Source: a virus
Length of the DNA stretch: 64,000 nucleotides
Direction: 5' to 3' (one strand)
Virus record (IMG/VR): IMGVR_UViG_3300023181_000002
Coordinates: 35,883 to 99,882 of that record
Shown here: one piece after another, positions 1 through 64,000 of the stretch
Numbering within the stretch: the stretch's first letter is position 1
How the letters are laid out: each line of letters begins with the position of its first letter
Position numbers and translations under genes: made by a program
Notes under the pieces: generated by a model
What the model saw: only the letters and a program-made list of their open reading frames with translations
What the model was told of the DNA's origin: nothing
Database searches by the model: none

Positions 1-1
1 A

Positions 2-244
2 ATGATAATATTTTGGCTCCCAATTTCAATAGGTATAATGATTTTACCTCCATTTTGCTTATTTATTGTAATGGGGATTATACTATTTATAGGTAAATCT
101 TTTGAGTACTTAATGTTTGATCAAAGTGATAAACAAAAGAAGGAGTGTAAAGAAGATATTCAAGCTGCCTGCGAAATGATGTTAAGTAGTTTTATTTTAA
201 CATGGAGTCCTATCAGCTACGTTCTTAAAGGCAAATCTAAATGA
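2..244 (+). CDS. small membrane protein (may be 5'-truncated)
   Basis: Hydrophobic N-terminus; ATGA overlap with next ORF. Confidence 0.55.
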   Translation: MIIFWLPISIGIMILPPFCLFIVMGIILFIGKSFEYLMFDQSDKQKKECKEDIQAACEMMLSSFILTWSPISYVLKGKSK

Positions 245-438
245 CCGGCATCTATAAACTCTCAGACGGTTCCGTTTACGAGATCACCAAAGAAGATAAG
301 CCCTCTGACAGATCGAAGGGCTTGCAGTATATTGCCAAATGTCTCTATTCTGAGACAAAATCAAATGAGCCTTTCTTTGTGTCGAAGGAGAATTTGCATA
401 GGAATACCCTCTACGGGTTATGGGTGTTACAAGAATGA
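241..438 (+). CDS. hypothetical phage protein
   Basis: ORF in tightly packed + strand run. Confidence 0.6.
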   Translation: MTGIYKLSDGSVYEITKEDKPSDRSKGLQYIAKCLYSETKSNEPFFVSKENLHRNTLYGLWVLQE

Positions 439-475
439 ATTTAAAAACAATTATAAACAATAAATAATCAGAACC

Positions 476-778
476 ATGTACGGAGAAAAATCAACTTATT
501 CGGGAGAAGCAATGCAATCTACTGAGGCTTTAAATCCTCGCTTAGTAAGAATCCTTGAAACGATTCGCCAGTGCAATCGCCGGTATTCAGAAAACGTTCA
601 GCGCATAGCGGTTTCCGCTAACAATATTATGCCGATTATGTCCAACCCGAAAGGTCCCATGAAGGACGAAAAGCCCCAAGGGATTTTAGCGGACATAGAA
701 GTTGAATTGTCATTATTTACAGAGAGAAACAACGACCTTTCATTGATCGCAGAACATCTTATTGAAATTGCTGGATAA
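476..778 (+). CDS. hypothetical protein
   Basis: 100 aa ORF, A-rich leader ending GAACC-ATG. Confidence 0.7.
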   Translation: MYGEKSTYSGEAMQSTEALNPRLVRILETIRQCNRRYSENVQRIAVSANNIMPIMSNPKGPMKDEKPQGILADIEVELSLFTERNNDLSLIAEHLIEIAG

Positions 779-827
779 ATTCACTATGGCACCTGATTAA
801 GTTTGGGTGCCATTAATTAAAATAATT

Positions 828-1088
828 ATGAAACCAAAAGAAAAGAAGCCAGAAACTGTTTTCAGAATTATCAGCAAACAATCCGGAGAAGCGGTTGGTT
901 CTTATAGCAGAGCATACTGCGATGAGTTTGATTTTAATTCTGTCTCAGAAGCAAGACGCGCTAACTGTCACGGCGTGTTCGAGGACAAGGATAAATATAA
1001 GATCGTCAAATACAAAGTTACGTACGAGCTTATAGAGGACGATTGTCAGGAAGAAGAGTCCAGTAAGAAATGGATTTTACAAAAATGA
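828..1088 (+). CDS. hypothetical protein
   Basis: ATG at 828 preferred over GTG 807; TAAGTTTG (-7-like) at 798-805. Confidence 0.65.
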   Translation: MKPKEKKPETVFRIISKQSGEAVGSYSRAYCDEFDFNSVSEARRANCHGVFEDKDKYKIVKYKVTYELIEDDCQEEESSKKWILQK

Positions 1089-1105
1089 CCTTTAAAAAAT
1101 AAATC

Positions 1106-1276
1106 ATGGATCAGGAAGATTTCAATAGAAAAAGGCGTGCTTTAAAAATGCTGTCTCATTCACTTTTCATTCAGGACACTGAAGGCGAAGAAGCGGCTAT
1201 GAAATTTTTAGAGCAATTTAAAAAAGAGGAAGAATTAAGCGTTCTGAATAAAAATACAAAACCCGATGGCATTTGA
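1106..1276 (+). CDS. hypothetical 56 aa protein (not in ORF track)
   Basis: MDQEDFNRKRRALK...PDGI*, fills the gap and overlaps the next start. Confidence 0.55.
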   Translation: MDQEDFNRKRRALKMLSHSLFIQDTEGEEAAMKFLEQFKKEEELSVLNKNTKPDGI

Positions 1277-1718
1277 ATCCCGCATGAAAATTTCCGATGT
1301 GAAAGTATTTGACATGATCGCAGAGATCATCGAGTGGTATTTTCATAATGCGAAAACACCCGACATCGAGAAGATACTCGCTGCGAGGGATCGCCTGGCG
1401 ACGTTGAGCTATAACCTGGCATCGATCAGCGCTGATCTAAAAGAGCGCTATAACGGACAATACTACATCAGAAAGATCGAAACAGCGAAGTCTAAACAAG
1501 GTTTCATCTCGAAAGGGAAGAACATGTCTCAGAGTGAAACTGAAAGCATCATCTCCTCAGCGGAATTCCTGAAAGGGGAGATTGAAGCGGAAGCGGACAG
1601 CTACAAGGTAGATTTGCTCTTAAAGCAGGTTAATAAGATTTTGGATGCCATGGGTCAACGCATCGCGTTTGCGCGTGCTGAGGAGGTTAATTCGAGAAGG
1701 CAGGGGAACAATATGTGA
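1266..1718 (+). CDS. helical/coiled-coil phage protein
   Basis: 150 aa ORF. Confidence 0.7.
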   Translation: MAFESRMKISDVKVFDMIAEIIEWYFHNAKTPDIEKILAARDRLATLSYNLASISADLKERYNGQYYIRKIETAKSKQGFISKGKNMSQSETESIISSAEFLKGEIEAEADSYKVDLLLKQVNKILDAMGQRIAFARAEEVNSRRQGNNM

Positions 1719-1737
1719 AACTTTTTAAACGAACCAT

Positions 1738-2169
1738 ATGATGACAGATCACGATATAAGAATATGTCTAATTGTAAGTATTCAAATGTTTTTCTTGTAT
1801 GTTTATTTTTCAATAACCGTCGCTTCTTTCAAAGCTTATCTCAAAAAAGAGTTTGTAGATTGCAGTTTTTTAATAATGACTTTATTCTTTGTATTTACAG
1901 CAAATGCCTACTCTGTTAAAGAAGTAATTGAGTGGGATAAGGAATATTTGAAGGTAGAATCTGAAAGGGTGGCGCTAGAAATTAAGTTGCAAAAAGAAAA
2001 ACAACAAAGAGACAAGCTTAAGAAAGAAGCCACTGAAGCGGTTGAAAAAGTGGAGAAGGAGTTTGCAAGAAGAATGGAGCTTCAGGAAGACCTGCTTAAA
2101 GAATATAACGATCAGTTAGCTAGGAATATGCAGTTAAGAAAACATCTAAAAAAGAGATACAATTTATGA
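1738..2169 (+). CDS. 2-TM membrane protein with C-terminal coiled coil
   Basis: Two hydrophobic segments then E/K-rich heptads; GAACCAT directly before ATG. Confidence 0.7.
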   Translation: MMTDHDIRICLIVSIQMFFLYVYFSITVASFKAYLKKEFVDCSFLIMTLFFVFTANAYSVKEVIEWDKEYLKVESERVALEIKLQKEKQQRDKLKKEATEAVEKVEKEFARRMELQEDLLKEYNDQLARNMQLRKHLKKRYNL

Positions 2170-2337
2170 CGTCTTCTCAATAGTAAAACCATTGCGAACT
2201 GCATTTTTCACCGCATCTCTTTTACGCTTGTAACTCTCGGAGCTACTACCCACGATCTCAGAATTCGGAGCAATCCTCTTCCACCGCCACTCTTTAGCGG
2301 CATCTTTATAGAATATCCAGGTGTCTTTTTCGCCCAT
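2164..2337 (-). CDS. DUF1508/YegP (UPF0339)-like protein, 57 aa (not in ORF track)
   Basis: Manual translation MGEKDTWIFYKDAAKEWRWKRIAPNSEIVGSSSESYKRKRDAVKNAVRNGFTIEKTS fits the FYKD..EWRW...A.N.EI..SSE.Y pattern. Confidence 0.8.
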   Translation of the reverse strand: MGEKDTWIFYKDAAKEWRWKRIAPNSEIVGSSSESYKRKRDAVKNAVRNGFTIEKTS

Positions 2338-2377
2338 GGTTGTAGTTTTTTCTTAAAACGCATTTCCATGGGCGAAA
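2328..2377 (-). promoter_or_regulatory. 12-bp perfect hairpin occluding the DUF1508 start codon
   Basis: TTTCGCCCATGG (2328-2339) / CCATGGGCGAAA (2366-2377), plus inner GTTTT/AAAAC stem. Confidence 0.7.
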
Positions 2378-2382
2378 GTTCT

Positions 2383-3669
2383 TTAATATATACTTTCCTG
2401 ACCGTAACTCCATGCACTTGAACCTCCACCAGAGGTAACCCCTCTCAAGCGTACATAATATCCAGCGGGTACTTCGCATTGAAGGTTAAATAAATTACTC
2501 TCGTTAAGTCCGACGGAAATCGAAACAGCCAATGTTTTTGTACTGCCTGCGCCATTGATCGTGATCCATGTTGAATTATTCGCGCTGATCTCCAAGAATA
2601 CCTGAGCGCTACTGTTAAGATTTAACAGAGATAAAGCTGTTGTACATGTCACCGTATAAGACACCCTGGCAGGACGCGTCGTTGAAATCTGAAATGAAGT
2701 ACCTATTGTCCTCGCTGGAGCATTATTAAAAGTAACCGCGCTTGAAGAGGCAGAGATTACACCTGCCGTTATATCAACACCCGTCCCGGCAGTATAATTT
2801 ACCGGCGTAGGCACGTTTAAAGCGCCAGTGGTTGAATTGTACGTTGAAACGCCCGATCCTGTCGTAGTGAGCGAAATAGACCCTCTTGCTCGGGTGTTGG
2901 TGTAATATTGATTTGTCGTGCCTTCTGACAATCCGTCTGTAGTCTTGGCGGCGAAGGCTGTATTGAATCGAGCCGCTGTATAATATAGATTTACTCCTTC
3001 AGATAAGTCTGCCGTAGATTTTCCTGAAAAAGCGGTATTAAACCGCGCAGTAGTCCAATAAAGATTACTACCTTCCGAAAGACCTCCTGTATTTTTCGCA
3101 GCAAATTTTGAATCGAAAAGTGGGTCAGATTCTGACGAGATGAACGCGCTGGGGTTGGTACTTGGATAAGGAACGAACCCTAAAGCGAGTGCTATCTGCC
3201 CGGAATTTATTGAGGTCAAATAGTTAGCAGGATTAGTTGATAAAGGATACGCATCTACAATCCCATAGCCAGATAAAGTCGTTGGCCTGCCTGTTAACGA
3301 AGTAAAGCTTTGCGCTGGTACACTCGTCAAGAATCCTAAAGGATTGGAAGTTCCATTATAAGGAGTGTATCCTATAGCTGAAATTATCTGAGCATTTGTC
3401 GGCACATAGCTTATGGGTTTATACAAAGGCGCTGTAAATAAAGAAACACTATCTTTTAAGTGTCGTATCTGTTTCGTGTTAAAGCGTAAAGAAGAGGTGC
3501 GAGCGACCCATGTCCTATTCATAGAGCCGGCAACCGTATCTACCCACATGATATTTGGAGCGGCGGTATCGGCAGGAATTGCCTGACTGGCAATTAATCT
3601 ACTGGCAACCTGACCCCAAGAAACAAAAGAACATAGGCAAATAAAAAATATACTAACAAAACGTTTCAT
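2383..3669 (-). CDS. tail-fibre-like repeat protein with N-terminal signal peptide
   Basis: MKRFVSIFFICLCSFVSWG|Q; GRPTTLSGYGI motif; three T..LSEG.N.Y.T..R repeats. Confidence 0.7.
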   Translation of the reverse strand: MKRFVSIFFICLCSFVSWGQVASRLIASQAIPADTAAPNIMWVDTVAGSMNRTWVARTSSLRFNTKQIRHLKDSVSLFTAPLYKPISYVPTNAQIISAIGYTPYNGTSNPLGFLTSVPAQSFTSLTGRPTTLSGYGIVDAYPLSTNPANYLTSINSGQIALALGFVPYPSTNPSAFISSESDPLFDSKFAAKNTGGLSEGSNLYWTTARFNTAFSGKSTADLSEGVNLYYTAARFNTAFAAKTTDGLSEGTTNQYYTNTRARGSISLTTTGSGVSTYNSTTGALNVPTPVNYTAGTGVDITAGVISASSSAVTFNNAPARTIGTSFQISTTRPARVSYTVTCTTALSLLNLNSSAQVFLEISANNSTWITINGAGSTKTLAVSISVGLNESNLFNLQCEVPAGYYVRLRGVTSGGGSSAWSYGQESIY

Positions 3670-3733
3670 TTTAAAGAATCTGATTAGGTTTAATAATTTA
3701 AAGTCCTAAATCAGTGGGTTGGGCATCAATATA

Positions 3734-4237
3734 CTACTGCAAAGAAGTATACTTCAAAGAATTATTATAAAAAATGTACCGCTCACCAGGAGCAAGTGAA
3801 ATTGTATTGACTATAGTACCTGAATCATCTATATCCATCGATCCGGCAGTTGTATTCACTGTAAGGTTTCCTGTTCCTTGGTTGATCAAGGTTAAACGAT
3901 ATCCAGAGAATACTCCCAAAGGAGGTAATGTCCAAACAGCAGTTGTCCCTGTAAAAGTATAATATGAAGTATAGGAGTTTATCTGAAGTGTTGCCGCAGA
4001 AGAAACAATGTTTATAGCAGACATCTTTCTAACCCATCTTCCAGTAGGCTGACCCGTGACTTGTATTACATTGAAGCCATCAGGAGTCGCTGTATTGGAA
4101 GCTCTAAACATGTAGATATCTCCAAATCCATCGTTTATAGAGTCTTTTCCGTTGACAGTTACGGCTATACCATCAGATCCTGCCTGAGAACTTAGGTCAG
4201 AAATTAACGCGAAAGAAGTTGGTCCTAATTGTCCCAT
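3734..4237 (-). CDS. tail fibre/spike-associated protein
   Basis: G...INDG.G.IY......PDG..VI......GRWVR spike N-domain plus TLP...G..LT.IN C-domain; probable start ATG 4237. Confidence 0.6.
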   Translation of the reverse strand: MGQLGPTSFALISDLSSQAGSDGIAVTVNGKDSINDGFGDIYMFRASNTATPDGFNVIQVTGQPTGRWVRKMSAINIVSSAATLQINSYTSYYTFTGTTAVWTLPPLGVFSGYRLTLINQGTGNLTVNTTAGSMDIDDSGTIVNTISLAPGERYIFYNNSLKYTSLQ

Positions 4238-4318
4238 TGTTAATAAAAATAAAGTTTGAATTATATACACTTAAAGTAACATACATAATTCAAACTTTTA
4301 TAAAAACTTATTTAACGG

Positions 4319-6604
4319 TTATTTTTTATAAGAAATATTGTAACTCAAATTGTTTGTGCCAGATGCGGGAGCTACTGCATAGGTTAAAATGAAATTCGTC
4401 GCGTCTGCGGTTATTAAGGGGTTTACATTGGAAGCGACATTATTTGCAATAAGCGAAACTATGACAGGTACGTAAGAAAGTCCATGAGCAATATTAATAG
4501 TCGTTGCAGCTCCTGTTCCAGATGCTGTTTTTACCTGCGTTATAATGGCCGATGGATTGGACACTAAAGGCACTCCGATCCATGTATTTGTACCTATACA
4601 AAAATAAATTCCATCTACTGTAAATTTTATTTCACCAGTAGTACCCGTATCTGTAGCAGAGCTAGGTGTTACATTTGGCGCGTTTAATCTGTATTGATTC
4701 TGATATAAGCGACCAGATGAATCTACGTAAATTAAATTTGTATTCCCGGTTGCTTGTATAGCAAATCCGTTGGAAGTTCCCGCTCCAGTACCTTGAATTC
4801 TTAATCTAGGGATATCTGAAAAATAATCCAAGGCAAAACTAGCTGCTGAGTTATTTGCATTTACTACAGTTTTAGTTGAATTATATGGAATAGTTTTTAT
4901 TTCTTTAGTAGTATTATCATAAACAACAAAAGCGTCGGTAGTAGCACCAGCAATTAATGAATTAACTATTAATTTATTAACAGTTAATTTCCCAGAACTA
5001 TCCACTAAAAGCATATTTGCATTTGCTACCGTTTGTATAGCAAAACTTGCTGAACTATTTTGAAGTCTAATTCTAGCAATTCCACTAAGCCAATTCATTA
5101 TAAATGATTCGTTGACATTTAATGGGTTTATATTTTCATACAGGTTGCGAACATTGGTAGATGTTAATTCGACTCCAGTAGTTACTTGATTTGTAATTGC
5201 TACATTGTAATATATATTACTACAAGAATCAAAATACCTATCAGCATATTGAGAAGGAGCTGAAACGCTATAGTTAGAAGCCTGCCCCGTAATAAGTGTA
5301 TCTTTTGCTCTGTAGGCTTTAAATCCATAGCTATTGCTCAATGTGAACGCACCACCTGTGATAGTGGTAACACCCGCACGCGAGTTAGCATTATTGCCGT
5401 CTGAAAGTACTCCTATAAGTTCATTTTGTTCTGAATTTGATAAAAAGAAACCATGATAATAATTATCCTGACATTCCACTCCTACAATTATACACCTATT
5501 GCTACTTTCTAAGTGAACACCAGAATAATTAACATCAAGCCCTGACTTCCCGTTAGATATTATTTTACCTCCAATTATTCTAGTGTTTGCGCCTCCAAAA
5601 TTATAAAATCCATCAAATCCACAATTGGATATGTCATTATTATAAAAAGCGTTATCAGTAGTAGAGTTGTAAATTCCATACTCATCACAAAATTGAATAT
5701 AATTATTTCGAACTGTAAATATCCAAGCAACAGCTTCTGCTCTTATGCCTGATTTTTTAAAGTCAGTAATAAAAAGATTATCTATAGCAGATGCGGTACT
5801 CTTAGCGCCGTCATTATCTATATCTGCTGCTATAAGGATTGCATTACCTATTGCTCCATTCGACTTATTACCTTCCAGTCGTAAGTTATATAAGCCACCT
5901 CTTGCATAGTTATAAAGTTTAAACAAATCTCCTGTATAGTTAGCTTTTAACCTAAATACAGACTTCTCTTTACTTTCTCCAATCAATGTGATACCTTTTC
6001 TTACGGTTATCGTTTCGGAGATATATGTTCCTATAGGAACTTTTATACTACCTCCAAGTAGGGTGTTGGGATAATATAGCGCTTTTTGAATGCCTATTGT
6101 ATCATCTTGTGTCCCATCTCCCACCGTAAACCACTTTAAGTTGGCAGCTTGCTGGTTTGAGGCTACATTTCCCGCTCCAGTAAATAGTAGCTGATTACCC
6201 TCGTCTATAGGAGATAAAATAGTTAATACAACTGAAGATGATATATTTAAAGTAGACCCAGGAAGCCAATTTAGTTTAATATTGGATGGTATTGATATAT
6301 TTGATGTGATCGCTAGTGTCTTGTCAATTAAAATAGTTGCAGGCGAATTTCCAAAATCATTTATCAACTTCTGGAAATTAGCCTGATTAACAGTTGTCAA
6401 TCTACTTACCGGCCAAGGTCCTGCGGCATTCCACTTGAAATATTTATTAGGACCCGTTATTGTAACATCTCTATTGTATAAACCCCCACAAAGCGCATCC
6501 GTCATAGGAGACCCATCTCGCCAAGTTGTAACAATGGTAGGTGCTAAATATTCACCGGTAATCGGGTGTAATTTATTAGGAAGTAAATTTGGTACCGTAG
6601 CCAT
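4319..6604 (-). CDS. tailspike/depolymerase, pectate-lyase-3-like beta-helix
   Basis: GDGTQDDT..IQKA, IKVPIGTY, GITLIG, Asn-rich coils, duplicated FAIQ..N...VDSSG.L module. Confidence 0.8.
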   Translation of the reverse strand: MATVPNLLPNKLHPITGEYLAPTIVTTWRDGSPMTDALCGGLYNRDVTITGPNKYFKWNAAGPWPVSRLTTVNQANFQKLINDFGNSPATILIDKTLAITSNISIPSNIKLNWLPGSTLNISSSVVLTILSPIDEGNQLLFTGAGNVASNQQAANLKWFTVGDGTQDDTIGIQKALYYPNTLLGGSIKVPIGTYISETITVRKGITLIGESKEKSVFRLKANYTGDLFKLYNYARGGLYNLRLEGNKSNGAIGNAILIAADIDNDGAKSTASAIDNLFITDFKKSGIRAEAVAWIFTVRNNYIQFCDEYGIYNSTTDNAFYNNDISNCGFDGFYNFGGANTRIIGGKIISNGKSGLDVNYSGVHLESSNRCIIVGVECQDNYYHGFFLSNSEQNELIGVLSDGNNANSRAGVTTITGGAFTLSNSYGFKAYRAKDTLITGQASNYSVSAPSQYADRYFDSCSNIYYNVAITNQVTTGVELTSTNVRNLYENINPLNVNESFIMNWLSGIARIRLQNSSASFAIQTVANANMLLVDSSGKLTVNKLIVNSLIAGATTDAFVVYDNTTKEIKTIPYNSTKTVVNANNSAASFALDYFSDIPRLRIQGTGAGTSNGFAIQATGNTNLIYVDSSGRLYQNQYRLNAPNVTPSSATDTGTTGEIKFTVDGIYFCIGTNTWIGVPLVSNPSAIITQVKTASGTGAATTINIAHGLSYVPVIVSLIANNVASNVNPLITADATNFILTYAVAPASGTNNLSYNISYKK

Positions 6605-6606
6605 AA

Positions 6607-6828
6607 TTAAAAATCAGCGTTATTATTGTAAACAGATGCATCTCCTGAAGGTCCTTGCGGTCCAATCAGACTCATTAACCATTCTTCTTCAGTTCCTTGG
6701 AAGCCATTATCGACAGCTACTTGATAAGCAGATTCCCCATTAAGTTCACCTGACTCTACTTTATTCTCAATAGTACAAACTTTACAGTTCACCTTTCGGA
6801 GTCCATCTTCCAAGTCCCAATTAGCCAT
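6607..6828 (-). CDS. short fibre anchor protein
   Basis: SAYQVAVDNGFQGTEEEWL.SL.GPQG motif typical of fibre N-termini; CxxC coil. Confidence 0.65.
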   Translation of the reverse strand: MANWDLEDGLRKVNCKVCTIENKVESGELNGESAYQVAVDNGFQGTEEEWLMSLIGPQGPSGDASVYNNNADF

Positions 6829-6834
6829 AGTTTT

Positions 6835-7485
6835 TTATGATAATAATTTTTCAATTTTCTTATAATAAAATGTTACGTCTCCAAGCCCTATTAACCCACC
6901 GTTAATCTTCTTACGAGCTGCTCCAATATCTTTCCTGTCGGAGGGAACATTTAAAGCGTTTATCTTCCAGAACCATGCTGCTGTTTCAATGCCCACTTCA
7001 GGAAGAAGAACTTTTTCCGGATGCTGTGTAATGTTGTATTTATTATTGGTGTCGTGATCAAACTGAAAATAATTATCATGGAAAGTTAACATCATTGGAC
7101 CCTTGCCTGAGTACTTCCATCCATCACCTGACTCAATATTTCCATTTCCATACCTATTGGCATAAACTGTATTTGATATCAGCTCAGGATTCCTGGCAAT
7201 ATTTTTCGCCAACTCATTCGGCACTTTAACCTTTGCCTGTGGATTTATAGAAAACCTGTTGGGCCAAGTATCCGCTAACCCCTGTGCACTGTAATTTAAA
7301 TTCTCCTGAAAGCGTGTGAACCCTTGACATTCATGCCCAACCTGCGCAAGAAACATCGTAGCGCGTGCATTGGAATTTATATCAGCATACGCAAAAGCAT
7401 CTTCCCAAAAAGGATCAAACTCAGCGATCCTGCTTTTAGGGAATACCTGTTTGGAGACTGATATAAATTTTGCCAGATCAAGCAT
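6835..7485 (-). CDS. GH19 (chitinase-like) endolysin
   Basis: FLAQVGHE, ENLNYS, YANRYGNG...GDGWKY.G.G, AAWFW, INGG..GL. Confidence 0.9.
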   Translation of the reverse strand: MLDLAKFISVSKQVFPKSRIAEFDPFWEDAFAYADINSNARATMFLAQVGHECQGFTRFQENLNYSAQGLADTWPNRFSINPQAKVKVPNELAKNIARNPELISNTVYANRYGNGNIESGDGWKYSGKGPMMLTFHDNYFQFDHDTNNKYNITQHPEKVLLPEVGIETAAWFWKINALNVPSDRKDIGAARKKINGGLIGLGDVTFYYKKIEKLLS

Positions 7486-7973
7486 TATTTCTTACGTTTT
7501 CTAAAGAATACCTTATCAAAAAATGTACGCTTGGTTTCAGGCACTATAAGACTGTCCAGTGTTTTAGGTTTGATATCCACAGGTAATACAGCATCCTTTT
7601 TACGGGGTGCCACTACAAAGGTCATCGGTATCTTCTGAGTCTTGTAAACGGCCACTTTTAAAGTTTGATCCGCAAGTCTTTTAACAGCGATATGTTTATC
7701 CTTATTAATCAAAAGATCCTGCGTAAGCTGCTTGCTTTCTTCGGTTATCGCTTCGGTTTCTGCAACGATAACCTTTGTCTTCTCAGTCTCACTACGAAGG
7801 CTATCTTGTGCACGCACAAGTCTCATGCTGTCTACATTAGCAATCACTTTCGCCTTGCTAAGCTCAGCCGCTTTGGGAGCTTGCTGCGAAAAGCTATTCT
7901 GACTTTTGTCGTTGAATGCGACAAGTAGAACTGCTGACGATAAAAGTATGATTACATGTTTCATTTTGGTCAT
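7485..7973 (-). CDS. exported coiled-coil lysis-cassette protein (spanin-like?)
   Basis: N-terminal hydrophobic segment, coiled coil, basic C-terminus; next to endolysin. Confidence 0.45.
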   Translation of the reverse strand: MTKMKHVIILLSSAVLLVAFNDKSQNSFSQQAPKAAELSKAKVIANVDSMRLVRAQDSLRSETEKTKVIVAETEAITEESKQLTQDLLINKDKHIAVKRLADQTLKVAVYKTQKIPMTFVVAPRKKDAVLPVDIKPKTLDSLIVPETKRTFFDKVFFRKRKK

Positions 7974-7977
7974 TATT

Positions 7978-8379
7978 TCAATCGGTTATAACCGTTTTGA
8001 TCTGCTGTATGGTATTCTTCGTACTTTCAGTTGTCTGACGGTTTTGCAAATTAATCTGCTGTTGCCTTGCATTTTCTTCGCGTTGCTTATCATTAATCTC
8101 AACTTGTTTTTGATTTAACGCTTTCTGTTCTTCGTAGAGTTTTTGCACCATGTCATATTTCTCACGGCCACAGTTTACTTCAGCATATCTAAGTTTAACC
8201 TCTAAAGAATCAAGCTTGTCATCTTTCTTCTCAAGTTTGGCTTCGTATTCTGTTCGCACTTTATTTGTTTCAATATACTGATAGGGAACTAAACCTGATA
8301 ATGTAATAATTATACCAAAGCATCCCATCACTAATCTCCTGGTATCATCAGGAAGTCCGTTCCACCAATTAAGGTCCAT
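7978..8379 (-). CDS. putative holin (1 TM + coiled coil)
   Basis: Single TM near N-terminus; position in lysis cassette. Confidence 0.45.
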   Translation of the reverse strand: MDLNWWNGLPDDTRRLVMGCFGIIITLSGLVPYQYIETNKVRTEYEAKLEKKDDKLDSLEVKLRYAEVNCGREKYDMVQKLYEEQKALNQKQVEINDKQREENARQQQINLQNRQTTESTKNTIQQIKTVITD

Positions 8380-8403
8380 GTCTTCATGTTAACGTTGCGT
8401 GAG

Positions 8404-8751
8404 TTATTTCTTTATTAGGAGTGCGAGCGTTGCCGTGAGTATTATTCCTGCGGTGGTTCCGGTTAAAAAATATACTACTTTATTGCCTTCTTTTTTATCG
8501 TGTACAATCTTATCAACATAAACAACTTTTGGGGCCTTTTCTATCCCTGAATTGACCGTATTTTGTATACCTTTTAACGCGTACGTTCGGAAGAAAAAAT
8601 TATATTGAGCTTCAGAAATAGAAACCCCTGTCTCGAAAGGGAAAGGTTGCCCTAAGGTTTGATAAATAATCTCCTTTTTAACGCCAGTACTATCCTGAGA
8701 GAATACCCATAAAGGGGTCAATATAAAAATCAATGTCAGTATAGCTCTCAT
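8404..8751 (-). CDS. signal-peptide protein with C-terminal TM (spanin-like)
   Basis: MRAILTLIFILTPLWVFS|Q ... GIILTATLALLIKK; overlaps upstream gene. Confidence 0.5.
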   Translation of the reverse strand: MRAILTLIFILTPLWVFSQDSTGVKKEIIYQTLGQPFPFETGVSISEAQYNFFFRTYALKGIQNTVNSGIEKAPKVVYVDKIVHDKKEGNKVVYFLTGTTAGIILTATLALLIKK

Positions 8752-9098
8752 TTCTTTGGTGGTTTCAAGGTGTTTATATCAGGGAATTCTTCTAACAAGT
8801 TTGGGTTATTCTTTTTGTCATACGCTTTAAAAGCTTTCAATTGAACAGAGGCGTCTCTCAACTTCGATAGGTAAAAAGCCGTGTCAGAACGTAATTGATA
8901 AACATCTCTTCCCCTTGCCGTAGTATCCTTTTGGAATTCTGTAATCTGAATCTCCAAAAAAGTTATCTGCTTCTTCTTATTCTGGTAAGAGACGATAAAC
9001 CCGATCAATATCCCACCTAAAACAATAGCAATAATCAAGCCGGGATTCTTTTTGATAAATCCCCATATTTTCGATAATATTAAAATGAATGCTGTCAT
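8748..9098 (-). CDS. i-spanin-like membrane protein
   Basis: N-terminal TM followed by coiled coil. Confidence 0.5.
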   Translation of the reverse strand: MTAFILILSKIWGFIKKNPGLIIAIVLGGILIGFIVSYQNKKKQITFLEIQITEFQKDTTARGRDVYQLRSDTAFYLSKLRDASVQLKAFKAYDKKNNPNLLEEFPDINTLKPPKK

Positions 9099-11134
9099 AA
9101 TGCAGTTATGATTACGTCATCAATATATAATGTCCCAACACCCCAGCCATACATATCTATATACAGGCAAATATGAGTATCTGCCGATGTTGTCTTCTGG
9201 CTGATATAGATAACCTCTCCCTTTTGCCACTGTGTAGTAGGTGTAAATGGAGCACTGTAGTCTACACCTCCATTAGAAATAAGAAATAAATTATCCCCTT
9301 TGGTTATAATCTTTCCCGATTGCAATCCCCCCAGGAACATACCGGAACTGCTGCCTAATTGTTTATATGCGAAAGAAACTTTATACAAAGTGTCCGGTTT
9401 GCACTTAACACCGATATCCACACGGGCAGCGCTATTTAAAACACCCGTCTTTGCTATTTTTAACGACCTCAACCCTCCGGTATAAGAAGTCTCAAGTGTA
9501 TCACTAAGCGTTAAATTACCTCCGTTAAACCTGAATATAGGTGGATAGGAGACATCACGTGCGATATAAACATCATCCACAGTAAGGTCTTCATTCTCAA
9601 AAGAGCCATTAGATAATAAATTATTGAATCGGTTTGTAATAGGAGGCATATTCGTCTGCCAGTAAGACTGCATACGCGTAGTCTCAAACCTTGAAGCATT
9701 TGCATTACAGCCACCACAAAGCTCTCCTGAAGAAGTTAATAGATTATTAATAAAACAATTGTCCATTCTTATAGACCTTGTCTGTTCCGTACTGGGTTCT
9801 ATGTAGAAATAGTAGTCCGGCTTAACAGTCACATCAGTGCATACAAGATTACAGTCGTTAAAATTAAGAACAGTCTGTCCATCTGTAATATCAAAAGCTC
9901 TTCCTGTATAATTTCTTCCTTCGATATGACACTTATCGAAATAGCATATCCCCGCAGAGGCAGTCACATTCTTGAGATTGTAATCTATAGAGCATCCAAA
10001 GAATCTGATATTGGCATCCTGCTGAATATCCAAAAAAAGATCAGAGTTGAAAAAAGCACAGTTTACAAAGCGGTGGTTCTCTCCGGAGTCCTCCGCACCT
10101 TCAGGGAGTGATAAATCTATACCACACTCATATACATTCACATTATACCAACTTGTAATATAAGTTCTGTTATTTAAAGCAATGCCTACTCCGAAGTGAT
10201 GAATAGAAATATCAGAGAAAGAGGCGTTCGCTAAGGCAAAAGCGGCAGCAGAATCACAGTTGATACCTGTCACACTACTCGATTTCCCTTGCCCTATCAA
10301 CTCAAATCCTTCAAATTTAACTCTTGACTGCGGATAAGAAGGTTGCAATACACCCGAAATAGTGATAGCAGAACCTGAGCTTAAACTGGTAAAATCCAAA
10401 GTAGACCCTGCCCCTTTTATAGAGTAATTGCCGTATTTTAAATTCAAACCTGTATTGATCTTGTAAGAATTCCCGCCAAGATGAACCTGCATTCTATTTG
10501 GCTCTGCATTCAGATAGATAATCATTTTGGACCACGCAGTATAATCATTTGTAACACCATCTGCTTTAGCGCCAAACTCTTCTGGAGTTACAATATTATT
10601 TTTCCATACACGTTTTCCGAAGTTCCCGTCCTGAAATTTGAAGAATATGATATTGTCAACATCGCTATTAACAATAGGCGACCCGTTTAATTTTGTTGTA
10701 GTAATATTCGCTGTAATCTCGCTGCCAGTAAACTGAGAAATTAACCCATAATAAGTAGTGCCGCTTTTTCTGTAGTTTGAAATAACAAGCTGGGATTCAC
10801 TGACAGGCTTAAAATAGGGAGCTTCGCCAAATCCCTTACGAATATATCTTTTATTATTTTTAACAAGTACATTAATGCCATCATCAGCAGAAGTGGTGTC
10901 ATCGGGATCGTAAACAAATAACCCCTGAAGCCCTTCGTCTGTTACGATAAAGGAATCCTTTACAAAAGTGTCCGCATCACGAAACTCCTGTACTGTAAGC
11001 TGCCCGTAAACAGGAGCCGTATAACCGGCTATTAAAGCCTTAAGATCATTATACAGGCAGTATAACTTATTAACTAAGCTCCAGATGGTTCCCAAAGGCG
11101 GGGTGCTGTTTTGATTTCTCGACCAAGTGCTCAT
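9095..11134 (-). CDS. tailspike/depolymerase (beta-helix + C-terminal CBM-like domain)
   Basis: TPEEFGAKADGVTND, beta-helix coils, NLLSNGSFE...LYIDDV end. Confidence 0.8.
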   Translation of the reverse strand: MSTWSRNQNSTPPLGTIWSLVNKLYCLYNDLKALIAGYTAPVYGQLTVQEFRDADTFVKDSFIVTDEGLQGLFVYDPDDTTSADDGINVLVKNNKRYIRKGFGEAPYFKPVSESQLVISNYRKSGTTYYGLISQFTGSEITANITTTKLNGSPIVNSDVDNIIFFKFQDGNFGKRVWKNNIVTPEEFGAKADGVTNDYTAWSKMIIYLNAEPNRMQVHLGGNSYKINTGLNLKYGNYSIKGAGSTLDFTSLSSGSAITISGVLQPSYPQSRVKFEGFELIGQGKSSSVTGINCDSAAAFALANASFSDISIHHFGVGIALNNRTYITSWYNVNVYECGIDLSLPEGAEDSGENHRFVNCAFFNSDLFLDIQQDANIRFFGCSIDYNLKNVTASAGICYFDKCHIEGRNYTGRAFDITDGQTVLNFNDCNLVCTDVTVKPDYYFYIEPSTEQTRSIRMDNCFINNLLTSSGELCGGCNANASRFETTRMQSYWQTNMPPITNRFNNLLSNGSFENEDLTVDDVYIARDVSYPPIFRFNGGNLTLSDTLETSYTGGLRSLKIAKTGVLNSAARVDIGVKCKPDTLYKVSFAYKQLGSSSGMFLGGLQSGKIITKGDNLFLISNGGVDYSAPFTPTTQWQKGEVIYISQKTTSADTHICLYIDMYGWGVGTLYIDDVIITAL

Positions 11135-11159
11135 TTACATTCTTTTTAAAAGTTTTTTA

Positions 11160-12782
11160 TTAGCTTGGGGTACAATATTGGGTCATTTCACACAGGTTCG
11201 TACAAGGATTATAAGTGTACCCATCAGGACATCCATACCCGTATTGAACGCCATTTTGCAATCCTCCTATATCAAACTTGCCGTTTATCTTACTCACTGA
11301 AGAAAAGATAATATTCAAATCTCCTACCGTAGAAGCGGCTGCAATGGCTACCGCTGTATTGTCGTATATCTCACAACCAAACCCTGCTGCATATTCTGTA
11401 TTGATTGCCTGCATTGCAATAAGCATGTTGGCTTTTTTAGCAACAACCGGTATAATTTTCCATGTCCTGAAATGCGTATCACTGCCAAGCTTCTCAAAAA
11501 TAATCTCCCCGTCAACGATCAACCTGAAAGCGTTATCCGCTTCAAGACCTACATAATACTGTTTTCCCGGCGTTAATCCCGTTAAACATTTGGAAAACCC
11601 GATCCACATATTCAGTGGTTTGTAATTGACAGGAAATCCTGTGTCTGTCTGATCCGTCCACACCGCACACCTGTTCATAGGTCCATTTGTCGCTGTAGTA
11701 GCTTTCCATACCGGCACCGCGGATAATGTGGTGAATGTTGTCAGATCGCTATTATAAAGCTGCGATCCATCAATAGCGTAATATTTGTTAGGTTTCGCCA
11801 CAACAAGATACCCTGAAGGGACGGCTGTTGAAGCAGTGGTTGTCGTTTTATAATAATCCCCATCAAGATTCATTGTCCATGTTCCATCAGGAGGACATGT
11901 AACAGGGGTTGTACAAACGGCTGTCTTGTCGCGGCCATTGTAGTCCGTATAAAGAAGACAGGCGCCGCTCATGCCATTGTAAACCCTGATCGTATAATAC
12001 TGCTCTACGCCGGGAGTTCCTGGCGTAATGCTTATAATTGTATCACCTGAACTATTTACAGTACCATCGCTGGTTGTACAATCGCCTCCACAGGAAAAAA
12101 CCGGTTGATAGCATATCCTGTAATGAGTGGCATTCGTCACGCCAAACAATCTTACCGTTGCAGGGTTAATTGTAGACCCTGTACAGGTAGAAGGTGACAC
12201 ATCCAGATTAAAAGTAGGCCATGCGCAGCTTAATGCAATATCATCGAAAGAGGTGCAATTATCAGCGCCTTGAAGCGATATTCTATAAGTGCCATCTAAA
12301 CGGTGCAAAGATCCCGCAGGCGCATCGAACGTGAATAGATTACCACTACGCTCATTAAAAAGATTGCCGGTTAATCCCGGTATAGATATACTAATATTGC
12401 TTGCCGGCTCATTAAGTCCCGTAATATTGGTGCCTAATACGCCGTTGCACTGAATAAAAGTAGCATCTACAACCAGTGTACAAGCCGGTGAATTATTAAG
12501 GTCAAAATTCGCCACACCAAAACAGCAATCGGAATTAGTATTCGCGAATAATTTAAGCGTAATACCTGGTATACTGTAAGTAGCATCTGTAATAGGTACA
12601 TTCACAACAAAATTTGTCGTTGTTGTTGTTACAGTAGCTACATAAGGGTTGGGCAGATTTGGATTGCTGATTGCAACACCAGAGCTGTTGAAAAAACGCG
12701 CAACCAAATGATACGTGTTCGTGCTAACCGCAGTAAGCCGGGTTAGAGAGTCAATCGTAATATTGATGCGTAGATTATTCAA
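11160..12782 (-). CDS. Cys-rich tail fibre/adhesin with PA14-like domain
   Basis: YTIRVYNG..C repeat; YYVGLEADNAFRLIVDG motif. Confidence 0.6.
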   Translation of the reverse strand: MNNLRINITIDSLTRLTAVSTNTYHLVARFFNSSGVAISNPNLPNPYVATVTTTTTNFVVNVPITDATYSIPGITLKLFANTNSDCCFGVANFDLNNSPACTLVVDATFIQCNGVLGTNITGLNEPASNISISIPGLTGNLFNERSGNLFTFDAPAGSLHRLDGTYRISLQGADNCTSFDDIALSCAWPTFNLDVSPSTCTGSTINPATVRLFGVTNATHYRICYQPVFSCGGDCTTSDGTVNSSGDTIISITPGTPGVEQYYTIRVYNGMSGACLLYTDYNGRDKTAVCTTPVTCPPDGTWTMNLDGDYYKTTTTASTAVPSGYLVVAKPNKYYAIDGSQLYNSDLTTFTTLSAVPVWKATTATNGPMNRCAVWTDQTDTGFPVNYKPLNMWIGFSKCLTGLTPGKQYYVGLEADNAFRLIVDGEIIFEKLGSDTHFRTWKIIPVVAKKANMLIAMQAINTEYAAGFGCEIYDNTAVAIAAASTVGDLNIIFSSVSKINGKFDIGGLQNGVQYGYGCPDGYTYNPCTNLCEMTQYCTPS

Positions 12783-12785
12783 AAG

Positions 12786-13121
12786 TTATTCAGTGATATT
12801 TTTAACAAAAATTGTCTGCACTTTTAATCCAAACTTTTCGCTGTTGGGATCAGAATCTACATCAATGTCTACACGAACAATCTCTTTCTCTCCATACCAT
12901 CCTCTCCATCCGGTATTAGAGCCATCTTCTGATTCGATCCAAGTACCCGCGCGAAATTTGGACACCGAATGATTTTTAAAGTCACTCATAGTGATCCTGT
13001 CACCTTCCTTGAAAAGATTACCATCTTTCGAAGATATCTCATTCAAGCGTAAATAAGGACCTTCCCACTGCTTTTCAACAGGGACTATATAAGTTCTTTC
13101 CGGATAATTTATCTCTGCCAT
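12786..13121 (-). CDS. hypothetical protein (start MAEINY at 13121)
   Basis: TAG-GAACCAC-ATT-ATG junction defines the start. Confidence 0.7.
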   Translation of the reverse strand: MAEINYPERTYIVPVEKQWEGPYLRLNEISSKDGNLFKEGDRITMSDFKNHSVSKFRAGTWIESEDGSNTGWRGWYGEKEIVRVDIDVDSDPNSEKFGLKVQTIFVKNITE

Positions 13122-13131
13122 AATGTGGTTC

Positions 13132-14670
13132 CTAGAACGTGAAAATATGCATACTGCTGCCTGTAGTGGTAAATGTGTAAGGGCCGCCATATTCATTGAT
13201 TGTCCAAACCGTATTATTTGTTGGAGCACAGTCGAAATCCTGCAAGAAGACAACTCTTTTAGAAGTATCCGCTTGACCACGCCCTGCAAAACATATCGTA
13301 TTAATGCCGTTGAAGAATTTCTTCACAACATTGTTTTGTCCGATGTTAGCCTTACCATATCTACTTACCTGATTACCTAAAGTACCCGTTACGGGGGCAT
13401 TACCATTATAATATCCTGTTTTAGATACGCCGTTACGGATAAAGGAGTAATTAGGATAGATCAAGTCGCCATCGCAATACTGCCAGATTTGACTGTAGAT
13501 ATAATGAGCAGCGTAACCCGCGTTCTCTCTTGGTGCTGCTGGTAAAGCGAATTGCGGTTGACCGGAACTACAAGTACGTGGATGCTGAGACCCATCCGAT
13601 GGATTCCAGTCTACTTCAGAGCCTCCAGCAGGTTTCCATCTCACTGTACTGTCAGGAGGTGTAAATCCATAGGGCAAGCCAAAGCAATTAGGGTCTAGCC
13701 CGTAATCTCCTCTTGTATTCCACACCACCTCGCCATCGGCAATTAAAAGAGACAATGTTGCTTGGGTAAAGAATAAGTCGAAAGAAGATTCACAGAATCC
13801 TCTTCTGATAATCTCTCCGTCAGGACTTTGCAATGGAAGTGCCCCGAAGTTATTGATCGCTTCAATCTTTGAATTAACCCCTTCAAGCTGTCCCCATGCG
13901 AATGTTATCACACGGCGGTCGCTTCTGGCAATGTATTGTCTTTCGAGGTTGAATATCTGATTAAATATACCTTCAGCGTTCGCCTGTGCAGCAACACCAT
14001 CCTGATAACCCGTGCACATGCGGTGACGGTAGTCAAACCCGTTGAAGCGGTAATAGTACCCCTGCTCGTTTGCAGTAAAACCATTGCCCGAATTTGGCTC
14101 ATGATAAATTATTTTCTGCGCTTCAGTAGCCGAACTCATGGCAAGCTCCGACATCGTCTGCCCGATACCCATATTAGAGTCCGTTCCCCAGCCGTAGTTA
14201 TTCATGAAATAATCTCCATGAATATGCGTGTTATCTATCGTGCCTCCCTGATTATCTCTGTAATACTCAAACATTTTACGGAAAGCCGCTTCTACAACTT
14301 CTCCGAAGCCGGTAGCGCATTGGCAGTCTTCCTGAAACTGTGCAAAGATGATGGTGTCTTTATCGTTTTGACCGTAGACGCTTGACGCGACTGTATTAGG
14401 GTCTGTTGACTTACTTTCGTTACGGCCCAGTATCCATTTCTTCTTATTACGCGCAAGCACATTCGGATCGCCAGACACTTGTAGTCCACTCACCAAACCC
14501 GTATCATCAGGTGTCGCCCCTACAATCCTGTCAAAAGATACTGTAGAAGTTGTCTGCGTAACCATGTATGGCTTGTTACTCTTTACGGGCACACCAAACC
14601 CTGGCAGTTGATATTCAGGATACCATACAACCGAATGTATATTAGCAGGTGCTTTAATTTCTGTTATCAT
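13132..14670 (-). CDS. tail-associated protein, possible glycoside-hydrolase-like barrel
   Basis: 512 aa aromatic/Gly-rich ORF coupled within the fibre operon; fold is a guess. Confidence 0.4.
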   Translation of the reverse strand: MITEIKAPANIHSVVWYPEYQLPGFGVPVKSNKPYMVTQTTSTVSFDRIVGATPDDTGLVSGLQVSGDPNVLARNKKKWILGRNESKSTDPNTVASSVYGQNDKDTIIFAQFQEDCQCATGFGEVVEAAFRKMFEYYRDNQGGTIDNTHIHGDYFMNNYGWGTDSNMGIGQTMSELAMSSATEAQKIIYHEPNSGNGFTANEQGYYYRFNGFDYRHRMCTGYQDGVAAQANAEGIFNQIFNLERQYIARSDRRVITFAWGQLEGVNSKIEAINNFGALPLQSPDGEIIRRGFCESSFDLFFTQATLSLLIADGEVVWNTRGDYGLDPNCFGLPYGFTPPDSTVRWKPAGGSEVDWNPSDGSQHPRTCSSGQPQFALPAAPRENAGYAAHYIYSQIWQYCDGDLIYPNYSFIRNGVSKTGYYNGNAPVTGTLGNQVSRYGKANIGQNNVVKKFFNGINTICFAGRGQADTSKRVVFLQDFDCAPTNNTVWTINEYGGPYTFTTTGSSMHIFTF

Positions 14671-15425
14671 TGCTCAAATTCGATCATACAGTGGTCCGTT
14701 CTATAACTATTCGAAGCGAACGTTGCCGGGTTTCCCCATACCGTCCAAAAGTTGCTTCTTACTTGTGCAAGCGTGGTGCCGTAAGCAGGATTTGCATAAT
14801 AGCAATACACCCAGAATCGTTTCGTGCCTACAGGGAAATTGACCCCGGCAGCAGATTTAAATGCCGTTAAGAAAGCAGCAAAATCTCCTTGCGTTAAATC
14901 TTTCATATTACCATCCATCAGAATCGCATTCACTGTATTAGCCCCGTTAAAAGAAGACTTTGTGGCGGCGTACTCTAAACGGAAATTTCCTGGCGTAGTA
15001 CCCGGAACGATGCGCGTTGTCTGCCCATTGATAATACGTGCCTTTCTGTTGTTGCGAACCACAACGCGAACGCCTCTGTCTAATGTATCAGAATCAGGTA
15101 AGCTACCTCCTGAAGCAACATTCGTAATAGGGAAATTCTGATAAATAGCATAGTAAGCACTAGCCGGATGAATAGCCGGATCAGTTTCTATCTCTACTTT
15201 GAAACGCGCATCAGGGATACTATAAGTCGCATCCGTAATCGGGATATTCAAAATAAAAGTAAGCCCCGAAGGAGGTATCGTGAAACTGCTGCTTACAGGG
15301 ATATTCAAGTCACCCAAAGGTGAACCATCCGTCTTAAGTGCCGTGGCAATTAAATGATAATTACCTCCCGTCGATTTAAGTCCCGTTAGCGTGTCTACCG
15401 ATACAATGATTCTTATAGTATTCAT
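14667..15425 (-). CDS. tail-associated protein sharing an N-terminal domain with 11160..12782
   Basis: IRI...D.LT.L....YHL.A ... IPITDATYSIP in both. Confidence 0.65.
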   Translation of the reverse strand: MNTIRIIVSVDTLTGLKSTGGNYHLIATALKTDGSPLGDLNIPVSSSFTIPPSGLTFILNIPITDATYSIPDARFKVEIETDPAIHPASAYYAIYQNFPITNVASGGSLPDSDTLDRGVRVVVRNNRKARIINGQTTRIVPGTTPGNFRLEYAATKSSFNGANTVNAILMDGNMKDLTQGDFAAFLTAFKSAAGVNFPVGTKRFWVYCYYANPAYGTTLAQVRSNFWTVWGNPATFASNSYRTDHCMIEFEQ

Positions 15426-15892
15426 GACTTGTTCGTAAGTTCAATCGATGAGATTGATATGCTGCCAGATTTTGCAGGCACTAATACATTTATACTCCCA
15501 ACCCCGTCACAACTAACACCTGTCAAGGTTACGACATACGTAGATCCGGCAGCAGCCACCTTCGAAAGATTAAGCGTTAAATGCGCCTGCATCTCGACAG
15601 TAGGTTTTATAGTACCCTGTCCAATCACTTCATCTGTATTGGCAAAGTTGGCAATACGCCATGAAAGCTCCCTAACATCGTCGCCATCCCATAACACATC
15701 CCAAACCTTGTCACTTACTATCGTGACCTTCGAAGGTTTTGGACCTCTCTTGCATTTTTTAAGTGCAGGATTAGGCTCTACAGGGGTTATACCTCCTGCG
15801 TCAACGATCTTCTGGATCGCATCGCTCATCGCCTCTGTCAGGATCACTCCTTCAGGCAATGTAATTGTCGTGGTCACTTTAATTGCTTCCAT
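15422..15892 (-). CDS. tail-associated beta-sandwich protein
   Basis: CKRGP...WDGDDV..LSWRI; C-terminal SISSIELTN. Confidence 0.6.
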   Translation of the reverse strand: MEAIKVTTTITLPEGVILTEAMSDAIQKIVDAGGITPVEPNPALKKCKRGPKPSKVTIVSDKVWDVLWDGDDVRELSWRIANFANTDEVIGQGTIKPTVEMQAHLTLNLSKVAAAGSTYVVTLTGVSCDGVGSINVLVPAKSGSISISSIELTNKS

Positions 15893-15900
15893 CGTGGTTC

Positions 15901-17961
15901 TTATGTATTAGTAAGCGTAATACTGTTGATCGCTAATCCGCAGCACACGTAGCATGGGTTATTTATTCTTAAAGTATGCGTGTTAAAGCAGGTTTCAGAA
16001 CCATTGTAAACACGTACAGTAAAGTCTTTGTATTCTTGTCCCGGATCAAAACCAAGCGTGTTGAATACGACAATTGGGCCAGCTCCTGAGATAGTAGGCG
16101 AACCAACATAATTAGGCGTACAGGTGAATGTGCTGTCCAGACAGATTTGATACTTCGTACCATTGGTAATCGAAGTAATACTTACTGTGCCGTTACTGTT
16201 GGCATTCCCATCTGTACAGGTAGGCGGTGTGCTTGTAATCGTAAACGCCGGTGTATCGCAAGGCACCACACAGTTTACACCCGGCACTGTAACAGCTACG
16301 TCAATGAAGCAGTTATTTCTGCCATTGAACATGCGAATCACGTAAGGGCTATCCGTAGATGACCCGTTAAGGTTTGCTATGGTGATCGTACTGCCTGAAT
16401 CAAATGCCGTTGAGTAAGTCGGACCCGAATATACTGTCCCTGAAGAGTAGCCATACTTGGTTGTATTGCCTACACCTGGAATAGAAATGATTGCATTGTT
16501 ATTGATTGTCCCGCTGCTACTCGCGCATGTTGCCGGTGTCACACTGACTGTGCCATGTGTCGGATTGATACAAGGAGTCTGATAGCACTGGTTATAGAAA
16601 CGAAGCGGTGTTGTTGTGTAACACGTAGAGGAGTTATTGAATACCCTTACATTGAAATCGCGATACTCTTGTGAAGAAGTAAACCCGATATTCGATGCCA
16701 TCGTAATAGGACCTGCGCCGGAGAACACCGTTGCATTGTCATAATCCGATGGGCACTGGAACGTATTACCTTCACAAAGCTGGAATCGTGTGCCGTTAAC
16801 GATATTAGTCAACCGCAGAATACCATTGCTTAATGTTGCTGTCCCGTTACAAGTGGCATCCGTTTTAACGAAATTAAACGTAGGGGTCACACAAGTGATT
16901 GTGCATGTCACTAACCCGAAATTGGCTATTCTTTCAATGAAACACTCTGTAGTGCCATTGAAAACGATCAGACGGTAAGACTTATCAGTCGAAGCGCCTG
17001 GTATACCTGTGACTTCAATTAAACCATTTTCAGGAACGGTTAATGCATCTGCATAAACAGGACGCGTTTGTGTTCCTGGAAGATAATAAGCGTAACGATC
17101 TGCGTTGTAAACAGGACCATATTCAAAGTGTCCATTATTCAGGTAATTTCCTGCGTTGTCACAGGTAGAAGAAACAGTTTGAATACTATTAGGTCCGACA
17201 GGATACACACAGCCAGAGCCTCCACAAGTCGCGCTTGTTACACGCCACCCGAAAGAGCACCCGTCTGTTGTTTTGATATTAACAAAACCGTTAATACATT
17301 CTGTTACCTGCGGACTCACATCTACTGTTTGTCCGGGCACACATCCTGAAGCAGATACCTGTACCTGAATCTGCGCCCTTGGACCTTCACAGCCATTAAG
17401 CGTTTGGCTCACATAGTAAGAAGTCAATCCTACTGCAGTCGTAGAAGGAACAGGAACAACCGTTGAAGCAGTGCCTCCTGTTGCGGTAGTATACCACTTT
17501 AAAGCAACCCCTGTAGCTTGTAAAGGCGAAGCGGTAGTATTCTGAACATAATTAACAGGCGTAACCACAGACGGAGCAGGTGTTGCGCAGCCGGGAACGG
17601 TAACATAATTTGCCGCGACGCAAGCTTGGTTGCCTGCTTCACGGATATAGTATTTTCTTGGTCCTGGTAGCTGATTGGTGAACGTGGCGCTATCCTGCCA
17701 AAGGACACCATCATTACTGAACTGAACCGCGTTATTGCTATTTGCAGGGATAATTGTTATTGTAGTGCCTTGAATAATAGATCCGCCAAAGGTTAACTTG
17801 CAAGCAGGCTTTGCTCCAAGCGCATCCTTGATCACGTTAGCAACGTCATCACATAGACTTGGCGAGGAGACATATCTTACAACCATTAAATCCGGATCGA
17901 TGCAGTCTGTGCATGGAGCCGGCGAGCAGTTGCAATCATCAAATTCAGGGCATTCGCACAT
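15901..17961 (-). CDS. Cys-rich tail fibre with Ig-like (Ig_7/CHU_C-associated) and SprB-like repeats
   Basis: LKWYTTATGG...P.PST...G.TSYYVSQT..GCEGPRA.I.V; four (VR/IR/LI)(V/M)(F/Y)N...C repeats. Confidence 0.7.
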   Translation of the reverse strand: MCECPEFDDCNCSPAPCTDCIDPDLMVVRYVSSPSLCDDVANVIKDALGAKPACKLTFGGSIIQGTTITIIPANSNNAVQFSNDGVLWQDSATFTNQLPGPRKYYIREAGNQACVAANYVTVPGCATPAPSVVTPVNYVQNTTASPLQATGVALKWYTTATGGTASTVVPVPSTTAVGLTSYYVSQTLNGCEGPRAQIQVQVSASGCVPGQTVDVSPQVTECINGFVNIKTTDGCSFGWRVTSATCGGSGCVYPVGPNSIQTVSSTCDNAGNYLNNGHFEYGPVYNADRYAYYLPGTQTRPVYADALTVPENGLIEVTGIPGASTDKSYRLIVFNGTTECFIERIANFGLVTCTITCVTPTFNFVKTDATCNGTATLSNGILRLTNIVNGTRFQLCEGNTFQCPSDYDNATVFSGAGPITMASNIGFTSSQEYRDFNVRVFNNSSTCYTTTPLRFYNQCYQTPCINPTHGTVSVTPATCASSSGTINNNAIISIPGVGNTTKYGYSSGTVYSGPTYSTAFDSGSTITIANLNGSSTDSPYVIRMFNGRNNCFIDVAVTVPGVNCVVPCDTPAFTITSTPPTCTDGNANSNGTVSITSITNGTKYQICLDSTFTCTPNYVGSPTISGAGPIVVFNTLGFDPGQEYKDFTVRVYNGSETCFNTHTLRINNPCYVCCGLAINSITLTNT

Positions 17962-17964
17962 ATT

Positions 17965-18183
17965 TTATACGTTGTATTTCTCGTTTAAAAGGCATTCTTT
18001 CTGCCTGACTTGTCCTGTATTCCAGTAAGGAAGAAACTCGTGGATGAACATCATCTCGAATAGATCATTTGCGATTTCATCGGAAGCCTTACCCTGCTTT
18101 GCGAGTTGGATATTTTTACAATCCAGTTCGCCTGCCACCTTGATGATCCGTTCTTGCAAATCATTCGCTGAAGTGATTTTCAT
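17965..18183 (-). CDS. putative tail hub protein B
   Basis: Size, Cys and position after hub A as in crAss-like phages. Confidence 0.45.
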   Translation of the reverse strand: MKITSANDLQERIIKVAGELDCKNIQLAKQGKASDEIANDLFEMMFIHEFLPYWNTGQVRQKECLLNEKYNV

Positions 18184-18860
18184 AATTTAATTCCATCGAG
18201 ATAAACTTTAATCTGCTTCACGCTGGAAGCGACACACTCGCAATCACAATTACTACCCACTTCCGCTAATAGCTTTAATTTCGTCCATGCAAACATCAGG
18301 TCACGCATGGCATCCAAACGTTTTTCCTTTGTTTTATGGAAGCTGTAACGGCAATCATCGCCAAGGGTCAACTTGTCAGCGATATCAAGTAGTTTCTTAT
18401 CCTGATAACAGGTACTGATGATACGTTTGATCTTTGTGCCTTCCAATACAAAAGTGTTATCTGTCTCGCCGGCACTGAAAACTTCCATCTTTACAGTGAT
18501 ACACCCTTCAGGGAAGCCTGATAAAAATCCTCCACAGTTAGGATCAAGATCAGGAACATCCGAGCAACCTTCACAATCACAAGGAACACCGCAGTCGCTG
18601 CATCCACTCGAAACAGGCACATAAGGAATATCATAGGCATTGATTACCCATTCACCGTTTGTCTGATTAACAGTTCTCTCGAAAGAGTAATATCCGTTAA
18701 TGCCTAAATCAAGGCTTACCTTTGTCTTTACAATTCTGTCAGCGTCCACATTTAAACCGCCATATCCTCCGGGATAATCTACGCTGTACGGCGATGTCAC
18801 ATCTTTAAATATTAAAGCGTCACACTGCTGCTGCGTAATCTGAAAATCGGGGATAAGCAT
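18180..18860 (-). CDS. putative tail hub protein A
   Basis: D.T..Y.....GGYG N-terminus, Cys-rich, first gene of fibre operon. Confidence 0.55.
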   Translation of the reverse strand: MLIPDFQITQQQCDALIFKDVTSPYSVDYPGGYGGLNVDADRIVKTKVSLDLGINGYYSFERTVNQTNGEWVINAYDIPYVPVSSGCSDCGVPCDCEGCSDVPDLDPNCGGFLSGFPEGCITVKMEVFSAGETDNTFVLEGTKIKRIISTCYQDKKLLDIADKLTLGDDCRYSFHKTKEKRLDAMRDLMFAWTKLKLLAEVGSNCDCECVASSVKQIKVYLDGIKL

Positions 18861-18889
18861 CGTTTAAAGCGGGATTTCTGATTGATTAG

Positions 18890-18928
18890 TGAAAGTACTT
18901 TAATGAGAATTATACAATCGTCTCACAA
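18890..18928 (-). promoter_or_regulatory. putative phage late promoter TTGTGAGACGA-N20-TACTTTCA
   Basis: Same 11-mer and 20-nt spacing as 27225-27263. Confidence 0.6.
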
Positions 18929-19002
18929 AAGTTTTTTCCGACTTTTAAAAGTAGTTTATTCTATTTAGTCCATGCGAGGTAGTGCCGACTTTTCAGTGAC
19001 AC

Positions 19003-20991
19003 TCAATAAGCACGCATAGCCGGACCTAACCTGATCATAGGATAATCAGAAGATTCCTCCCTTTCGCGCTTGCCATTAGAAGGACCTAACTGTATCACGT
19101 AACTCTCTTTTTCGTATTCTTTATTCATGATCGTTACCGCGAGAGACTCTGTCAAGTTAAGCAAATGAAGCACCAAATGGAATGCTGAGGCAACGTCGGT
19201 ATTTCTACGCGTACCCCATTTAATAAGTTCTTCCAAGATTAGAGGCAACGTAATATTCTTGTAGCGGCCTTCCATAAAGTATTTACTTCCAAGGTAAGTA
19301 AGTTCCTGCTTCTCTGTCTGGCTTACTTTGATACCGGGATTACCGTTAATGTAAAACAGACGGTCGCCTGCTTTTTTGTCGCGTAAGAAGTTTGGGAACC
19401 CGTCATGGTTCCACTCATAAAGGGTTTTCTCTACACCGTAAAACAGCATGCCTTTATAAAACTCTTCATAGGCTACCATTAAATCCGGATGATTGCCATA
19501 ATACACGCAGACAGGCATATCTGATTTAATATTCTGTATCGTAGGCTTCCTGTATATAATCATCGCATTACGCGAGTCTTCACCAGTATCCTTGTGATTC
19601 TCGCCTCTGGATTTATATCTATCATCTATGGCTGCTACATGAAGGTTCTTATACGCCTCTGTAGGCATACCTTCCCTGTTTACATACCAGTCTCCATCAA
19701 CACTCTCAACGAATTGCACCTTACCGGTAGGCTTACCATAACCATCGAGTAAATACTCTAACCTGCCTTTGTACCAGTGACTGGCATGATTCATTTTAAG
19801 CCATGCGATATGTTCGTTGATTTGCGCGACATTATAAGCAGACTTTTTATTGTTTGGCAAGAACGCCTCTTCCCATGTAAGCGGGTTTTCGATCAGATCC
19901 TGGTTGTAAGCATCCTGATCACCAACTTTCGATTCACGCGTTTCTTTGATCTGTCTGAGCGCTTTGTCTTCCAAAGACTTTCCAGTCATGTAATCAATAC
20001 AACCAAACAGCACGCGCGTTTTAGGGGTGAAATGTCTTGTCGCATTGTAAGCAGAAGGACTTTCGAAGATTTCCCTATAAGCGGTAGATTTATTGATAAT
20101 CGCATTGGAAGTTCCTCCGATCAGAAACATCCCCCACTGCTCCCCTCCGAGTTTTACAGAAGGTTCATTCTCTGTGATGTAGTTTTTCAAGGAATCCCCC
20201 ACCCAAAGACCAGCTTCTGCCGCGATAGCCAAGTTCACCCGTTTTCCTTTATAAACCCCTGCTTTCGTTTCCTGCCCAATTACATCGAAGCGGCACTGGC
20301 TTACCGGCTGCGCGATCCGGCCAATCTTGTAACCTATCGAGAAAAGATTCTGGTTATCATGAAGCAGATAAATATCATGCACCTTATTACTTCCTACGGG
20401 CTTCTTTCTTTTGAAGATCGGATGAAGATTGATCCATGTATTTTTAAACCAGTCACGCTCGGTATTTACGACTTCATCGTTAGGGTAGGCACACCCCATA
20501 ATCAAATCGTCTTTGAAAACGAAGAAGTACATGCCTACCCCTAAAAGCGTAAATGTGGTCCATGCAATCCCCCTTGGTTTTGCTTCGACATGATTCTTCG
20601 CCATCTTATGCTTCCCGTTAGGAAGTTTCATATAGCGGTTCGCCCATATCTGATTTAATATCTCTTCATCATTATCCCGATAATAAGGATAATCATAATC
20701 GAATGTAGAGCTGTCAGGTTTTTTTAATGGAATCTTGCAGAAGTTGAGATAGAAATAAAGGAACCCATTCAGGTAATGCCCATCAGGAGCTACCCATCCG
20801 AATTGACAGCGCTTGATTTGTTCCTGCCACCACTGATAACCCCAATCGTCTTTGTCGCGCTTGGGCATCGGAGGCACCTTATCCGTTTCATGCAGGGCTA
20901 CAACCGGACGGTATAACACCTGTACAGAATCCGGATGTGTAAATGGATTGCGCTCAAGCTCTTCTATGACGATATCTTCTGCATCTATCAT
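19003..20991 (-). CDS. terL: terminase large subunit
   Basis: W.EQ..RC..G, YFYLNF, KPRGIAWT (Walker A-like), AIAAEAG, GGTS, P.TWEEAF, AAID and TD nuclease motifs of crAss-like TerL. Confidence 0.85.
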   Translation of the reverse strand: MIDAEDIVIEELERNPFTHPDSVQVLYRPVVALHETDKVPPMPKRDKDDWGYQWWQEQIKRCQFGWVAPDGHYLNGFLYFYLNFCKIPLKKPDSSTFDYDYPYYRDNDEEILNQIWANRYMKLPNGKHKMAKNHVEAKPRGIAWTTFTLLGVGMYFFVFKDDLIMGCAYPNDEVVNTERDWFKNTWINLHPIFKRKKPVGSNKVHDIYLLHDNQNLFSIGYKIGRIAQPVSQCRFDVIGQETKAGVYKGKRVNLAIAAEAGLWVGDSLKNYITENEPSVKLGGEQWGMFLIGGTSNAIINKSTAYREIFESPSAYNATRHFTPKTRVLFGCIDYMTGKSLEDKALRQIKETRESKVGDQDAYNQDLIENPLTWEEAFLPNNKKSAYNVAQINEHIAWLKMNHASHWYKGRLEYLLDGYGKPTGKVQFVESVDGDWYVNREGMPTEAYKNLHVAAIDDRYKSRGENHKDTGEDSRNAMIIYRKPTIQNIKSDMPVCVYYGNHPDLMVAYEEFYKGMLFYGVEKTLYEWNHDGFPNFLRDKKAGDRLFYINGNPGIKVSQTEKQELTYLGSKYFMEGRYKNITLPLILEELIKWGTRRNTDVASAFHLVLHLLNLTESLAVTIMNKEYEKESYVIQLGPSNGKREREESSDYPMIRLGPAMRAY

Positions 20992-21275
20992 TAACGCGTC
21001 AATGTACCTGTGATTAATAGATTCTCTACGATACCATTTTCGAAATTCACAATGATGCGTTTGCTGATAGAAGCGGTATCAATTCCTTGAGCCAGGCTTT
21101 CTCCGGTGTAAGTGGTTTGCACTCTGTCGCCTAAATCTGTTGGGGATGTACAATGACAAGCGCCATTCGTACTGCGGATGCGCGGAGCATCTTCTACTTT
21201 AAAGAAATCTACTGTAACAGGCTGTCCCGTCTTAACGGTGCCAAAATTCAGATGCTGGGTGGTGAAATAACTCAT
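20991..21275 (-). CDS. DUF1573-like Ig-fold protein
   Basis: LNFGTV..G..V.V.F, ACHCT, K.I.V, L.ITG. Confidence 0.65.
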   Translation of the reverse strand: MSYFTTQHLNFGTVKTGQPVTVDFFKVEDAPRIRSTNGACHCTSPTDLGDRVQTTYTGESLAQGIDTASISKRIIVNFENGIVENLLITGTLTR

Positions 21276-21284
21276 TTGTGGTTC

Positions 21285-21653
21285 TTATTTATTAGTTTGA
21301 AATTGTTTCCATTCTTTGCGGGACATCATTTTAGGGTAGCACTGCACCAGTCCCTGATCAAGGCACCATTGATCTTTACCTGCTTTACAGGCTTTGTCAG
21401 CGAACATTAAATCAGGTGTTTTACAGCCACAGCATAGACAACTCATATTAGGAGTCGCTACACAGGCTTTCGCAGGAGTTTCTTCTGTACGCCATTTGTA
21501 TTGTTCTACAATATGCCGGCGCATAAAGTATCGGTAATTATGGTAGAGATAAATCCGGACGGTGCCTTGGATGTAATACCATGCATCTAGTGGATCTCGC
21601 CATACGTGCAGTATGTTTTGCTTTACTTTTAGGAATGCTGTTTTTAGTTTCAT
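21285..21653 (-). CDS. Cys-rich (CCGC) conserved phage protein
   Basis: C...CLCCGC.TP.L..ADKAC...CYP.MM..KEW. Confidence 0.65.
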   Translation of the reverse strand: MKLKTAFLKVKQNILHVWRDPLDAWYYIQGTVRIYLYHNYRYFMRRHIVEQYKWRTEETPAKACVATPNMSCLCCGCKTPDLMFADKACKAGKDQWCLDQGLVQCYPKMMSRKEWKQFQTNK

Positions 21654-21667
21654 TTTCAGGTGGGTTA

Positions 21668-21798
21668 TAAAAGCAGGAGAGCCTGCATTTTTAAGTGCAA
21701 GCTCCTACGAAAGTTTCCGAACCACCTAGAAACCTTTTTTCTTAAAGAGCACTCCACCCATCGTGAAGTGCCGTAATTCGGATACTATCGCGTGCTTG
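21668..21798 (-). ncRNA. putative 3'UTR-derived three-hairpin small RNA with terminator-like end
   Basis: Stems 21749-21771, 21710-21736, 21679-21704; each has a G.U pair only on the minus strand; U-run follows. Confidence 0.6.
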
Positions 21799-22965
21799 TT
21801 ATGCTACGCTTTCGTCATTCGCTGAGCAGTAACCTACTACTACTGTGTCGCCACCTACCGCTGTTGGCAAGGTTGCTGATTTAGACGTTACCGTGTAAAG
21901 GGATTTACCATTTACGTAAGAGTGTCTTACCACAGAGATTGTATTGCTGTTCGTATAATCAGTTTGCGCCGTTGTCAAGTTAGCACCAGAACCAGCATCA
22001 GTACGTGTTACGCAATAACCGTAAACCGCGAAATCTGTTGGTGTTGTACCTGTTGTTTTCTTATCAAGAGCAGCGCTGTAAGCAGTCGGGTTAAGAAGAG
22101 CAACAGTTGCTGTATAAGCAGACTGACTATTCGTTACCGCAGGATCAAATACAAGCGTTGTTGTTTGCAATACACGACTGAAATGATTCGGATCGCTTGA
22201 CGGACTCGAAGTACCTCCAAATTGACGGATCGGCTGATCCACATAATGGAATATTTCAATCGCTGACAAACAACGGTCTGTATCGCACTGTCCGAAGATC
22301 GCAGCGCCAAACCAGTCAATCATCTTAAATGCCGTGTAACCTGTTTTAAAATTCGGCACGATCAAATCTGCTTCTGTAAGTCCTTGTGCTGACGCTACAA
22401 AGAAACCTACACCTGCCACTTTCGCTTCAAGCTCCAGATAAGTATTACCTACATTAGAGGCTACAACCGGAGAATCAGGGTCTTTATTGAATTCCGCTAC
22501 CAGCGCATTGATAATCTGCGTACAGCTCTCAATACAACCCGTTTGTACATAAGCTTCTTTAGGGCTTGACCATGTTTGCCATACCGGATACTCGCAAGCA
22601 TCACTCACGCGGACATCAACAGAAATTGTATCATTGAAAAGTGTACAGTCAGTACCAGCCTGGCACATCAAACGCACTTTCTGCTTCAGGTTAGCACCGC
22701 AGCTACGTAGCTTCACACCAGAACCGCCATTGAGAATATTCTCAAAAGGAATCTTATGAAAATTACTTCCCGCAGCAAAGCCATCTCCTGTGCCAATACC
22801 TGTAGTTTTTGCAGTATACAGAGACGTTCCCCCTTTGAATACAATGTTTCCAAACTCCAGCACCGGAACTTCCGTAGTTGCCCCGGAAAAATAAATAGCA
22901 AGCTGAGGAGACTGTCCGCAGTCGCCTTGCCTTCTTCTGTGAACACCAAAAGGTTTGTCTCTCAT
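21799..22965 (-). CDS. putative auxiliary capsid protein
   Basis: Position after MCP/ring; LVAEFN.DP.SPV.A...L.L.AK motif. Confidence 0.6.
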   Translation of the reverse strand: MRDKPFGVHRRRQGDCGQSPQLAIYFSGATTEVPVLEFGNIVFKGGTSLYTAKTTGIGTGDGFAAGSNFHKIPFENILNGGSGVKLRSCGANLKQKVRLMCQAGTDCTLFNDTISVDVRVSDACEYPVWQTWSSPKEAYVQTGCIESCTQIINALVAEFNKDPDSPVVASNVGNTYLELEAKVAGVGFFVASAQGLTEADLIVPNFKTGYTAFKMIDWFGAAIFGQCDTDRCLSAIEIFHYVDQPIRQFGGTSSPSSDPNHFSRVLQTTTLVFDPAVTNSQSAYTATVALLNPTAYSAALDKKTTGTTPTDFAVYGYCVTRTDAGSGANLTTAQTDYTNSNTISVVRHSYVNGKSLYTVTSKSATLPTAVGGDTVVVGYCSANDESVA

Positions 22966-22984
22966 TTTATTTTAATTTATTAAA

Positions 22985-23632
22985 TTATCCATTGTTTTGA
23001 ACTTCTTGTCCCGTAGCCTGCCACTTGTTATAGTCTTCAATGCTAAGGGAATATTTCATTACTACCATATCAATGATGTCGTACTGTTGCGCCTGATCCT
23101 CTTCGGTGAACCCGTTAGGCTCTGTCAGAAGCGCGTAAGGCTTTGGCTTTTTTACGTAATAAACACTCACACCTTTCGGGGTATTCGTACTTAATATGTC
23201 AAAGTATAAGCCGGCATCGTTACGTCTTTCTATGTACCTTGGAAACTCGTCGTCTGGTTGATTAAAAGGATCACTTAAAGATTCTATCCCTTCATCTACT
23301 GTAAACGGCACAATCGGTCTTGTATAGGTTGTAATCTGTGCCCCACACTGAAAATCGAAATCTGCCCAAACACCCAGCACAAACGCAATATTCAAATCAT
23401 CTGTGATATTTACCTGGCGAACATCCCCGAAGTCCTTGTCCCTGATAAAAGCTCTTGCGTCGGAACGCTGAAGCTCTGTCACTTCGAAATCCTTCACTTT
23501 TAACCTCAACCATTCAAGTCTTGATTCTTCGTACATCCAGACAAAAGCCAACTTCTGAATATCAGGGGAGTTAGATTTGTCAAGCTTTTCTGAAGCATAC
23601 CTGAATATTTCAAGGTTGGTTAATTTCGCCAT
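22985..23632 (-). CDS. tail ring (head-tail connector) protein
   Basis: LDK.NSP, DPFN.P, YVKKP motifs of crAss-like ring proteins. Confidence 0.7.
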   Translation of the reverse strand: MAKLTNLEIFRYASEKLDKSNSPDIQKLAFVWMYEESRLEWLRLKVKDFEVTELQRSDARAFIRDKDFGDVRQVNITDDLNIAFVLGVWADFDFQCGAQITTYTRPIVPFTVDEGIESLSDPFNQPDDEFPRYIERRNDAGLYFDILSTNTPKGVSVYYVKKPKPYALLTEPNGFTEEDQAQQYDIIDMVVMKYSLSIEDYNKWQATGQEVQNNG

Positions 23633-24651
23633 TATTTAATCAAGGATTGCTCCTTTAAACCATTGTACAAAGGTTGATTCGATGCGAAGAACTCTTTAAG
23701 TTTCTTCTTCGTGAAACGTTCGTCAGAAATCGTTGGAAGGAAATACTTTGTCATAGGTCCTTTACCTTCTTTCTCAATCAACTGCGCTTCAAGAAACTCA
23801 TCGATCTTAATATCCATCATCGCGTCATCGTCAATCGGAGCTGAATCATCGAGTGGTCTTGCCTCTAAAGGTTTACCTACTTCATTGAACAAGCTCACAA
23901 AGTCAGAATCTTCGAATTTAGGCTCGTAAGCTTCAACCTTTTTCACATACTTCGGATCAATACCGCGTTGCAAATACACTTTAAAATCTGCATCCGAACG
24001 AAGTTGGAAAGCAGCTTCCTCTTGTGTCTTGGCATAGATCGTATCACGGTCTTTGCGAATCTTTCCATCTGTATCTTTAAACACAACACCTTTCTCGATA
24101 GCCACATCCAAAAGTGCCATCAATTCAAAGTCCTGTGTTTCGACGATCATCTCTTCACCGCGCATAAACTTCGCCGGCTCTGTACGTGCCAGGTTATCAA
24201 GCTTCGTAAAGATGGTCTTCGAAGGTAAACCTGCGGCAAGACCAATCAATCGGCGGTATATCTGTGCCAATAATGTTTCATCATTCTTATGCTTACGAAG
24301 ATATTCTTGCACTTTGAACGACTGCTCAGCGAAGTAAAGCTCTTTGTCAACAATCTCCTGTGGATTAACAAGTAAGATGTGCGAAGTGCTTTCAGGATTC
24401 ATCTTGCAGAAAAGCTGCAAGGTCTTGAAGTTATGCGCTTCAATCTTGTTGTCAAGGTTGAACTGGATTGTGTTGTCAATCACTAAATCTACTTCATCTG
24501 TACCGTCCGAGGTAAAGAAACAACGTCTTGGTTCTGCACTGCCGAGACGAGCTGTAAAGCCCGACCCGATGATTTCTTGTCTAAGCACGCCGCCAGCTTC
24601 CTTTCGGAGTCCGTTGACTTGTCTTAAAGAAGCTGATACAATATTTGACAT
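23632..24651 (-). CDS. conserved crAss-like protein downstream of MCP
   Basis: Synteny; FNLDN, ALLDVAIEKGVV. Confidence 0.55.
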   Translation of the reverse strand: MSNIVSASLRQVNGLRKEAGGVLRQEIIGSGFTARLGSAEPRRCFFTSDGTDEVDLVIDNTIQFNLDNKIEAHNFKTLQLFCKMNPESTSHILLVNPQEIVDKELYFAEQSFKVQEYLRKHKNDETLLAQIYRRLIGLAAGLPSKTIFTKLDNLARTEPAKFMRGEEMIVETQDFELMALLDVAIEKGVVFKDTDGKIRKDRDTIYAKTQEEAAFQLRSDADFKVYLQRGIDPKYVKKVEAYEPKFEDSDFVSLFNEVGKPLEARPLDDSAPIDDDAMMDIKIDEFLEAQLIEKEGKGPMTKYFLPTISDERFTKKKLKEFFASNQPLYNGLKEQSLIK

Positions 24652-24680
24652 GATATTTTTATTTGTGGTTCTAAAAAATA

Positions 24681-26249
24681 TTAATCCTGCAAAGTAAGCT
24701 TGATGATACCCATGATATCGATGTAAGGCACACCTTCAAACAACAAGTGATGTTCGATACCATCGACAGTAGATCCGATATTGTAAGTATCTTGGTTGTT
24801 CATCATTTGCTGAAGTGCGGTATCCTGCATGTTCATCAATTGTGTACCGGTAGCGCCGTTGAATTGGCCTGTGATACCAGTTGTTTTACCATACACAAAC
24901 CCACGGTCAATGCCGTTACCGGATTTAGTATAATAAGTGAATGATTTTAAACGGGAACCATCATCTCCACGGCGAACCGGGATAAAGAAAATTTCGCGGC
25001 TACGATCTTTACCTTTGATACCATTGTAGTTGAAAGTCTTATACTCTCCTGTGCTTTGGTAAGCGCCTGTCATGTCATACATGAAAAGATCGCCATGATC
25101 CGTTGTGTATTTATTGATACCAAAACCAATATCTACTTTACCCGAAGCAGGCACATCACGGAACAATGTTACAGGATATTTAGCGGCAGCTCCTTCACGG
25201 ATCGTGTCGCGTAGCCATTGCATACCTCCATCTTCACCTACGGCAAGAATGTCTGCGCCTGGGAATATTTGACGGATTTGCTGCATGATACTATCGATAC
25301 GTCCAAGATTCGAACGGTATGTGCCGCGAACAGGATGACGGTATTGAATGCGTGCCTGATCTAATTGCTGACGGATACCTGCGTAAGAAGGACGGTCCGG
25401 ACGAGCTGTTAAACCTTTATAGCCATTCACTTCAAGCGTCAACGGGTCGAAGTTTGAACGGGAGTCCATAATCTGTCCTTCTACACTCGCCAAAGCTTGA
25501 CGGAAGAAGTTAACAGGAAGACTTGTTCTGAAACTTGTAGACGTTGAACCATCCATGGCTCTGTCAACACCGAATGTGAACACCTCATCTGACATAGCAG
25601 AACCTGTTTCAGGATAGCCATAACGAGTGATCATTGTCGGGTTAACAAATTCATTGCGCTTCATCGGGTTAAGCGCTAAACTGTTTGAAGTTTGAGAGCC
25701 TTCACCTTTCGTGTTACCAAATCCCCAGTTTACCGGCTTGCCGATCTGAAGAAGGCTACCTGATGCAGTTTCTCCTACTTGCCCTACAAGTACGAAAGTT
25801 ACATCTACATAACCCTGATTGGTGTTACGACGGGAAACAACGCGAAGAATCGTTCTGTCATCCCATAATTTTACTTGTTCATCCTCGTCAAGCACACCGA
25901 AATCAAGTGATACGTCAAAAGGAATCCCTGCTACCAATACGTCCGGCACTTGGCTGTTGTCAACCACGTAAGACAATTGGCGCGTTTCTGTTTCTTCGCG
26001 GATACGGATAAATTCTGAGCCAATGGTAGAAGTCTCAACTGTAAAGCCTTTGTCTTTCGCAGTAAGATCTACACCAGCGCCGAATAAATTGGTAAACACA
26101 AGATACGGCGATTTCCAGTTGGTGTAACTGATGATCTTGGTTAGGAACTCTTGAGGGTAGCGCGAAAGAAGATCATCGCGCAGGGCAAGATCGTTAACCA
26201 TTCTGCGGCGACTGCCTTTATTAACACTTACTCTAAGTTGGTCTGCCAT
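24681..26249 (-). CDS. major capsid protein
   Basis: 522 aa after scaffold; GEGS...N...ITRY..TGSA, AGIRQQL, DG.E.H.L.E.......I.L. Confidence 0.8.
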   Translation of the reverse strand: MADQLRVSVNKGSRRRMVNDLALRDDLLSRYPQEFLTKIISYTNWKSPYLVFTNLFGAGVDLTAKDKGFTVETSTIGSEFIRIREETETRQLSYVVDNSQVPDVLVAGIPFDVSLDFGVLDEDEQVKLWDDRTILRVVSRRNTNQGYVDVTFVLVGQVGETASGSLLQIGKPVNWGFGNTKGEGSQTSNSLALNPMKRNEFVNPTMITRYGYPETGSAMSDEVFTFGVDRAMDGSTSTSFRTSLPVNFFRQALASVEGQIMDSRSNFDPLTLEVNGYKGLTARPDRPSYAGIRQQLDQARIQYRHPVRGTYRSNLGRIDSIMQQIRQIFPGADILAVGEDGGMQWLRDTIREGAAAKYPVTLFRDVPASGKVDIGFGINKYTTDHGDLFMYDMTGAYQSTGEYKTFNYNGIKGKDRSREIFFIPVRRGDDGSRLKSFTYYTKSGNGIDRGFVYGKTTGITGQFNGATGTQLMNMQDTALQQMMNNQDTYNIGSTVDGIEHHLLFEGVPYIDIMGIIKLTLQD

Positions 26250-26254
26250 TGTTT

Positions 26255-27193
26255 TTAGATTTTACTTTTAAACTTTGAATTTTTCCCCGTTTCAAATCCG
26301 CGCTTATCTACGCCTCTCAAAAGACTTGCAAATAATTTCTTGTCCAAAGCGATTGCCTTGACAATTTCGTACTCGGCACGTTCCTCCGGCGTTTTTGGTT
26401 GAGGAGGGTTTGCCATATTTCTTGTTACAACCTGCTTTAGATAAGACTTCATGTCTTCCGGGATTTCAACGCCCATTGGACTGAATGTATCTAAGGTCTG
26501 ATGTAAAACATTTCTGTATTGCTTTTCTGCTTGAAGGGAAGTATCTGCGTGGCTTCTGGCATCGCTAAGAATCTTTTCATATTCATTCTTATAATGACCT
26601 CTAAAAGAGTTCGCCATGCGCTTGCCGTCTTCTGTGAGCTTATTCTCTTCATCGAACAGTTCCGCGATGCGCTCATCATACATTCTCCGTGAGAAGGTAA
26701 TTGGGTCACTATCCATGCGTTCTCTCAGTACTTTACGGATCAGCTCTGCATCAGGCATAGAATTGTTATCCAACGCTTGCTGTGCTTCCGCGAAACGAGG
26801 ATTGCTGCGAAGAAACTCATTGCCTTTCTCCAAGCGGAACGACTCATCGTAAACCGCTTCAGGTGAATTCAGGTGAGAATAGTTCTCTCCAAATTTCTGT
26901 ACTGCAAGCTGAGAGTAATTCGTTTTATCTTCTTCTACTTTAAAGCCTCCTGTGATCAGATCTTTATAAGGTGTCCAGTACTCAGGTAAATCATCAGGAT
27001 CATTACCTTCATTCACCGGAGCAGTATCTACACCTTTAGGAACAGAGGTATTCACCTTGTTCTCTAAACTCTTAATAAGATCATCATCAAATCCCTGCGA
27101 TTTCCCCGCTATAAAAGGCTCAGCCTGTTTGGAGAATCCCGCTTCGGAATTAAATTTCTCAAAAGCATCAACTGCTACTGACGTTCCTGTCAT
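26255..27193 (-). CDS. putative scaffolding protein
   Basis: Acidic helical protein immediately upstream of MCP. Confidence 0.6.
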   Translation of the reverse strand: MTGTSVAVDAFEKFNSEAGFSKQAEPFIAGKSQGFDDDLIKSLENKVNTSVPKGVDTAPVNEGNDPDDLPEYWTPYKDLITGGFKVEEDKTNYSQLAVQKFGENYSHLNSPEAVYDESFRLEKGNEFLRSNPRFAEAQQALDNNSMPDAELIRKVLRERMDSDPITFSRRMYDERIAELFDEENKLTEDGKRMANSFRGHYKNEYEKILSDARSHADTSLQAEKQYRNVLHQTLDTFSPMGVEIPEDMKSYLKQVVTRNMANPPQPKTPEERAEYEIVKAIALDKKLFASLLRGVDKRGFETGKNSKFKSKI

Positions 27194-27224
27194 GGTATTT
27201 TATTGTTTTCGTGGTTCTTGGAAT

Positions 27225-27263
27225 CAAATTTATATAGAGCGCAATAGATAATTCGTCTCACAA
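27225..27263 (-). promoter_or_regulatory. putative phage late promoter TTGTGAGACGA-N20-TAAATTTG
   Basis: Bacteroidota -7 element preceded by repeated 11-mer; upstream of scaffold/MCP operon. Confidence 0.65.
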
Positions 27264-27320
27264 CAATTCTTTTGGAATTGATTTTTTATTATATTTACAG
27301 ACGTAAAAATCCACTATAAA

Positions 27321-27830
27321 ATGTCATTAGAAGAAATCTACAAAATCGTAAATGACTTTAAAGAAGAGCAGAGATTAAGATGGCTCTCAAATGATAACAC
27401 CATCGAAGATTTGTTCTACGTATTGCTATCTGAAAGGGTTGACAAGAAATCTATACAAGAAGTTGTAGAGCTTGCTATCATTGAACACTTCGATGTGAAT
27501 CGTATTGATTTTCACCGTGTGAAGATGGGTAAATATGGAGATGCTGAATCTATACCAGATAATATTAGACGTGTCGCTCATGCAAGAAAATGGCACGTTA
27601 GTATCTTAATGAATATGCTCCATGTATCAAATTTCACAATGAAGAGTAATTACGGTAATTGGTATCATCATAGAATAGCATTCGATCACAGGCCGGCTTA
27701 TATGGGAGCTTTAATGCCTTGTTCTGTCGAAGATCAATCTAACAGAGATCACCTGCTTTCTATCGGTAACATTATAAAAAGAATGTGCAATGAAGAGGGG
27801 CTTTTAGATGAAAGATTGGATTTAATTTAA
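27321..27830 (+). CDS. hypothetical protein, weak DnaA domain-IV-like HTH
   Basis: IIEHFDV...RRVAHARK....L pattern. Confidence 0.4.
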   Translation: MSLEEIYKIVNDFKEEQRLRWLSNDNTIEDLFYVLLSERVDKKSIQEVVELAIIEHFDVNRIDFHRVKMGKYGDAESIPDNIRRVAHARKWHVSILMNMLHVSNFTMKSNYGNWYHHRIAFDHRPAYMGALMPCSVEDQSNRDHLLSIGNIIKRMCNEEGLLDERLDLI

Positions 27831-27848
27831 ACTTTAAGAAAATACACA

Positions 27849-28310
27849 ATGAATGATCATTTGAAATTTCTACAGAACATTATCAACGAAGAAATTAAAG
27901 AAGTTAAGTTATGGCCGAATCCTCAAAAAGATTTAATGGTAGAAGAGCTTCAATCTGCTGATGTATTAATCAATGAATGCACAGACACGAAAGAGTTTAA
28001 GTTCCCCTTTTACGCAGCTCTATGTTTTATGCGTAGAGGTATGAAAATTCAAGTAGATGAGTGGGATGGATTTATCCGGCTGGAAGGGAATTTACTCCCT
28101 ACAGGGAAAGGAGATAAAGTAACCTTAGCAATATCCGGAGGTATGCTTGATATTCGAGATCAAGATGGTAATAAGATAGATTATTTTGACAAAAGAGCTG
28201 AGGTAGTAAAAACTTCCCTTGCAAGAAAAAATGAAAATAGTAATTGCTTTTCAATTTACAGCCTAAATAATCGACTTGAGTTTGTGGACGGCGAATATAT
28301 CAAAGCCTAA
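27849..28310 (+). CDS. hypothetical protein, weak DUF2829-like motif
   Basis: FYAAL.FMRRG.KI....WDG. Confidence 0.35.
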   Translation: MNDHLKFLQNIINEEIKEVKLWPNPQKDLMVEELQSADVLINECTDTKEFKFPFYAALCFMRRGMKIQVDEWDGFIRLEGNLLPTGKGDKVTLAISGGMLDIRDQDGNKIDYFDKRAEVVKTSLARKNENSNCFSIYSLNNRLEFVDGEYIKA

Positions 28311-28767
28311 CAATTCTCTCCCACCCATTTCGGAGATATCCTTCAATCCCTTTACCTGGCGCATATTCCGGGTAAAGGTCTTCAAACTCTTCGCGGCACT
28401 CCTGAAAGGAATCTCCCTCAAAGAGCATCATCTTTCCGAAGTATGCCATAATGATTGACATGCTGCGAGATTTACCTTGATTACATCTTACAAGTACCGG
28501 GCGATGCTTTATGTTCGCATTGATGAATTTAAATGCTTCCCTAAAAATAGGATCTGTATATTCTGCTTTGAATTCAAACGGAGCATCCACCAAATTTAGC
28601 GTCAAAGCATCTTTCGTTTCATGAATTAAATAGTTCAGGTGATTTGATTCAACTTTTCCTACGGCGTTTACATGCCAAGGCGATTTTGCAGCGTTAATTA
28701 CAGCCCATCCTTCAAGAGGTTCATCCTTTTCGCTTCCATAGAAGAGATTATCCAGTACTTCTACCAT
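28300..28767 (-). CDS. dual-specificity (CX5R) protein phosphatase
   Basis: PVLVRCNQGKSRS P-loop, upstream LVD general-acid loop, Y.P..G tail. Confidence 0.85.
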   Translation of the reverse strand: MVEVLDNLFYGSEKDEPLEGWAVINAAKSPWHVNAVGKVESNHLNYLIHETKDALTLNLVDAPFEFKAEYTDPIFREAFKFINANIKHRPVLVRCNQGKSRSMSIIMAYFGKMMLFEGDSFQECREEFEDLYPEYAPGKGIEGYLRNGWERIVRL

Positions 28768-28769
28768 AA

Positions 28770-31700
28770 CTAATCGTATAAATATTCAGGCACTTCTTCC
28801 TCTTCACCGCCATTCTCTTCGAGATACTGATTCTCGTCACCTTCCGGAGATTCCAATGTAATATCTTCTTCTTTAAGACCCTTCGCTGTAGGCTTCTCGT
28901 TTAAACGCTTCACTAAAGGGTTAATCCATGTCTTTGGAGCTAAACCGCTTGTGCCTACTAATTTCGAAGTGTTGTTAATCCAGTCATAAATTGTTTTATC
29001 AACTTCCTTTTCAGTTTGACCATCCCACTGATTGATCAATTGAATGGTTTCTCCTGCGGTCTTAAGAAGCTGATCAATCGTATCAGCGCCGGGAACTTCC
29101 AAGATACCGTCTGCCCATGGTTCGTTGTCAATGTTCGATATAATGGTTTGCAATAACTCAGAAGCAAACCCTGGTGCTAAACCAAGCGCGTAACGGGCAT
29201 AATCAAAGCCAAACTTATCTCTCCAGTAATTCTTATCTTTATCATCGTCTCCGTTTAACGCAGCTCTGAATAGCCCTACAGCAACGTTTGTAGAAGCCAT
29301 CCATAAAGGGTTGATAATGGCATTTGAAACCAACGATCCCTTAAGGCGTGATAATAAGATTGCTTTCTCTTCTGGCGTAACCTTATCCTTGTATTTGTAA
29401 TACTCAATAGCAGATCCTGCAAGTTGATTCCATAGCTTCTGCGTTTGCCCTGAATACATCGTGACAAGACGTGTGGCGAAATTAGGATTACGCTGCGTCA
29501 TGGTCAAATCGGCAGGGTCGCTCATCTGGTTTGTCAGATAAAGCGTTTCTGTGACTTTACTTGCAATCAGGTCTGCCTGCTGTTCTGGGGTTAAAGAAGA
29601 ATGATCTTCAGCGACTTCCTTCTTAGCGGCCAAATAATAAGCGATAATCACAGCACGGTCCAATCGTCTGATGTTCGCCATGCCATATTCCTCATTAAAG
29701 GAATCAATCTTATTATAAAGCTGCTTCGCCCATGCTTTCCCTTTGGAGGTGAACTTTAAATCACCAATGCCTTGCGTATCCGTGTACTGATTTTGCCCAT
29801 AAACGAGACGCTGTATCACGGTTGCATAACGCTCTTCATGTTTCTCTTTTTCAGCCGGATCAGTGATATCCTGTCCGAGTATCTCCTTTATATAAGCAGC
29901 TTCTGTAGTATCAGTTCCTAGAGCCGTTTTGAATCCTTCGCCGGTTGTTTCTATCAAAGTTCCTCCTGCGGTACGATCTATCGTAGAACCCCCTGCGGAC
30001 ATCTTTAAAAGTGGTCCTAATACATCTGCCGAAAATAGATTCTTATTCTTGATATAACCAAGTCCCAAAGCGGAAGCCATCGTACCAAGCTGCTTTGTAG
30101 AGATGCCGATATTGCTACGGAATGTATTCGCAGTGTATTTTACCATCAACGTTACCAATGGTTTAATACTATCCTGCCCTTTGGAAGATTCAAACTGCTG
30201 CTGACGGTAGCTTTGAAGATTTTTTATGGTATCGTTTAATATCTCAGTGATTTCTCCCTTATTTTCGCCATCATAATCAGAAGTCACCGCATTCTGTAAA
30301 CTTTTCAGGTTGTGCACAAGCTTCGTGCTTCCCAAGATATGCCCTACAGATTCTTTATAAGAGTCAAAGCTGTCAAGAATATCCTCTGCATACACAGCAT
30401 CCGGACGCGCGGTGCGTTCTTGTAATTGTCTGCTGTCTTCCAGATCAGGAGAGAATGAATTGACCTTGTCCTGAGCACTTATCCCTTTAACGGATTGCAC
30501 CGGGGAATAGTCGGGTATTACTTTAAACGGCTTGCCTGGATTAATTGCTTCATTTTCTTTATTAAGAAGCTCTCTTACTTTGGCATCGTTAAAAGTGTTC
30601 TTTATCTTCTTAAACCCTTCACGGAAATCAGCCGGCCCGGAGTTCGTTACGAAATCTTCCAAACGATCCATTTCATCCTGCGTAAACAAGCCATACTGCT
30701 GCGCGGTTTTCAGGAGCTGTAAATCTCCTTTAGCATCCGCTTCCATTGCGACATCTTTTTTGAAATGCACGCCTTTATAAACAGACCCTACTGTTTCCTT
30801 ATCATTAAAGAATAGTTTCGGATCATCAGGATCAACGTCGTAAAAACTATCTACAACAAGCGAAGTGTGATCTTCAGTGTATTCAGTGCCGGCAGAATCT
30901 TTCACCTTTCTTACGGTATATTCCGGTCCCATACTGCGCTGTGATTGATGCGTTGCGACCAAATTGGCAATCGTTCCCAATGGAAGCAAAACATTCCTCA
31001 CTACCGACTTCTGGGTAGCGCGATCCCACTGAATCATCTGTACAGGAAGTTTCTCAACAGTATCAATCGTACGGCTTCCTCTATGGGTAGAATACGGGCC
31101 TAAATCTCTTCGGGCAGGTTCGTAGCCACGCCCCATGATATTCAAGGCACGGTTACGGACATTAGATGCTTCGCGTTTTACATCACGAATAACTGATTTT
31201 AATACCCGGTCAAATCCATCAATACCCTGTACAAGCGTTTCAAGGTTATTAAGCCTCTTGAAAGAAGACTGAATCAGCCAGTGGTTTACCTTGTAAGCGG
31301 CATTCCCGTCTACACGCTGTTTTTCCAAAAAGTCTGCTGATTCCTGAATTCCTTTTACAATCCTGTTCGGAGCACCTTTCTTACCCTGTAAAGGCATAAT
31401 GATCATCTCATTATTTTGTCCCGGAAGAAAGTATGAGTCATTCTCTTTAGAGATGTCTCTTGACCAATTCTCGTCAGTTTTTACTCCATTCACTTCACTT
31501 GCACCAAGATACTTCCATCCGTATTTCTTTTGGGTATTCGCGATAAAAGTCTTCTGTGCTCCGGTTAAATCTGAAGCGAGTACACCAAACACGCCTGCAC
31601 TTTCAAGTTCTACTTTCGCTTTATCCTGAAGCTCCTGATGTGTTCCGATTTGTTCCCCCGGCGCAGGTGCTCCGAAAGAGAAAAGAATATTGGTGTTTAT

Positions 31701-34700
31701 CTCTGATTTAGGGACTGTATAGATTCGTTTCGTCTTATCACCACGTATTTTATAAGAATCACCTTCTTCACCTTCAATCGTGCCACGCATAGGAGTTCCT
31801 GCCTGATCAAAGGTTATTTGTTGACCAATCGCTTCTGAAGGCTTAATACTTGGTTTATCCCATGAAATAGCCGCCTGTTCTTGTTTATCCAGTTCCTGTA
31901 TAATTTCAGGAGCCAACTCTTCCTCGACAGGCGTTTCAATAGCCTGCTCTTGTGAAGGATTCAGTATCGCATTGATCTCTTCGCTACTTATGCCTGAAAT
32001 TTCTTTTCCTCCCAGTATATCAGCAGCAACTTTTGAAGCGAACTGATCCATCTCCATATTGCTAAGTTGTTCAGGTGTTAACGTTTCAATAGCAGGAACA
32101 TTAGCAAAATATTCTTTAATACGTCCAAATACTTCTTTCACCCAATTCTTGAAATCAGCCTTACGGGTATTACCCACAAAAGATTCTCCATTGTTACCGA
32201 TTGCTCTGGCAAGGGCTTCCTCTTGCTGTGCCTGCTCTGGTAGTTTACTATAATTAGGATCACGCTTAACAGATTTTAAATAGCCGCTATTCGATAGTAA
32301 AGCAATTCCCCTGTCATATAATGCCTGATCGTTTTGGCGTGCCCATAGCGTCCATATATGCCCAAACTCATGAAGAGGCGTATTCGGATCAGATTCTATC
32401 GTTTGCGGATTTAAATATACTTGTCCTTCACGGATAAATCCTGTCGGGGCTTTCGCTGAGATAGGCAACCCCGCAGCATTCATAAACTCTTTCAGGTTCA
32501 CCGGGATAACAACATCCACATTAGGGAACGCTTTAGAAATTTGCTTGATAACATTTCCTACGATACCTGGCGCTACTACTGGTAGCTCTGATACCGTTTC
32601 TGCTGCCGGCGCTGTACTCTGGTCGCCTCCGCTGCTGTCTCCGGCAGTCTCGTTAATGATAGGGTCAAGTTTTCTGAGGACTTCCTGTAACTGTCCGTCA
32701 ACTGATCCAATCTGTTCACTGACGCTGTCAAGTTGTCCAATAAGCTCTGTGATAGATTCGTCTGTTTCTTCGCTTGGGATAACCTCCTCTGCGACTTGTT
32801 CAACAGATCCAGCGACAGGCTGTACCGGTTCTGTGTTGTTTTGAGCAGATTCGAGAGCGCTTGCGAGTTGTGCCTGCGCAGCGTATTGTTGTTTGACTGA
32901 ACGTGATTTTCGGGTATTGCGGCGAGTTCCTTCGCTGACAGGATTTTCATTGGTGCCTTGTGTTATAGGTTGTATATTCTCTGCATTTAAAATATCTTGA
33001 TCAGTTATCTCGTTGGCAAGTGCCGTACCTCCAAATCCTTTCTCTGCTGTGTTCAACTCTATCAAAGGATCGATATAAAACAAATTCCCATCTTTATCAA
33101 TCAAGGCATTATCCCTTTCATTGATATCCGACAAAAGAAAGTCTCCGAGAGCATAGTGCTCTTTACCAACAGACTCGAATCCAAGCTTTTTCATGCTATC
33201 CTGAATATCCTTCAAGGAAGCGGAAAACTTAGCCTGGACTAAAGGCTGTTTAACAATCGCCGAAAATTGCCCCCTTTTATTTCTTCCGAATCCCTCAAGC
33301 TCGTACTTCGTCTCAGGGAACAAATAATTGTGCATGGCAATCCTGTCAAAGAAAGTCAGGATATCTTTGTGCGAAGCCAGGTTGTTTACCTTTAAAAGAG
33401 ACTTTCTATCAGGTGTATAATACACAGAGGACTCAAAGCCCTTACCGTAATATTCTCCCAATTCCTTGTCAGGATTTTCATACCAGATGCCTTCTTCTTT
33501 AGCATACGCTTCTAGGTCGCGCTCTTGCTTGAGTCTACTTTCGTTTTGAGTGCTTTCATCTGTGCTGTCAAAGCCTCTTGCGATAAGGGATGCTTCAACA
33601 TTTCGGATACCGCCTTCTGCGCGGCCAGACTCGATTTCCGGTGATAATCGTTGAGGTAACGATTGTCCTTCGATGCTTGCTTTTGCATAATCTTTTATAT
33701 TTTGTATACTAACAGCACTTTCTGTGTTGGTGTCAGAATTTTGTGCTGTTTCTATCGGGGCATTATTTTCTATAGGAGCAGCTTCTTGAGCTTGATTTAC
33801 AGGCGCTTCCTCTATAGGTGCTACTACTGGTGGCTCTGGTCTTAATTCTGGTGCCTGCTGATAGGATTTCTCACTGGCAAGCGTATTAAGATCATTCTCT
33901 ATCGCGGCCACAACATCATCGATCTGAGCCAGAGTATAAGCTCTGCCAGAAGCCTTTCTTTTGTTTTGCCACAATTTACGTGTAGCCGTTAACTCAGAAA
34001 TTGCTTTGTCAATTCTTTTCACAGGTACAGTTGTATCACCGCCTTCTATATCCAATATCGTATCGATACTGTCATTGGAAGGAGTATATACATCAGCAAC
34101 TGCTGCCGGAATATTCAGCTCTTTTTGTTTCGCTAAAATAGTTTGCTCGAAAGGGTCAACTCTTTTTCCGTTCACACTCGGCAAAAATCCTACTACATTC
34201 TGAAAGTCTTCTTCCGAAAGCACAGGTACGGATGGTGTTGTTGATTTTTGATCCTGAGCGATAATTTGAGTGTAAAAATCATATGCCTTTGTCACGCGGT
34301 CCGAGATCGCATCATACACAGAAGGATTTGTATTCAAAGTCTGTGCCGCCTGCGCAGTAACCCCTATAAGATCAGCCGCATCCTGACGGTAATCAAAAGG
34401 CGATGTTGCCGCCGCAGAAGCATGCGCTGTCTGGTTATTAGCAATATTAGCCGCAGCCTGCGCATAGTTCTGATAATTACTGATCGGCACGTACTGCTTC
34501 TCAAAGCGCTGTATTGGTTTGTATTTACCTTTATCAAGTTGTGAAACGATATCAGTTGCTGGCTGTACAGGAATTGTGTTTACCTGGCGAATAGCCGTTG
34601 ATTCATTATCTCTGACAATAAGCGAACCATCAGGCAATACTGTTTCCGTATCTGGAGAAAAATCCTGGTCAGGGAATAGGTTACTATTCAAAAATGATCT

Positions 34701-36656
34701 ACCCATTCCCTTACGCGTATCATCCTGACTGGTGATTTCTGGTAATGCCTGCTGAAAGAGTGCTTCTGTTTGTTGCGACTGATTGTTAATATCCTCCATC
34801 GCAAGATATTCTCCTGTCTGTGGATTCTTATCACCTAGCTGCTGTTCGATTGTTGCTTTCTGCGCTTCCAGCTTTGTAGCGGCAAGAGAATTGCCTTCAG
34901 ACTTTGCCTGATCAGCTTGCGCCTGTAATTGATCTACTTGCTGTTTCGCTCCTTCGAACTGTGTTTTCGCTGCCTGGATATTGTTACGCGTATCTGTGAT
35001 GTTAAACATCGATAACCGGTCCTGCGCGTCAAGATTCGGCATATCTTTAAACTCGTAGAAAGAGTCGTATAGCAGATCCGCCTTCTTCGCTACATTCTCA
35101 AGCTTTTGCTGATCAAGCTGCCCATTCGCATCATTAAACTGCCCATTCTGTGTTGCCACATCAAGGAGCGATTTAACGCGTGCATTAGTTTTAAGCTCTT
35201 CAATAGTCGCATTGGGATTGTTTTTAAGCTGCTCTTTGATGTCAGCATTCACAAAGGCACCCAATGTTTCGTGCATCTCTTTGGAGTTTGGCGCGAACGA
35301 GCCTATCGTCCCTCCAAGGAAACCTCCTAAAAGAGCACCATAAGTAGCATCTTCTAAAGTTTTATACGCATCCGTTTGGAATTCACCATTACCGGGAGAA
35401 GTTTGAGCGTCTCCCATTAAGTTGTTGTAGCCTCGCTGTGCGCCATAACTCGCCCACTCCTGAGCAAATTCTGTTGCTGCTTCAGGAAGCGCTCCTTTAG
35501 CGAACTTTCTTCCAAGATTTCCGACTTGCTTTTTAAGTACAGCCATTGAGCCTTGATTAGAAAGCTCGGCGACAGACTCTTTAAAGGTTTTTTCTACTAC
35601 GTCATTGAATAGTTCTTTCGTGATGCCTTTTGAAGCGAGATCAGAAATAGCCTGAGCGCTCTTATCTTTTACAACACGCTTAATAACTTCTTTACCGGCA
35701 TTGCCTTTCAAAGCATTTAATATACCTGCTTCACCCGCAAGTTCCAATGCTGATTGAACCAGGCTTGTACCCGTAGCATATAAAGTAGCTTCAGTACCTT
35801 TTAAACCTGCATCATGCGCATCATCCTGATTGCCACCATACATCTGCGCGAAAGACATTAAAAAAGAAGCCTTCTTTGTAGGAGCTAAAATTGAAACAAG
35901 GCTACCTACGCCTGAGCCTACACCCGCAAGCCATTTGTTTGCATCCGCAGCCTGGCTTAAATCTATCTCAATATGACCATCCGTGCCAGTTTTAAAACTG
36001 ACAGGATTTTGCTTTGTCGTTTCGTCTATCTCTACCCCAGCTTTTGAAAAGCCTTTGTCAATACTCTTTTTAATACCATCATACTGTTGACGGTAAATTT
36101 GAGCATCGGCAATATCTTTCGAGCTTGCCCAAGGCAATTTTGCCTTTAAGTCGAGAGATAATTGATTGGTGTCATTTAAGAAATCTGCCGTTCCTTCCGC
36201 AAGTCCTAGTACTGAATTCCACACAGAACCCATTAAAGCAGTCGTACCGCTTACCCGCTGTACAGGAGGCTTATTAGGTTGATCGATTTGTTGTACCTGC
36301 GGGGCAGCACCCGTTGCAGGTGTCACATCTGGAGAAGCAATATTCTGAGCACGTTGCTCTCTTCGGGATTGAACCTCTGACTGGCGTGCCGCTTTAGCAC
36401 TCGCTGCATTTTCTAAAAGCTTTGTATAACGTGAAGTTTGTCCGATGGTATCAAAAGCAGTAAAAGCCTGCGTAATGGCTTTCTCTTTCGCTTCACCTCC
36501 CTGTGCGATATACCCGTTCAATTGAGACTGCCACGCAATCGGATCGCGTCCGCTATCAACAAGCGCCTGCCTGTAAGAGTCAGGAAGCGTAACAGATTTA
36601 ATATCTGCAAAATAATCCAATGGCTTAACTTCGGTGGTCGGCTGCTGTTTTGCCAT
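28770..36656 (-). CDS. large ejected polyvalent protein (kinase + zincin metallopeptidase domains)
   Basis: EAATEFAQE/GALLGG cargo region; kinase GKGFESSVY..K..HNYLFPET.Y..QP..D..N..IDP (~33050-33500); GF..G.VYLN..TPLHEFGH.W..EEALA (~32200-32440). Confidence 0.8.
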   Translation of the reverse strand: MAKQQPTTEVKPLDYFADIKSVTLPDSYRQALVDSGRDPIAWQSQLNGYIAQGGEAKEKAITQAFTAFDTIGQTSRYTKLLENAASAKAARQSEVQSRREQRAQNIASPDVTPATGAAPQVQQIDQPNKPPVQRVSGTTALMGSVWNSVLGLAEGTADFLNDTNQLSLDLKAKLPWASSKDIADAQIYRQQYDGIKKSIDKGFSKAGVEIDETTKQNPVSFKTGTDGHIEIDLSQAADANKWLAGVGSGVGSLVSILAPTKKASFLMSFAQMYGGNQDDAHDAGLKGTEATLYATGTSLVQSALELAGEAGILNALKGNAGKEVIKRVVKDKSAQAISDLASKGITKELFNDVVEKTFKESVAELSNQGSMAVLKKQVGNLGRKFAKGALPEAATEFAQEWASYGAQRGYNNLMGDAQTSPGNGEFQTDAYKTLEDATYGALLGGFLGGTIGSFAPNSKEMHETLGAFVNADIKEQLKNNPNATIEELKTNARVKSLLDVATQNGQFNDANGQLDQQKLENVAKKADLLYDSFYEFKDMPNLDAQDRLSMFNITDTRNNIQAAKTQFEGAKQQVDQLQAQADQAKSEGNSLAATKLEAQKATIEQQLGDKNPQTGEYLAMEDINNQSQQTEALFQQALPEITSQDDTRKGMGRSFLNSNLFPDQDFSPDTETVLPDGSLIVRDNESTAIRQVNTIPVQPATDIVSQLDKGKYKPIQRFEKQYVPISNYQNYAQAAANIANNQTAHASAAATSPFDYRQDAADLIGVTAQAAQTLNTNPSVYDAISDRVTKAYDFYTQIIAQDQKSTTPSVPVLSEEDFQNVVGFLPSVNGKRVDPFEQTILAKQKELNIPAAVADVYTPSNDSIDTILDIEGGDTTVPVKRIDKAISELTATRKLWQNKRKASGRAYTLAQIDDVVAAIENDLNTLASEKSYQQAPELRPEPPVVAPIEEAPVNQAQEAAPIENNAPIETAQNSDTNTESAVSIQNIKDYAKASIEGQSLPQRLSPEIESGRAEGGIRNVEASLIARGFDSTDESTQNESRLKQERDLEAYAKEEGIWYENPDKELGEYYGKGFESSVYYTPDRKSLLKVNNLASHKDILTFFDRIAMHNYLFPETKYELEGFGRNKRGQFSAIVKQPLVQAKFSASLKDIQDSMKKLGFESVGKEHYALGDFLLSDINERDNALIDKDGNLFYIDPLIELNTAEKGFGGTALANEITDQDILNAENIQPITQGTNENPVSEGTRRNTRKSRSVKQQYAAQAQLASALESAQNNTEPVQPVAGSVEQVAEEVIPSEETDESITELIGQLDSVSEQIGSVDGQLQEVLRKLDPIINETAGDSSGGDQSTAPAAETVSELPVVAPGIVGNVIKQISKAFPNVDVVIPVNLKEFMNAAGLPISAKAPTGFIREGQVYLNPQTIESDPNTPLHEFGHIWTLWARQNDQALYDRGIALLSNSGYLKSVKRDPNYSKLPEQAQQEEALARAIGNNGESFVGNTRKADFKNWVKEVFGRIKEYFANVPAIETLTPEQLSNMEMDQFASKVAADILGGKEISGISSEEINAILNPSQEQAIETPVEEELAPEIIQELDKQEQAAISWDKPSIKPSEAIGQQITFDQAGTPMRGTIEGEEGDSYKIRGDKTKRIYTVPKSEINTNILFSFGAPAPGEQIGTHQELQDKAKVELESAGVFGVLASDLTGAQKTFIANTQKKYGWKYLGASEVNGVKTDENWSRDISKENDSYFLPGQNNEMIIMPLQGKKGAPNRIVKGIQESADFLEKQRVDGNAAYKVNHWLIQSSFKRLNNLETLVQGIDGFDRVLKSVIRDVKREASNVRNRALNIMGRGYEPARRDLGPYSTHRGSRTIDTVEKLPVQMIQWDRATQKSVVRNVLLPLGTIANLVATHQSQRSMGPEYTVRKVKDSAGTEYTEDHTSLVVDSFYDVDPDDPKLFFNDKETVGSVYKGVHFKKDVAMEADAKGDLQLLKTAQQYGLFTQDEMDRLEDFVTNSGPADFREGFKKIKNTFNDAKVRELLNKENEAINPGKPFKVIPDYSPVQSVKGISAQDKVNSFSPDLEDSRQLQERTARPDAVYAEDILDSFDSYKESVGHILGSTKLVHNLKSLQNAVTSDYDGENKGEITEILNDTIKNLQSYRQQQFESSKGQDSIKPLVTLMVKYTANTFRSNIGISTKQLGTMASALGLGYIKNKNLFSADVLGPLLKMSAGGSTIDRTAGGTLIETTGEGFKTALGTDTTEAAYIKEILGQDITDPAEKEKHEERYATVIQRLVYGQNQYTDTQGIGDLKFTSKGKAWAKQLYNKIDSFNEEYGMANIRRLDRAVIIAYYLAAKKEVAEDHSSLTPEQQADLIASKVTETLYLTNQMSDPADLTMTQRNPNFATRLVTMYSGQTQKLWNQLAGSAIEYYKYKDKVTPEEKAILLSRLKGSLVSNAIINPLWMASTNVAVGLFRAALNGDDDKDKNYWRDKFGFDYARYALGLAPGFASELLQTIISNIDNEPWADGILEVPGADTIDQLLKTAGETIQLINQWDGQTEKEVDKTIYDWINNTSKLVGTSGLAPKTWINPLVKRLNEKPTAKGLKEEDITLESPEGDENQYLEENGGEEEEVPEYLYD

Positions 36657-36705
36657 GGTTACAACAATTTAAACAAATAATTATTTTTCTTTAAAATATA
36701 TTTCA

Positions 36706-36713
36706 TATATTTG
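36706..36713 (+). promoter_or_regulatory. Bacteroidota -7 element TATATTTG, near-leaderless tnpB
   Basis: 4 nt upstream of ATG 36718. Confidence 0.55.
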
Positions 36714-36717
36714 TGCT

Positions 36718-37884
36718 ATGATTTTAAAGGCATTCAAATATAGGCTTAATCCAACTAAAGAGCAATCTATTTTAATAGATAAGCATATTGGATCATGTCG
36801 GTTTGTTTATAATTTAGCTCTCGAAACTAAGCAAATAGCTTATGCAGGAAGCCAAATAAACCTATCCTGTTTTGACTTAATGAAGCAATTGCCTGACTTG
36901 AAAAAAGAATGCGAATGGTTGAAAGAAGTAAATAGTCAATCATTACAAGCATCAATTACAAACTTAGACAATGCCTACACTAATTTTTTCAAAGGTCAAT
37001 CTAACTTTCCTAAATTCAAATCAAAAAATAAAAGCACTCAAAGTTTCAATGTACCTCAAAGTATTACCCTAGAAAATGGGAGGCTAATTATCCCAAAGTT
37101 CAAAAAAGGCATTAGTGTTGTTCAACATAGAGCTTTTGAAGGGAAAATCAAACAAGCAACACTTTCAAAAACTCCTACCGGCAAATACTTTGCGTCTATT
37201 TTAGTTGAAATAGCTGACAATATTATAACTAAAAAGCTAATCACAAAAGAAAATACTATTGGTGTTGATTTAGGTATTAAGCACTTTTTAATAACCTCAA
37301 ATGGCAAGAAAGTTGCAAATCCAAGATTTTTAAAAAATTCATTATCTAAGCTAAAATATACTCAAAAAAAATATTCAAATAAAAAAGGTAAACAAAAAAA
37401 ACATAAACTTCAAAAACTCCATGAAAAAGTAGTAAATCAAAGAAAGGACTTTTTACATAAAGTTTCAAGTGATTTAGTCAAGAACCACGACACGATTGCA
37501 TTAGAGACGTTGAAAGTAAAAAACATGATTAAAAACCATAATTTAGCACAGGCAATTTCAGACGTTTCTTGGGGAACATTTGTAACAATGCTCGAATATA
37601 AAGCTAATTGGTACGGAACAAATATTATAAGAATTGGCACATTTGAGCCCTCTTCTAAGACTTGCTCTGACTGTGGTATAATAAATAAAGAACTAAAACT
37701 TTCTGATCGTGAATGGAGTTGCAAAAAATGCAATACAACTCACGATAGAGATATAAATGCAAGTATCAATATTAAAAACTTTGCATTAAGAAATTCGTGT
37801 ACGGAACATACACATAAAAATCGTAAAGAACTGCCAACATTGGTTGGAGTATTGACTTACGAAACCACTATTCATTTAGAGTAG
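36718..37884 (+). CDS. tnpB: RNA-guided endonuclease TnpB
   Basis: KAFKYRLNP, GVDLG, ALETL, CSDC/CKKC, HDRDINA; D-E-D triad intact. Confidence 0.95.
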   Translation: MILKAFKYRLNPTKEQSILIDKHIGSCRFVYNLALETKQIAYAGSQINLSCFDLMKQLPDLKKECEWLKEVNSQSLQASITNLDNAYTNFFKGQSNFPKFKSKNKSTQSFNVPQSITLENGRLIIPKFKKGISVVQHRAFEGKIKQATLSKTPTGKYFASILVEIADNIITKKLITKENTIGVDLGIKHFLITSNGKKVANPRFLKNSLSKLKYTQKKYSNKKGKQKKHKLQKLHEKVVNQRKDFLHKVSSDLVKNHDTIALETLKVKNMIKNHNLAQAISDVSWGTFVTMLEYKANWYGTNIIRIGTFEPSSKTCSDCGIINKELKLSDREWSCKKCNTTHDRDINASINIKNFALRNSCTEHTHKNRKELPTLVGVLTYETTIHLE

Positions 37885-37891
37885 TGGTAGT

Positions 37892-39508
37892 TCACTGATT
37901 AACTTTAGGTTGTGGTACCCAATCAAACACGGCATTCTGTTTCGCCGTAGCCTGATCAAAAATTTCATTCGCCGCTTTTTGTCCGGATAAAGTCTTCGTT
38001 GCCATTTGATCTGTCAAGGGATCATTGAAAAGATTTGTAACAGGGACATATCCTTTAAATACATATCCTTTTACTTCTTTCGAAGGAGATTTCCCGGTAG
38101 CCTTTGTTTTATAAATAGTCTTCAGCTCCTTACCCTGCACAGAGAATCCTGGAGTATTTTTACTTTTGTTAGCCTGATCTTCTGTAACGAATGCTTCAAA
38201 GTATTTCCATCCTCTATCAGGTAAAGTAGCACCTTTCATTAATCTACCCGTTTCAGCGGCTCCATCTGTGTAAATATAATTATCACTCTTCGATATGGTA
38301 TGAGGCACATCAGCAAGGTTGATAAAAGAACCATTGCCACTTGTATCAAGAATTCCCGGCAGAGTGCCAGAGAAAGCTTTCTTACCTTTAATTTCTTTCT
38401 CAGTGACACCCAATGAGCTATTAGCATATTTATCAGCTAAAGCGTTATCAAAGCGGTTAAACACGAGAGCCGGCTTACCTGCTACCGTAGTAGTTAACCC
38501 CGAAACAGGAATACCCAGTTGAGGAATCACCGTTGCGCCACCTGTTTGAGGATTATATGTTGCAGCGGCAGAACTTGCCAAAGGATTCGCCAAAGTTCTT
38601 TCAAAGTAACTTCTTCCTGAATTATCTGCTTTATTTTTTTCTTTTAAAGAATCTGCCAATGCTTTCTGCGCTTGAGCATTATTCTCGCTAATTTGAGAAC
38701 GCGTCAACTGCATACCCAATTTCTGGTCAGCCACTTTCAAATTGAAAAGTGTCTGATCTTCTATCGGATCTGTTTTATAGAAAACTTTTCTCCCCGCAAG
38801 ACTCTTTTGATAGTAATCTCTGCCGGCGTTCGCACCAAGCTCCTGCATCGCATAAGCCGCTTTCTCTTCATCTGTTACCGCCTGCCGCACAAACTTGCTT
38901 CCTCCAGGCGCGTACTGCTTGCCGAAATACTCAGCGGCATTCACCTTGGTTGGATCGTAAGAACCATTGAAGTTAACCCGGTCCGTTAATCCATTCTGGT
39001 AATCAAGTATCGCCTGCTGCGCTGATTTATACTTCCCGTCAGGGGTGAACTCTCCTACAAGCTCCTGCTGCTTATTCATCGCGTCACGGATAGCCTCCAT
39101 CTGCGCTTTGTTACTTTGTGCTTGAATGAAAACAGGAGAATTTAAGAGATTGTTCTTTAATTGGGTTAACGCGATATTGCCTTCCGTTTCGAAGAACTTA
39201 CGCGCGTTGCCTTGGTAATTTTTGTCTATATTCTTGATTATATCACTCAGTTGGCTATCTACAAACCCCGCCACTTTAATTTTATCAGGTGCCTCCAGAG
39301 GCATCGCGCGGACCTGATTCACAAAGTCCATTTGACCTTGCACCGCAGCCTGCGATTCCTGTGCATCCTGACGCGCTCTTGCTTCAAGGATATTTCCGTA
39401 TTGAAGCTCCTGCTGTTTCTGCTGCTCACGCGCTGCCCAGTTAGCCCGAGGCTTTAAAGCGACAGCTAAATCAGAAGCACTGTTATTAAAGTAACCTGAG
39501 ATGGGCAT
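37892..39508 (-). CDS. ejected cargo protein
   Basis: Q/A-rich helical protein between cargo genes. Confidence 0.6.
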   Translation of the reverse strand: MPISGYFNNSASDLAVALKPRANWAAREQQKQQELQYGNILEARARQDAQESQAAVQGQMDFVNQVRAMPLEAPDKIKVAGFVDSQLSDIIKNIDKNYQGNARKFFETEGNIALTQLKNNLLNSPVFIQAQSNKAQMEAIRDAMNKQQELVGEFTPDGKYKSAQQAILDYQNGLTDRVNFNGSYDPTKVNAAEYFGKQYAPGGSKFVRQAVTDEEKAAYAMQELGANAGRDYYQKSLAGRKVFYKTDPIEDQTLFNLKVADQKLGMQLTRSQISENNAQAQKALADSLKEKNKADNSGRSYFERTLANPLASSAAATYNPQTGGATVIPQLGIPVSGLTTTVAGKPALVFNRFDNALADKYANSSLGVTEKEIKGKKAFSGTLPGILDTSGNGSFINLADVPHTISKSDNYIYTDGAAETGRLMKGATLPDRGWKYFEAFVTEDQANKSKNTPGFSVQGKELKTIYKTKATGKSPSKEVKGYVFKGYVPVTNLFNDPLTDQMATKTLSGQKAANEIFDQATAKQNAVFDWVPQPKVNQ

Positions 39509-42500
39509 TATATTTTTACGGTTGTGGGTGTTTTCTTATTTAACGAGTCTCTTAAAGCCTGAGCATAGATTTGCGGATAAAGATCGGCCAATTGATTCTG
39601 CTTCTGCGCTCCCGATAATTGTGCTTGCTGCAACTGATCATACGTTGTGCCGGCACCATACTGAGCGTTAAACTGATTACGGTCTGCAATATTCTGAAGT
39701 CCGGCATCCAACAGCCCTACACCAGCCGTTCTCTGTGCGAGTGCCGCTTGTTGATCCTGCGCAAAAATATTCTGATCAAGGGTTAAATCTCCCTGAACTA
39801 CCTTCTGATAATTCGCGTAGTTCTGACGTTGCAACTGATCGCTTTGTAAAGCCGCATTCAATGTGCCTTGATTCTGTTGAGACGAAAGTTGTCCCAATGC
39901 GCCAAGCACTGCTCCCTGAGAAGCACCACCTCCCGCTACCTGCTTGATCGTGTTCACCCCTAACGCGTAATTGTTTTGAAGACCCTGATTTACTGCAGCT
40001 TGTTCTGCGGCTGTAAAACCCTGGTTCTTTCTCGCATACACATCCTGAAGCATGTTTGTATACTCAGTCGTCGGCTTGTAGCGCGGTATCGGATTGTTCA
40101 TCGAAATAACAGCTCCCACACCAGCAGTAGCCAAGTCAGCGATGTTCCCAAAAAGATTTTGTCTTTGAGAAGGTGTCAAGCCTGATTGGTTTGCCGCTAC
40201 AACTGTTGTTGAAGAAGGCGTGCCTGTGTTTACAGCAACAAGATTCTGTAAAGGATTTTGCCCTCCAAAAGAAACCTGATTTACTCCGTTACCATAAGAT
40301 AACGGCGAAGTTTCTGTAACCGGATTTCCTTTGCTATCATAACCCCGTATCGCAGATGCTATTGAAGGTTTATTCGCAGAACCCAGCAAAGGTTGCAAAT
40401 CAAGACCTGTAATTGCTTTCGCAATAGAACCTCCGATATTACCTTTATTCAAAGACTCTACAAAAACCTCTCTTCCGGGGTTTGTTGCATTCCAGTTCGT
40501 TACTGCTGCTGAAGTCTGCGGACCGTACAATCCATCTACCTTAATAGCAGGTAATCCATTCGCAGTAGCCCATTCATTGTAAGAATTTTGAAATTCTTTT
40601 ATATCAGGCTTTGCGCCAGCTCGGGTTTGGTATTTAACCTTACCACCTCCCGCAAAATTATCTTGCTCCATAACCGGCTGTTTGAACTGGTTCGTATTTG
40701 TTTTATATGTATTAGGATTGGACTTTCTAAGTCCCGCTAATCTTCTTTGATAGGCATCCATTGTTTCTCCTGGCAGTGCCGATGGAAGAGATTGCAATGG
40801 TTGCACAACAGGGATTTGCGGTGCTACATAAACAGGCACCTGAATATCTGGCAACACCATTTGAATCTGATCAGTATTCTCAATAGGATCAACATTTGGC
40901 ATTACAACTCTTTGCGGAGCAACCGGTGTCTGTAATCTCTGAGCAAATTGTTCTTTACGTGTTGGAGTAACGGTAGGCACTACTGTCTTTTGTGTCGGCT
41001 GATAAATAACTTGTTGATTTGGCTTTACATTATCATACTTAGCAACAGTTCTTATATCTTGTATAGCTTCTCTTCTTGATGATATTTTGGCAGGTATTAA
41101 TTTTTTATTATCATCAGTCGCGAATACATTTGCCAATTCTTCGGGCTTAATGTCTTTGAAATAATTGGTAACTCCACTCGGTTTGATACTATCTGAATAT
41201 AACTGTTTTGGTATATTTTTATTTATAACTCCTGCCACAAAATCATCTACTTGATTTAAAGTACCTTTACGGGTTAACCCTGTAAGTTGAGGGAAATTAT
41301 GAACAACATTCATTGCTTGCTTCCAAGGATCAGTCTCTTTATGATAATTTCCAGTAGGAAGACTGGGCAATATTTTACTAGCGACATTAAACAAGTTACT
41401 AAGAAGAGTTTCTTTATCCTTCACTTGTCCATTATTGTACCCAGCTTTAATTAAAGCTGCTGTAACCTGATTATAATTATTATAAAGAGCAGCGCTATCA
41501 TTATACGCTCTTATACGAGGATCATTAGGATTGCTCGTTATATATGGCTTTGGTTTAGGCTTACCACCGTCTGCAAAATTTTGATCTCCCTGAAAATCTT
41601 TATGCGTTAAAAGCTCATCGTAGATGTGATCACCCAATAACGCCTTCTTTTTATCCAAGGATAACGGAGATCTCATGATCTGTTCCTGTTTTAAATTACT
41701 TTCCTGATCGAAAATACGCTCTCCAAAGCGCGCTGCACCAATGGAGAGGCTTTTTATCATATGCTCTACAGGAGTGTTTTCTATAGATACTTTTGGAAGC
41801 ATATAGTAATCCTCTGTAGTCTTGTCATTTTTATCGTAAATAATGGCACCGTCAGCAGTCTTCCCTCCGTCAGCGAATCCATTTAAAGTAGGATAGCCAA
41901 ATTTATCATCGATAGCACTTCCGTAAATTGGATTCGGCAACGTTGAAGTACCTACTTGTTTTGTTTTCTTCTGGTCATCGAGCCAGGTTATATTGCTATT
42001 GCCTGAAGCAGGTTCCAAAATAGAATTAGTCTGTCCCATCCCCACCGTGCTGTTCATTTGAAATTGATTCGCATTACCGGGGTTAATCATGTTCTGATTT
42101 TGATTCTGACTGTATTGAGTCAATAAGTTCGTAACATTACTTAACAGTGGATTTTGTTGAGACTGCCCTGCATTCGCTTTCAAGGCATCCAAGAAAGAAG
42201 GTTTCGCTAAAGCACCTACTGCACCGCCAAAACCATTCGAAGTTGCGGCTGCTACAGGGGCTGAGCTAAAACCATTACTCTGCGCAAGATTCCCCCGTAT
42301 TAAACTGTCAAAAGATTTCCCTGCTTCAGAGGTTGTGAAACCGGAGTCTGCCGGCTTAGATGAACTTGCAAAAAGATTGGATGATTTGGCTGCACCTCCG
42401 GCAGCACCAGCTACCTGAGATAATATGTTTATTAAAGCATCATTACCTTCTTCTTTGTTGTTAGTAGCTATACTCTGAATCTGAGTACTTGTTCCTTTTG

Positions 42501-42771
42501 TAAGTTTTTCACTCCATGAATTAAGTCCGGTATTAGCAAGCGAACCTAATTTGTTGCCTAAAATGGCCCCTGCTGGTCCAAGATAGTACCCGCCAACAAG
42601 AGATAATACCGGACTCAAGGCTTTATCAACTACAGAACCGAAAACGTTGGATGTACCGTCAGTATTCTGCCCGGAAATTGCCAAACGCGTTTTGCCCCAC
42701 CAATTACTACTAAAATTTCGTAATCTTGGCTGACTTGTAATCTGAGGGGCTATTGTATTAAATAATGCCAT
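39508..42771 (-). CDS. ejected cargo protein with peptidoglycan-binding domain and FAxGG motifs
   Basis: Gly-zipper N-terminus; IKEFQ...VDGLYGPQT..A PG-binding motif; three FA(D/G)GG. Confidence 0.65.
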   Translation of the reverse strand: MALFNTIAPQITSQPRLRNFSSNWWGKTRLAISGQNTDGTSNVFGSVVDKALSPVLSLVGGYYLGPAGAILGNKLGSLANTGLNSWSEKLTKGTSTQIQSIATNNKEEGNDALINILSQVAGAAGGAAKSSNLFASSSKPADSGFTTSEAGKSFDSLIRGNLAQSNGFSSAPVAAATSNGFGGAVGALAKPSFLDALKANAGQSQQNPLLSNVTNLLTQYSQNQNQNMINPGNANQFQMNSTVGMGQTNSILEPASGNSNITWLDDQKKTKQVGTSTLPNPIYGSAIDDKFGYPTLNGFADGGKTADGAIIYDKNDKTTEDYYMLPKVSIENTPVEHMIKSLSIGAARFGERIFDQESNLKQEQIMRSPLSLDKKKALLGDHIYDELLTHKDFQGDQNFADGGKPKPKPYITSNPNDPRIRAYNDSAALYNNYNQVTAALIKAGYNNGQVKDKETLLSNLFNVASKILPSLPTGNYHKETDPWKQAMNVVHNFPQLTGLTRKGTLNQVDDFVAGVINKNIPKQLYSDSIKPSGVTNYFKDIKPEELANVFATDDNKKLIPAKISSRREAIQDIRTVAKYDNVKPNQQVIYQPTQKTVVPTVTPTRKEQFAQRLQTPVAPQRVVMPNVDPIENTDQIQMVLPDIQVPVYVAPQIPVVQPLQSLPSALPGETMDAYQRRLAGLRKSNPNTYKTNTNQFKQPVMEQDNFAGGGKVKYQTRAGAKPDIKEFQNSYNEWATANGLPAIKVDGLYGPQTSAAVTNWNATNPGREVFVESLNKGNIGGSIAKAITGLDLQPLLGSANKPSIASAIRGYDSKGNPVTETSPLSYGNGVNQVSFGGQNPLQNLVAVNTGTPSSTTVVAANQSGLTPSQRQNLFGNIADLATAGVGAVISMNNPIPRYKPTTEYTNMLQDVYARKNQGFTAAEQAAVNQGLQNNYALGVNTIKQVAGGGASQGAVLGALGQLSSQQNQGTLNAALQSDQLQRQNYANYQKVVQGDLTLDQNIFAQDQQAALAQRTAGVGLLDAGLQNIADRNQFNAQYGAGTTYDQLQQAQLSGAQKQNQLADLYPQIYAQALRDSLNKKTPTTVKI

Positions 42772-43900
42772 CTTCTTGTTTTTTCAAAAGAAATTTCTTG
42801 TTATTATACTTACTAATAAAATCTACATTTAAAATTTCTTCCACATTCCAACCTGCTTGATATCTAAAATACAAAGTGCCCGGTTTAATGTTTAACCTGT
42901 CAGACCACTGAGATATTGTCATTTTTAACCCATTCAACTCTAAAAATATATTATCTCTCTTATTATTAGCTTGCTGTTTTGATGTAGCCCATCTACAATT
43001 ACTCAATTCGTAATTACCATTTACATCAATTCTATCAATGCTATGATTTTTAGATGGAGCGGCACCCATATCTAAATAGAAATTATCAAAAGACTCTAAC
43101 CATCTATCGCAAACACTTATACCTCTATACCCATAATGAATATAACGCTCATCAGAGTCATTATAACACCTTGACTTCATCTTTGACCAAGAAGAATACT
43201 CTTTACTGAAAGACATATTATGTTTAATATTTATAACTTTCATTAAAGCATTTTTGTAGCATCCACATGATTTACAGTCCCCACTAACTATTGAAGCTAT
43301 ATTAGACTCAAATTCCTTACCACATTTACATAAAAATACTGCACGTCTATTGTTATTACTATATCTTTGACTCTCCCTTAAATAAATACAGGAACCTACT
43401 AAATCTCCATGCTTATAATGTATAAATTGAGAAGATCCTCTTTGTTTAGCTTGTACACACCCACAGGAGGTAGTATGCTCTCTTTTGACATTTAATATAA
43501 AGGCCGTAAATTCATTACCACAACGACACCTAAATAAAGCTTTCCTTCTCTTACTATCACCGTCAACATCTTGCAAGAAAACACACTTGTCTCCTAGTGT
43601 TTCACCTGGATAATAAAGGTGATTATAACTCACTCTCCTTCTCTTTGATTCATCAAGTAAACGAGCTTCTATTTTAAAACTTCCAAACTCAGGATTGCAT
43701 TCAAGAACGCCACTTTTTAAAGACTCATACAAAGGAGATTCATCCGTAAACCAATTTTCACCGAATTCAGACACAAACTTATTTCGCTCATCTTTGTCCT
43801 TTATTTGCTTACTAAGTAAATAATCAGAATGTTTAATCAGATTTTTAACTTGATTAACACCTAAGTCTGGATAAGTAATTTTATAAGTAGCTAATATCAT
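42758..43900 (-). CDS. HNH homing endonuclease with extra N-terminal domain
   Basis: Two C.CG...SCGC repeats, W..MK.RC, YG.RGI.VC.RW, HSIDRID.NG.YE..NCRWAT..Q.NN. Confidence 0.9.
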   Translation of the reverse strand: MILATYKITYPDLGVNQVKNLIKHSDYLLSKQIKDKDERNKFVSEFGENWFTDESPLYESLKSGVLECNPEFGSFKIEARLLDESKRRRVSYNHLYYPGETLGDKCVFLQDVDGDSKRRKALFRCRCGNEFTAFILNVKREHTTSCGCVQAKQRGSSQFIHYKHGDLVGSCIYLRESQRYSNNNRRAVFLCKCGKEFESNIASIVSGDCKSCGCYKNALMKVINIKHNMSFSKEYSSWSKMKSRCYNDSDERYIHYGYRGISVCDRWLESFDNFYLDMGAAPSKNHSIDRIDVNGNYELSNCRWATSKQQANNKRDNIFLELNGLKMTISQWSDRLNIKPGTLYFRYQAGWNVEEILNVDFISKYNNKKFLLKKQEDGII

Positions 43901-43911
43901 ATATGTGGTTC

Positions 43912-46900
43912 TTAGTATTGATTCGGAGAATTAATTCGGAACTTAAAATCGCTTGACGTGAAACTTACCTGAGTATTTTTACCGTCAATAAGCTGCAAAG
44001 AATTGTTAACCGTAATACGAACTTTCAAATAAGTGCTCTTCAACCGCTCTTTCTCCATTAGAGGATCAAACTCATTGGATGGTCCTGACAAGAGCGATCC
44101 ACTCCATTTATATCTATAATCATTATGAACAATATTAGCTGCCTCTAATTCTGTAAGAATAACCTCATGGATATTATCCTGAGCTTGGAATAATATTTTA
44201 GAAATCCTTTCCCATCCTTCATAGTTAACATTTAACCATATAGAATCGAATGTTTTCCTGAAATTCGGCGCAGGATTAACAATATATTCCAAAATAGTTT
44301 CTTTAAACTCTCTGTAATAATTGCCATATAAGCCATGATTCGCCAGGAATATCTCGTGATGTAACCCCGATTTAGGACTTGAAGTTAATAAAAATCTACG
44401 AATATTGAAATAAAATGGCGCGATGTCGTACGAATACCCATGGAAGTTACCAGCATCCTTGTTAAAAATTAAAGAAAATGAAGATAGCTCATCTTCACGG
44501 TTGTAATCATTTACCGGATTGCTATTCTGTTGCCCTTCGTAAATGAATGACGTAAGAACTTCATTGTTTTCAGTATCCAAGGCAGAAATCACATCTATAA
44601 ATTGTCCTTCCTGATGCGATATATTTCTGTCAAAATAAATTGACTTTTCAACTACAGGATCAGATATGGAATTAGTGTCAGAAGCTGACTGAATTCCTGC
44701 TTGACTAAATATAACAATCTTACCCATTCTGGCATCAAAAAAGCCAAAATTATCGTTAAACACCCATGCACTATTTTTATGTTGAGTGCCATAGATTTTA
44801 CTCACAGGACGAACACCACCAAACACTGCTCCACTGGAGATTTGTAAAGCACCAGCATCTGTCGCAATAGCCCTGTCTGCTTGAGTAAGCAAAGAGAAAG
44901 TTCCCTTTTCTTGAATTATATAAATGTAATTAAATGCCGGAATTAACCTTTGTATAGCTCCAAACTCCCCTGTAGCGAATCCGTAATCGGATGTTAACTT
45001 TTGACGGAAAGAATCTTCAAGTTCTCCATCAATTTTCTTGGGAGAAAATCTTATAATATTAGGTTGGTAATCAACAATTTTTATCGTACTTGGCTTAGGA
45101 AAATAAAATTTAGTATTCTCCTCTAAAAGAAGGACCTCATTATAAGACCACGACTCAGTCTGCTCAGAATTTATACCATTTGAAAGCTGTATTGCTCCAT
45201 TATCACACGCTACATCCTGTGGGTAAACGCAGTTAGCAGCAAACCTTCTCCCATATAAAAGCGCTAGGTTATAACGGCTTTCATTGGGAATAATATGAGA
45301 AAGTGAATAATTAGGATATTTTCCATTAAATTTAGAACAATCCATATACTCTGGATATAGGCGGACGTAATCAAATAGATTCACGTAACAATCTCCGCCC
45401 CATATCTCAACGCCTGAAAAGACATACGCTGTCAAATTTCCCTGTCCATCAACTTGCTTTTCAGCCTGGTCAAGTATTGCCTGAGTAATTGGCTGGTAAT
45501 GCCCTGTTGAAAAATACCTTCTTGTCTCAAGTGAGCTTTCATCAGCACCTGTGTAATAATTTGGTGGCGTAACAAGCATATTCGCTGTCCGGTATGTAGA
45601 CTTGGAATTACTATCCTCAATCGCATCAACGGATTCAAAATCCTGTAATTTCATAATTACAGAATAAGGTTGCTGAGTAGAAGAGAAAGGACTTGCAGGA
45701 TTTATTATTTCATCAGGATTTACAGATCCATCCTGAAAAGCGGAATTCCAGAACAAAGTTGCCCAAGTGTCTGCCCGGTAGTCATAAATATCAGAAGCTT
45801 CCGGATCGAATTCTGCTTTACTATATATTCCAAATTTTCCTTTTGTATGAAGGAAAGCGAATTTTATACGAGACTTATCTCCTATTTTAGGGCGACCATA
45901 GTTTAATAATGTTAAATATTTAGGCCATGACAACGGCAAGCTTCTATAGCTTTTAGTATAAGCATGGTTCTTTCTGTCTCCCGTAATAGCTTTCTTCTCA
46001 GAGTATGCTTTATGCGCAAAACCTATATGCTGCATCTCACCGGAAAGATATCCTTCAGGCAATGCTTGCTCTATGAGAATATCAGGAGAATGATAATTAA
46101 AATAATGCGCAGCACTTAAACCGTCTTCCTGTCCATCATTATCCTGTTTCTTTTTATAATTTGATCCTAAAGCTCCGCTATAATTGTGACCATTGGGAAC
46201 TGATCCGTTTGCATATTCGGGTCTATATTCGTTAGAATACCAAAGCGTAGGCTGGACAAAACGATCATTATCAGTATCAGTTTTCCCATTACTTGTCGTG
46301 TAGCAATTTATAAGCATACCCTGATTGGCAACTCTTCTTATACGCTCTGTTCTGACAATCTTAAATCCGGAAATGTTCAACTTTCCGAATTTATCATACA
46401 GCAAATTTTTAGGAATAACAATATTCGAGAACACAGCACCCATGGCTTTTAAATCGAACTGCCCATCGTTAGCCTGGCGCGTCAAAGTCCAGTCCGTAGG
46501 ATTACCCTGAGCGTCTTTCGTATCGTACTGCTGAGGAAAGGTATAATCCGTAATATGCTGCACAAACAAAGGATTCCCTTTTCGATCTATAAAAAGCAAT
46601 CCAAAAGGCTGCGTTTCTCCACGGAAATATCCTTTGTAAAGGTGATTGAATAACTGGCCTTTATAATTGGTATAATCGTCAACACAATTATAAACCTCTT
46701 TATTATCTCCAAAATTATTGATTACAAACTCTTCATCATAGGTAAAGGTGTTCGTGATCGGATCATTGTCATTACGCCCTGTAACCGGGTTAAAAACAGC
46801 ACTGAAAGGAGGCTCCAATGTATTATCTGCCCTAAAATATTTTATCTTAGGGGATATTGTTACACTAGACAAGTCAATAGCTAGGTCGGGAAGTGTTCTT

Positions 46901-48033
46901 ATATTAGCATCCCATGTACGTCCCTCCTGTTGTGTGGTTGTCTCTACTTCAAGCTGCGTTTCAAATCGCTGATTTAATTCATCCTGCGTGATACCAATAC
47001 CTGTGTGACCTATCAGATCAACCAATAAAACCGGCGATGTTATATCGTAAATTTTATATTGTGTTGCTTCCTGGAATGCTTTCGAAGATTCGTGATATAC
47101 ATATCCGATAGCGATTTGATCCCAACGCGTATCTATGCCATCAATAATCCACTTCTGCCCCTCCTCTGTCATCACATTGGAGATATTCATCGTCCGGTTG
47201 TGATGATTAGTTTTATAGGCATTATTGTATGTAGTAGCGCCAACAGTAATATCTCCATCAAGTCTTTCTGTCGTAACAAATACTGGACGCGTCAAATGGG
47301 ACCAAACCGAAGAGTGTCCCGTTTTAGAAATGTATTTACATACGAGCTGATATTGCCCGGACTTTAGCTTCCCTGGAATACGCTTCCAGAATTTCATCTT
47401 TGGGAATATCAAATCCATGCGCTCGTCAAAAGCATGAACAGAAAGAGATTTTGGGTAGGTTGATCCCGATGTGCAAGAGTCAACCTGATTATGATATGTA
47501 GTGCCATCTGCTTTATAAAACAGCGGCAGATTAATTACTCTTTTTTGATTATATCCGTCAACCCAATATACCCGGTCAATGAATTCATTCTCGTAGACAT
47601 TAAATCCATGGATATATTTGTCAATGTTAAAATTTAACAAGTCTCCATTCGGGTCGTTTCTGTCATTGAAAAGAGTAGTGTATACAGCATATCCTTCTTT
47701 GTAGACGTTATCATTGACTGTTAAAAATCCAATCTCTGAATTTGTTTTATTCGTGCTGAATATTACAGCACCTTTCGTCGTTTCGATTGATCCTATCGGC
47801 TGATATCCTTCACAAAGAGAAAATGAAAAAGAATTCCCTTTAGCATTTGTAAAAGCGCGGGTCTTTCCATCCTTCACATTCTCATCCAAAGACTTATTTA
47901 CATTGTCTGTTCTGTTATGGCTTAGACGACCACCAATTGCATACCGATACGAACTATTGGGTTGTTCGTGCGGATCAATGTCGGTTAACATCCCATTGAC
48001 AAAAGTATTCGTGAAAGTCTGTGATGTGGCCAT
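43912..48033 (-). CDS. muzzle / tail stabilization protein
   Basis: 1373 aa; NTF..GM.TD, YWVDG.N..R.IN, YFRGE....G, WGGD.Y, YGTQH. Confidence 0.8.
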   Translation of the reverse strand: MATSQTFTNTFVNGMLTDIDPHEQPNSSYRYAIGGRLSHNRTDNVNKSLDENVKDGKTRAFTNAKGNSFSFSLCEGYQPIGSIETTKGAVIFSTNKTNSEIGFLTVNDNVYKEGYAVYTTLFNDRNDPNGDLLNFNIDKYIHGFNVYENEFIDRVYWVDGYNQKRVINLPLFYKADGTTYHNQVDSCTSGSTYPKSLSVHAFDERMDLIFPKMKFWKRIPGKLKSGQYQLVCKYISKTGHSSVWSHLTRPVFVTTERLDGDITVGATTYNNAYKTNHHNRTMNISNVMTEEGQKWIIDGIDTRWDQIAIGYVYHESSKAFQEATQYKIYDITSPVLLVDLIGHTGIGITQDELNQRFETQLEVETTTQQEGRTWDANIRTLPDLAIDLSSVTISPKIKYFRADNTLEPPFSAVFNPVTGRNDNDPITNTFTYDEEFVINNFGDNKEVYNCVDDYTNYKGQLFNHLYKGYFRGETQPFGLLFIDRKGNPLFVQHITDYTFPQQYDTKDAQGNPTDWTLTRQANDGQFDLKAMGAVFSNIVIPKNLLYDKFGKLNISGFKIVRTERIRRVANQGMLINCYTTSNGKTDTDNDRFVQPTLWYSNEYRPEYANGSVPNGHNYSGALGSNYKKKQDNDGQEDGLSAAHYFNYHSPDILIEQALPEGYLSGEMQHIGFAHKAYSEKKAITGDRKNHAYTKSYRSLPLSWPKYLTLLNYGRPKIGDKSRIKFAFLHTKGKFGIYSKAEFDPEASDIYDYRADTWATLFWNSAFQDGSVNPDEIINPASPFSSTQQPYSVIMKLQDFESVDAIEDSNSKSTYRTANMLVTPPNYYTGADESSLETRRYFSTGHYQPITQAILDQAEKQVDGQGNLTAYVFSGVEIWGGDCYVNLFDYVRLYPEYMDCSKFNGKYPNYSLSHIIPNESRYNLALLYGRRFAANCVYPQDVACDNGAIQLSNGINSEQTESWSYNEVLLLEENTKFYFPKPSTIKIVDYQPNIIRFSPKKIDGELEDSFRQKLTSDYGFATGEFGAIQRLIPAFNYIYIIQEKGTFSLLTQADRAIATDAGALQISSGAVFGGVRPVSKIYGTQHKNSAWVFNDNFGFFDARMGKIVIFSQAGIQSASDTNSISDPVVEKSIYFDRNISHQEGQFIDVISALDTENNEVLTSFIYEGQQNSNPVNDYNREDELSSFSLIFNKDAGNFHGYSYDIAPFYFNIRRFLLTSSPKSGLHHEIFLANHGLYGNYYREFKETILEYIVNPAPNFRKTFDSIWLNVNYEGWERISKILFQAQDNIHEVILTELEAANIVHNDYRYKWSGSLLSGPSNEFDPLMEKERLKSTYLKVRITVNNSLQLIDGKNTQVSFTSSDFKFRINSPNQY

Positions 48034-48036
48034 GTA

Positions 48037-48663
48037 CTATCGTAAAAGTCTTGCTGTTCTGTGATCTGTTACCTTTGTCTCGTTTAGATTTCCTCTCGCT
48101 TCAAGTATAGCCTGGTTAGCCTGCTGCTCCATAATACGACGTTCCTGCCACTTAGGGTTTCTTGGATTGTTACTCTGATCCAGAAGCATGTAACTGCAAT
48201 ACTGAAGGCATGCCATATAAGCGATCTCCGGTATGATCAATTCTCCGTCCTCATCCTCGTAAAGATAATGACAGGACATATATGCCTTTCCATGGTTTAC
48301 ATTTGGGAAATACAACTCCAAAGGACTTTCCCTGTAAGCGAGTAACTTTCCAGTATACAACCCCGAACTCACTTTATATCCATCAAAGTCCCTTCTACGG
48401 GAAGTGCTTAGAACATGATTATCAAAATCGTAGTTACGATCAAAAACATTCTCAATAGAAATCACCCGATCCGGAATCCTGTATTTATTCTCCACAATAT
48501 CAATCTCCTCATCAGGATTGTAGCCACAGATTAAATGCATACCGATTCTTCTGAATACATGACGTACACCATCCATCACCCCGATACGAATAGACTCCGC
48601 AGTGGGCATCATGACGGTTTTATTAACCTGAGAAAGAAGATATTCCAGACTATGAGTTCTCAT
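48037..48663 (-). CDS. tail ring protein
   Basis: DEDG...IP...AC..Y motif; synteny before muzzle. Confidence 0.65.
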   Translation of the reverse strand: MRTHSLEYLLSQVNKTVMMPTAESIRIGVMDGVRHVFRRIGMHLICGYNPDEEIDIVENKYRIPDRVISIENVFDRNYDFDNHVLSTSRRRDFDGYKVSSGLYTGKLLAYRESPLELYFPNVNHGKAYMSCHYLYEDEDGELIIPEIAYMACLQYCSYMLLDQSNNPRNPKWQERRIMEQQANQAILEARGNLNETKVTDHRTARLLR

Positions 48664-48666
48664 TGA

Positions 48667-48915
48667 TTATATCTTTTCAAATTCAACTTCGTGTACAAAA
48701 TCATTTACATCCATCAAACCTGTTTTCATTGCTTTAAATAAAGGAGACTCATTCGTGAACCAATTTTCACCAAACTGACTGTAATATTTATCCCTTTCAG
48801 ATTTAACCTTTATCATCTTACCTTTCAAATAATCAGAATGAGTTATCAAATTTTTAATTTGAACTGTATTCGAAGCAGTATATTTTATTTTATAAGTGCC
48901 TAATATCATAATCAA
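48667..48915 (-). CDS. small protein paralogous to the HNH N-terminal domain
   Basis: KNLI.HSDYL..K.IK...ER.K..S.FGENWFT.ESPL shared with 42758..43900. Confidence 0.75.
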   Translation of the reverse strand: MIMILGTYKIKYTASNTVQIKNLITHSDYLKGKMIKVKSERDKYYSQFGENWFTNESPLFKAMKTGLMDVNDFVHEVEFEKI

Positions 48916-49631
48916 GCTGTTTTAGTAGTTACAAACTGATTACCGGCATTCCCATTATTACGAACATCTCTTCCCTGCGCCGTTTGAAGAAGATTCCCTC
49001 CAAGACTTTGCATAACGCGTTCTTTCGTTAATTGTTTGATATGTCCTGGCGCATTCCATCCGATATTCCAAACGTCGAAACATTTACCATTCGTGGCAGT
49101 TGGATCTTCTGGAATACCAATCACAGTAACTTCACACATTAAAGCGTATTTTTTAGGCAATGACACGTAGATTTTACTTCCAAGGATAAAATACACAGGC
49201 TTGTTAATTTGATCACTTGTAGCGTTAATTTCCTGTATACTTGTCATTGGTACGAATTCCATGTTCAAATCAGAATTACCTACGTAGGTAATGAACGGCT
49301 GACTTCTCCATTCATACATCGCAGGTATTGTTGCTGATTTGAATCTCCCTCCTGACTTTGTACATTTACAAACGAAATCCTTGGAGTCTTTTAAAACAAT
49401 ACATGCGAAAGGGGTGATCCTGCTTTGGCTTGGTGTTATGCCTAAAATCTCGTTGGCAATATCCTCCTGCTTTTGAATAAGTGCCGCTGTATGGCGTATC
49501 TCTGTTTCAATTTGTCTTATCGAAAAGCGGTTATCATCCACAGCAATCCCGCCAGACATTTCATTCCGGATTGCGTAAGCCATCCCGCGAAGGGATTCTG
49601 GATTTGTCTTGGGGAATTTAAAACTTGCCAT
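48912..49631 (-). CDS. tail ring protein
   Basis: GG...DD.RFS.RQI, Y......IY, V.V.GI.EDP; TAATG junction favours start 49631. Confidence 0.7.
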   Translation of the reverse strand: MASFKFPKTNPESLRGMAYAIRNEMSGGIAVDDNRFSIRQIETEIRHTAALIQKQEDIANEILGITPSQSRITPFACIVLKDSKDFVCKCTKSGGRFKSATIPAMYEWRSQPFITYVGNSDLNMEFVPMTSIQEINATSDQINKPVYFILGSKIYVSLPKKYALMCEVTVIGIPEDPTATNGKCFDVWNIGWNAPGHIKQLTKERVMQSLGGNLLQTAQGRDVRNNGNAGNQFVTTKTA

Positions 49632-50281
49632 TATGTCGTAAGCCAAAAATCGTTTAAACAGGCCATTACATCAGCCTTTGTTAATATTTCTCTTTCTTGC
49701 ACCAATACGTGATCAAGCCTCTCTTCTGCATCTTTCCTGTTGCCAAGTAAAAGTTTTTGAAGAGCAGCCGCCTCTTTTGCATCCGAAGCAGACTTCCTGT
49801 GATCGAATGGCTGTTTAAGTCCATCCCAAATTCGGTCTATAATAGCAAGGTACTGAATTTTAGATTCTAATACAGGAACCCTGGCAATCTTTGTTACTTT
49901 CTTGCACGCATCAAATATCGCATTGGAAGCTTCGTCACGTTTAAGCTCTATCGGAGTTTTCGGTATAGGTCTTTTATTTGCATCGAGCGCCGGTGGTTGC
50001 GGTGGCTCCGGATAAGGAACTGCTCTTTTAGGGCTTCGCTGATCGGTCTTTGTGACAGGGTCATAGTATTTAGTATTTCCTACTTCTTCCCATACCATTT
50101 CATGACGTTCCTTCGGATTGGTTATCGTCGCGTAAGGGCTTGCAGCCCATCCGTAGAAAACGATGTAATAAATACCATGAATGCCGTATGTATCATAGAT
50201 TTTTTTGAAGGCGTTAACCATCATAATTTGATCCATGATAAATAAAGGCTGTCCGGTTAAAGGGTCAATGTGAACTACCAT
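49631..50281 (-). CDS. conserved crAss-like protein, possible terminase small subunit
   Basis: F.KIY...YIV......SPY N-terminus and helical C-terminus. Confidence 0.4.
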   Translation of the reverse strand: MVVHIDPLTGQPLFIMDQIMMVNAFKKIYDTYGIHGIYYIVFYGWAASPYATITNPKERHEMVWEEVGNTKYYDPVTKTDQRSPKRAVPYPEPPQPPALDANKRPIPKTPIELKRDEASNAIFDACKKVTKIARVPVLESKIQYLAIIDRIWDGLKQPFDHRKSASDAKEAAALQKLLLGNRKDAEERLDHVLVQEREILTKADVMACLNDFWLTT

Positions 50282-50520
50282 ATAATATCCTTATCAGTCT
50301 TTTTAGCTTGATAAATTGCTTCCTTTAAACTCATTTCCGAGACAATACCTCCATCAACTTTTCTAAGAAGCCTATCCATAGGCACGCCTTTTATTTTCTT
50401 AGTTATCGCATACCCTTTCGGAGGCATTAAATTATCAGGTTTAAATTTATCTTCAACCTGAACATATTTGGCCGCAAGTGGCAATGCTAAAACTGACTTC
50501 AAAAAATCTAATCTTTTCAT
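50275..50520 (-). CDS. small protein with Tat-like N-terminus
   Basis: MKRLDFLKSVLALPLAA (single Arg). Confidence 0.5.
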   Translation of the reverse strand: MKRLDFLKSVLALPLAAKYVQVEDKFKPDNLMPPKGYAITKKIKGVPMDRLLRKVDGGIVSEMSLKEAIYQAKKTDKDIIW

Positions 50521-50532
50521 AAGTGGTTCTTT

Positions 50533-50694
50533 TTAATAGTTTCTAGTCGGCTCAAACCAATCATTTAATCCCTTCTGATCCTGCTTCTCAGAAATCCTAT
50601 CAAATACATCTTCTTCAGGTTTCGCCTCCGGCTTGCTTTCGTAACGAGGTTGACCCCGTTTAGCAGTGAACTTTTTGTAGTGGGATTTTGCCAT
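50533..50694 (-). CDS. hypothetical 53 aa protein (not in ORF track)
   Basis: MAKSHYKKF...PTRNY*, fills the operon gap. Confidence 0.55.
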   Translation of the reverse strand: MAKSHYKKFTAKRGQPRYESKPEAKPEEDVFDRISEKQDQKGLNDWFEPTRNY

Positions 50695-50696
50695 GG

Positions 50697-50984
50697 TTAA
50701 ATGGTTTCATAAGTTTTATGAAAAATATCAGGCTTACATGGGTAAAATTCTCCAGAAACTCCTTTAATAATCCAGTCTCCAAAACTAGCTTTCATTGTTC
50801 CTTCTAAAGTCTGTATGCCTAAATAACCTTGCATATTTATATCTTCATAATATGCACCTTTCAACCATTCGGTCGAAACTTCAGATTCTCCATGGATAAA
50901 AATTATTGCTTCATTAACAGAATCCTTATTATCGAGTAATTGAACTGCTTCAATAACTACCGGCTTCTTTCTGTAAAATCCCAT
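50697..50984 (-). CDS. conserved phage protein (YRKKPVVIEAVQ family)
   Basis: TLEG.M.A..GDWIIKGV.GEFYPCKPDIF..TYE. Confidence 0.85.
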   Translation of the reverse strand: MGFYRKKPVVIEAVQLLDNKDSVNEAIIFIHGESEVSTEWLKGAYYEDINMQGYLGIQTLEGTMKASFGDWIIKGVSGEFYPCKPDIFHKTYETI

Positions 50985-50987
50985 AAT

Positions 50988-53534
50988 CTATACTGTTTGT
51001 GGTTCTTGTTGCTTATTCTGTTGCGCCATCTTCAAAGCTTCATTCTCCTGGCGAAGCCTTTCAAGTTGCGCCTCCAAGCCGGCCTGATAAGATTGACTGT
51101 CTTTATTTAACTCGTGATCAAGAAGCTTATCCTGCGTTTTATTGGTATCATTGATGTCATTCAAAGCACCTTTCGCATCTTCACGTTTACGCTGCTCGTC
51201 GTTTTTCAACTGCTGAACGTTCGCTGCGGACTGTGCCTGAATCTGCGCTACATCCACAGGTATCTGATTTTTCTGCTGCATGGTCTGAGCCTGCAACTGT
51301 GCCTGCTGACTTGCGGCCTGCTGTGCTTGCTGCTGTGCTGCCTGAAGCTCCTCTTTTGCTTTACGGAAAATAGATAGCGCCTCGGCAGGATTATCCGTGT
51401 AAAGGATATTAATCAAAGGCTCCAGCATATCGATACCGCCCGAAGAAAGCACCTGCATCACCGCGTTATCTAAGATAGCCTTTTTATCCTTCAATGCCGC
51501 ACCGGATTCCAAATAAATATCAAAATCCGCAACATTTAAATCTTTACTCAATTTCAAGAACTCGCGCTCTCCATCAGAGAGTTTCACATTGATATATCCT
51601 TCACGCGCATACACATGCTTGCTCACATCGCCAACCCTTTGAAGCACCTGGTTCATGAAAAGGTTATGCTCGTAGAATTTCTCCACTTTAAGCTGACTCT
51701 GCGCGGCAATGTTCATCTGCTGCTTAGCGCCAGACTCGTAAGGATTAGATATGCCCTGCACCTGTTCACTCGTGCCGATGATACGGTTATATCCTTCGTT
51801 AAGAATCCCGATCAAGGTAAGCATATTATTGATCTCGTTAATATGGTTCCCCATCTGAAGCATCGTTAAATGCTTTTGGGTATACTCGTTAGAGCCTACC
51901 ATCTTCGAGCTGTTATACATCAGGATACCCGTCTTTTTAGCGCTATACAGCGCATCCTTAGCGTGACCCGATCCAATGATCGCTTCATCGATTAAAAGTG
52001 CCGCATTAAGCCCTGAAAGGTTGACAATATCCTCGATACGGTTAAACAGCGTATTAGTCATCCTTGCAAAGTTCTCTCCGACCAAAACCAAAGACTTTTC
52101 CCGGCTGATCTGCGCTACAATAGGCATGCCTACATAACGCTCTTTTACCGGTTTTACCGTAGCATATTTATAACGGCCCACATCAAGCAGCGTCCCATGC
52201 CCGATACGTGTCGCTTCCCATAATTCTCTTTTGTGTTTCTCTTCAGTATATCCCTTCGGAGGTTTCTCATTCGGATCAATCTCGATCCAGTTGGCGATCA
52301 TCGTACGATCATCATCAATCGTCTTACGCCACTGCTCCACCTCTCGAGCGGTAGTCGGCTTCCCGTTCATCTCTACCAGGTATTTCTTAGGCACAGACAC
52401 CTTGAAAAACATCTTCTGTTCAAGGATCGTATTGGAAAGCGCATAAGCGCCTTTCTGAAAAGGATAAAAAACGTTTCTGAAATAATCTGCCCTGCCGAAC
52501 TGTGGATTAGTATGTTCTGAAAAGTTATTCGCTACAGAGGTGAGCACATTGGTTTTGTAGTATTCTGAAAAGTATGGCCTCGAAGGGTCGTAAATGCATT
52601 CAACACCATCTCTCAATTTCTTTGCCGCGTCAAGAAGTCCCTTTGCGCCGGTGCCGGTATCGAGAATATCCCCGTATTTATCCATCACCTCTGTAAGCGT
52701 TAGATAATCAATCACTGATGCCGCGACAAGTCCCGAATCTTCGAAGGTTTCTATGCCGCGTTTTCCCACCATGCGCACATTCGACGGGTGTACATGCTTC
52801 ACAACCACTTCACCATTGACTACATCCACAAAGGCGAACTCTGAATTGATGTCGAATTTATTATCAAAACAGTCTCTGCCTAATTTTAACAAATTTTGCT
52901 CATTATTGACATGCTGAAGGATTTTAAACAAGATCAGCTCCATCTCATCAGAAGCAAATAATCTATCCAGTACCTCGTCAATAGGTGCCGCTAAGCTGAT
53001 GCTTTTATCTTCAAGGAAATCCAGATTCACACCATCCTGAGAAGCAGCCTGCTGTGAGAGAAGATTCTTTAAAAGTTTCTTCGCGTTGGATTTATCTTTT
53101 TTAAGCTTTTTAAAGCTGTACTCGTTAGAGATATTCTTAACGGTATATTTCAACGGCTGCTTAACGATCTCGCCTAACGTGTGCGATTTAGCGGCATAAA
53201 AGAAATGGTTATCGCGCATCGGGGTTAAACCCTTGTAGCCGTATGCCATCTCCGCAGCAACATAATCTTTCGGGTCGATCTTTCCCTTGGCAACATTGAA
53301 AAGGTGAGGCGTGTTCGGGTTATCATCGTCGTAGATGCCTGATTCATTGAATAACATCGAATCACTAAGCTGCTGAATCTGGTTCAGCCACAGCGTATCA
53401 TCTTTCTCGTATTCCTTCTTCCAGATCAGCAAAGGAGGATCAAGCATCCGCTTACGCTTGCCAGGGAATGTACCATCATCCCTGATCTGTATCTGGGTTA
53501 GCTCGTCGTAAAGTGTTTGCTGTAATGGGTCCAC
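50988..53534 (-). CDS. portal protein
   Basis: 848 aa; LGE...QP, WEATRIG, IG.SEQ.QG, DFDIY, Q-rich C-terminal coil. Confidence 0.85.
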   Translation of the reverse strand: MDPLQQTLYDELTQIQIRDDGTFPGKRKRMLDPPLLIWKKEYEKDDTLWLNQIQQLSDSMLFNESGIYDDDNPNTPHLFNVAKGKIDPKDYVAAEMAYGYKGLTPMRDNHFFYAAKSHTLGEIVKQPLKYTVKNISNEYSFKKLKKDKSNAKKLLKNLLSQQAASQDGVNLDFLEDKSISLAAPIDEVLDRLFASDEMELILFKILQHVNNEQNLLKLGRDCFDNKFDINSEFAFVDVVNGEVVVKHVHPSNVRMVGKRGIETFEDSGLVAASVIDYLTLTEVMDKYGDILDTGTGAKGLLDAAKKLRDGVECIYDPSRPYFSEYYKTNVLTSVANNFSEHTNPQFGRADYFRNVFYPFQKGAYALSNTILEQKMFFKVSVPKKYLVEMNGKPTTAREVEQWRKTIDDDRTMIANWIEIDPNEKPPKGYTEEKHKRELWEATRIGHGTLLDVGRYKYATVKPVKERYVGMPIVAQISREKSLVLVGENFARMTNTLFNRIEDIVNLSGLNAALLIDEAIIGSGHAKDALYSAKKTGILMYNSSKMVGSNEYTQKHLTMLQMGNHINEINNMLTLIGILNEGYNRIIGTSEQVQGISNPYESGAKQQMNIAAQSQLKVEKFYEHNLFMNQVLQRVGDVSKHVYAREGYINVKLSDGEREFLKLSKDLNVADFDIYLESGAALKDKKAILDNAVMQVLSSGGIDMLEPLINILYTDNPAEALSIFRKAKEELQAAQQQAQQAASQQAQLQAQTMQQKNQIPVDVAQIQAQSAANVQQLKNDEQRKREDAKGALNDINDTNKTQDKLLDHELNKDSQSYQAGLEAQLERLRQENEALKMAQQNKQQEPQTV

Positions 53535-53623
53535 AGGCAGTGCTCGAAGTTTCTAAAATTATTCGTGTAAATATATGGAAAATAAATTTAATTATGTATA
53601 TGAGATAATTAATCATAATTGTG

Positions 53624-53808
53624 TATATTTGTGTTCGCCAAGATTGAATGTATCACGATTATTGTATTACTTTTGCGTACTACATACGGCTCCAATAAAA
53701 TTCAGAGGCCCATCTTGAGAACAAAATTTAATCTTGGCGGATGACAATTTTCGTGAATCTCAGATTGGGCCTCAAAACCTTTAGTCCAATCTGGTTTTAT
53801 ATGCCAGA
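53624..53808 (+). promoter_or_regulatory. tandem -7 promoters and structured 5' leader
   Basis: TATATTTG 53624, TACTTTTG 53668; stem 53705-53720/53758-53773; loop 53730-53739 complementary to 53636-53645. Confidence 0.6.
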
Positions 53809-53811
53809 TAA

Positions 53812-54645
53812 ATGGATCAAACTTACATCTATGTCGAACTTGCTTATAAGGAGATAAAAGCTTCTGACAGGGGAAGATATTTTTTAAGTTATTTACAGAT
53901 TCGTTTAGAGGCTTCTAAACGTGCAGGAACCTTTACCGAAGAAATGTTCCAAGAAGCGACAGGTCTTCATCCTCGCACTGCTAAAAATCATATCAAGGCA
54001 TTGATAGAGAAAAAATACATTTCTCTTAAATCAAAAAATAATTACCAGTTAGTATCTCAGAATAAGATATTCACTAGAGACAAAAACGACTTATTTGTAA
54101 AATTTAGCCAAGACGAACTGAAAAGTTATTCGTGGAAAAATATAAGATCATTTCGGGCATTTTTAATTGAAATGATTTATTCTCGTACAAAGTATTACCA
54201 AAAGAAAAGACATATTGAAAAGTATAAGGAGATTAATCCTCGCGATAAGGCTCCTGAGACAATAGAGAATCCAAGGTACTTACAACCAGAGTGGGATCTT
54301 TTTGTTAGTCTCTCATACGGAAATATGCTTTTGGATATACCGGAAACGACATTGTCGGGCTATAGACGTGCGCAAAGCGTGTCACAGTATTACGAAGGTA
54401 GAACTTTTGTAATCTATGATAGTAAAACGTATCATACGCACCCGAAAATGATGCACAATTTATCAGTTTTTAAAGGTTTTTGTAAAAAGTGGAAAGGGAA
54501 GGAATATTTCTTTCCTATAAGCAAGCGCTATTCATCTCTCTCTTTAAAGAAACATCCTTTTAAGGTGGCTAATGCTCTCTGCATATCACGTAAAAACTTA
54601 GATGCTACTCAAACCTTGCATTTCGATAATTCAATTCCTTTTTGA
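53812..54645 (+). CDS. winged-HTH DNA-binding protein (replication-initiator-like?)
   Basis: FQEATGLHPRTAKNHIKALIEKKYI; ends DNSIPF. Confidence 0.55.
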   Translation: MDQTYIYVELAYKEIKASDRGRYFLSYLQIRLEASKRAGTFTEEMFQEATGLHPRTAKNHIKALIEKKYISLKSKNNYQLVSQNKIFTRDKNDLFVKFSQDELKSYSWKNIRSFRAFLIEMIYSRTKYYQKKRHIEKYKEINPRDKAPETIENPRYLQPEWDLFVSLSYGNMLLDIPETTLSGYRRAQSVSQYYEGRTFVIYDSKTYHTHPKMMHNLSVFKGFCKKWKGKEYFFPISKRYSSLSLKKHPFKVANALCISRKNLDATQTLHFDNSIPF

Positions 54646-54659
54646 AAATTATATAACAT

Positions 54660-54950
54660 ATGGACCCAATTAAAGTAGGTGACAAGTTTACCGCAATAGG
54701 CATTGATCAGTATTTTATAATCACTGGATTTAAGAAACAAAAGAATAAAGTAAGGAAAAAGTCTGATATAGATAGCGAAGATGAGCATCAGTCTGAAAAA
54801 GAAGCTACCTATACAGATTACTTCCGTGTAGAGGTTTATCGCAATGGCGTTACTCACAAAGATAAAATGATTGTCAGCAAATCAACGCCATTATTTCTTG
54901 ACACAACTTGTTATGTAAGAACGAATATTTACGATTTAATAGAATGGTAA
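54660..54950 (+). CDS. hypothetical protein
   Basis: IKVGDKF SH3-like start. Confidence 0.6.
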   Translation: MDPIKVGDKFTAIGIDQYFIITGFKKQKNKVRKKSDIDSEDEHQSEKEATYTDYFRVEVYRNGVTHKDKMIVSKSTPLFLDTTCYVRTNIYDLIEW

Positions 54951-55534
54951 AGCCAGATTTTAGTGCATACGATCAAAGACTCCTTGCTTTAGGTGAGAAA
55001 TACGCAGAAGAAAATTTATATAAGCACAATACATGGGCAGTTCAAAAGATTGCCAGGCAGCTTAGGCGACTAAGAATACCTTTCAGAAGAGAAGTTCCGG
55101 TTATTGTATTGACGCGCGATAAGACAAAAAGAGGTCGTCTTTATATTATTGACTTTTACTTTGAACAGCCTCTTAATTTTATAATCGAAGTTGATGGAGG
55201 TTATCATAAAAAACTTGATCAAGCTGAGAAAGATCGTCTTCGCGACGAAGCTACAGAGATGCACGGTTTAGGTAAAACTTTCAGGTATACAAATGAAGAA
55301 ATACTTGAAGAAAAGTTTGATATCCTAAATAAGATACTTTACAATAATCGAATGAAAGCGATATTTAAAAAGTATTGGGATTTGAATGATCCCACTCCGG
55401 CAGTAAAGAAAAAGAAATCTGTGGCAGGGAATAGTTTAGGTGCTAGATTGAAAAAGAAAGAAGTTAAAGTTGGAGGTAAAAAGTTTTTTAAAGAACATCA
55501 AAGAAGAGTTAGTAAATTAAAGCCTCGCATATGA
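54943..55534 (+). CDS. DUF559/Vsr-like PD-(D/E)xK endonuclease
   Basis: FRRE.P, YIIDFY, IEVDGGYH...Q..KD..RD, RYTNEEI. Confidence 0.85.
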
Positions 55535-55788
55535 AAATGCCTAATCCATCCAAAACACAGCTCCTTCTTATCAGGGAACTCCAGTCGAAACCCGGAGCGA
55601 GTTTCCTCTTTCAGAAAGAATGGGAGCTGATGTTGTCTAACGCTTTATTCTCTCAGTTTACCAGCAAGCCAAGGTTTAGCTCTTTCAGGGCACTTGAAAG
55701 GATGGGGCTTGTAGAATACAAATTAATAATATCGGGCGATAAAACCGTTGCTAAATATTATTTAACAGAAAAAGGGATTAATTATTAA
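55531..55788 (+). CDS. winged-helix protein
   Basis: ALERMGLVE...YYLTEKG. Confidence 0.6.
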   Translation: MKMPNPSKTQLLLIRELQSKPGASFLFQKEWELMLSNALFSQFTSKPRFSSFRALERMGLVEYKLIISGDKTVAKYYLTEKGINY

Positions 55789-55793
55789 TAGGC

Positions 55794-56009
55794 ATGATAG
55801 ACTCAACAAGAAGGCGGTTAGAGGATTCCTATGGAGACGAATGGGAGAAAGAAATGAATAAATGGTTTACTCGTCAAGATTTTGTTGACTTCTTCGATAT
55901 ACCTAATCACGGTACTAAATCTGATTTAATAAATAGAATCCGTAATTATCAAATCAATAGGATAATTAATAACTTGAAAATGAAAACAAAACTGTTAATT
56001 CATAAATGA
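55794..56009 (+). CDS. SAP-like small DNA-binding protein
   Basis: IP.HGTKSDLINRI. Confidence 0.45.
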   Translation: MIDSTRRRLEDSYGDEWEKEMNKWFTRQDFVDFFDIPNHGTKSDLINRIRNYQINRIINNLKMKTKLLIHK

Positions 56010-56176
56010 AATGCCAAGAGAAAAACAAATATTTTACCCGTAAAGAAGCACGCCGCAGCGCGAGAATACAGAAGCGTAATTCCGGCAAGGATATCCACTG
56101 CTACATCTGTCCGGAGTGCGGATATTATCATTTAACCTCCATGCCGAGGATATTCGTTGTAAGGAATAAAGAATGA
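56006..56176 (+). CDS. small Zn-finger protein, 56 aa (not in ORF track)
   Basis: MKC..K..FTRKEA...YICPECGYYHLTS. Confidence 0.7.
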   Translation: MKCQEKNKYFTRKEARRSARIQKRNSGKDIHCYICPECGYYHLTSMPRIFVVRNKE

Positions 56177-56207
56177 AAGGAACGCATTAAAAATAAACCT
56201 TGAATGA

Positions 56208-56239
56208 TTTGATAATATTCACAAAAATACATATCTTTG
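56208..56239 (+). promoter_or_regulatory. consensus Bacteroidota promoter TTTG-N20-TATCTTTG
   Basis: Exact -33/-7 consensus, 3 nt before ATG 56243. Confidence 0.75.
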
Positions 56240-56242
56240 ATC

Positions 56243-56527
56243 ATGATCTTAGGAGATATTGTAAAACAACAGCGCCGTTTAAAGAAGTTAACCCAGAAAG
56301 AGTTATCCGTGAAAGCGGGTGTTGCGATGACGACAATCTCTTTTCTGGAATGCGGCCAGGGAAGATACCCGAACAGTGAAACCCTGACGAGTTTAGCTTT
56401 AGCGTTGGACCTGTACCCGGCATATCTTATTCTGAGTAGTATCCGTGAAGAGGATGTTCCTGCGGGGAACCGTAAAAGGTTTGAAGTTTTGAGAAAGGAA
56501 ATGATTGAGCTTTTAAAGCTATCATAA
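56243..56527 (+). CDS. XRE-family HTH regulator
   Basis: LGDIVK..R....LTQ.ELS...GV....IS.LE.G...P...TL..LA.AL. Confidence 0.9.
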   Translation: MILGDIVKQQRRLKKLTQKELSVKAGVAMTTISFLECGQGRYPNSETLTSLALALDLYPAYLILSSIREEDVPAGNRKRFEVLRKEMIELLKLS

Positions 56528-56570
56528 AGATACCGTCGAGCAACGTAGCCACGGAATAAATAAATCAATT

Positions 56571-56855
56571 ATGAAGTCAAGGTTGGAAATGATTTTAGAT
56601 CCGGAAACGATGTCTCCGTTGATCAAAGTAGACATCAGAAAAAGCGAAGATATGCGAGATGTTATTTTTAATAAGTTCGCAGAAAGTTTCGGATTCCAAT
56701 CTAACTGGTGTTATGTTAAGTTTATCGAAGGTAGTCACCATGAAGGTCCATTTCCTATGATAGACAAAAGCTTATTAATTTCTCCTTTAGGCGGTAAAAA
56801 TGAACTTATCAAAATGAGAGATGAGCTTAATGAGCGGATTGATCAAATGAAATAA
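56571..56855 (+). CDS. hypothetical protein
   Basis: ORF with A-rich leader. Confidence 0.65.
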   Translation: MKSRLEMILDPETMSPLIKVDIRKSEDMRDVIFNKFAESFGFQSNWCYVKFIEGSHHEGPFPMIDKSLLISPLGGKNELIKMRDELNERIDQMK

Positions 56856-56863
56856 TTTATCAA

Positions 56864-56887
56864 AGGGCATACATTTTGTGTGCCCTA
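56864..56887 (+). terminator. intergenic hairpin
   Basis: AGGGCATAC-ATTTT-GTGTGCCCT; weak U-tract. Confidence 0.45.
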
Positions 56888-56916
56888 CTTCAATAAACTA
56901 AAAACTAAAAATCATC

Positions 56917-57147
56917 ATGTCACAGAAAATCGAGAAGGGTAAGGCTTATATAGCAACCCATAAAGAAACAAAACAAACCGTGGATATCCTTGGTGTTAAC
57001 TCCGAACTGGATTTAGTCATTGTAGGCACCATCCCGAATCACATCGATTCATTGTCTCACTACACCAAGTTAAAGCCGGCAGAGAACCTTTCTGACGAGC
57101 AAATCGCTGGAAGGGATGCCCAGTTCGGGTTGAACTGGGATAATTAA
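56917..57147 (+). CDS. hypothetical protein
   Basis: ORF with A-rich leader. Confidence 0.65.
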   Translation: MSQKIEKGKAYIATHKETKQTVDILGVNSELDLVIVGTIPNHIDSLSHYTKLKPAENLSDEQIAGRDAQFGLNWDN

Positions 57148-57149
57148 TG

Positions 57150-57170
57150 CTACGAAAGTTTTCGAACCAC
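57150..57170 (+). repeat. 21-nt element 20/21 identical to 21705-21725
   Basis: CTACGAAAGTTTTCGAACCAC vs CTACGAAAGTTTCCGAACCAC. Confidence 0.9.
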
Positions 57171-57256
57171 ATTATTGTGAGAAGGGTTTAGGTATATTAC
57201 TGTACTCTTAAAGGATATTCTTTGAAAGAGTCTGATTTTTTTACTTCACTTCTGAT

Positions 57257-58749
57257 ATGACCAACAAGAAAATAAAACACTACGCGAAACTTTACTCGCG
57301 CTATCGTCTCGAAGAAGAATCTAACGAGCATGTTCCTGCCGTAGAACTCAAAAAGATTGCCGACTTCATGGAAGAGGATTTCACGGCGGGATGGAAAGCG
57401 TGTATGCATTATAGCAAAGATGAAGGCACGAAGTTGTCCATGTTGAGAGTAATCCTCGATCAGCACTTTAAAGATGGTGTAGAGGTTAACCTGGCAGAAG
57501 TTGGTAAGGCGGTAGGGATTTCTTTGGGATACATTTAAACAAAATAATTTTTTATGAATTTTATAAAACTAATAGCGGTAGATTCAAAGGATAGCGAACT
57601 ATTTATCAACGCTGAGCACATTAGCTGTATTCAGGGAGATGATAACAGTCCTACTGAAGTGCTTGTTAATAATTCAATTACTTATGTCGTAGCTGATACT
57701 GTAGAGAGCATCTTTAATAAGATAAATAGCAATAGTATTGTTGTTTTCCCTATGCCTCAATGAAAGAACAATTCAAAATATACTTTCTCGACAACACCTA
57801 CGCGAATGATTCCGGTAGAGAATCCCGGCATACAAATCTTGAAGAAGTTTCCCTTCGAGATGAAGTTCCTTTCTTTGAGTCTTACCTTGACGCGAAATCC
57901 TGGCTGAATTTGAAAGTGTTTAAAGGTGTGCTTTCGAAGGAGGATAAATATGTTATTTTACCTGTAATCTCATTTGAGTGAAAAAGAGAATACTAGTCAT
58001 AAGGATTGATAGATTGTCAGAACTTTCTGAAGTGGAAGTTTATAATCTTTTTTGTATTTACTATCAAGTTCACCCATATCCATCTTTCCCTCACAAGTGG
58101 CGGGTAGATAAATATTTTAAATCAGATTTCCATAAATATGTATCCATTGGTTACGATTCAAGAAATCTAGGAAAACCTTTAAAAAAGATATGATAAAAGA
58201 AAACACAGTACCATTCCGCCTTAAAGAGAAAATCTTTGAAGCGATAGAATCTCAGGAAGGCTTCGCTGAAGATGCTCTGCAGCCTAACAGCGTATATCTT
58301 AAAGAGGGATTCGTTTGGAATCAGGATTTAAACAAGATCGTTCCCAATGTGCCTGTTGTAATCAGAACCATTCATGATGCGCTGTATGGTGTGATTCCGT
58401 ATAAGGTAGCCCCGATAGAGCAGATTCTTTACCGGAATTACGCAACAGGAACGCCTTGGAGAGGCACTTCCGATACAATCTTCGGATGGGCTAATTACGA
58501 TGAGGTAGAGGATATTTTTCAAGGGTTAATCTGGAGTTTATGACGATGACTATATCTGAATCATTTTCTCTGGGAGATTCTGTTTATGTAAAGACCGATA
58601 CAGAACAGCTTGAGAGAATCATAACAGGTATAATGATTCGTCCTGGTGGAGTTGTTTATTATGTGCAACAGTCTATAAATAACGAAACCTGTCACTATGA
58701 CTTTGAGTTATGCTCTGAAATTAATCAACTTAAAAAGTTTCAAAATTGA
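57257..58749 (+). other. run of six small hypothetical CDSs (57257-57538, 57554-57763, 57760-57981, 57978-58193, 58190-58543, 58540-58749)
   Basis: Same strand, mostly 4-nt stop/start overlaps. Confidence 0.7.
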
Positions 58750-58757
58750 TTTAACGG

Positions 58758-58789
58758 TTTGTCCCTTTAAAATTCAGTACCTAGATTTG
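58758..58789 (+). promoter_or_regulatory. consensus Bacteroidota promoter TTTG-N20-TAGATTTG
   Basis: Exact -33/-7 consensus upstream of 58822. Confidence 0.75.
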
Positions 58790-58821
58790 GGTAGTTTTTA
58801 AAATTTAACCAAATCAATACC

Positions 58822-59130
58822 ATGTCAGGAAAATTAATCTCCCTAAAAGAAGCCACCGAAAGAAAGGAAGCATACCGTAAACTGCCGCTTGCTGCGGATC
58901 AGATATATGTAGAGTCTGAATTCTACAGCGTAGATATCTTAAAGAAACTTGTTGGAGATGTGCCTATAAAGGATGTAGCCGGGCTGAGAGTGAGCTTTGC
59001 ACAGGTGGGCCGCGAAGGGAAATCTGTTCTGACGACCGTTTTAGAGTTGGTTCTGAAGGAGGAGGTTAAAACTGAAACTATACAAGAAGCTGCGGGAGAT
59101 CCGCCGGCTTGTCCCATATTCTGTTCATGA
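58822..59130 (+). CDS. small protein with C-terminal DPPACPIFC motif (putative signal precursor)
   Basis: ISL.EA....Y, F.S...L..L, GLRV.F, T.VL, terminal CxxxC. Confidence 0.7.
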   Translation: MSGKLISLKEATERKEAYRKLPLAADQIYVESEFYSVDILKKLVGDVPIKDVAGLRVSFAQVGREGKSVLTTVLELVLKEEVKTETIQEAAGDPPACPIFCS

Positions 59131-59801
59131 AGCAATATTTAACATTTTTTGAAAAATATCCAATCATTGCTGTAAGCATTTTTGCAACATTTCTACCTAT
59201 AATAATATTCACAATCCGCAGGAGCAATAAAAAGCCTTTGCGGGTTTTGTTTTTATGGATGGCACTTAAAGTGTTGTTCGACCTCGTTGGTCTTCACTTT
59301 GCATCACAAAGTAAGAATGATTTATTTATCTGTAATGGATGGGTACTTATTAGCTTTATGTGTAATGCATGGTTCTTTTATGAAGTATTTGTTGATGAAA
59401 GAATGAAGAATAAGATAAAATATATCTCTATCGTCTATTGTTCAATATTCCTAATAGACTTCATTATATGTAATCCTGACTTTTCAGATTTTTATAGTCA
59501 TAGATATGTTTCTATATCATTTCCTCTGCGCTCAGCGTTTTTAATTTACTTCTGTCTTATATTTTATCAAGAAGTAATTAAAGAACTTTATATTGATCAT
59601 ATTGAGCGTTCAGCGATATTTTGGGCAGTAAGCTCTATTTTGATATACAACGCAACATCCTTATTTACTACCGTAATAAACCATCAGGAATTCTCCTGGG
59701 ATAGTAAGCGTATGATGGTTATGATCATGTATATTCCTTATGTAATGGATACTTTTCAAATGGCGATAATTTCAGGAGGTTTGCTTGCTGAGAAGAAATA
59801 A
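59127..59801 (+). CDS. 7TM membrane protein (putative receptor)
   Basis: Seven hydrophobic segments, FW..S.ILIY in TM6, ATGA-coupled to upstream gene. Confidence 0.75.
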   Translation: MKQYLTFFEKYPIIAVSIFATFLPIIIFTIRRSNKKPLRVLFLWMALKVLFDLVGLHFASQSKNDLFICNGWVLISFMCNAWFFYEVFVDERMKNKIKYISIVYCSIFLIDFIICNPDFSDFYSHRYVSISFPLRSAFLIYFCLIFYQEVIKELYIDHIERSAIFWAVSSILIYNATSLFTTVINHQEFSWDSKRMMVMIMYIPYVMDTFQMAIISGGLLAEKK

Positions 59802-59807
59802 AAATGT

Positions 59808-59908
59808 TATATTTGTCTATATAAAAATGTGTTTTGCAGAACACTATAAAGAATCTTTTTAAATCCTGTCCGGTGCGTAGCTGCAACTACAATCCTGTCA
59901 GGATTTTT
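59808..59908 (+). promoter_or_regulatory. -7 promoter plus structured leader of tnpB-2
   Basis: TATATTTG 59808-59815; GTGTTT/GAACAC hairpin; AAATCCTG/CAGGATTT stem enclosing GTAG-CTGCAA-CTAC. Confidence 0.6.
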
Positions 59909-59922
59909 AATTTATAAAAAAA

Positions 59923-60957
59923 ATGAATTTAACAACATTGCAATTTAGGATAAAGGATGAAACTAGCAGAAGCTGCCTAATTGAAATGGCTAATTCTGTT
60001 AATTTTGTTTGGAATTATTGTAATGAAGTTAATCAGGAACGATGGAAGAAATTTAATAAAACATTTTCTGCATTTGATTTAAATAAGTTAACGTCTGGCT
60101 GTGCAAAGGATTTAGGTTTACACTCTCAAACTGTCCAAGCTATATGTGAAGAATACTACAAATCCTGTAAGCGGCGTAAAAAGGCTCGTTTAAAGTGGCG
60201 TTCTAGTAAGAAATCACTTAAATGGATTCCATTTAAAGGTTCTGGGATTAAAGTTGAGAATGACAAGATTGTTTATGCTGGTCATGTTTTTAAATTCTGG
60301 AAATCTAAGCCTTTCGATGGTAAGATTCGTTTTGGATCATTCTGTCAAGACTCAAAAGGTAGATGGTTTGTGAATTTAGTTATTGAGAAAACTATCCATA
60401 AAAGAACATCTACAGGTAATGTTTGTGGAATTGATTTGGGCTTAAAAACACTTTTAACTCTTTCTGATGGAGTAGAATTCGATCGCGGAAACTTAACCAA
60501 AAAATATGAAAATAAGTTAGCTATTGCGCAACGAGCAAAAAAGAAAAAGCAAGTAACAGCAATCCACGATAAAATAAAAAACCAAAGGAGAGACTGGAGT
60601 CATAAAGTAAGCACGTTACTCATAAGAGAATACGACAAAATAGTGGTTGGAAATGTTTCCAGTTCTCAATTAATGAAAACAAAAATGGCCAAAAGCGTCT
60701 CTGATGCTGGATGGTATAGCTTCAAAGAGATGCTTTCATATAAATCCATTAGGGTTGGTGTCGAATATAAAGAAGTGAATGAAAGTTTTTCAACCGTGAC
60801 ATGCTCCGTTTGTAAAGAGCGGAGCGGCCCAAAAGGTTTGCTCGGATTGAAAGTAAGAGAATGGGTATGCAGCCATTGCAACACCTCACATTTGCGAGAT
60901 GTGAACGCGGCTAAAAATATACTATCATTCTCCCTACAGGACATTGTAGGCCATTAA
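59923..60957 (+). CDS. tnpB: compact TnpB with non-canonical RuvC-II
   Basis: GIDLG, IVVGNV (no Glu), VNESFST, CSVC/CSHC, HLRDVNAA. Confidence 0.9.
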   Translation: MNLTTLQFRIKDETSRSCLIEMANSVNFVWNYCNEVNQERWKKFNKTFSAFDLNKLTSGCAKDLGLHSQTVQAICEEYYKSCKRRKKARLKWRSSKKSLKWIPFKGSGIKVENDKIVYAGHVFKFWKSKPFDGKIRFGSFCQDSKGRWFVNLVIEKTIHKRTSTGNVCGIDLGLKTLLTLSDGVEFDRGNLTKKYENKLAIAQRAKKKKQVTAIHDKIKNQRRDWSHKVSTLLIREYDKIVVGNVSSSQLMKTKMAKSVSDAGWYSFKEMLSYKSIRVGVEYKEVNESFSTVTCSVCKERSGPKGLLGLKVREWVCSHCNTSHLRDVNAAKNILSFSLQDIVGH

Positions 60958-61008
60958 GGGAATCCATCGTAAAGGTGGAGGATGTCAAGAAGGTTATTGG
61001 TTGAAGAA
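60925..61008 (+). ncRNA. putative omegaRNA (scaffold to GGATGTCAA 60988, guide ~60989-61008)
   Basis: CCTACA/TGTAGG and TCCA/TGGA stems; IS605-like right end; 5' boundary approximate. Confidence 0.6.
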
Positions 61009-61025
61009 AACTAAACAAAATTAAT

Positions 61026-61199
61026 ATGACACCTATCAAATACTTTTTCCTGAGATTATTTTATAACTTATTCTTTTCAAAGAAGATATTAAAAATGGTA
61101 ATATCTTCAGAATTAGATTTAGGTGAATTATATAATACAAGTTCCGGCATGAATATGACTTACTTGGGCAAAGGAATATTCTTAATGAAAACAAAATAA
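61026..61199 (+). CDS. hypothetical 57 aa protein (not in ORF track)
   Basis: MTPIKYFFLRLF...MKTK*. Confidence 0.45.
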   Translation: MTPIKYFFLRLFYNLFFSKKILKMVISSELDLGELYNTSSGMNMTYLGKGIFLMKTK

Positions 61200-61346
61200 C
61201 TATGGGATTCGTAACACTCGCAGATGGTACTGTAATACATGCCAGTTTATTAGCGCCACCAAGTAATGTGCCTTACACTTACCGCATTACTACATGGCCT
61301 TTAAAAGAAAAATGCCAGGATATAAGCCCTGACATAGTTGATTCTA

Positions 61347-61976
61347 TCACTCAGGATACTCCTCGTCCCAATATCTAAACTGATATCCACCCTCAAAGAA
61401 CCTGTAAAAGCCCGACTTCTGCTCCCATGGCCCCGGAAGGATTAACGTGTAACACTCACCCTGCGGCAGAGAAATAATCTGATGGATATGGTTCGCTTCG
61501 ATGGTATGAACGGTTCCAGGTTTTCTTTCGATATCTTCGTAGTGCCATAATCCATATGATCCAATAGTATAGACCCTTTCAATGTATCCTCCGGAGAGAA
61601 TGTGGCTTGTAAATGAGAAAGGATGATTGTGTGGGTCACCTGAATCAATCTCCGTGAAGTGATGGATAACCGCGTCGAAGGGAAGTCCTAATATATGTTG
61701 CTTTGTAAAGATGTCTGACATCTTCTCTGTTTTGATTTCAATTTCCATAATTAAATATCCCATATTGTCGTAAGCATCCAGAAACCATTTACTTTTAGCA
61801 ATATTAGCGTATCGCTCTTTAATACTTAATGCCGATACTGATGCCTTGTTAAGCATTCGATCTTTTCTCTCAGCGCGTTTCTTTTCGCGATTCGCTTCCC
61901 ATTCATTCAATTTTTCAGGGGTCATCCCGTCAAATACGGTGTCTATTTCTAAGTTTAATTTATCCCAGTTTTCCAT
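61347..61976 (-). CDS. cupin-fold protein
   Basis: HHF...D..DPHNHPF.F.SHILSGGY.E ... H.I ... TL...GP. Confidence 0.75.
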   Translation of the reverse strand: MENWDKLNLEIDTVFDGMTPEKLNEWEANREKKRAERKDRMLNKASVSALSIKERYANIAKSKWFLDAYDNMGYLIMEIEIKTEKMSDIFTKQHILGLPFDAVIHHFTEIDSGDPHNHPFSFTSHILSGGYIERVYTIGSYGLWHYEDIERKPGTVHTIEANHIHQIISLPQGECYTLILPGPWEQKSGFYRFFEGGYQFRYWDEEYPE

Positions 61977-61978
61977 GG

Positions 61979-62206
61979 TTATTTCTCTTCGATAAATTCG
62001 TATAAAGGTTTCATTCTAAAATTTCTTTCTGGTTGCTGTCTTATCATGTCTTGCATTGTTCTATTAGCATAAACCTTTGCAGAGTATACTTTACAATTCC
62101 AGTGTTGCATCCAGAATTCTTCCTGATATACAGTTCCATCTTCATCTTTAAAAGATCGCATATAACTCCTTTCGATGATATATCCGTATAATCTTTTCTT
62201 ATACAT
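61979..62206 (-). CDS. hypothetical protein
   Basis: ORF in packed - strand run. Confidence 0.6.
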   Translation of the reverse strand: MYKKRLYGYIIERSYMRSFKDEDGTVYQEEFWMQHWNCKVYSAKVYANRTMQDMIRQQPERNFRMKPLYEFIEEK

Positions 62207-62210
62207 AATC

Positions 62211-62660
62211 TCAGTTCTTTACATGCCCATAAAACCCATCTTCATTCTGCTCCCACGTTCTCGCTTTGTTCTCTTCAAGTTTCTCCCTGAAAGCGTCAAA
62301 TATATCCTGTACACCGATGCCGCATCTCCCCGCAGCATCGAACAGCAACATCTGCGCGTCGGCGAATTCTTTCACGTCAGGCTTGCCATCTTCGATGCTT
62401 TCCTGGATTTCCCTGATCTCAGACTTTAAATGGTTGAGACTTGATAAGGGTGTCGCTTCGGGGAAGGTTTTAAGAGACCATGCGAAGCGGTCATGTTCTA
62501 AATCATATATATTTACATATTCCACTGGTCTTGATATTATACCCTTGCCACTGCAAACGTTACAAGTGCTATTGTGAAATAGGACATTATTTTGCCATCT
62601 GGTTCCTAGGATCACTCCGTCACCGTAACATCTTGGACAGGTTTGATATTCTGGTTTCAT
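62211..62660 (-). CDS. DUF550-type dATP/dGTP pyrophosphohydrolase with N-terminal CxxCxGxG zinc finger
   Basis: CPRCYGDG/CNVCSGKG; WS..TF, HL..EI.E, EFAD...L.FD...R.G, K...NKAR.W. Confidence 0.8.
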   Translation of the reverse strand: MKPEYQTCPRCYGDGVILGTRWQNNVLFHNSTCNVCSGKGIISRPVEYVNIYDLEHDRFAWSLKTFPEATPLSSLNHLKSEIREIQESIEDGKPDVKEFADAQMLLFDAAGRCGIGVQDIFDAFREKLEENKARTWEQNEDGFYGHVKN

Positions 62661-63013
62661 ATTTTCTTCTCAGTTAATCTTTTAAAATAATCCAACTCTT
62701 TGCCTTGCTTTTTCAAATAAGCACCCGTGCCGTATTTTTTAATAAAGTCGGCATCAATTTTACCCTTCTCGCGTATAATAAAGCAGTCATAATGAATCTT
62801 TATTATTTTAGCATAAAACCAGATAAATGCACCAAAGCCTAAAATCGCCATAATAGTATTCAGCACAGGTATCATGCTCAGACGCAAATATTTAATCTTC
62901 TCCGCTTTGGTGTTCAGCGTGGGAGGGATGTCTCCCTGAGAGGTGCTCAGCCAGCGGTAGAATACTAACTGGATGCCTGCTGAGAGGAGGTATGTTAGGA
63001 GGAAGTAGGTCAT
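62657..63013 (-). CDS. 2-TM membrane protein
   Basis: Two hydrophobic segments, IPVLN motif. Confidence 0.65.
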   Translation of the reverse strand: MTYFLLTYLLSAGIQLVFYRWLSTSQGDIPPTLNTKAEKIKYLRLSMIPVLNTIMAILGFGAFIWFYAKIIKIHYDCFIIREKGKIDADFIKKYGTGAYLKKQGKELDYFKRLTEKKI

Positions 63014-63458
63014 ATTATTTTGTTAAAATCATCGCATATGTTATTCCAGTCTTCACGTAGCGCTTTTAAAACCTGCTGCTCAGACCATAAAAGATATTCC
63101 TTGTCAGACATACCTGTATTGGATTTGATCTTCGAGAAGTGTTCTATCTCGGGAGGGTGTATCGCGAAAAGGGTGGAGAGTTGTCGGAGTAGGTTCATCT
63201 TAATATCTGCTTTAAAACTTCTTCTTCGTTAAATTTCCTGCCTGTTATTTTTTCGTATTGATAATCCAGATAAGATAAAGACTTCTCCATTCTTTCCTTC
63301 TCAAATCGATCCTTTTCAGATATAGGCTCAGTGTCAATACTTTTTAAAACCCTATTCATTAATCCAAGAAGATTGCATTGAAGGTAGTACCTTATCCTTA
63401 GAATTTCATCTTCATGCTGCTGCTTTGAAAAGGTTGAAAAATCTGGTTGCTTTTTCAT
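63010..63458 (-). other. two small hypothetical CDSs (63010-63198, 63195-63458)
   Basis: ATGA-coupled ORFs. Confidence 0.6.
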
Positions 63459-63598
63459 GAAAGTTCTTTTTCAAGATTAATTGATATGAGTAGTTCTTTG
63501 AACAGTTCCTCTAAAGAGTCTGCCTGAACAACGATGTGTTTTTCTTTCACCTGAGCTACATAACCCCAGTCATCATCATATTCTATTTCTATGTTCAT
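63455..63598 (-). CDS. HicB-like mini protein, 47 aa (not in ORF track)
   Basis: MNIEIEYDDDWGYVAQVKEKHIVVQADSLEELFKELLISINLEKELS; ATGA-coupled. Confidence 0.5.
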   Translation of the reverse strand: MNIEIEYDDDWGYVAQVKEKHIVVQADSLEELFKELLISINLEKELS

Positions 63599-63600
63599 GA

Positions 63601-63985
63601 TTAATAAGTTTTAGTTTCATCAATAGCTTTTACTCTCATATATCCATTAGGCAGATGTTCCACAGTGTAATTGTTTCGAAGATCAACGGTGTGATTTTCT
63701 TTTAAACGATCCTCCATAGGAATGTGCATGAAAGGATTATTTAATTCGGCCTGCGTAAGAGGTTTATTTTTCATCAGTTAATTCTATAATAAAATTACAT
63801 AACACAACCACTAAAGCATCTATTTCTTTAAATCCGTTACTTGGAGAAAACATGCCTTTTATCTGAATAGATTTTTCTCTTATTTCCTTTGCTCTTTTTG
63901 CTGTCATGTAATTAACACTATTTAATATCTTTCTTAAAATCATACATAGTCTGGTCAACTTGTATGTATTTTCCGTCAACCGCAT
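63601..63985 (-). other. two small hypothetical CDSs (63601-63774, 63764-63985)
   Basis: Overlapping ORFs filling the run. Confidence 0.5.
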
Positions 63986-64000
63986 TTAACCTGTCTATCT

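What the first reader, a model, noticed from the sequence alone, without database searches (positions are those of the whole stretch)
471..51005. GAACCAY motif placed 0-17 nt before start codons, often directly after the upstream stop
Seen on the minus strand (GAACCAC, spacer to ATG): 13125-13131 (3), 15894-15900 (1), 21278-21284 (2), 24665-24671 (13), 27211-27217 (17), 43905-43911 (4), 50523-50529 (2), 50999-51005 (14). Plus strand GAACCAT: 471-477 (overlapping the ATG) and 1731-1737. In four cases the junction is stop-GAACCAC-N1-4-ATG, so the motif is almost the whole spacer. C/T variation at the last base fits G.U pairing with GUGGUUC. It is not an SD or a TAnnTTTG element. Inference: a target for the RNA above, a translational repressor protein, or a termination-reinitiation signal. 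A few intragenic copies also exist (8453, 10073); my scan was manual.
Basis: partly seen in the sequence, partly recalled or inferred. Interest (0 to 1): 0.8.

Follow-up and report, generated by a model that had tools for sequence, protein, structure and literature searches.

The report
Start-codon tag GAACCAC in crAss-like phage
A seven-letter word, GAACCAC, sits just before the start codon of about 15 genes of an uncultured crAss-like phage and its two closest relatives but not in related phages or candidate hosts, so it is most likely a phage-specific tag that puts these genes under a common control of protein synthesis, by a factor not yet identified.

Summary
In the full 99.9-kb phage genome, GAACCAC is the most enriched 7-mer in the 25 nt before ORF starts (11 of 20 copies, 0.36 expected). 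A test that needs no gene calls gives 10 of 20, against a mean of 0.24 for 139 same-composition permutations. Single-mismatch variants are not enriched. The GAACCAT cases belong to a general AACC-ATG start context, not to G.U wobble. A 96-kb relative shows the same enrichment. Five orthologous genes keep the heptamer (35/35 bases) while flanks (37% identity) and spacers drift. The next relatives (Dyadobacter and Spirosoma proviruses), four host genomes of that family and 301 Bacteroidota genomes lack it, so it is not a host initiation signal, a Shine-Dalgarno site or a host promoter. Its complement lies in a conserved RNA behind the auxiliary capsid gene, but buried in a stem (opening cost 6-11 kcal/mol against -9 for the duplex), which weakens the small-RNA idea. 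My best reading (0.45) is a start-associated sequence like the SAS of cluster K mycobacteriophages: an mRNA operator read by a lineage-specific trans factor. The scan has noted AACCA-type start motifs on other viral DNA before. No RNA data were available.

The parts
13125..13131 (-). GAACCAC, 3 nt before the ATG of a 111-aa ORF (12786-13121), directly after the TAG of the upstream gene
15894..15900 (-). GAACCAC, 1 nt before the ATG of a 156-aa ORF (15422-15892), directly after TAA. The ortholog in relative G001 keeps it with a 5-nt spacer.
21278..21284 (-). GAACCAC, 2 nt before the ATG of a 94-aa ORF (20991-21275). Orthologs in G001 (spacer 0) and L018 (spacer 6) keep it.
24665..24671 (-). GAACCAC, 13 nt before the ATG of a 339-aa ORF (23632-24651). 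The G001 ortholog has a 5-nt spacer; the G621 provirus has AAACCAT at the same place.
27211..27217 (-). GAACCAC, 17 nt before the ATG of a 312-aa ORF (26255-27193) and 7 nt downstream of a Bacteroidota-type -7 box, TAAATTTG (27225-27232). It is therefore at or near the 5' end of this mRNA.
43905..43911 (-). GAACCAC, 4 nt before the ATG of an HNH endonuclease gene (42758-43900) that relatives lack
50523..50529 (-). GAACCAC, 2 nt before the ATG of an 81-aa ORF (50275-50520). The G001 ortholog keeps it.
50999..51005 (-). GAACCAC inside the last codons of the portal gene, 14 nt before the ATG of a 95-aa ORF (50697-50984, phrog_419)
471..477 (+). GAACCAT overlapping the ATG of a 100-aa ORF (476-778). 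It is a hybrid with the general AACC-ATG start context.
1731..1737 (+). GAACCAT abutting the ATG of a 143-aa ORF (1738-2169)
57164..57170 (+). Sense-strand GAACCAC after a hairpin, 86 nt before the ATG at 57257. In G001 the matching copy sits 13-14 nt before a gene start, behind the same ACTGGGATAATT hairpin tail.
21654..21798 (-). Structured RNA (three-way junction plus terminator) behind the auxiliary capsid gene. Its strand GGUGGUUCGG holds the only sense-strand intergenic complement of the motif (plus-strand GAACCAC at 21719-21725), paired in stem P1.

Best explanation
GAACCAC is a start-associated sequence: a short, strand-specific element in the mRNA, within the ribosome's landing zone. 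About 70% of copies end 0-6 nt before the AUG and the rest 13-17 nt before it.

It tags about 15 genes of the replication and structural modules as one regulon. These include many lineage-specific small ORFs, an inserted HNH endonuclease gene and five conserved structural-module genes.

It is read by a sequence-specific trans-acting factor peculiar to this phage lineage, most likely an RNA-binding protein that has not been identified. A bound factor so close to the AUG would most simply block 30S binding. That would give translational repression or timing, as T4 RegA does.

Shown: position, specificity, conservation, restriction to one lineage, and absence from candidate hosts. Inferred: action at the RNA level, the existence and nature of the factor, and the direction of control.
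For: (1) Extreme positional enrichment in two genomes: 11 of 20 and 9 of 24 copies with called ORFs, and 10 of 20 and 11 of 24 without gene calls, against about 3% for same-composition permutations.

(2) Exact-word specificity: 1-mismatch variants are not enriched. No position upstream of the word is conserved. This fits recognition of 7-8 bases rather than a promoter or a composition effect.

(3) Purifying selection: in five orthologous pairs the heptamer is 35/35 identical, the 15 nt upstream are 37% identical, and spacers change (2/2, 17/15, 13/5, 2/0, 1/5). A third relative has a spacer of 6.

(4) The word is anchored to the start codon, not the upstream stop. It stays 0-3 nt from the ATG in gaps of 15-78 nt, and it also lies inside upstream coding sequence.

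(5) It marks a subset only (about 9% of genes). It is missing from the most conserved capsid-like gene, the auxiliary capsid gene and the portal gene, and from both early-looking arms. So it is not needed for translation as such.

(6) It is lineage-specific. It is absent from the next relatives (proviruses G624, G619, G479). G621 and G002 instead show AAACCAT(G) and L008/L009 show ATCACnnCGTAAAA. Many sites changing together points to co-evolution with a trans factor.

(7) It is not a host feature. In 301 Bacteroidota genomes the density is at most about 1.6 per 100 kb, against 9-10 in the phage. In four Spirosomataceae host genomes it is 0.04-0.2 per 100 kb against 6 (the pattern with a leading A). 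Only 5 of 30 sampled host matches look like gene starts.
Against: No factor has been found. There are no Pfam or PHROG hits for RNA-binding domains among the motif genes or among ten lineage-specific proteins. No RegA homolog and no S21 were found, and the RegA search had no positive control. 35 proteins are shared only with G001, so phyletic profiling does not narrow the choice.

There are no expression data of any kind. Seven bases is short for a protein operator. The host is unknown, so a host factor or a host-specific ribosomal contact cannot be excluded.

At site 27211 the word lies at the predicted 5' end of the mRNA, and several sites follow terminator hairpins. A 5'-end function would explain that equally well.
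Confidence: 0.45

Rival explanations
1. 5'-end signal. The heptamer marks the first bases of mRNAs, made either by transcription initiation (an initiator-type minimal promoter for a phage-modified or phage RNA polymerase) or by endonucleolytic processing of polycistronic RNA. This would give very short leaders of 7-13 or 20-24 nt.
For: At the 312-aa gene, four lineages keep TAnnTTTG-N6-7-heptamer, which places the heptamer at about +1. Some sites follow terminator-like hairpins: genome 24090, G001 67190 and 35871, window 57164. In L008/L009 the analogous motif follows terminators. Upstream flanks are A/T-rich, and ATTTAAA is the top 7-mer in G001.
Against: Only 1 of about 15 sites has a -7 box, and no upstream position is conserved. 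Seven bases give too little information for a promoter. A -10 or -35 role is excluded by geometry, because the start would fall inside the gene. No sigma factor gene was found in G000 or G001. [quoted passage not shown] In F. johnsoniae most transcripts are leadered.
Confidence: 0.18
2. Antisense target. The heptamers are seed targets of the structured RNA behind the auxiliary capsid gene, a 3'UTR-derived small RNA that pairs over the initiation region late in infection.
For: The only sense-strand intergenic GUGGUUC in G000 and in G001 lies in this RNA. The RNA is stable (z = -5.9), ends in a terminator, and shows compensatory changes. In G001 the site flanks favour CGAACCACC, which extends pairing to 9 bp. 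Provirus G621 has, at the same place, CAUGGUU, the perfect complement of its own enriched AACCAUG. G624, G619 and G479 have neither an enriched motif nor such an RNA.
Against: The anti-motif is paired in stem P1 in all three relatives. Opening it costs 5.9-10.7 kcal/mol, while the 7-bp duplex gives -9.0. In G000 the preferred flank is A, which does not extend pairing. AACCATG is a general start context, so the G621 match is weak as covariation. G002 and L008 have motifs but no anti-motif RNA at that place. Three close relatives count as one evolutionary event.
Confidence: 0.12
3. Direct ribosome signal. The heptamer is a non-Shine-Dalgarno enhancer that contacts the host ribosome itself (rRNA or a ribosomal protein such as bS1) and boosts initiation or re-initiation of poorly placed cistrons.
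For: It sits where an SD would be, in a host group that does not use SD. It is A/C-rich and G-poor like good Bacteroidota leaders. Other notes of this scan report AACCA-type start motifs in unrelated viruses; these notes are unchecked.
Against: It is not enriched at host gene starts in any genome sampled. It is absent from the closest proviruses of the same host family. The Spirosoma 16S rRNA has no GUGGUUC; its only near match is the universal, buried GUGGUUU near nt 937, and its 3' tail is the canonical ...GGAACACCUCCUUUCU. The perfect complement of GUGGUUU, which is AAACCAC, is not enriched (1 of 11). The most conserved capsid genes lack the motif.
Confidence: 0.13
4. DNA-level site. It is an oriented intergenic binding site for a phage DNA-binding protein, like the stoperators of cluster A mycobacteriophages, or a scar left by gene-cassette exchange.
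For: It is oriented with transcription and is mostly intergenic. Relatives are integrated proviruses. Many tagged genes are accessory ORFs, and one is a mobile HNH gene.
Against: Seven bp is far too short for a specific DNA operator in a 7-Mb host background. The word stays next to the ATG even in long gaps. It is conserved at core orthologs with drifting flanks, which is unlike a recombination scar. No repeat family surrounds it.
Confidence: 0.05

Closest known systems
Start-associated sequences (SAS) of cluster K mycobacteriophages (Pope et al. 2011, PMC3203893; read)
   Same: A short asymmetric word, in one orientation, a few nt (3-7) before the start codons of a subset of genes (93 sites in six genomes). 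It sits on genes of different families, is nearly absent from host genomes, and is conserved across related phages.
   Different: The SAS is 13 bp (GGGATAGGAGCCC) and contains the SD core AGGAG. It is confined to the non-structural half of the genome, and half the copies carry 17-bp inverted repeats (ESAS). Here the word has 7 bases and no SD core, the host group ignores SD, the word is in both the replication and the structural modules, and there is no extended element.
T4 RegA translational operators (from my own knowledge)
   Same: One trans factor recognises a short RNA word at or next to the AUG of many unrelated phage mRNAs and blocks initiation.
   Different: No RegA homolog was found (the search had no positive control). 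The RegA word is A/U-rich and overlaps the AUG. Here structural-module genes are tagged as well.
Kozak-like A-3 context of Bacteroidota initiation (Baez et al. 2019, PMC6847099)
   Same: SD-independent start context. This phage group and a Spirosoma host show A-rich, G-poor leaders with pyrimidines at -1 and -2 and AACC-ATG enrichment.
   Different: That context has a fixed register and is general to the host. GAACCAC has variable spacing, an exact word, and occurs in only 9% of genes of one phage lineage.
Seed-target regulons of 3'UTR-derived small RNAs, and the phage P1/P7 c4 antisense RNA (from my own knowledge)
   Same: A stable RNA carrying a short complement to sites at the ribosome-binding regions of several genes.
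   Different: Here the complement is locked in a stem and pairing would be only 7 bp. Expression is unknown.

Membership tests
SAS (cluster K mycobacteriophages) | Conserved asymmetric word within a few nt of start codons, in one orientation, on a subset of genes | tested here: met
SAS (cluster K mycobacteriophages) | Rare or absent in host genomes | tested here: inconclusive
   Not enriched in 301 Bacteroidota genomes or in 4 Spirosomataceae host genomes. The true host is unknown.
SAS (cluster K mycobacteriophages) | Sequence GGGATAGGAGCCC with the SD core AGGAG | tested here: not met
   The word is GAACCAC; no SD is seen before genes
SAS (cluster K mycobacteriophages) | Restricted to non-structural genes; ESAS inverted repeats on half the sites | tested here: not met
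   8 of 14 sites lie in the structural arm; there is no conserved upstream element
Shine-Dalgarno / anti-SD pairing | Complementary to the 3' tail of 16S rRNA and present before most genes | tested here: not met
   The 16S tail of a related host is GGAACACCUCCUUUCU, with no GUGGUUC. The motif is on about 9% of genes.
sRNA seed-target regulon | Complement present in a stable, terminator-ended transcript | tested here: met
   (the transcript itself is inferred)
sRNA seed-target regulon | Seed single-stranded and accessible | tested here: not met
   P(unpaired) is 3e-8 to 7e-5; opening costs 6-11 kcal/mol; the consensus structure agrees
sRNA seed-target regulon | Seed and targets covary between lineages | tested here: inconclusive
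   G621 has CAUGGUU against AACCAUG at the same locus, but AACCAUG is a general context. Contigs of intermediate relatives could not be fetched.
T4 RegA-type operator | RegA-family protein (PF01818) encoded | tested here: not met
   (no positive control rang, so this is weak)
Bacteroidota host promoter | TAnnTTTG -7 box at fixed distance (and a -33 TTTG) | tested here: not met
   Only site 27211 has a -7 box; no upstream position is conserved
Termination-reinitiation signal | Fixed relation to the upstream stop codon | tested here: not met
   Gaps range from -4 to 78 nt, and the motif also lies inside upstream ORFs or after a promoter

The most novel reading that the evidence does not exclude
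GAACCAC is the codeword of a phage-private, Shine-Dalgarno-independent layer of translational control in an SD-blind host. It is read either by a phage factor or, after remodelling, by the capsid-gene 3'UTR RNA. It belongs to a wider, undescribed class of AACCA-type start tags that unrelated viruses have evolved repeatedly.
Probability: 0.15. Interest if true: 0.85.

Novelty: new variant of a known kind. Interest (0 to 1): 0.6.

Why it matters
Bacteroidota ribosomes ignore Shine-Dalgarno sequences, and how their phages set the level and timing of each protein is essentially unknown. This applies also to the crAss-like group, which is very abundant in the human gut. No post-transcriptional signal turned up for crAss-like phages in my searches of the literature held here.

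This heptamer is a clean, exact and conserved word on a defined gene set, so the question can be tested directly with reporters, pull-downs and toeprints.

It is also a second, sequence-unrelated example of the unexplained start-associated sequences of mycobacteriophages. That suggests such tags are a general phage strategy rather than a curiosity.

In practice the word helps to fix start codons and to find small genes in this lineage.

Tried and rejected
- RNA evidence: no RNA holder listed. The one run that holds the stretch is a DNA leaf-litter metagenome and probably the source; read laying was not used.
The 4-6-kb contigs of intermediate relatives (P0002-P0004, P0009) could therefore not be read.
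- GenBank phages: no DNA or protein match.
- Rfam: no hit in the window.
- tRNAs: none in G000, G001 or G002.
- Literature: full-text searches for the word and for crAss ribosome-site motifs gave nothing relevant.
- Genome-contig search with the 7TM protein: no relative found.
- Pattern searches for the RNA element in viral contigs found only G001 and L018; the other hits were chance.
- A search with the alignment of the terminase-like 662-aa protein gave only L018 and distant phages.
- The RNA duplexfold ranking of all start regions against the 3'UTR RNA was uninformative: unrealistic long-loop duplexes, and motif genes did not separate.
- Rejected readings: Chi-like or restriction-type site (copies cluster at starts and are not spread through genes); pairing with downstream coding sequence (no local complement seen); paralogous gene heads (N-termini and flanks are unrelated).
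- Phage S21, sigma factor in G000/G001 and RegA: none found.

Full report
WHAT THE DNA IS. The window is bases 35883-99882 of a 99,882-bp virus record with 127-bp direct terminal repeats. Pfam finds a crassvirus muzzle protein (43912-48033), a P22-type portal (50988-53534) and a 2628-aa polyvalent protein (28770-36656). Outside the window lie a sliding clamp, a DnaB helicase, a Dam methylase and HNH nucleases at genome 22-38 kb. No gene has a Shine-Dalgarno sequence. Leaders are A-rich and G-poor, with pyrimidines at -1 and -2. That is the Bacteroidota type of initiation region (Baez et al. 2019, PMC6847099). The only run holding the DNA is a leaf-litter metagenome.

Every listed site is present with the stated spacer. 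GAACCAC is the most enriched of all 7-mers in the 25 nt before ORF starts: 11 of 20 copies against 0.36 expected. I had added two short ORFs by hand. With the unedited list the count is 9 of 161 windows, against 0.11 in shuffled windows. A test without gene calls gives 10 of 20, while 139 permutations of the same letters average 0.24. The runners-up in that test are one-base shifts of the word. Four further sites lie in the replication module outside the window. Copies ending 0-6 nt before the ATG make up about 70%, and a second group lies at 13-17 nt.

THE WORD IS EXACT. None of the 21 one-mismatch variants is enriched, apart from GAACCAT at 3 of 25. In those three the T belongs to, or abuts, the ATG. 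AACCATG is a general start context in this phage (7 of 16), in its relatives and, more weakly, in a Spirosoma host. The proposed C/T wobble is therefore not supported. Nothing upstream of the word is conserved except A/T richness. The base before it is mostly A here and mostly C in the relative.

RELATIVES. The auxiliary-capsid-like protein (21799-22965) has very few homologs. A complete 96-kb relative, G001 (72% identity), shows the same enrichment: 9 of 24 with called ORFs and 11 of 24 without gene calls. A 4.8-kb contig, L018, has the word before the same 94-aa gene. Five orthologous pairs keep the heptamer at 35/35 bases. The 15 nt before it are 37% identical, and the spacers differ. Many other tagged genes have no ortholog in the other phage. 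One of these is an HNH endonuclease gene, and another is a 95-aa gene whose tag lies in the last codons of the portal gene.

THE WORD IS LINEAGE-SPECIFIC. Portal homologs led to syntenic proviruses in 8 of 401 Spirosomataceae genomes. One source names two of them Dyadobacter, and one lies in Spirosoma sordidisoli TY50.
- G624, the closest (58% portal identity), has no GAACCAC enrichment (0 of 5 copies) and no other strong word.
- G619 and G479 have none either.
- G621 and G002 favour AAACCAT(G). G002 adds a 20-nt AAAACCTTATTAAAACC-ATG that is nearly confined to the provirus.
- L008 and L009 use ATCACnnCGTAAAA.
.
At the 312-aa and 339-aa orthologs, G621 has AAACCAT where G000 has GAACCAC.

NOT A HOST SIGNAL. 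GAACCAC-N0-4-ATG occurs 5-80 times per genome in 301 Bacteroidota, at most about 1.6 per 100 kb and similar to the reversed-word control. The phage has 9-10 per 100 kb. In the three genomes with the largest excess, only 5 of 30 sampled matches look like gene starts; the rest are coding sequence. Four Spirosomataceae host genomes have 3-14 copies of AGAACCAC-N0-4-ATG in 7-8 Mb, against 6 in the 100-kb phage. In 400 kb of Spirosoma DNA, 0 of 43 copies precede starts. The Spirosoma 16S rRNA has the canonical 3' tail and no GUGGUUC. The true host is unknown, so this remains a sample.

NOT A PROMOTER BY GEOMETRY. A -10 or -35 role would place the transcription start inside the tagged gene. Only one site (27211) has a host-type TAnnTTTG box. 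There the word begins 6-7 nt after the box in four lineages, so at that gene it lies at about +1 of the mRNA. Some other sites follow terminator-like hairpins. A 5'-end function, by initiation or by processing, therefore remains a serious rival. G000 and G001 encode no sigma factor; G002 does. For the crAss-like phage phi14:2, early transcripts showed no common motif, and middle and late genes use host polymerase with a -35/-10-like promoter (bioRxiv 10.1101/2020.03.07.982082).

NOT REINITIATION. The word follows the start codon, not the stop. It stays next to the ATG in gaps of 15-78 nt. It lies inside upstream ORFs at ATGA overlaps and before the portal stop. It also occurs behind a promoter.

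THE ANTISENSE RNA. The gap behind the auxiliary capsid gene folds stably (-54.5 kcal/mol, z = -5.9). Its consensus structure in three relatives is a three-way junction plus terminator, with compensatory changes. It holds the only sense-strand intergenic GUGGUUC in both complete genomes. However, GGUGGUUCGG is the 3' strand of the long stem P1. Opening it costs 5.9-10.7 kcal/mol, and a 7-bp duplex returns -9.0.

One point in its favour: provirus G621 has, at the same place, a stem containing CAUGGUU, the complement of its enriched AACCAUG. The three proviruses without a word have no such RNA. Since AACCAUG is a general context, and G002 and L008 lack such an RNA there, I rate this model at 0.12.

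MECHANISM. The exact word, its flexible but short distance to the AUG, its presence on a minority of genes, its absence from the main capsid genes, and its replacement in sister lineages all fit an mRNA operator read by a lineage-specific trans factor. Repression by occlusion of the start region is the simplest mode. No candidate protein emerged.

COMPARISON WITH KNOWN SYSTEMS. The closest described thing is the start-associated sequence of cluster K mycobacteriophages. It is a 13-bp asymmetric word 3-7 bp before the starts of a subset of genes, absent from the host, and its function is still open (PMC3203893). The present word shares the behaviour but not the sequence, the SD core, the module restriction or the extended repeats. 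It works like an SAS but is not a member of that family.

EARLIER SCAN NOTES. Earlier notes of this scan report AACCA-type start words in unrelated viruses. I did not check them.

Noticed in passing
G624:C3 ~955-1034 kb; G621:C14 ~504-594 kb; G003:C1 ~88-184 kb; G619:C4; G479:C1: Syntenic crAss-like gene sets (portal, muzzle, polyvalent protein, capsid genes) lie inside megabase contigs of Dyadobacter and Spirosoma genomes, in 8 of 401 Spirosomataceae sampled. This suggests integrated proviruses in a phage group usually regarded as non-lysogenic. Integration borders and integrases were not examined.
   Followed up: partly
G002 (= G003:C1), e.g. G002 61193, 63763, 65499, 75163, 88619: A 20-nt word, AAAACCTTATTAAAACC-ATG, abuts at least 12 start codons and is nearly confined to the provirus. 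The same element encodes a sigma-70 region-2 protein (G002:C1:87896-88099). This could be a phage sigma promoter giving leaderless mRNAs.
   Followed up: partly
genome 2937, 3201, 6512, 8741 (outside the window; L070): A second start-proximal word, AAACTTACTC, directly before the ATG of four genes in the left arm. It is often preceded by AAACCTTTAAAA, a word also seen at window 58190 and related to the G002 word.
   Followed up: no
L008 1858, 5034, 7608, 10592; L009 12408: In a distant relative, ATCACnnCGTAAAA lies 0-8 nt before start codons, three times directly after terminator hairpins.
   Followed up: partly
window 27225-27232 (-): A Bacteroidota -7 promoter box, TAAATTTG, 7 nt upstream of the heptamer in the divergent gap before the 312-aa gene. 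The box and its spacing are conserved in four lineages (TAAATTTG or TAAGTTTG).
   Followed up: yes
window 21654-21798 (-): In the capsid-gene 3'UTR RNA, stem P1 pairs the anti-motif strand with a degenerate motif copy. G621 shows the same design in reversed order. The role of this RNA is unexplained.
   Followed up: partly
window 42758-43900 (-): An HNH endonuclease gene is inserted between the muzzle gene and the 1087-aa gene. It is absent from G001 and the proviruses, and it carries the heptamer.
   Followed up: partly
window 19003-20991 (-): The 662-aa protein is the best conserved of the module (77-41% identity in relatives, 20-25% in many other phage contigs). It is probably the large terminase, although Pfam gave no hit.
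   Followed up: no

Follow-up and report, generated by a model that had tools for sequence, protein, structure and literature searches.

A Conserved Structured RNA at the 3′ End of a crAss-like Phage Capsid-Module Operon Carries the Exact Antisense of a Motif at the Phage's Own Start Codons

Introduction

Bacterial small RNAs can be derived from the 3′ untranslated region (UTR) of a protein-coding transcript, and CpxQ, SroC and DapZ are the type examples of this class. Structured RNA segments between genes can also act on the transcript itself, as do the R sites of phage T7, which are intercistronic hairpins processed by RNase III. Bacteroidota hosts initiate translation without guidance by Shine-Dalgarno pairing, and to our knowledge almost nothing is known about how crAss-like and other Bacteroidota phages control translation. 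In the phages P1 and P7, the c4 antisense RNA is cut from a longer transcript by RNase P and uses two loops against one target operon, and its segments pair with phage mRNA near the ribosome-binding region, thereby blocking translation. The setting of c4 is P1 immunity (PMC8546580). In Bacteroides thetaiotaomicron, small RNAs of the GibS type are structured and carry a conserved single-stranded seed, which pairs with initiation regions without use of a Shine-Dalgarno sequence (PMC7366714).

The 3′UTR-derived small RNAs, c4 and the Bacteroides small RNAs are relatives in kind, and none of them in sequence, of the element which is the focus of this report. The element lies at the 3′ end of the capsid-module operon of a crAss-like phage and contains a short invariant block, which is complementary to a motif found at many start codons of the same phage.

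Genomic Setting and Relatives

The DNA analyzed here (the window) comprises 64,000 nt, namely bases 35883-99882 of the 99,882-nt virus record IMGVR_UViG_3300023181_000002; the whole record is referred to as G000, and its ends carry direct terminal repeats. The large terminase shows about 23% identity to its counterparts in crAss-like phages, among them Azobacteroides phage ProJPt-Bp1 and the cr4_1 and cr118_1 types, and the 122-aa gene adjoining the element has homologues only in phages of Flavobacterium psychrophilum. Because of this terminase kinship and these homologues, the host of this crAss-like phage is likely to belong to the Bacteroidota.

On the minus strand, genes of 312 aa (with the box TAAATTTG at its head), 522, 339, 215 and 388 aa are followed by a 145-nt gap (21654-21798) and then by genes of 122 aa, 94 aa and the large terminase. 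The gap separates the stop codon of the 388-aa gene (TAA, 21801-21799) from the ATG of the 122-aa gene (21653), and both of these flanking genes are encoded on the minus strand. A first-pass annotation of this DNA had labeled the 388-aa gene an auxiliary capsid gene. A weak Atlas lead to the crAss_AuxCP cluster (0.85) is what this label retains; the protein matches nothing in Pfam or PHROGs, and its single-sequence AlphaFold model (pLDDT 31) is unusable.

Two relatives were found, the complete 96-kb genome G001 (IMGVR_UViG_3300023096_000001) and the 4.8-kb fragment L002, and the three-homologue comparison throughout this report comprises the window, G001 and L002, leaving aside the further homologous proteins P0001, P0002 and P0003. 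Searches of viral contigs with the 388-aa protein, the large terminase (TerL), P0003 and DNA patterns of the element yielded G001 and L002 only, and neither alignment of TerL against metagenome contigs nor blastn and tblastn against cultured phages added to these. In genome contigs, the element pattern gave 20 matches, about the number expected by chance, all of them in coding-like contexts and without the hairpin. Flavobacterium phages of the FpV4 type possess a homologue of the 122-aa gene in a different context, and the element is absent from them. At four-fold degenerate sites of the flanking genes, the window is 34-41% identical to G001 and 41-47% identical to L002; silent sites are close to saturation among the homologues.

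A Conserved Structured RNA

The features of the element, all on the minus strand, are the following.

21654-21801, minus strand: whole element, from the TAA ending the 388-aa gene up to the nucleotide preceding the next ATG; conserved structured RNA
21773-21791, minus strand: 5′ block GCGAUAGUAUCCGAAUUAC, a motif-like "decoy", predicted to pair with the antisense block as helix P1
21771-21749, minus strand: hairpin 1, GCACUUCAC/GUGGAGUGC, 9 bp, pentaloop GAUGG (AGUGG in G001)
21728-21742, minus strand: small hairpin AGAAA/UUUCU of the favored fold, overlapping the 5′ arm of hairpin 2
21736-21710, minus strand: hairpin 2, AAGGUUUC/GAAACUUU, loop UAGGUGGUUCG, part of the alternative fold
21717-21726, minus strand: invariant antisense block GGUGGUUCGG ("seed"), identical in all three homologues
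Within 21708-21673, minus strand: hairpin 3, GAGCUUGCA/UGCAGGCUC, then UUUU at 21672-21669
21669-21708, minus strand: hairpin 3 with its U-run, intrinsic-terminator-like end of the capsid-module transcript (terminator-like-site scan)
21658-21663, minus strand: CCACCU, part of the 122-aa gene's leader; complement of AGGUGG in the block

The three minus-strand hairpins and the U-run, which the first-pass annotation had described, are all present within 21654-21798, and so are the strand-specific G.U pairs that it had noted in every stem; such pairs occur in all three stems and in every helix of the minus-strand RNA. The predicted energy of this RNA is -54.5 kcal/mol, compared with -33.8 +/- 3.5 kcal/mol in shuffled sequences (z = -5.9), whereas the plus-strand RNA of the same gap has a z of -2.7.

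In the three-hairpin model, 100% of the 87 cells are paired over the three homologues and 11 pairs are changed on both sides, a number which none of 500 shuffles reaches and which slid registers fall far below. The two-sided changes affect 6 of the 9 pairs of hairpin 1 and 4 of the 12 pairs of hairpin 3, with pairing kept in 100% of the cells of each. The 8 pairs of hairpin 2 are likewise 100% paired, one of them reading U-A, U.G and C-G over the homologues, and the stretch of about 40 nt around this hairpin is about 90% identical between the window and G001. A covariance model finds a single strong copy in each of the window, G001 and L002 (159, 135 and 163 bits) at the same syntenic place; a second match in the window (1235-1343, 16.9 bits, E 0.047) was judged to be noise. 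The element is thus a genuine sense-strand structured RNA of the capsid-module operon, which is under selection.

Several other identities were considered for the element. Rfam 15 gives no match at gathering score in the window and, at a cut-off of E up to 10, only chance-level matches (E above 1) on the element itself. A tRNA-like nature, to which the resemblance of GGUUCG to a T-arm might point, was rejected, as ARAGORN detects no tRNA or tmRNA in the window and no CCACC strand follows the GGUGG-UUCG segment. A packaging site was likewise rejected, since the terminal repeats sit at the record ends, far from the element. A micro-ORF starting at the AUG of the hairpin-1 loop (MGGVLFKKKGF in the window, MGWALFKKKGF in L002) was discarded because both AUG and frame are lost in G001, and the conservation of hairpin 1 is therefore at the nucleotide level.

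The hairpin-1 pentaloop (21758-21762, minus strand) reads GAUGG in the window and in L002 and AGUGG in G001, though 6 of the 9 stem pairs change. In the window and L002, its AUG opens an 11-codon frame, which ends at a UAG just before the invariant block.

Terminator and Promoter Context

Located between the capsid-module and terminase genes, hairpin 3 is the best terminator-like site in 18000-28000. Its core (21705-21678) consists of 10 pairs, including 5 G-C pairs, with CCUGCUUUUA behind it; a distance of 5 nt separates the main stem from the U-run, which has a length of only 4 U. With a G+C-rich stem-loop and a U-run on the transcribed strand, hairpin 3 has the sequence features of an intrinsic terminator.

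A host-type -7 box (TAnnTTTG/A) is found neither within the element nor up to 300 nt upstream of it in any of the three homologues. An independent host-type promoter for the element was rejected for this reason, and the absence of the box fits a 3′UTR-derived RNA better than an independent gene. The location of the element is also that of a 3′UTR-derived small RNA, as it extends from the end of the 388-aa coding sequence to the shared hairpin 3 and no host-type promoter was found for it.

At the head of the capsid-module operon (window 27211-27232, minus strand), a host-type -7 box TAAATTTG stands 7 nt before a GAACCAC, and the same arrangement is found in G001. Judging from these positions, the capsid-module transcript may carry the motif at its start and the antisense block at its end, about 5.5 kb further on.

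The GAACCAC Motif at Start Codons

The window contains 32 copies of GAACCAY compared with 12.9 expected, a count which none of 100 shuffles reaches. Among non-A/T-rich 7-mers, GAACCAC ranks first in the 25 nt preceding start codons in both genomes (9 versus 0.38 expected in G000, 9 versus 0.46 in G001). The occurrence of the motif before at least 10 start codons, as claimed for GAACCAY in the first-pass annotation, is confirmed: 12 of the 20 GAACCAC copies in G000 (99.9 kb) are sense-oriented and located 1-17 nt ahead of an ATG. In G001, this holds for 12-13 of 24 copies, and over both genomes the distance to the ATG ranges from 0 to 19 nt, with a bimodal distribution (0-5 and 13-19 nt). Six orthologous genes keep the motif identical amid altered spacing and flanks. 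The start-proximal enrichment together with this retention demonstrates that the GAACCAC motif is under selection. The sites in the window which are referred to here are the following.

21278-21284, minus strand: motif site TAA-GAACCAC-AA-ATG before the 94-aa gene (motif scan)
13125-13131, 15894-15900, 24665-24671, 27211-27217, 43905-43911, 50523-50529, 50999-51005: other sense sites before ATGs (motif scan)

Motif-bearing genes include that of a 380-aa HNH-endonuclease-like protein (42758-43900, minus strand; phrog_374, 1.6e-65) and a 95-aa gene (50697-50984, minus strand) with a weak link to nucleotide pyrophosphohydrolases (phrog_419, phrog_4159), so the motif-marked set is functionally mixed. 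In G001 (34684-35877, minus strand; loci L006/L011), three consecutive early genes are each preceded by an upstream repeat of about 30 nt, TTGGGATAWTTGAT..AATCCGAACCACC, which ends at the ATG. This repeat unit may be a cassette of early promoter and motif.

The fullest form of the motif, CCGAACCACC, is found before the ATGs at G000 35388, G001 92561 and G001 34970. Most of the G000 sites read AGAACCACA, and their flanks are A-GAACCAC-A and not C-GAACCAC-C, so that they match the antisense block over only 7 nt; 9 of the 12 read AGAACCAC and just 2 of the 12 continue with C. As the flanks of the G000 sites are not biased toward complementarity, the motif apparently has a separate reader. A host-wide signal was rejected as an explanation of the motif, since a survey of 301 Bacteroidota genomes showed no excess of the 12-mer CGAACCACCATG over its reversed control.

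Complementarity and Predicted Trans Partners

The block GGUGGUUCGG is the exact complement of CCGAACCACC, and it is invariant among three homologues whose four-fold sites in this region are 34-47% identical. Its core GUGGUUC is complementary to 10 start regions in G000 and 11 in G001, and the element holds the only intergenic antisense copy of the motif. When all 7-mers of the element were scanned, GUGGUUC was the only non-A/T-rich one with many complementary start regions, its competitors being A/T-rich. At the level of sequence, the element thus contains what is expected of a 3′UTR-derived small RNA, i.e., a conserved seed complementary to several target start regions. The duplex with a 7-nt GAACCAC amounts to just -10.7 kcal/mol. 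The match between AGGUGG and CCACCU upstream of the ATG at 21653, which was part of the first-pass annotation, is present (21663-21658) and lacks conservation in L002, where nothing similar precedes the 122-aa gene; G001 has AGAACCAC there.

A far longer complementarity links the element to an early operon.

57150-57170, plus strand: partner CUACGAAAGUUUUCGAACCAC, directly after the stop of the 76-aa gene; 21 of 21 positions pair, one of them G.U (repeat family D5)

This site forms the best predicted non-self duplex in the genome (-35.3 kcal/mol, compared with a genome mean of -12.7 and sd of 3.4), and the gap around it is unstructured (z about 0). Site and element constitute the sole pair of 21-mers in the window in which no more than one position is mismatched. 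In Markov simulations, such pairs average 0.2 per window, and the 21-nt pair is therefore significant only because this particular block is involved. In G001, the orthologous site CCCGAACCAC again follows the 76-aa orthologue, and UCCGAACCACCAUGAGCC at the start of the 93-aa orthologue pairs over 18 nt with one mismatch to the 5′ arm and block of G001; G-G and C-C mismatches interrupt the second extended site of G001. The strongest predicted partners thus lie in the same orthologous early-gene neighborhood in both phages. The block region has only one variable position; at the site that follows the 76-aa gene, the base facing it has changed along with it, giving A:U in the window and G:C in G001, which is suggestive as a single event and not proof of pairing.

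Between the partner site and the next ATG (57257), an A/U-rich hairpin CUCUUAAAGG..CUUUGAAAGAG followed by U7 is located at window 57205-57245 (plus strand). Given this hairpin and U-run, the partner site may be part of a 3′UTR rather than a leader; a consensus terminator scan gave the hairpin no terminator score. Elsewhere in the window, a 140-nt direct repeat of 70% identity (43714-43853 and 48723-48862, plus strand) is found 5 kb apart amid large minus-strand genes.

Two Competing Folds

The first-pass annotation had placed the exact complement of the motif in the middle loop of the structure. The complementarity of GUGGUUC and GAACCAC stands, but in the favored fold of all three homologues the block is paired. 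In the minimum free energy folds of the three and in the RNAalifold consensus, the 3′ block GUGGUUCGGAAACUUUCG pairs with the 5′ block GCGAUAGUAUCCGAAUUAC in helix P1, which encloses hairpin 1 and the small hairpin AGAAA/UUUCU, and the terminator hairpin follows. P1 is paired in 93% of the cells over the three homologues and has 4 changes on one side only, all compatible with pairing; in the small hairpin, both partners of two pairs differ between the window and G001 (AGAAA/UUUCU versus AAGAA/UUCUU). Hairpin 2 and the pair of P1 and small hairpin are mutually exclusive. Comparative support is split between both folds, and three homologues are insufficient to choose between them by covariation.

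In the full-length RNA, the block is consequently predicted to be masked and not single-stranded, the calculated cost of opening the 10-nt block being 15.4 (window), 12.3 (L002) and 7.2 kcal/mol (G001). When the RNA is truncated 5′ of hairpin 2, this hairpin forms and closes further into its "loop", and opening the block still costs 4.8-6.7 kcal/mol. In sequence, the 5′ block (CCGAAUUAC; UCGAACAAU in G001) resembles a decayed version of the target word. In alignment A3, the identity of the window to G001 is 90% over the antisense block with its 3′ flank and about 53% over the 5′ partner block, which argues for a constraint on the 3′ block beyond its role in P1.

Proposed Mechanism

We consider the structured 3′ end of the capsid-module transcript a candidate trans antisense regulator of motif-bearing start regions, which would probably act after processing, and we assign this reading a probability of about 0.4. 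The transcript would likely start at the host-type promoter near 27230 and end at hairpin 3. The block GGUGGUUCGG would base-pair in trans with the phage's own start-proximal (A/C)GAACCAC(C), the 21-bp early-operon site at 57150-57170 being the tightest predicted partner, and pairing could alter the translation or stability of target mRNAs as late capsid mRNA builds up. We infer a discrete RNA, its pairing in trans and the direction of its effect, of which repression is more likely because every site lies within the ribosome footprint. In the primary transcript, the block would be locked by the internal decoy through P1. Activity would therefore need either processing, which removes the 5′ block and leaves hairpin 2 and the terminator, or strand displacement by better-matched targets. 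The thermodynamics of trans pairing are marginal in our calculations unless processing or a chaperone assists.

A trans role is favored by a block that is more invariant than its structure requires and exactly complementary to the selected motif, by the syntenic partners and by the 3′UTR position, for which no separate promoter was found; it is weakened by the masking of the block, the mostly 7-nt matches in G000 and the marginal thermodynamics. The seed-pairing regulator derived from a 3′UTR, as proposed in the first-pass annotation, retains its conserved RNA, shared terminator and antisense block, but its seed is predicted to be masked in the full-length RNA, and most of its sites in G000 match over only 7 nt.

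Alternative Explanations

The main rival to a trans regulator is that the element functions purely in cis as an end-of-operon module, in which the branched P1 helix and the terminator set the ratio of capsid to packaging mRNA and protect the upstream mRNA. It may also be a site for double-strand-specific processing, with the likeness to the start motif being incidental or owed to a motif-like 5′ block which needs to stay paired. Such a module would account for the closed fold with its buried block in all three homologues, the two double compensations in the small hairpin of this fold, the position of the best terminator-like site between capsid-module and terminase genes, and the single copy per genome at a fixed syntenic place. 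It leaves unexplained why the 3′ block is invariant while its partner drifts (90% versus about 53%), why it contains an exact 10-nt complement of the most selected non-A/T-rich start word (we estimate a chance of about 0.002 for the 7-mer in a conserved block of 40 nt) and why the two phages have their best trans partners in syntenic positions. On balance, we regard a purely cis function as somewhat less probable than the trans reading and as the most serious of the alternatives.

Alternatively, the motif could be read by another factor, i.e., a phage or host RNA-binding protein or a part of the ribosome, and the element would then be a competitor or sink. As a modulator, the RNA would either hide the sites late through its antisense block or titrate the factor through its motif-like 5′ block, and its possession of both motif-like and anti-motif segments is consistent with this. 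The G000 site consensus AGAACCACA, which departs from the complement of the block at both flanks, and the bimodal spacing (0-5 and 13-19 nt) also suggest a reader with its own geometry. No candidate for such a factor was identified, however; the four Bacteroidota 16S rRNAs contain no perfect complement of the motif, and CGAACCACCATG is not enriched against its reversed control in the 301 Bacteroidota genomes. We therefore consider this explanation improbable.

A signal at the DNA level appears very improbable. GAACCAC(C) would then be a promoter of a phage polymerase, and the plus-strand copy at 21719-21725 would drive an antisense transcript into the capsid-module gene. Short motifs do serve as promoters for some non-canonical phage RNA polymerases, and the 21-mer repeat is direct on the plus strand. 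The early promoters of the crAss-like phage phi14:2 are unidentified (10.1101/2020.03.07.982082). Against such a promoter, no leader could fit into spacings of 0-2 nt to the ATG, and the position of the block inside a sense-strand structure with G.U pairs and compensatory changes would have to be a coincidence.

The 3′ tail of the host 16S rRNA was the alternative ligand named in the first-pass annotation, and GGAACACCUCCUUU is indeed the tail in one of four Bacteroidota 16S genes. The tails of the four (L046-L049) are GGATCACCTCCTTT, GGAATACCTCCTTT, GGAACACCTCCTTT and GGAACATCTCATTT, the last with an altered anti-Shine-Dalgarno core, and their readings vary (GGAUCACCUCCUUU, GGAAUACC.., GGAACACC.., GGAACAUCUCAUUU). 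A Shine-Dalgarno-type role of the motif itself was rejected, since its exact complement (GUGGUUC) is found in none of these four genes and the motif resembles the GGAACACCUCCUUU tail rather than complementing it. That AGGUGGUUCGG of the block would pair imperfectly with CUGGAACACCU, just 5′ of the sequestered anti-Shine-Dalgarno, and thereby alter ribosome behavior, is likewise very improbable: one of the four 16S ends in GGCUGGAACACCUCCUUU and allows 10 of 11 pairs by hand, with one G.A mismatch and two wobbles, and the tail is functionally special in Bacteroidia (PMC7797042, PMC9976891), but it is bound by protein (PMC7797042), it varies among Bacteroidota (GGAUCACC, GGAAUACC, GGAACAUC), of which the host is a probable member, the block matches the phage motif perfectly and the tail imperfectly, and the block is masked in the favored fold.

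Implications

The start-region motif and the conserved RNA with its exact antisense form a concrete and testable pair of parts. If pairing is real, the element would be the first phage-encoded riboregulator in Bacteroidota with a multi-gene regulon of the phage's own genes, as well as an example of a seed masked by an internal decoy. A more far-reaching and rather unlikely reading is that this phage clade runs a private translational code, comprising a start word, an RNA reader or antagonist, a decoy-silenced block and a late switch. In that case, (A/C)GAACCAC(C) would be the label of a regulon comprising at least a dozen genes, both early and late, in a host whose ribosomes disregard Shine-Dalgarno signals; the phage itself would supply the trans reader or antagonist of this word as the abundant 3′ end of its capsid-module mRNA, and processing would unmask the block, thus providing a built-in switch of translation late in infection. 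Even if trans pairing should not be real, the element represents a new structured RNA family, and the GAACCAC motif still needs a reader.

Comparison With Known Systems

Like 3′UTR-derived small RNAs of the CpxQ, SroC and DapZ type, the element is located at the 3′ end of a protein-coding transcript, shares its terminator and has no promoter of its own that we could find, and its short block is conserved more than the rest and complementary to several initiation regions. It differs from this type in being encoded by a lytic crAss-like phage with the phage's own genes as candidate targets, and these targets share one motif. Furthermore, its seed is predicted to be masked by a decoy.

With c4, the element shares its phage origin and a short segment complementary to phage mRNA near a start region, for which pairing is predicted, and in the window and G001 one complementary site is located just downstream on the element's own transcript. 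Unlike c4, with its two loops, one operon and RNase P, the element has one block and a dozen or more dispersed sites, and the two are related neither in sequence nor through Rfam. The proposed host phylum is that of GibS, which in contrast is chromosomal and has its own promoter (PMC7366714), and the element has no family match and a seed which is not predicted to be single-stranded at full length. Finally, similar to the T7 R sites and to late-operon terminators, the element combines a stable irregular helix with a terminator hairpin at the passage from a structural gene to the downstream genes, and as in the R sites its structure is kept while the stem sequence drifts. An invariant block tied to a genome-wide start-codon motif, which R sites and terminators do not possess, distinguishes the element from them.

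Follow-up and report, generated by a model that had tools for sequence, protein, structure and literature searches.

The stretch of DNA analysed here (the window, 64,000 nucleotides) corresponds to bases 35883–99882 of a 99,882-bp virus record that has direct terminal repeats and is rated complete. Among its genes are those for a terminase, a portal and tail fibres, and the host of this phage is probably a member of the Bacteroidota. In a mosaic region of the window, among small early and accessory genes, lies a cassette of two genes, one for a small protein and one for a protein with seven transmembrane helices (7TM protein), and the next gene, directly downstream of the 7TM gene, is a TnpB element. 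The locus has the following features:

58758..58789, + strand: Bacteroidota-type promoter-like site, TTTG (58758–58761), 20 nt, TAGATTTG (58782–58789)
58778..58793, no strand assigned: operator-like inverted repeat of 16 bp, TACCTAGATTTGGGTA, of the form TACCTA-N4-TnGGTA, overlapping the -7 box
58822..59130, + strand: small-protein gene, 102 aa, with a globular domain (residues 1–80), a disordered linker (83–92) and a C-terminal CPxxC tail
59110..59124, + strand: CPxxC codons C97-P98-I99-F100-C101, a motif invariant in the family
59127..59801, + strand: 7TM gene, 224 aa, a stand-alone protein with the N-terminus predicted outside and the C-terminus inside
59553..59654, + strand: most conserved block of the 7TM protein, made up of the acidic loop E..I.ELY...L.RS and its two flanks, the cytoplasmic end of TM5 and the FW motif that opens TM6

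The initial annotation of this DNA had described a 102-aa protein ending in DPPACPIFCS, ATGA-coupled to a 224-aa 7TM protein, and both open reading frames are indeed present in this form: the TGA of the small gene (59128–59130) overlaps the ATG of the 7TM gene (59127–59129). The homologues of the 7TM protein share the methionine start encoded at 59127, and the TTG found upstream at 59109 is not required. We regard both open reading frames as real genes, because homologues of each are found on other phages and across many genomes of the Bacteroidota. It had also been remarked that the window holds no kinase or regulator. In domain searches this holds for the window and for the complete phage genome alike, as HATPase_c, HisKA_3 and Response_reg gave no match at E ≤ 1 across the whole 99,882 bp.

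The small protein carries an invariant CPxxC motif on its tail

The small protein ends in ...AAGDPPACPIFCS, and the two cysteines and the proline of this end (C97, P98 and C101) are the only invariant residues in an alignment of 24 phage and bacterial small proteins. A G-x-[RK]-x-[YF] strand motif is present in the phage protein as it is in the bacterial family, and alignment of the phage and bacterial small-protein profiles with hhalign (93.8%, E 1.7e-7) runs through the CPxxC motif. A model of the phage protein was made with AlphaFold2 from the 24-sequence alignment (pLDDT 78). In this model, residues 1–80 form a compact domain of two helices and a β-hairpin, followed by the disordered linker at 83–92 and then the Cys tail. 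No fold match to the model was found in the PDB (Foldseek E ≥ 0.3; best VIA Z 2.7), and PDB sequence searches with the profiles of both the small-protein and the 7TM family returned nothing meaningful. Likewise, Pfam, NCBIfam, PHROGs and PADLOC contain no family for either protein, and scans of 24 members of each family against these four collections revealed no recurring family. Three long proteins with matches to the small protein (P0007, P0008 and P0010) are repeat-rich adhesins, and we judged these matches spurious.

No signal peptide or leader was detected in the phage small protein. Its N-terminus, MSGKLISLKEATERKE, has no hydrophobic segment, and an in-frame stop is found 30 nt 5' of the ATG, with no in-frame start upstream. 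Judged from its sequence, the phage small protein is most likely cytoplasmic. Most bacterial small proteins, like the phage one, are without a signal peptide or lipobox, but there are four exceptions (L058, L063, L064 and L067) with signal-peptide- or lipobox-like N-termini, and these count against placing the small protein firmly in the cytoplasm in the mechanism proposed below. Two of these four exported-type proteins accompany PAS-type kinases. The homologues also differ in what follows the motif: many bacterial small proteins continue for 2–40 residues past CPxxC, and the phage protein belongs to a short form, ending 1–5 residues past it, that is also seen in some bacteria, e.g., L057.

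The 7TM protein resembles a scaffold or sensor more than an enzyme

Seven long helices are predicted in the 7TM protein, at residues 12–31, 36–58, 64–88, 91–114, 128–153, 158–185 and 193–223. As the initial annotation had noted, the retinal-binding lysine is missing, helix 7 (193–223) having no lysine apart from the terminal EKK. Thus, whereas microbial rhodopsins have a helix-7 retinal lysine and a Bac_rhodopsin domain, the phage protein has neither, and has no Pfam match. The mean number of lysines and arginines is 3.3 in loop 1, 2.9 in loop 3 and 2.7 at the C-terminus, as against 0.75–1.0 in the N-terminus and in loops 2, 4 and 6, and from this distribution we infer an N-out/C-in topology in which the conserved acidic loop 5 is cytoplasmic. 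No residue is invariant in the 7TM family, W166 of the FW motif being nearly so, and the family alignment contains no conserved His, Cys or Asp. The lack of these residues argues, at the sequence level, against an enzyme and in favour of a scaffold or sensor.

Folding the 7TM protein from its single sequence gave a poor model (pLDDT 51), which was left out of the fold search. An Atlas model of the protein has a pTM of 0.83, and its structural neighbours are unnamed Bacteroidota clusters. Alignment of the phage and bacterial 7TM families with hhalign gave 97% and E 8.7e-11 over 203 columns.

The coupled pair recurs in diverged phages

Searches of GenBank phages with the pair, at both the DNA and the protein level, gave no match, and no relative turned up when genome and viral contigs were scanned with single proteins. 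An exhaustive search recovered about six relatives of the small protein, 90–107 aa in length and all with a CPxxC end. The coupled two-gene unit is present in two more IMG/VR records (L002 and L003; 96,243 and 95,459 bp) and the same pair is found on a 2.5-kb metagenome fragment (L073). With the phage 7TM profile, one more viral scan and one metagenome scan returned only these two phage records and the fragment. All four phage loci have both genes intact, at 30–39% identity. The L002 phage is related to the window phage and shares with it a portal that is 77% identical and several small early genes that are 40–53% identical, the pair itself being 37–39% identical, and the L003 phage has no other detectable similarity to the window phage within 16 kb. 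In L003, the next co-oriented gene after the pair encodes an AntA antirepressor. HATPase_c and Response_reg domains were also searched for in the L002 and L003 records, and none were found. In a phylogenetic tree, the phage-type 7TM proteins, five in all, group together on a long stem (support 99/97); we include in the phage-type group P0014 and P0015, which come from short contigs of unknown nature.

An inverted repeat overlaps the promoter-like site in all four phage loci

The promoter-like site ends 32 nt 5' of the small-gene ATG and matches TTTG-N20-TAGATTTG, which we take to be the Bacteroidota promoter consensus. The initial annotation had called it a perfect host-type promoter. The consensus site is indeed there, 5' of the cassette, but its frequency is that of chance, with 2 matches in the 64-kb window vs. 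2.02 expected and thus no enrichment. The only other perfect match in the window (56208–56239) lies 5' of an HTH_3 regulator gene. Our promoter call is therefore based on the intergenic position of the site and on related elements 5' of the homologous phage cassettes, and not on the count.

The inverted repeat is found at -44 to -48 from the ATG in 4/4 phage loci (the window, L002, L003 and L073). It is single-copy in the complete genomes G000 and G404 and has two copies in the third phage record, and a loose version of the pattern matches twice in the window vs. 0.47 expected. Its 7-2-7-like geometry may be reminiscent of NarL-family sites.

Bacterial counterparts of the pair lie beside a sensor-less kinase

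The phage 7TM profile reached one distant bacterial protein, P0016 (E 1.5e-4), whose family has 268 matches in Puia and relatives, and these led to 48 genome loci. Where the contig was long enough, the genes in these Chitinophagaceae loci follow the order small protein, 7TM protein, histidine kinase, response regulator (about 46/48). The operon encodes a small protein of ~160 aa with ...CPPxC..., a 7TM protein of 222 aa, a kinase of 266 aa and a regulator of 219 aa, and the kinase gene overlaps the 7TM gene by ~34 nt. The kinase consists of HisKA_3 and HATPase_c and the regulator of Response_reg and GerE. At the kinase N-terminus, 5–25 residues and one membrane helix are followed by a K/R-rich stretch and then the DHp domain, and since so little precedes the K/R-rich stretch and DHp, these kinases have no sensor domain.

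To avoid relying on a single lineage, we also ran a phage-only 7TM profile against 401 evenly sampled Bacteroidota genomes, of which it matched 21, with a best match of 43.7 bits. Sixteen loci were fetched from this sample, and in each a kinase directly adjoins the 7TM gene. In 14 of them it is of the HisKA_3 type and has a regulator adjacent, and in the other two it is a PAS-HisKA-HATPase_c kinase with a single N-terminal helix. Across the bacterial loci, the 7TM and kinase genes usually overlap. A CPxxC small protein was found in 12/16 loci, encoded directly 5' of the 7TM gene in 11 and past the kinase in one (L065); a further locus, L067, has an upstream lipoprotein-like protein without the CPxxC motif. 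With a combined profile, the 7TM family was detected in 86/401 Bacteroidota genomes, with up to 7 copies in each, and the four-gene unit was found in Puia, Flavitalea, Terrimonas and many MAGs. The bacterial operons were accompanied by no gene for an exporter or a peptidase. The initial annotation had mentioned similar chromosomal pairs beside a kinase and a regulator, and had suggested a profile and gene-neighbourhood search. That search has now borne out the association, both in the Chitinophagaceae loci and in the even sample, where the homologues are linked to kinases in 16/16 loci. We found no description of the four-gene system in the literature searched.

One locus, L052, appeared to encode a 7TM–kinase fusion, but its 7TM part is a pseudogene with in-frame stops and thus provides no Rosetta-stone evidence; among the ~150 bacterial matches listed of about 180, no open frame was long enough for such a fusion.

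The phage pair has in common with the bacterial four-gene unit its gene order, tight coupling, CPxxC motif, FW motif and predicted N-out/C-in topology. The two differ in that a single-helix kinase abuts the 7TM gene and a regulator is part of the cluster in bacteria, whereas the phage cassette has neither. Moreover, the phage proteins form a long-branched clade of their own, about 13–24% identical to any sampled bacterial homologue, and the phage cassette has an inverted repeat of its own, which was searched for 5' of 30 bacterial operons and not found. The idea that the repeat is an operator shared with the regulator of the bacterial operon is accordingly without support.

The Cys tail and the 7TM gene travel together

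Comparison of L073 with L002 points to recombination within the cassette. The DNA of the two is 88–98% identical from the promoter to about codon 85 of the small gene, after which identity drops abruptly to 37–70%, a level that holds for linker and Cys tail and throughout the 7TM gene. At the protein level, the globular domains are 95% identical, while the tails read PPPCPTNCL in L002 and SVCPDDCLTDN in L073 and the 7TM proteins are 39% identical. The nearest relatives of the L073 7TM protein are P0014 (57%) and P0015 (54%), and the CPDDC tail type associates with the clade formed by these three. P0005, which on the basis of shared contig statistics only is probably a neighbour of P0015, has a CPDDC tail like that of L073 although their globular domains are only 43% identical. 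Again, the DPPACPIFCS tail is identical in the window protein and P0004, with globular parts that are 35% identical. In this small sample, the pattern is the one expected if the Cys tail is an element matched to a particular 7TM protein. With the Cys tail staying linked to the 7TM gene across this recombination breakpoint, there is a hint of a matched pair, in line with the initial annotation.

Discussion

The cassette is real and conserved, an accessory module of phages whose two protein families are uncharacterised. New here are the CPxxC motif as the only invariant feature of the small protein, the co-travel of tail and 7TM gene, and the inverted repeat in four phage loci. Because the bacterial counterparts of the pair sit beside a sensor-less kinase, the phage most likely tampers with a host signalling pathway, and that the pair plugs into a host two-component system would be the most economical reading of the sequence comparisons. 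Specifically, we propose, with a probability of about one half, that the cassette is the input half, carried by a phage, of a Bacteroidota signalling unit of four genes that is so far undescribed, and would engage a host kinase and change its output. After infection, the pair would be made from the host-type promoter, and the 7TM protein would insert into the host inner membrane, where it could engage a resident sensor-less kinase through membrane and cytoplasmic-loop contacts. The kinase might then be switched on, or towards a phosphatase mode as with SaePQ and LiaF, so that the regulon of the host regulator would be re-set. The small protein would stay in the cytoplasm and act on the 7TM protein via its flexible CPxxC tail; this tail may be what matches it to a given 7TM protein, and it may also be a redox- or metal-sensitive switch. 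The divergence of the phage proteins (about 13–24% identity, long branch) is a counterpoint to this mechanism, as they may have acquired a different partner, and we also count against it that the inverted repeat is missing 5' of the 30 bacterial operons, which leaves shared control by the regulator unsupported.

A captured pair could instead work alone in phage biology, without any kinase, for example in superinfection exclusion, membrane remodelling or the timing of lysis or of an antirepressor. The far divergence of the phage clade from all sampled bacterial homologues on its long stem, the lack of kinases in three phage records, the position of the cassette among small early and accessory genes, and the AntA antirepressor encoded by the next co-oriented gene in L003 would all fit such a membrane function. 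We nevertheless consider it unlikely, since the phage copies have kept the loop 5/FW block and CPxxC just as the kinase-linked bacterial copies have, the bacterial family is beside a kinase in 16/16 sampled loci, and there is no match to PADLOC defence models or annotated PHROGs. Both genes have remained intact in four loci diverged to 30–39% identity, where coupling, invariant motifs and the upstream inverted repeat are all kept, and no close bacterial donor was found, the best genome match of the phage profile being the 43.7 bits given above. It is thus hardly credible that the cassette is passenger DNA, that is, a recently captured host fragment without a phage function, as the TnpB element directly downstream and the mosaic region might otherwise suggest.

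Two further readings start from the cysteines. The CPxxC tail could sense redox state or a metal (Cu or Zn) and the 7TM protein relay this to phage or host regulators, whether or not the output is a kinase. That CPxxC is the sole invariant feature across 24 diverse members, and is placed by the model on a flexible tail after a disordered linker, speaks for a sensor of this kind, as may the likeness of a Cys-x3-Cys with a proline after the first Cys to the copper-binding CPDxC motif of Sco proteins. Yet the searches found neither a thioredoxin-like fold nor another known metal-binding one, and a third ligand is not conserved, so that we hold this account to be improbable; it is also compatible with an input to a host kinase rather than exclusive of it. 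The initial annotation had favoured a different role for the tail: the disulfide-bonded Cys loop would be split from the protein and serve as a released signal, which the 7TM protein would process or sense, in communication between phages or in signal jamming. Such a scheme would be Agr- or arbitrium-like. The four-gene logic does parallel agrD-agrB-agrC-agrA, with agr genes known on phages (PMC3901668), discrete tail types co-vary with the 7TM clade, and a few bacterial homologues are exported. Our results, however, make a released peptide very unlikely: there is no signal peptide, leader, conserved cleavage motif or in-frame upstream start, residues 1–80 are a conserved folded domain and not a leader, and many homologues run 2–40 residues beyond CPxxC. 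Processing by the 7TM protein fares no better, as the family is without a conserved catalytic-type residue (His, Cys or Asp), matches to the AgrB and AgrD Pfam families are absent, and the operons contain no exporter or peptidase.

Among characterised systems, accessory proteins that act on a kinase provide the best guide to the mechanism that we favour, i.e., input to a host kinase. In Staphylococcus aureus, SaePQ forms a ternary complex with SaeS in which the kinase is switched to phosphatase mode (PMC5083920), and LiaF is a negative regulator of LiaS (PMC3543457). The likeness that we infer is one of architecture, with a small auxiliary protein and a polytopic membrane protein encoded 5' of a sensor-less kinase, and both the LiaS-type kinases and most kinases of the Bacteroidota unit belong to the HisKA_3/NarL class. 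There are clear differences, as SaeQ has four helices vs. seven in the phage protein and SaeP is a lipoprotein without CPxxC. Nor did sequence searches of Pfam and the PDB with 24 members connect the phage 7TM protein to SaeQ or LiaF, and the 7TM model (pLDDT 51) was too poor for a fold search. To our knowledge, none of the SaePQRS or LiaFSR proteins occur on a phage.

Phages with parts of host signalling systems are a known theme, to which the cassette adds a variant with a testable specificity hypothesis. The Clostridioides difficile phage phiCDHM1 carries agrD, agrB and agrC without a response regulator (PMC3901668) and so resembles our phage in having part of a host signalling locus and no response regulator. 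It does carry a kinase and a true peptide-pheromone pathway, whereas the pair described here has no kinase, peptide precursor or processing-enzyme signature. In Agr, a ~45-aa precursor is handled by the AgrB peptidase with its catalytic His and Cys; here, the small protein has 102 aa with a folded 80-residue domain, and the 7TM family lacks an invariant His or Cys. The arbitrium system AimP/AimR combines a secreted pro-peptide with a cytoplasmic TPR receptor, as opposed to a small protein without a signal sequence and a membrane protein as its partner. Sco and thioredoxin-like proteins have their CxxxC inside a thioredoxin fold; the model of the small protein shows two helices and a β-hairpin, with CPxxC on a flexible tail, and had no fold match in the PDB. 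An early phage protein acting on host histidine kinases is known from Pseudomonas phage LSL4, namely PIT4 (PMC10714779). PIT4 is a soluble orphan that binds kinase domains, while the phage pair is a captured homologue of an accessory sensor pair.

A bolder version of the kinase-input mechanism takes the CPxxC tail to be a docking key for its own 7TM partner. Phages would swap tail and 7TM gene together by recombination to retarget host kinases, and the inverted repeat may be the operator of a host NarL-type regulator, which together would make a viral feedback loop that reads and rewrites the signalling state of the host. We offer this as a tentative and rather unlikely extension. The natural recombinants L002 and L073, with the same globular domain and different tails and 7TM proteins, nonetheless make recognition between the accessory proteins directly testable. 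If the docking-key idea is true, the cassette would represent a new class of phage-encoded sensor module from two families without a described function.

If the more general mechanism is true, a phage would carry the sensing half of a host two-component system and nothing else of it, a strategy that differs from the carriage of a whole quorum-sensing set, as in phiCDHM1, and of an orphan kinase-binding protein, as with PIT4. For the Bacteroidota, it would mean that a widespread and undescribed signalling unit exists, its 7TM family being present in about a fifth of the sampled genomes and in up to seven copies, in which a sensor-less kinase appears to depend on two accessory families that have neither a Pfam entry nor a solved structure.

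Variants of the bacterial unit

Several independent units of small protein, 7TM protein, kinase and regulator are found per bacterial genome. At the Chitinophagaceae loci L017, L034 and L038, the small gene is separated from the kinase gene by a tandem array of two to four 7TM paralogues. In the units of L058 and L063, the usual HisKA_3 kinase is replaced by one of the PAS-HisKA type. The majority of the bacterial small proteins, and all of those from phages, are without a signal-peptide or lipobox-like N-terminus; such N-termini are present in some bacterial small proteins, encoded by the following genes:

L058:1009-1416, small gene
L063:2215-2679, small gene
L064:917-1447, small gene
L067:2129-2635, small gene

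At the bacterial locus L052, we considered positions 5941-7371 as a 7TM-kinase fusion and rejected this reading because the 7TM part has several in-frame stops. This stop-bearing 7TM gene, which reads in frame into the kinase gene, is a decayed copy.

Recombination and neighboring genes in the phages

Alignment of the metagenome fragment L073 (900-2100) with the phage record L002 (7880-9070) revealed a sharp recombination breakpoint within the small gene: DNA identity is 88-98% through the globular domain, but 37-70% from the linker and Cys tail to the end of the 7TM gene. The phage genome of the window also contains two TnpB genes without tnpA, one of them directly 3' of the 7TM gene; in the related L002 phage, TnpB is absent at the corresponding place. 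These and other genes in the window are:

36718-37884, +, TnpB (OrfB_IS605 / Cas12f1-like TNB), the other of the two genes
59923-60957, +, TnpB (OrfB_IS605 / Cas12f1-like TNB), directly 3' of the 7TM gene
61347-61976, -, 209-aa protein matching phrog_4786, annotated cysteine dioxygenase (E 1.9e-19)
28770-36656, 39508-42771, 43912-48033 (-), very large ORFs of 2627, 1086 and 1372 aa

The cysteine dioxygenase-like gene, an unusual accessory gene, is near the gene for the Cys-tailed small protein. A PHROG search at E<=1e-5 gave no match for the three very large ORFs.

A candidate regulator and the inverted repeat

The only other perfect match to TTTG-N-TAnnTTTG within the window lies immediately 5' of an HTH_3 gene:

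56208-56527, +, promoter-like match and gene for a 96-aa HTH_3 (XRE-type) regulator

Among the phage records compared, the inverted repeat found upstream of the phage cassettes (TACCTA-N4-TnGGTA) occurs twice only in the L003 phage, in whose genome record the additional copy is located approximately 31 kb from the cassette (TACCTAGAATTTGGTA; G405:C1:30117-30132). The 96-aa HTH_3 protein is a candidate phage regulator, and possibly the one that binds the inverted repeat of the cassette.
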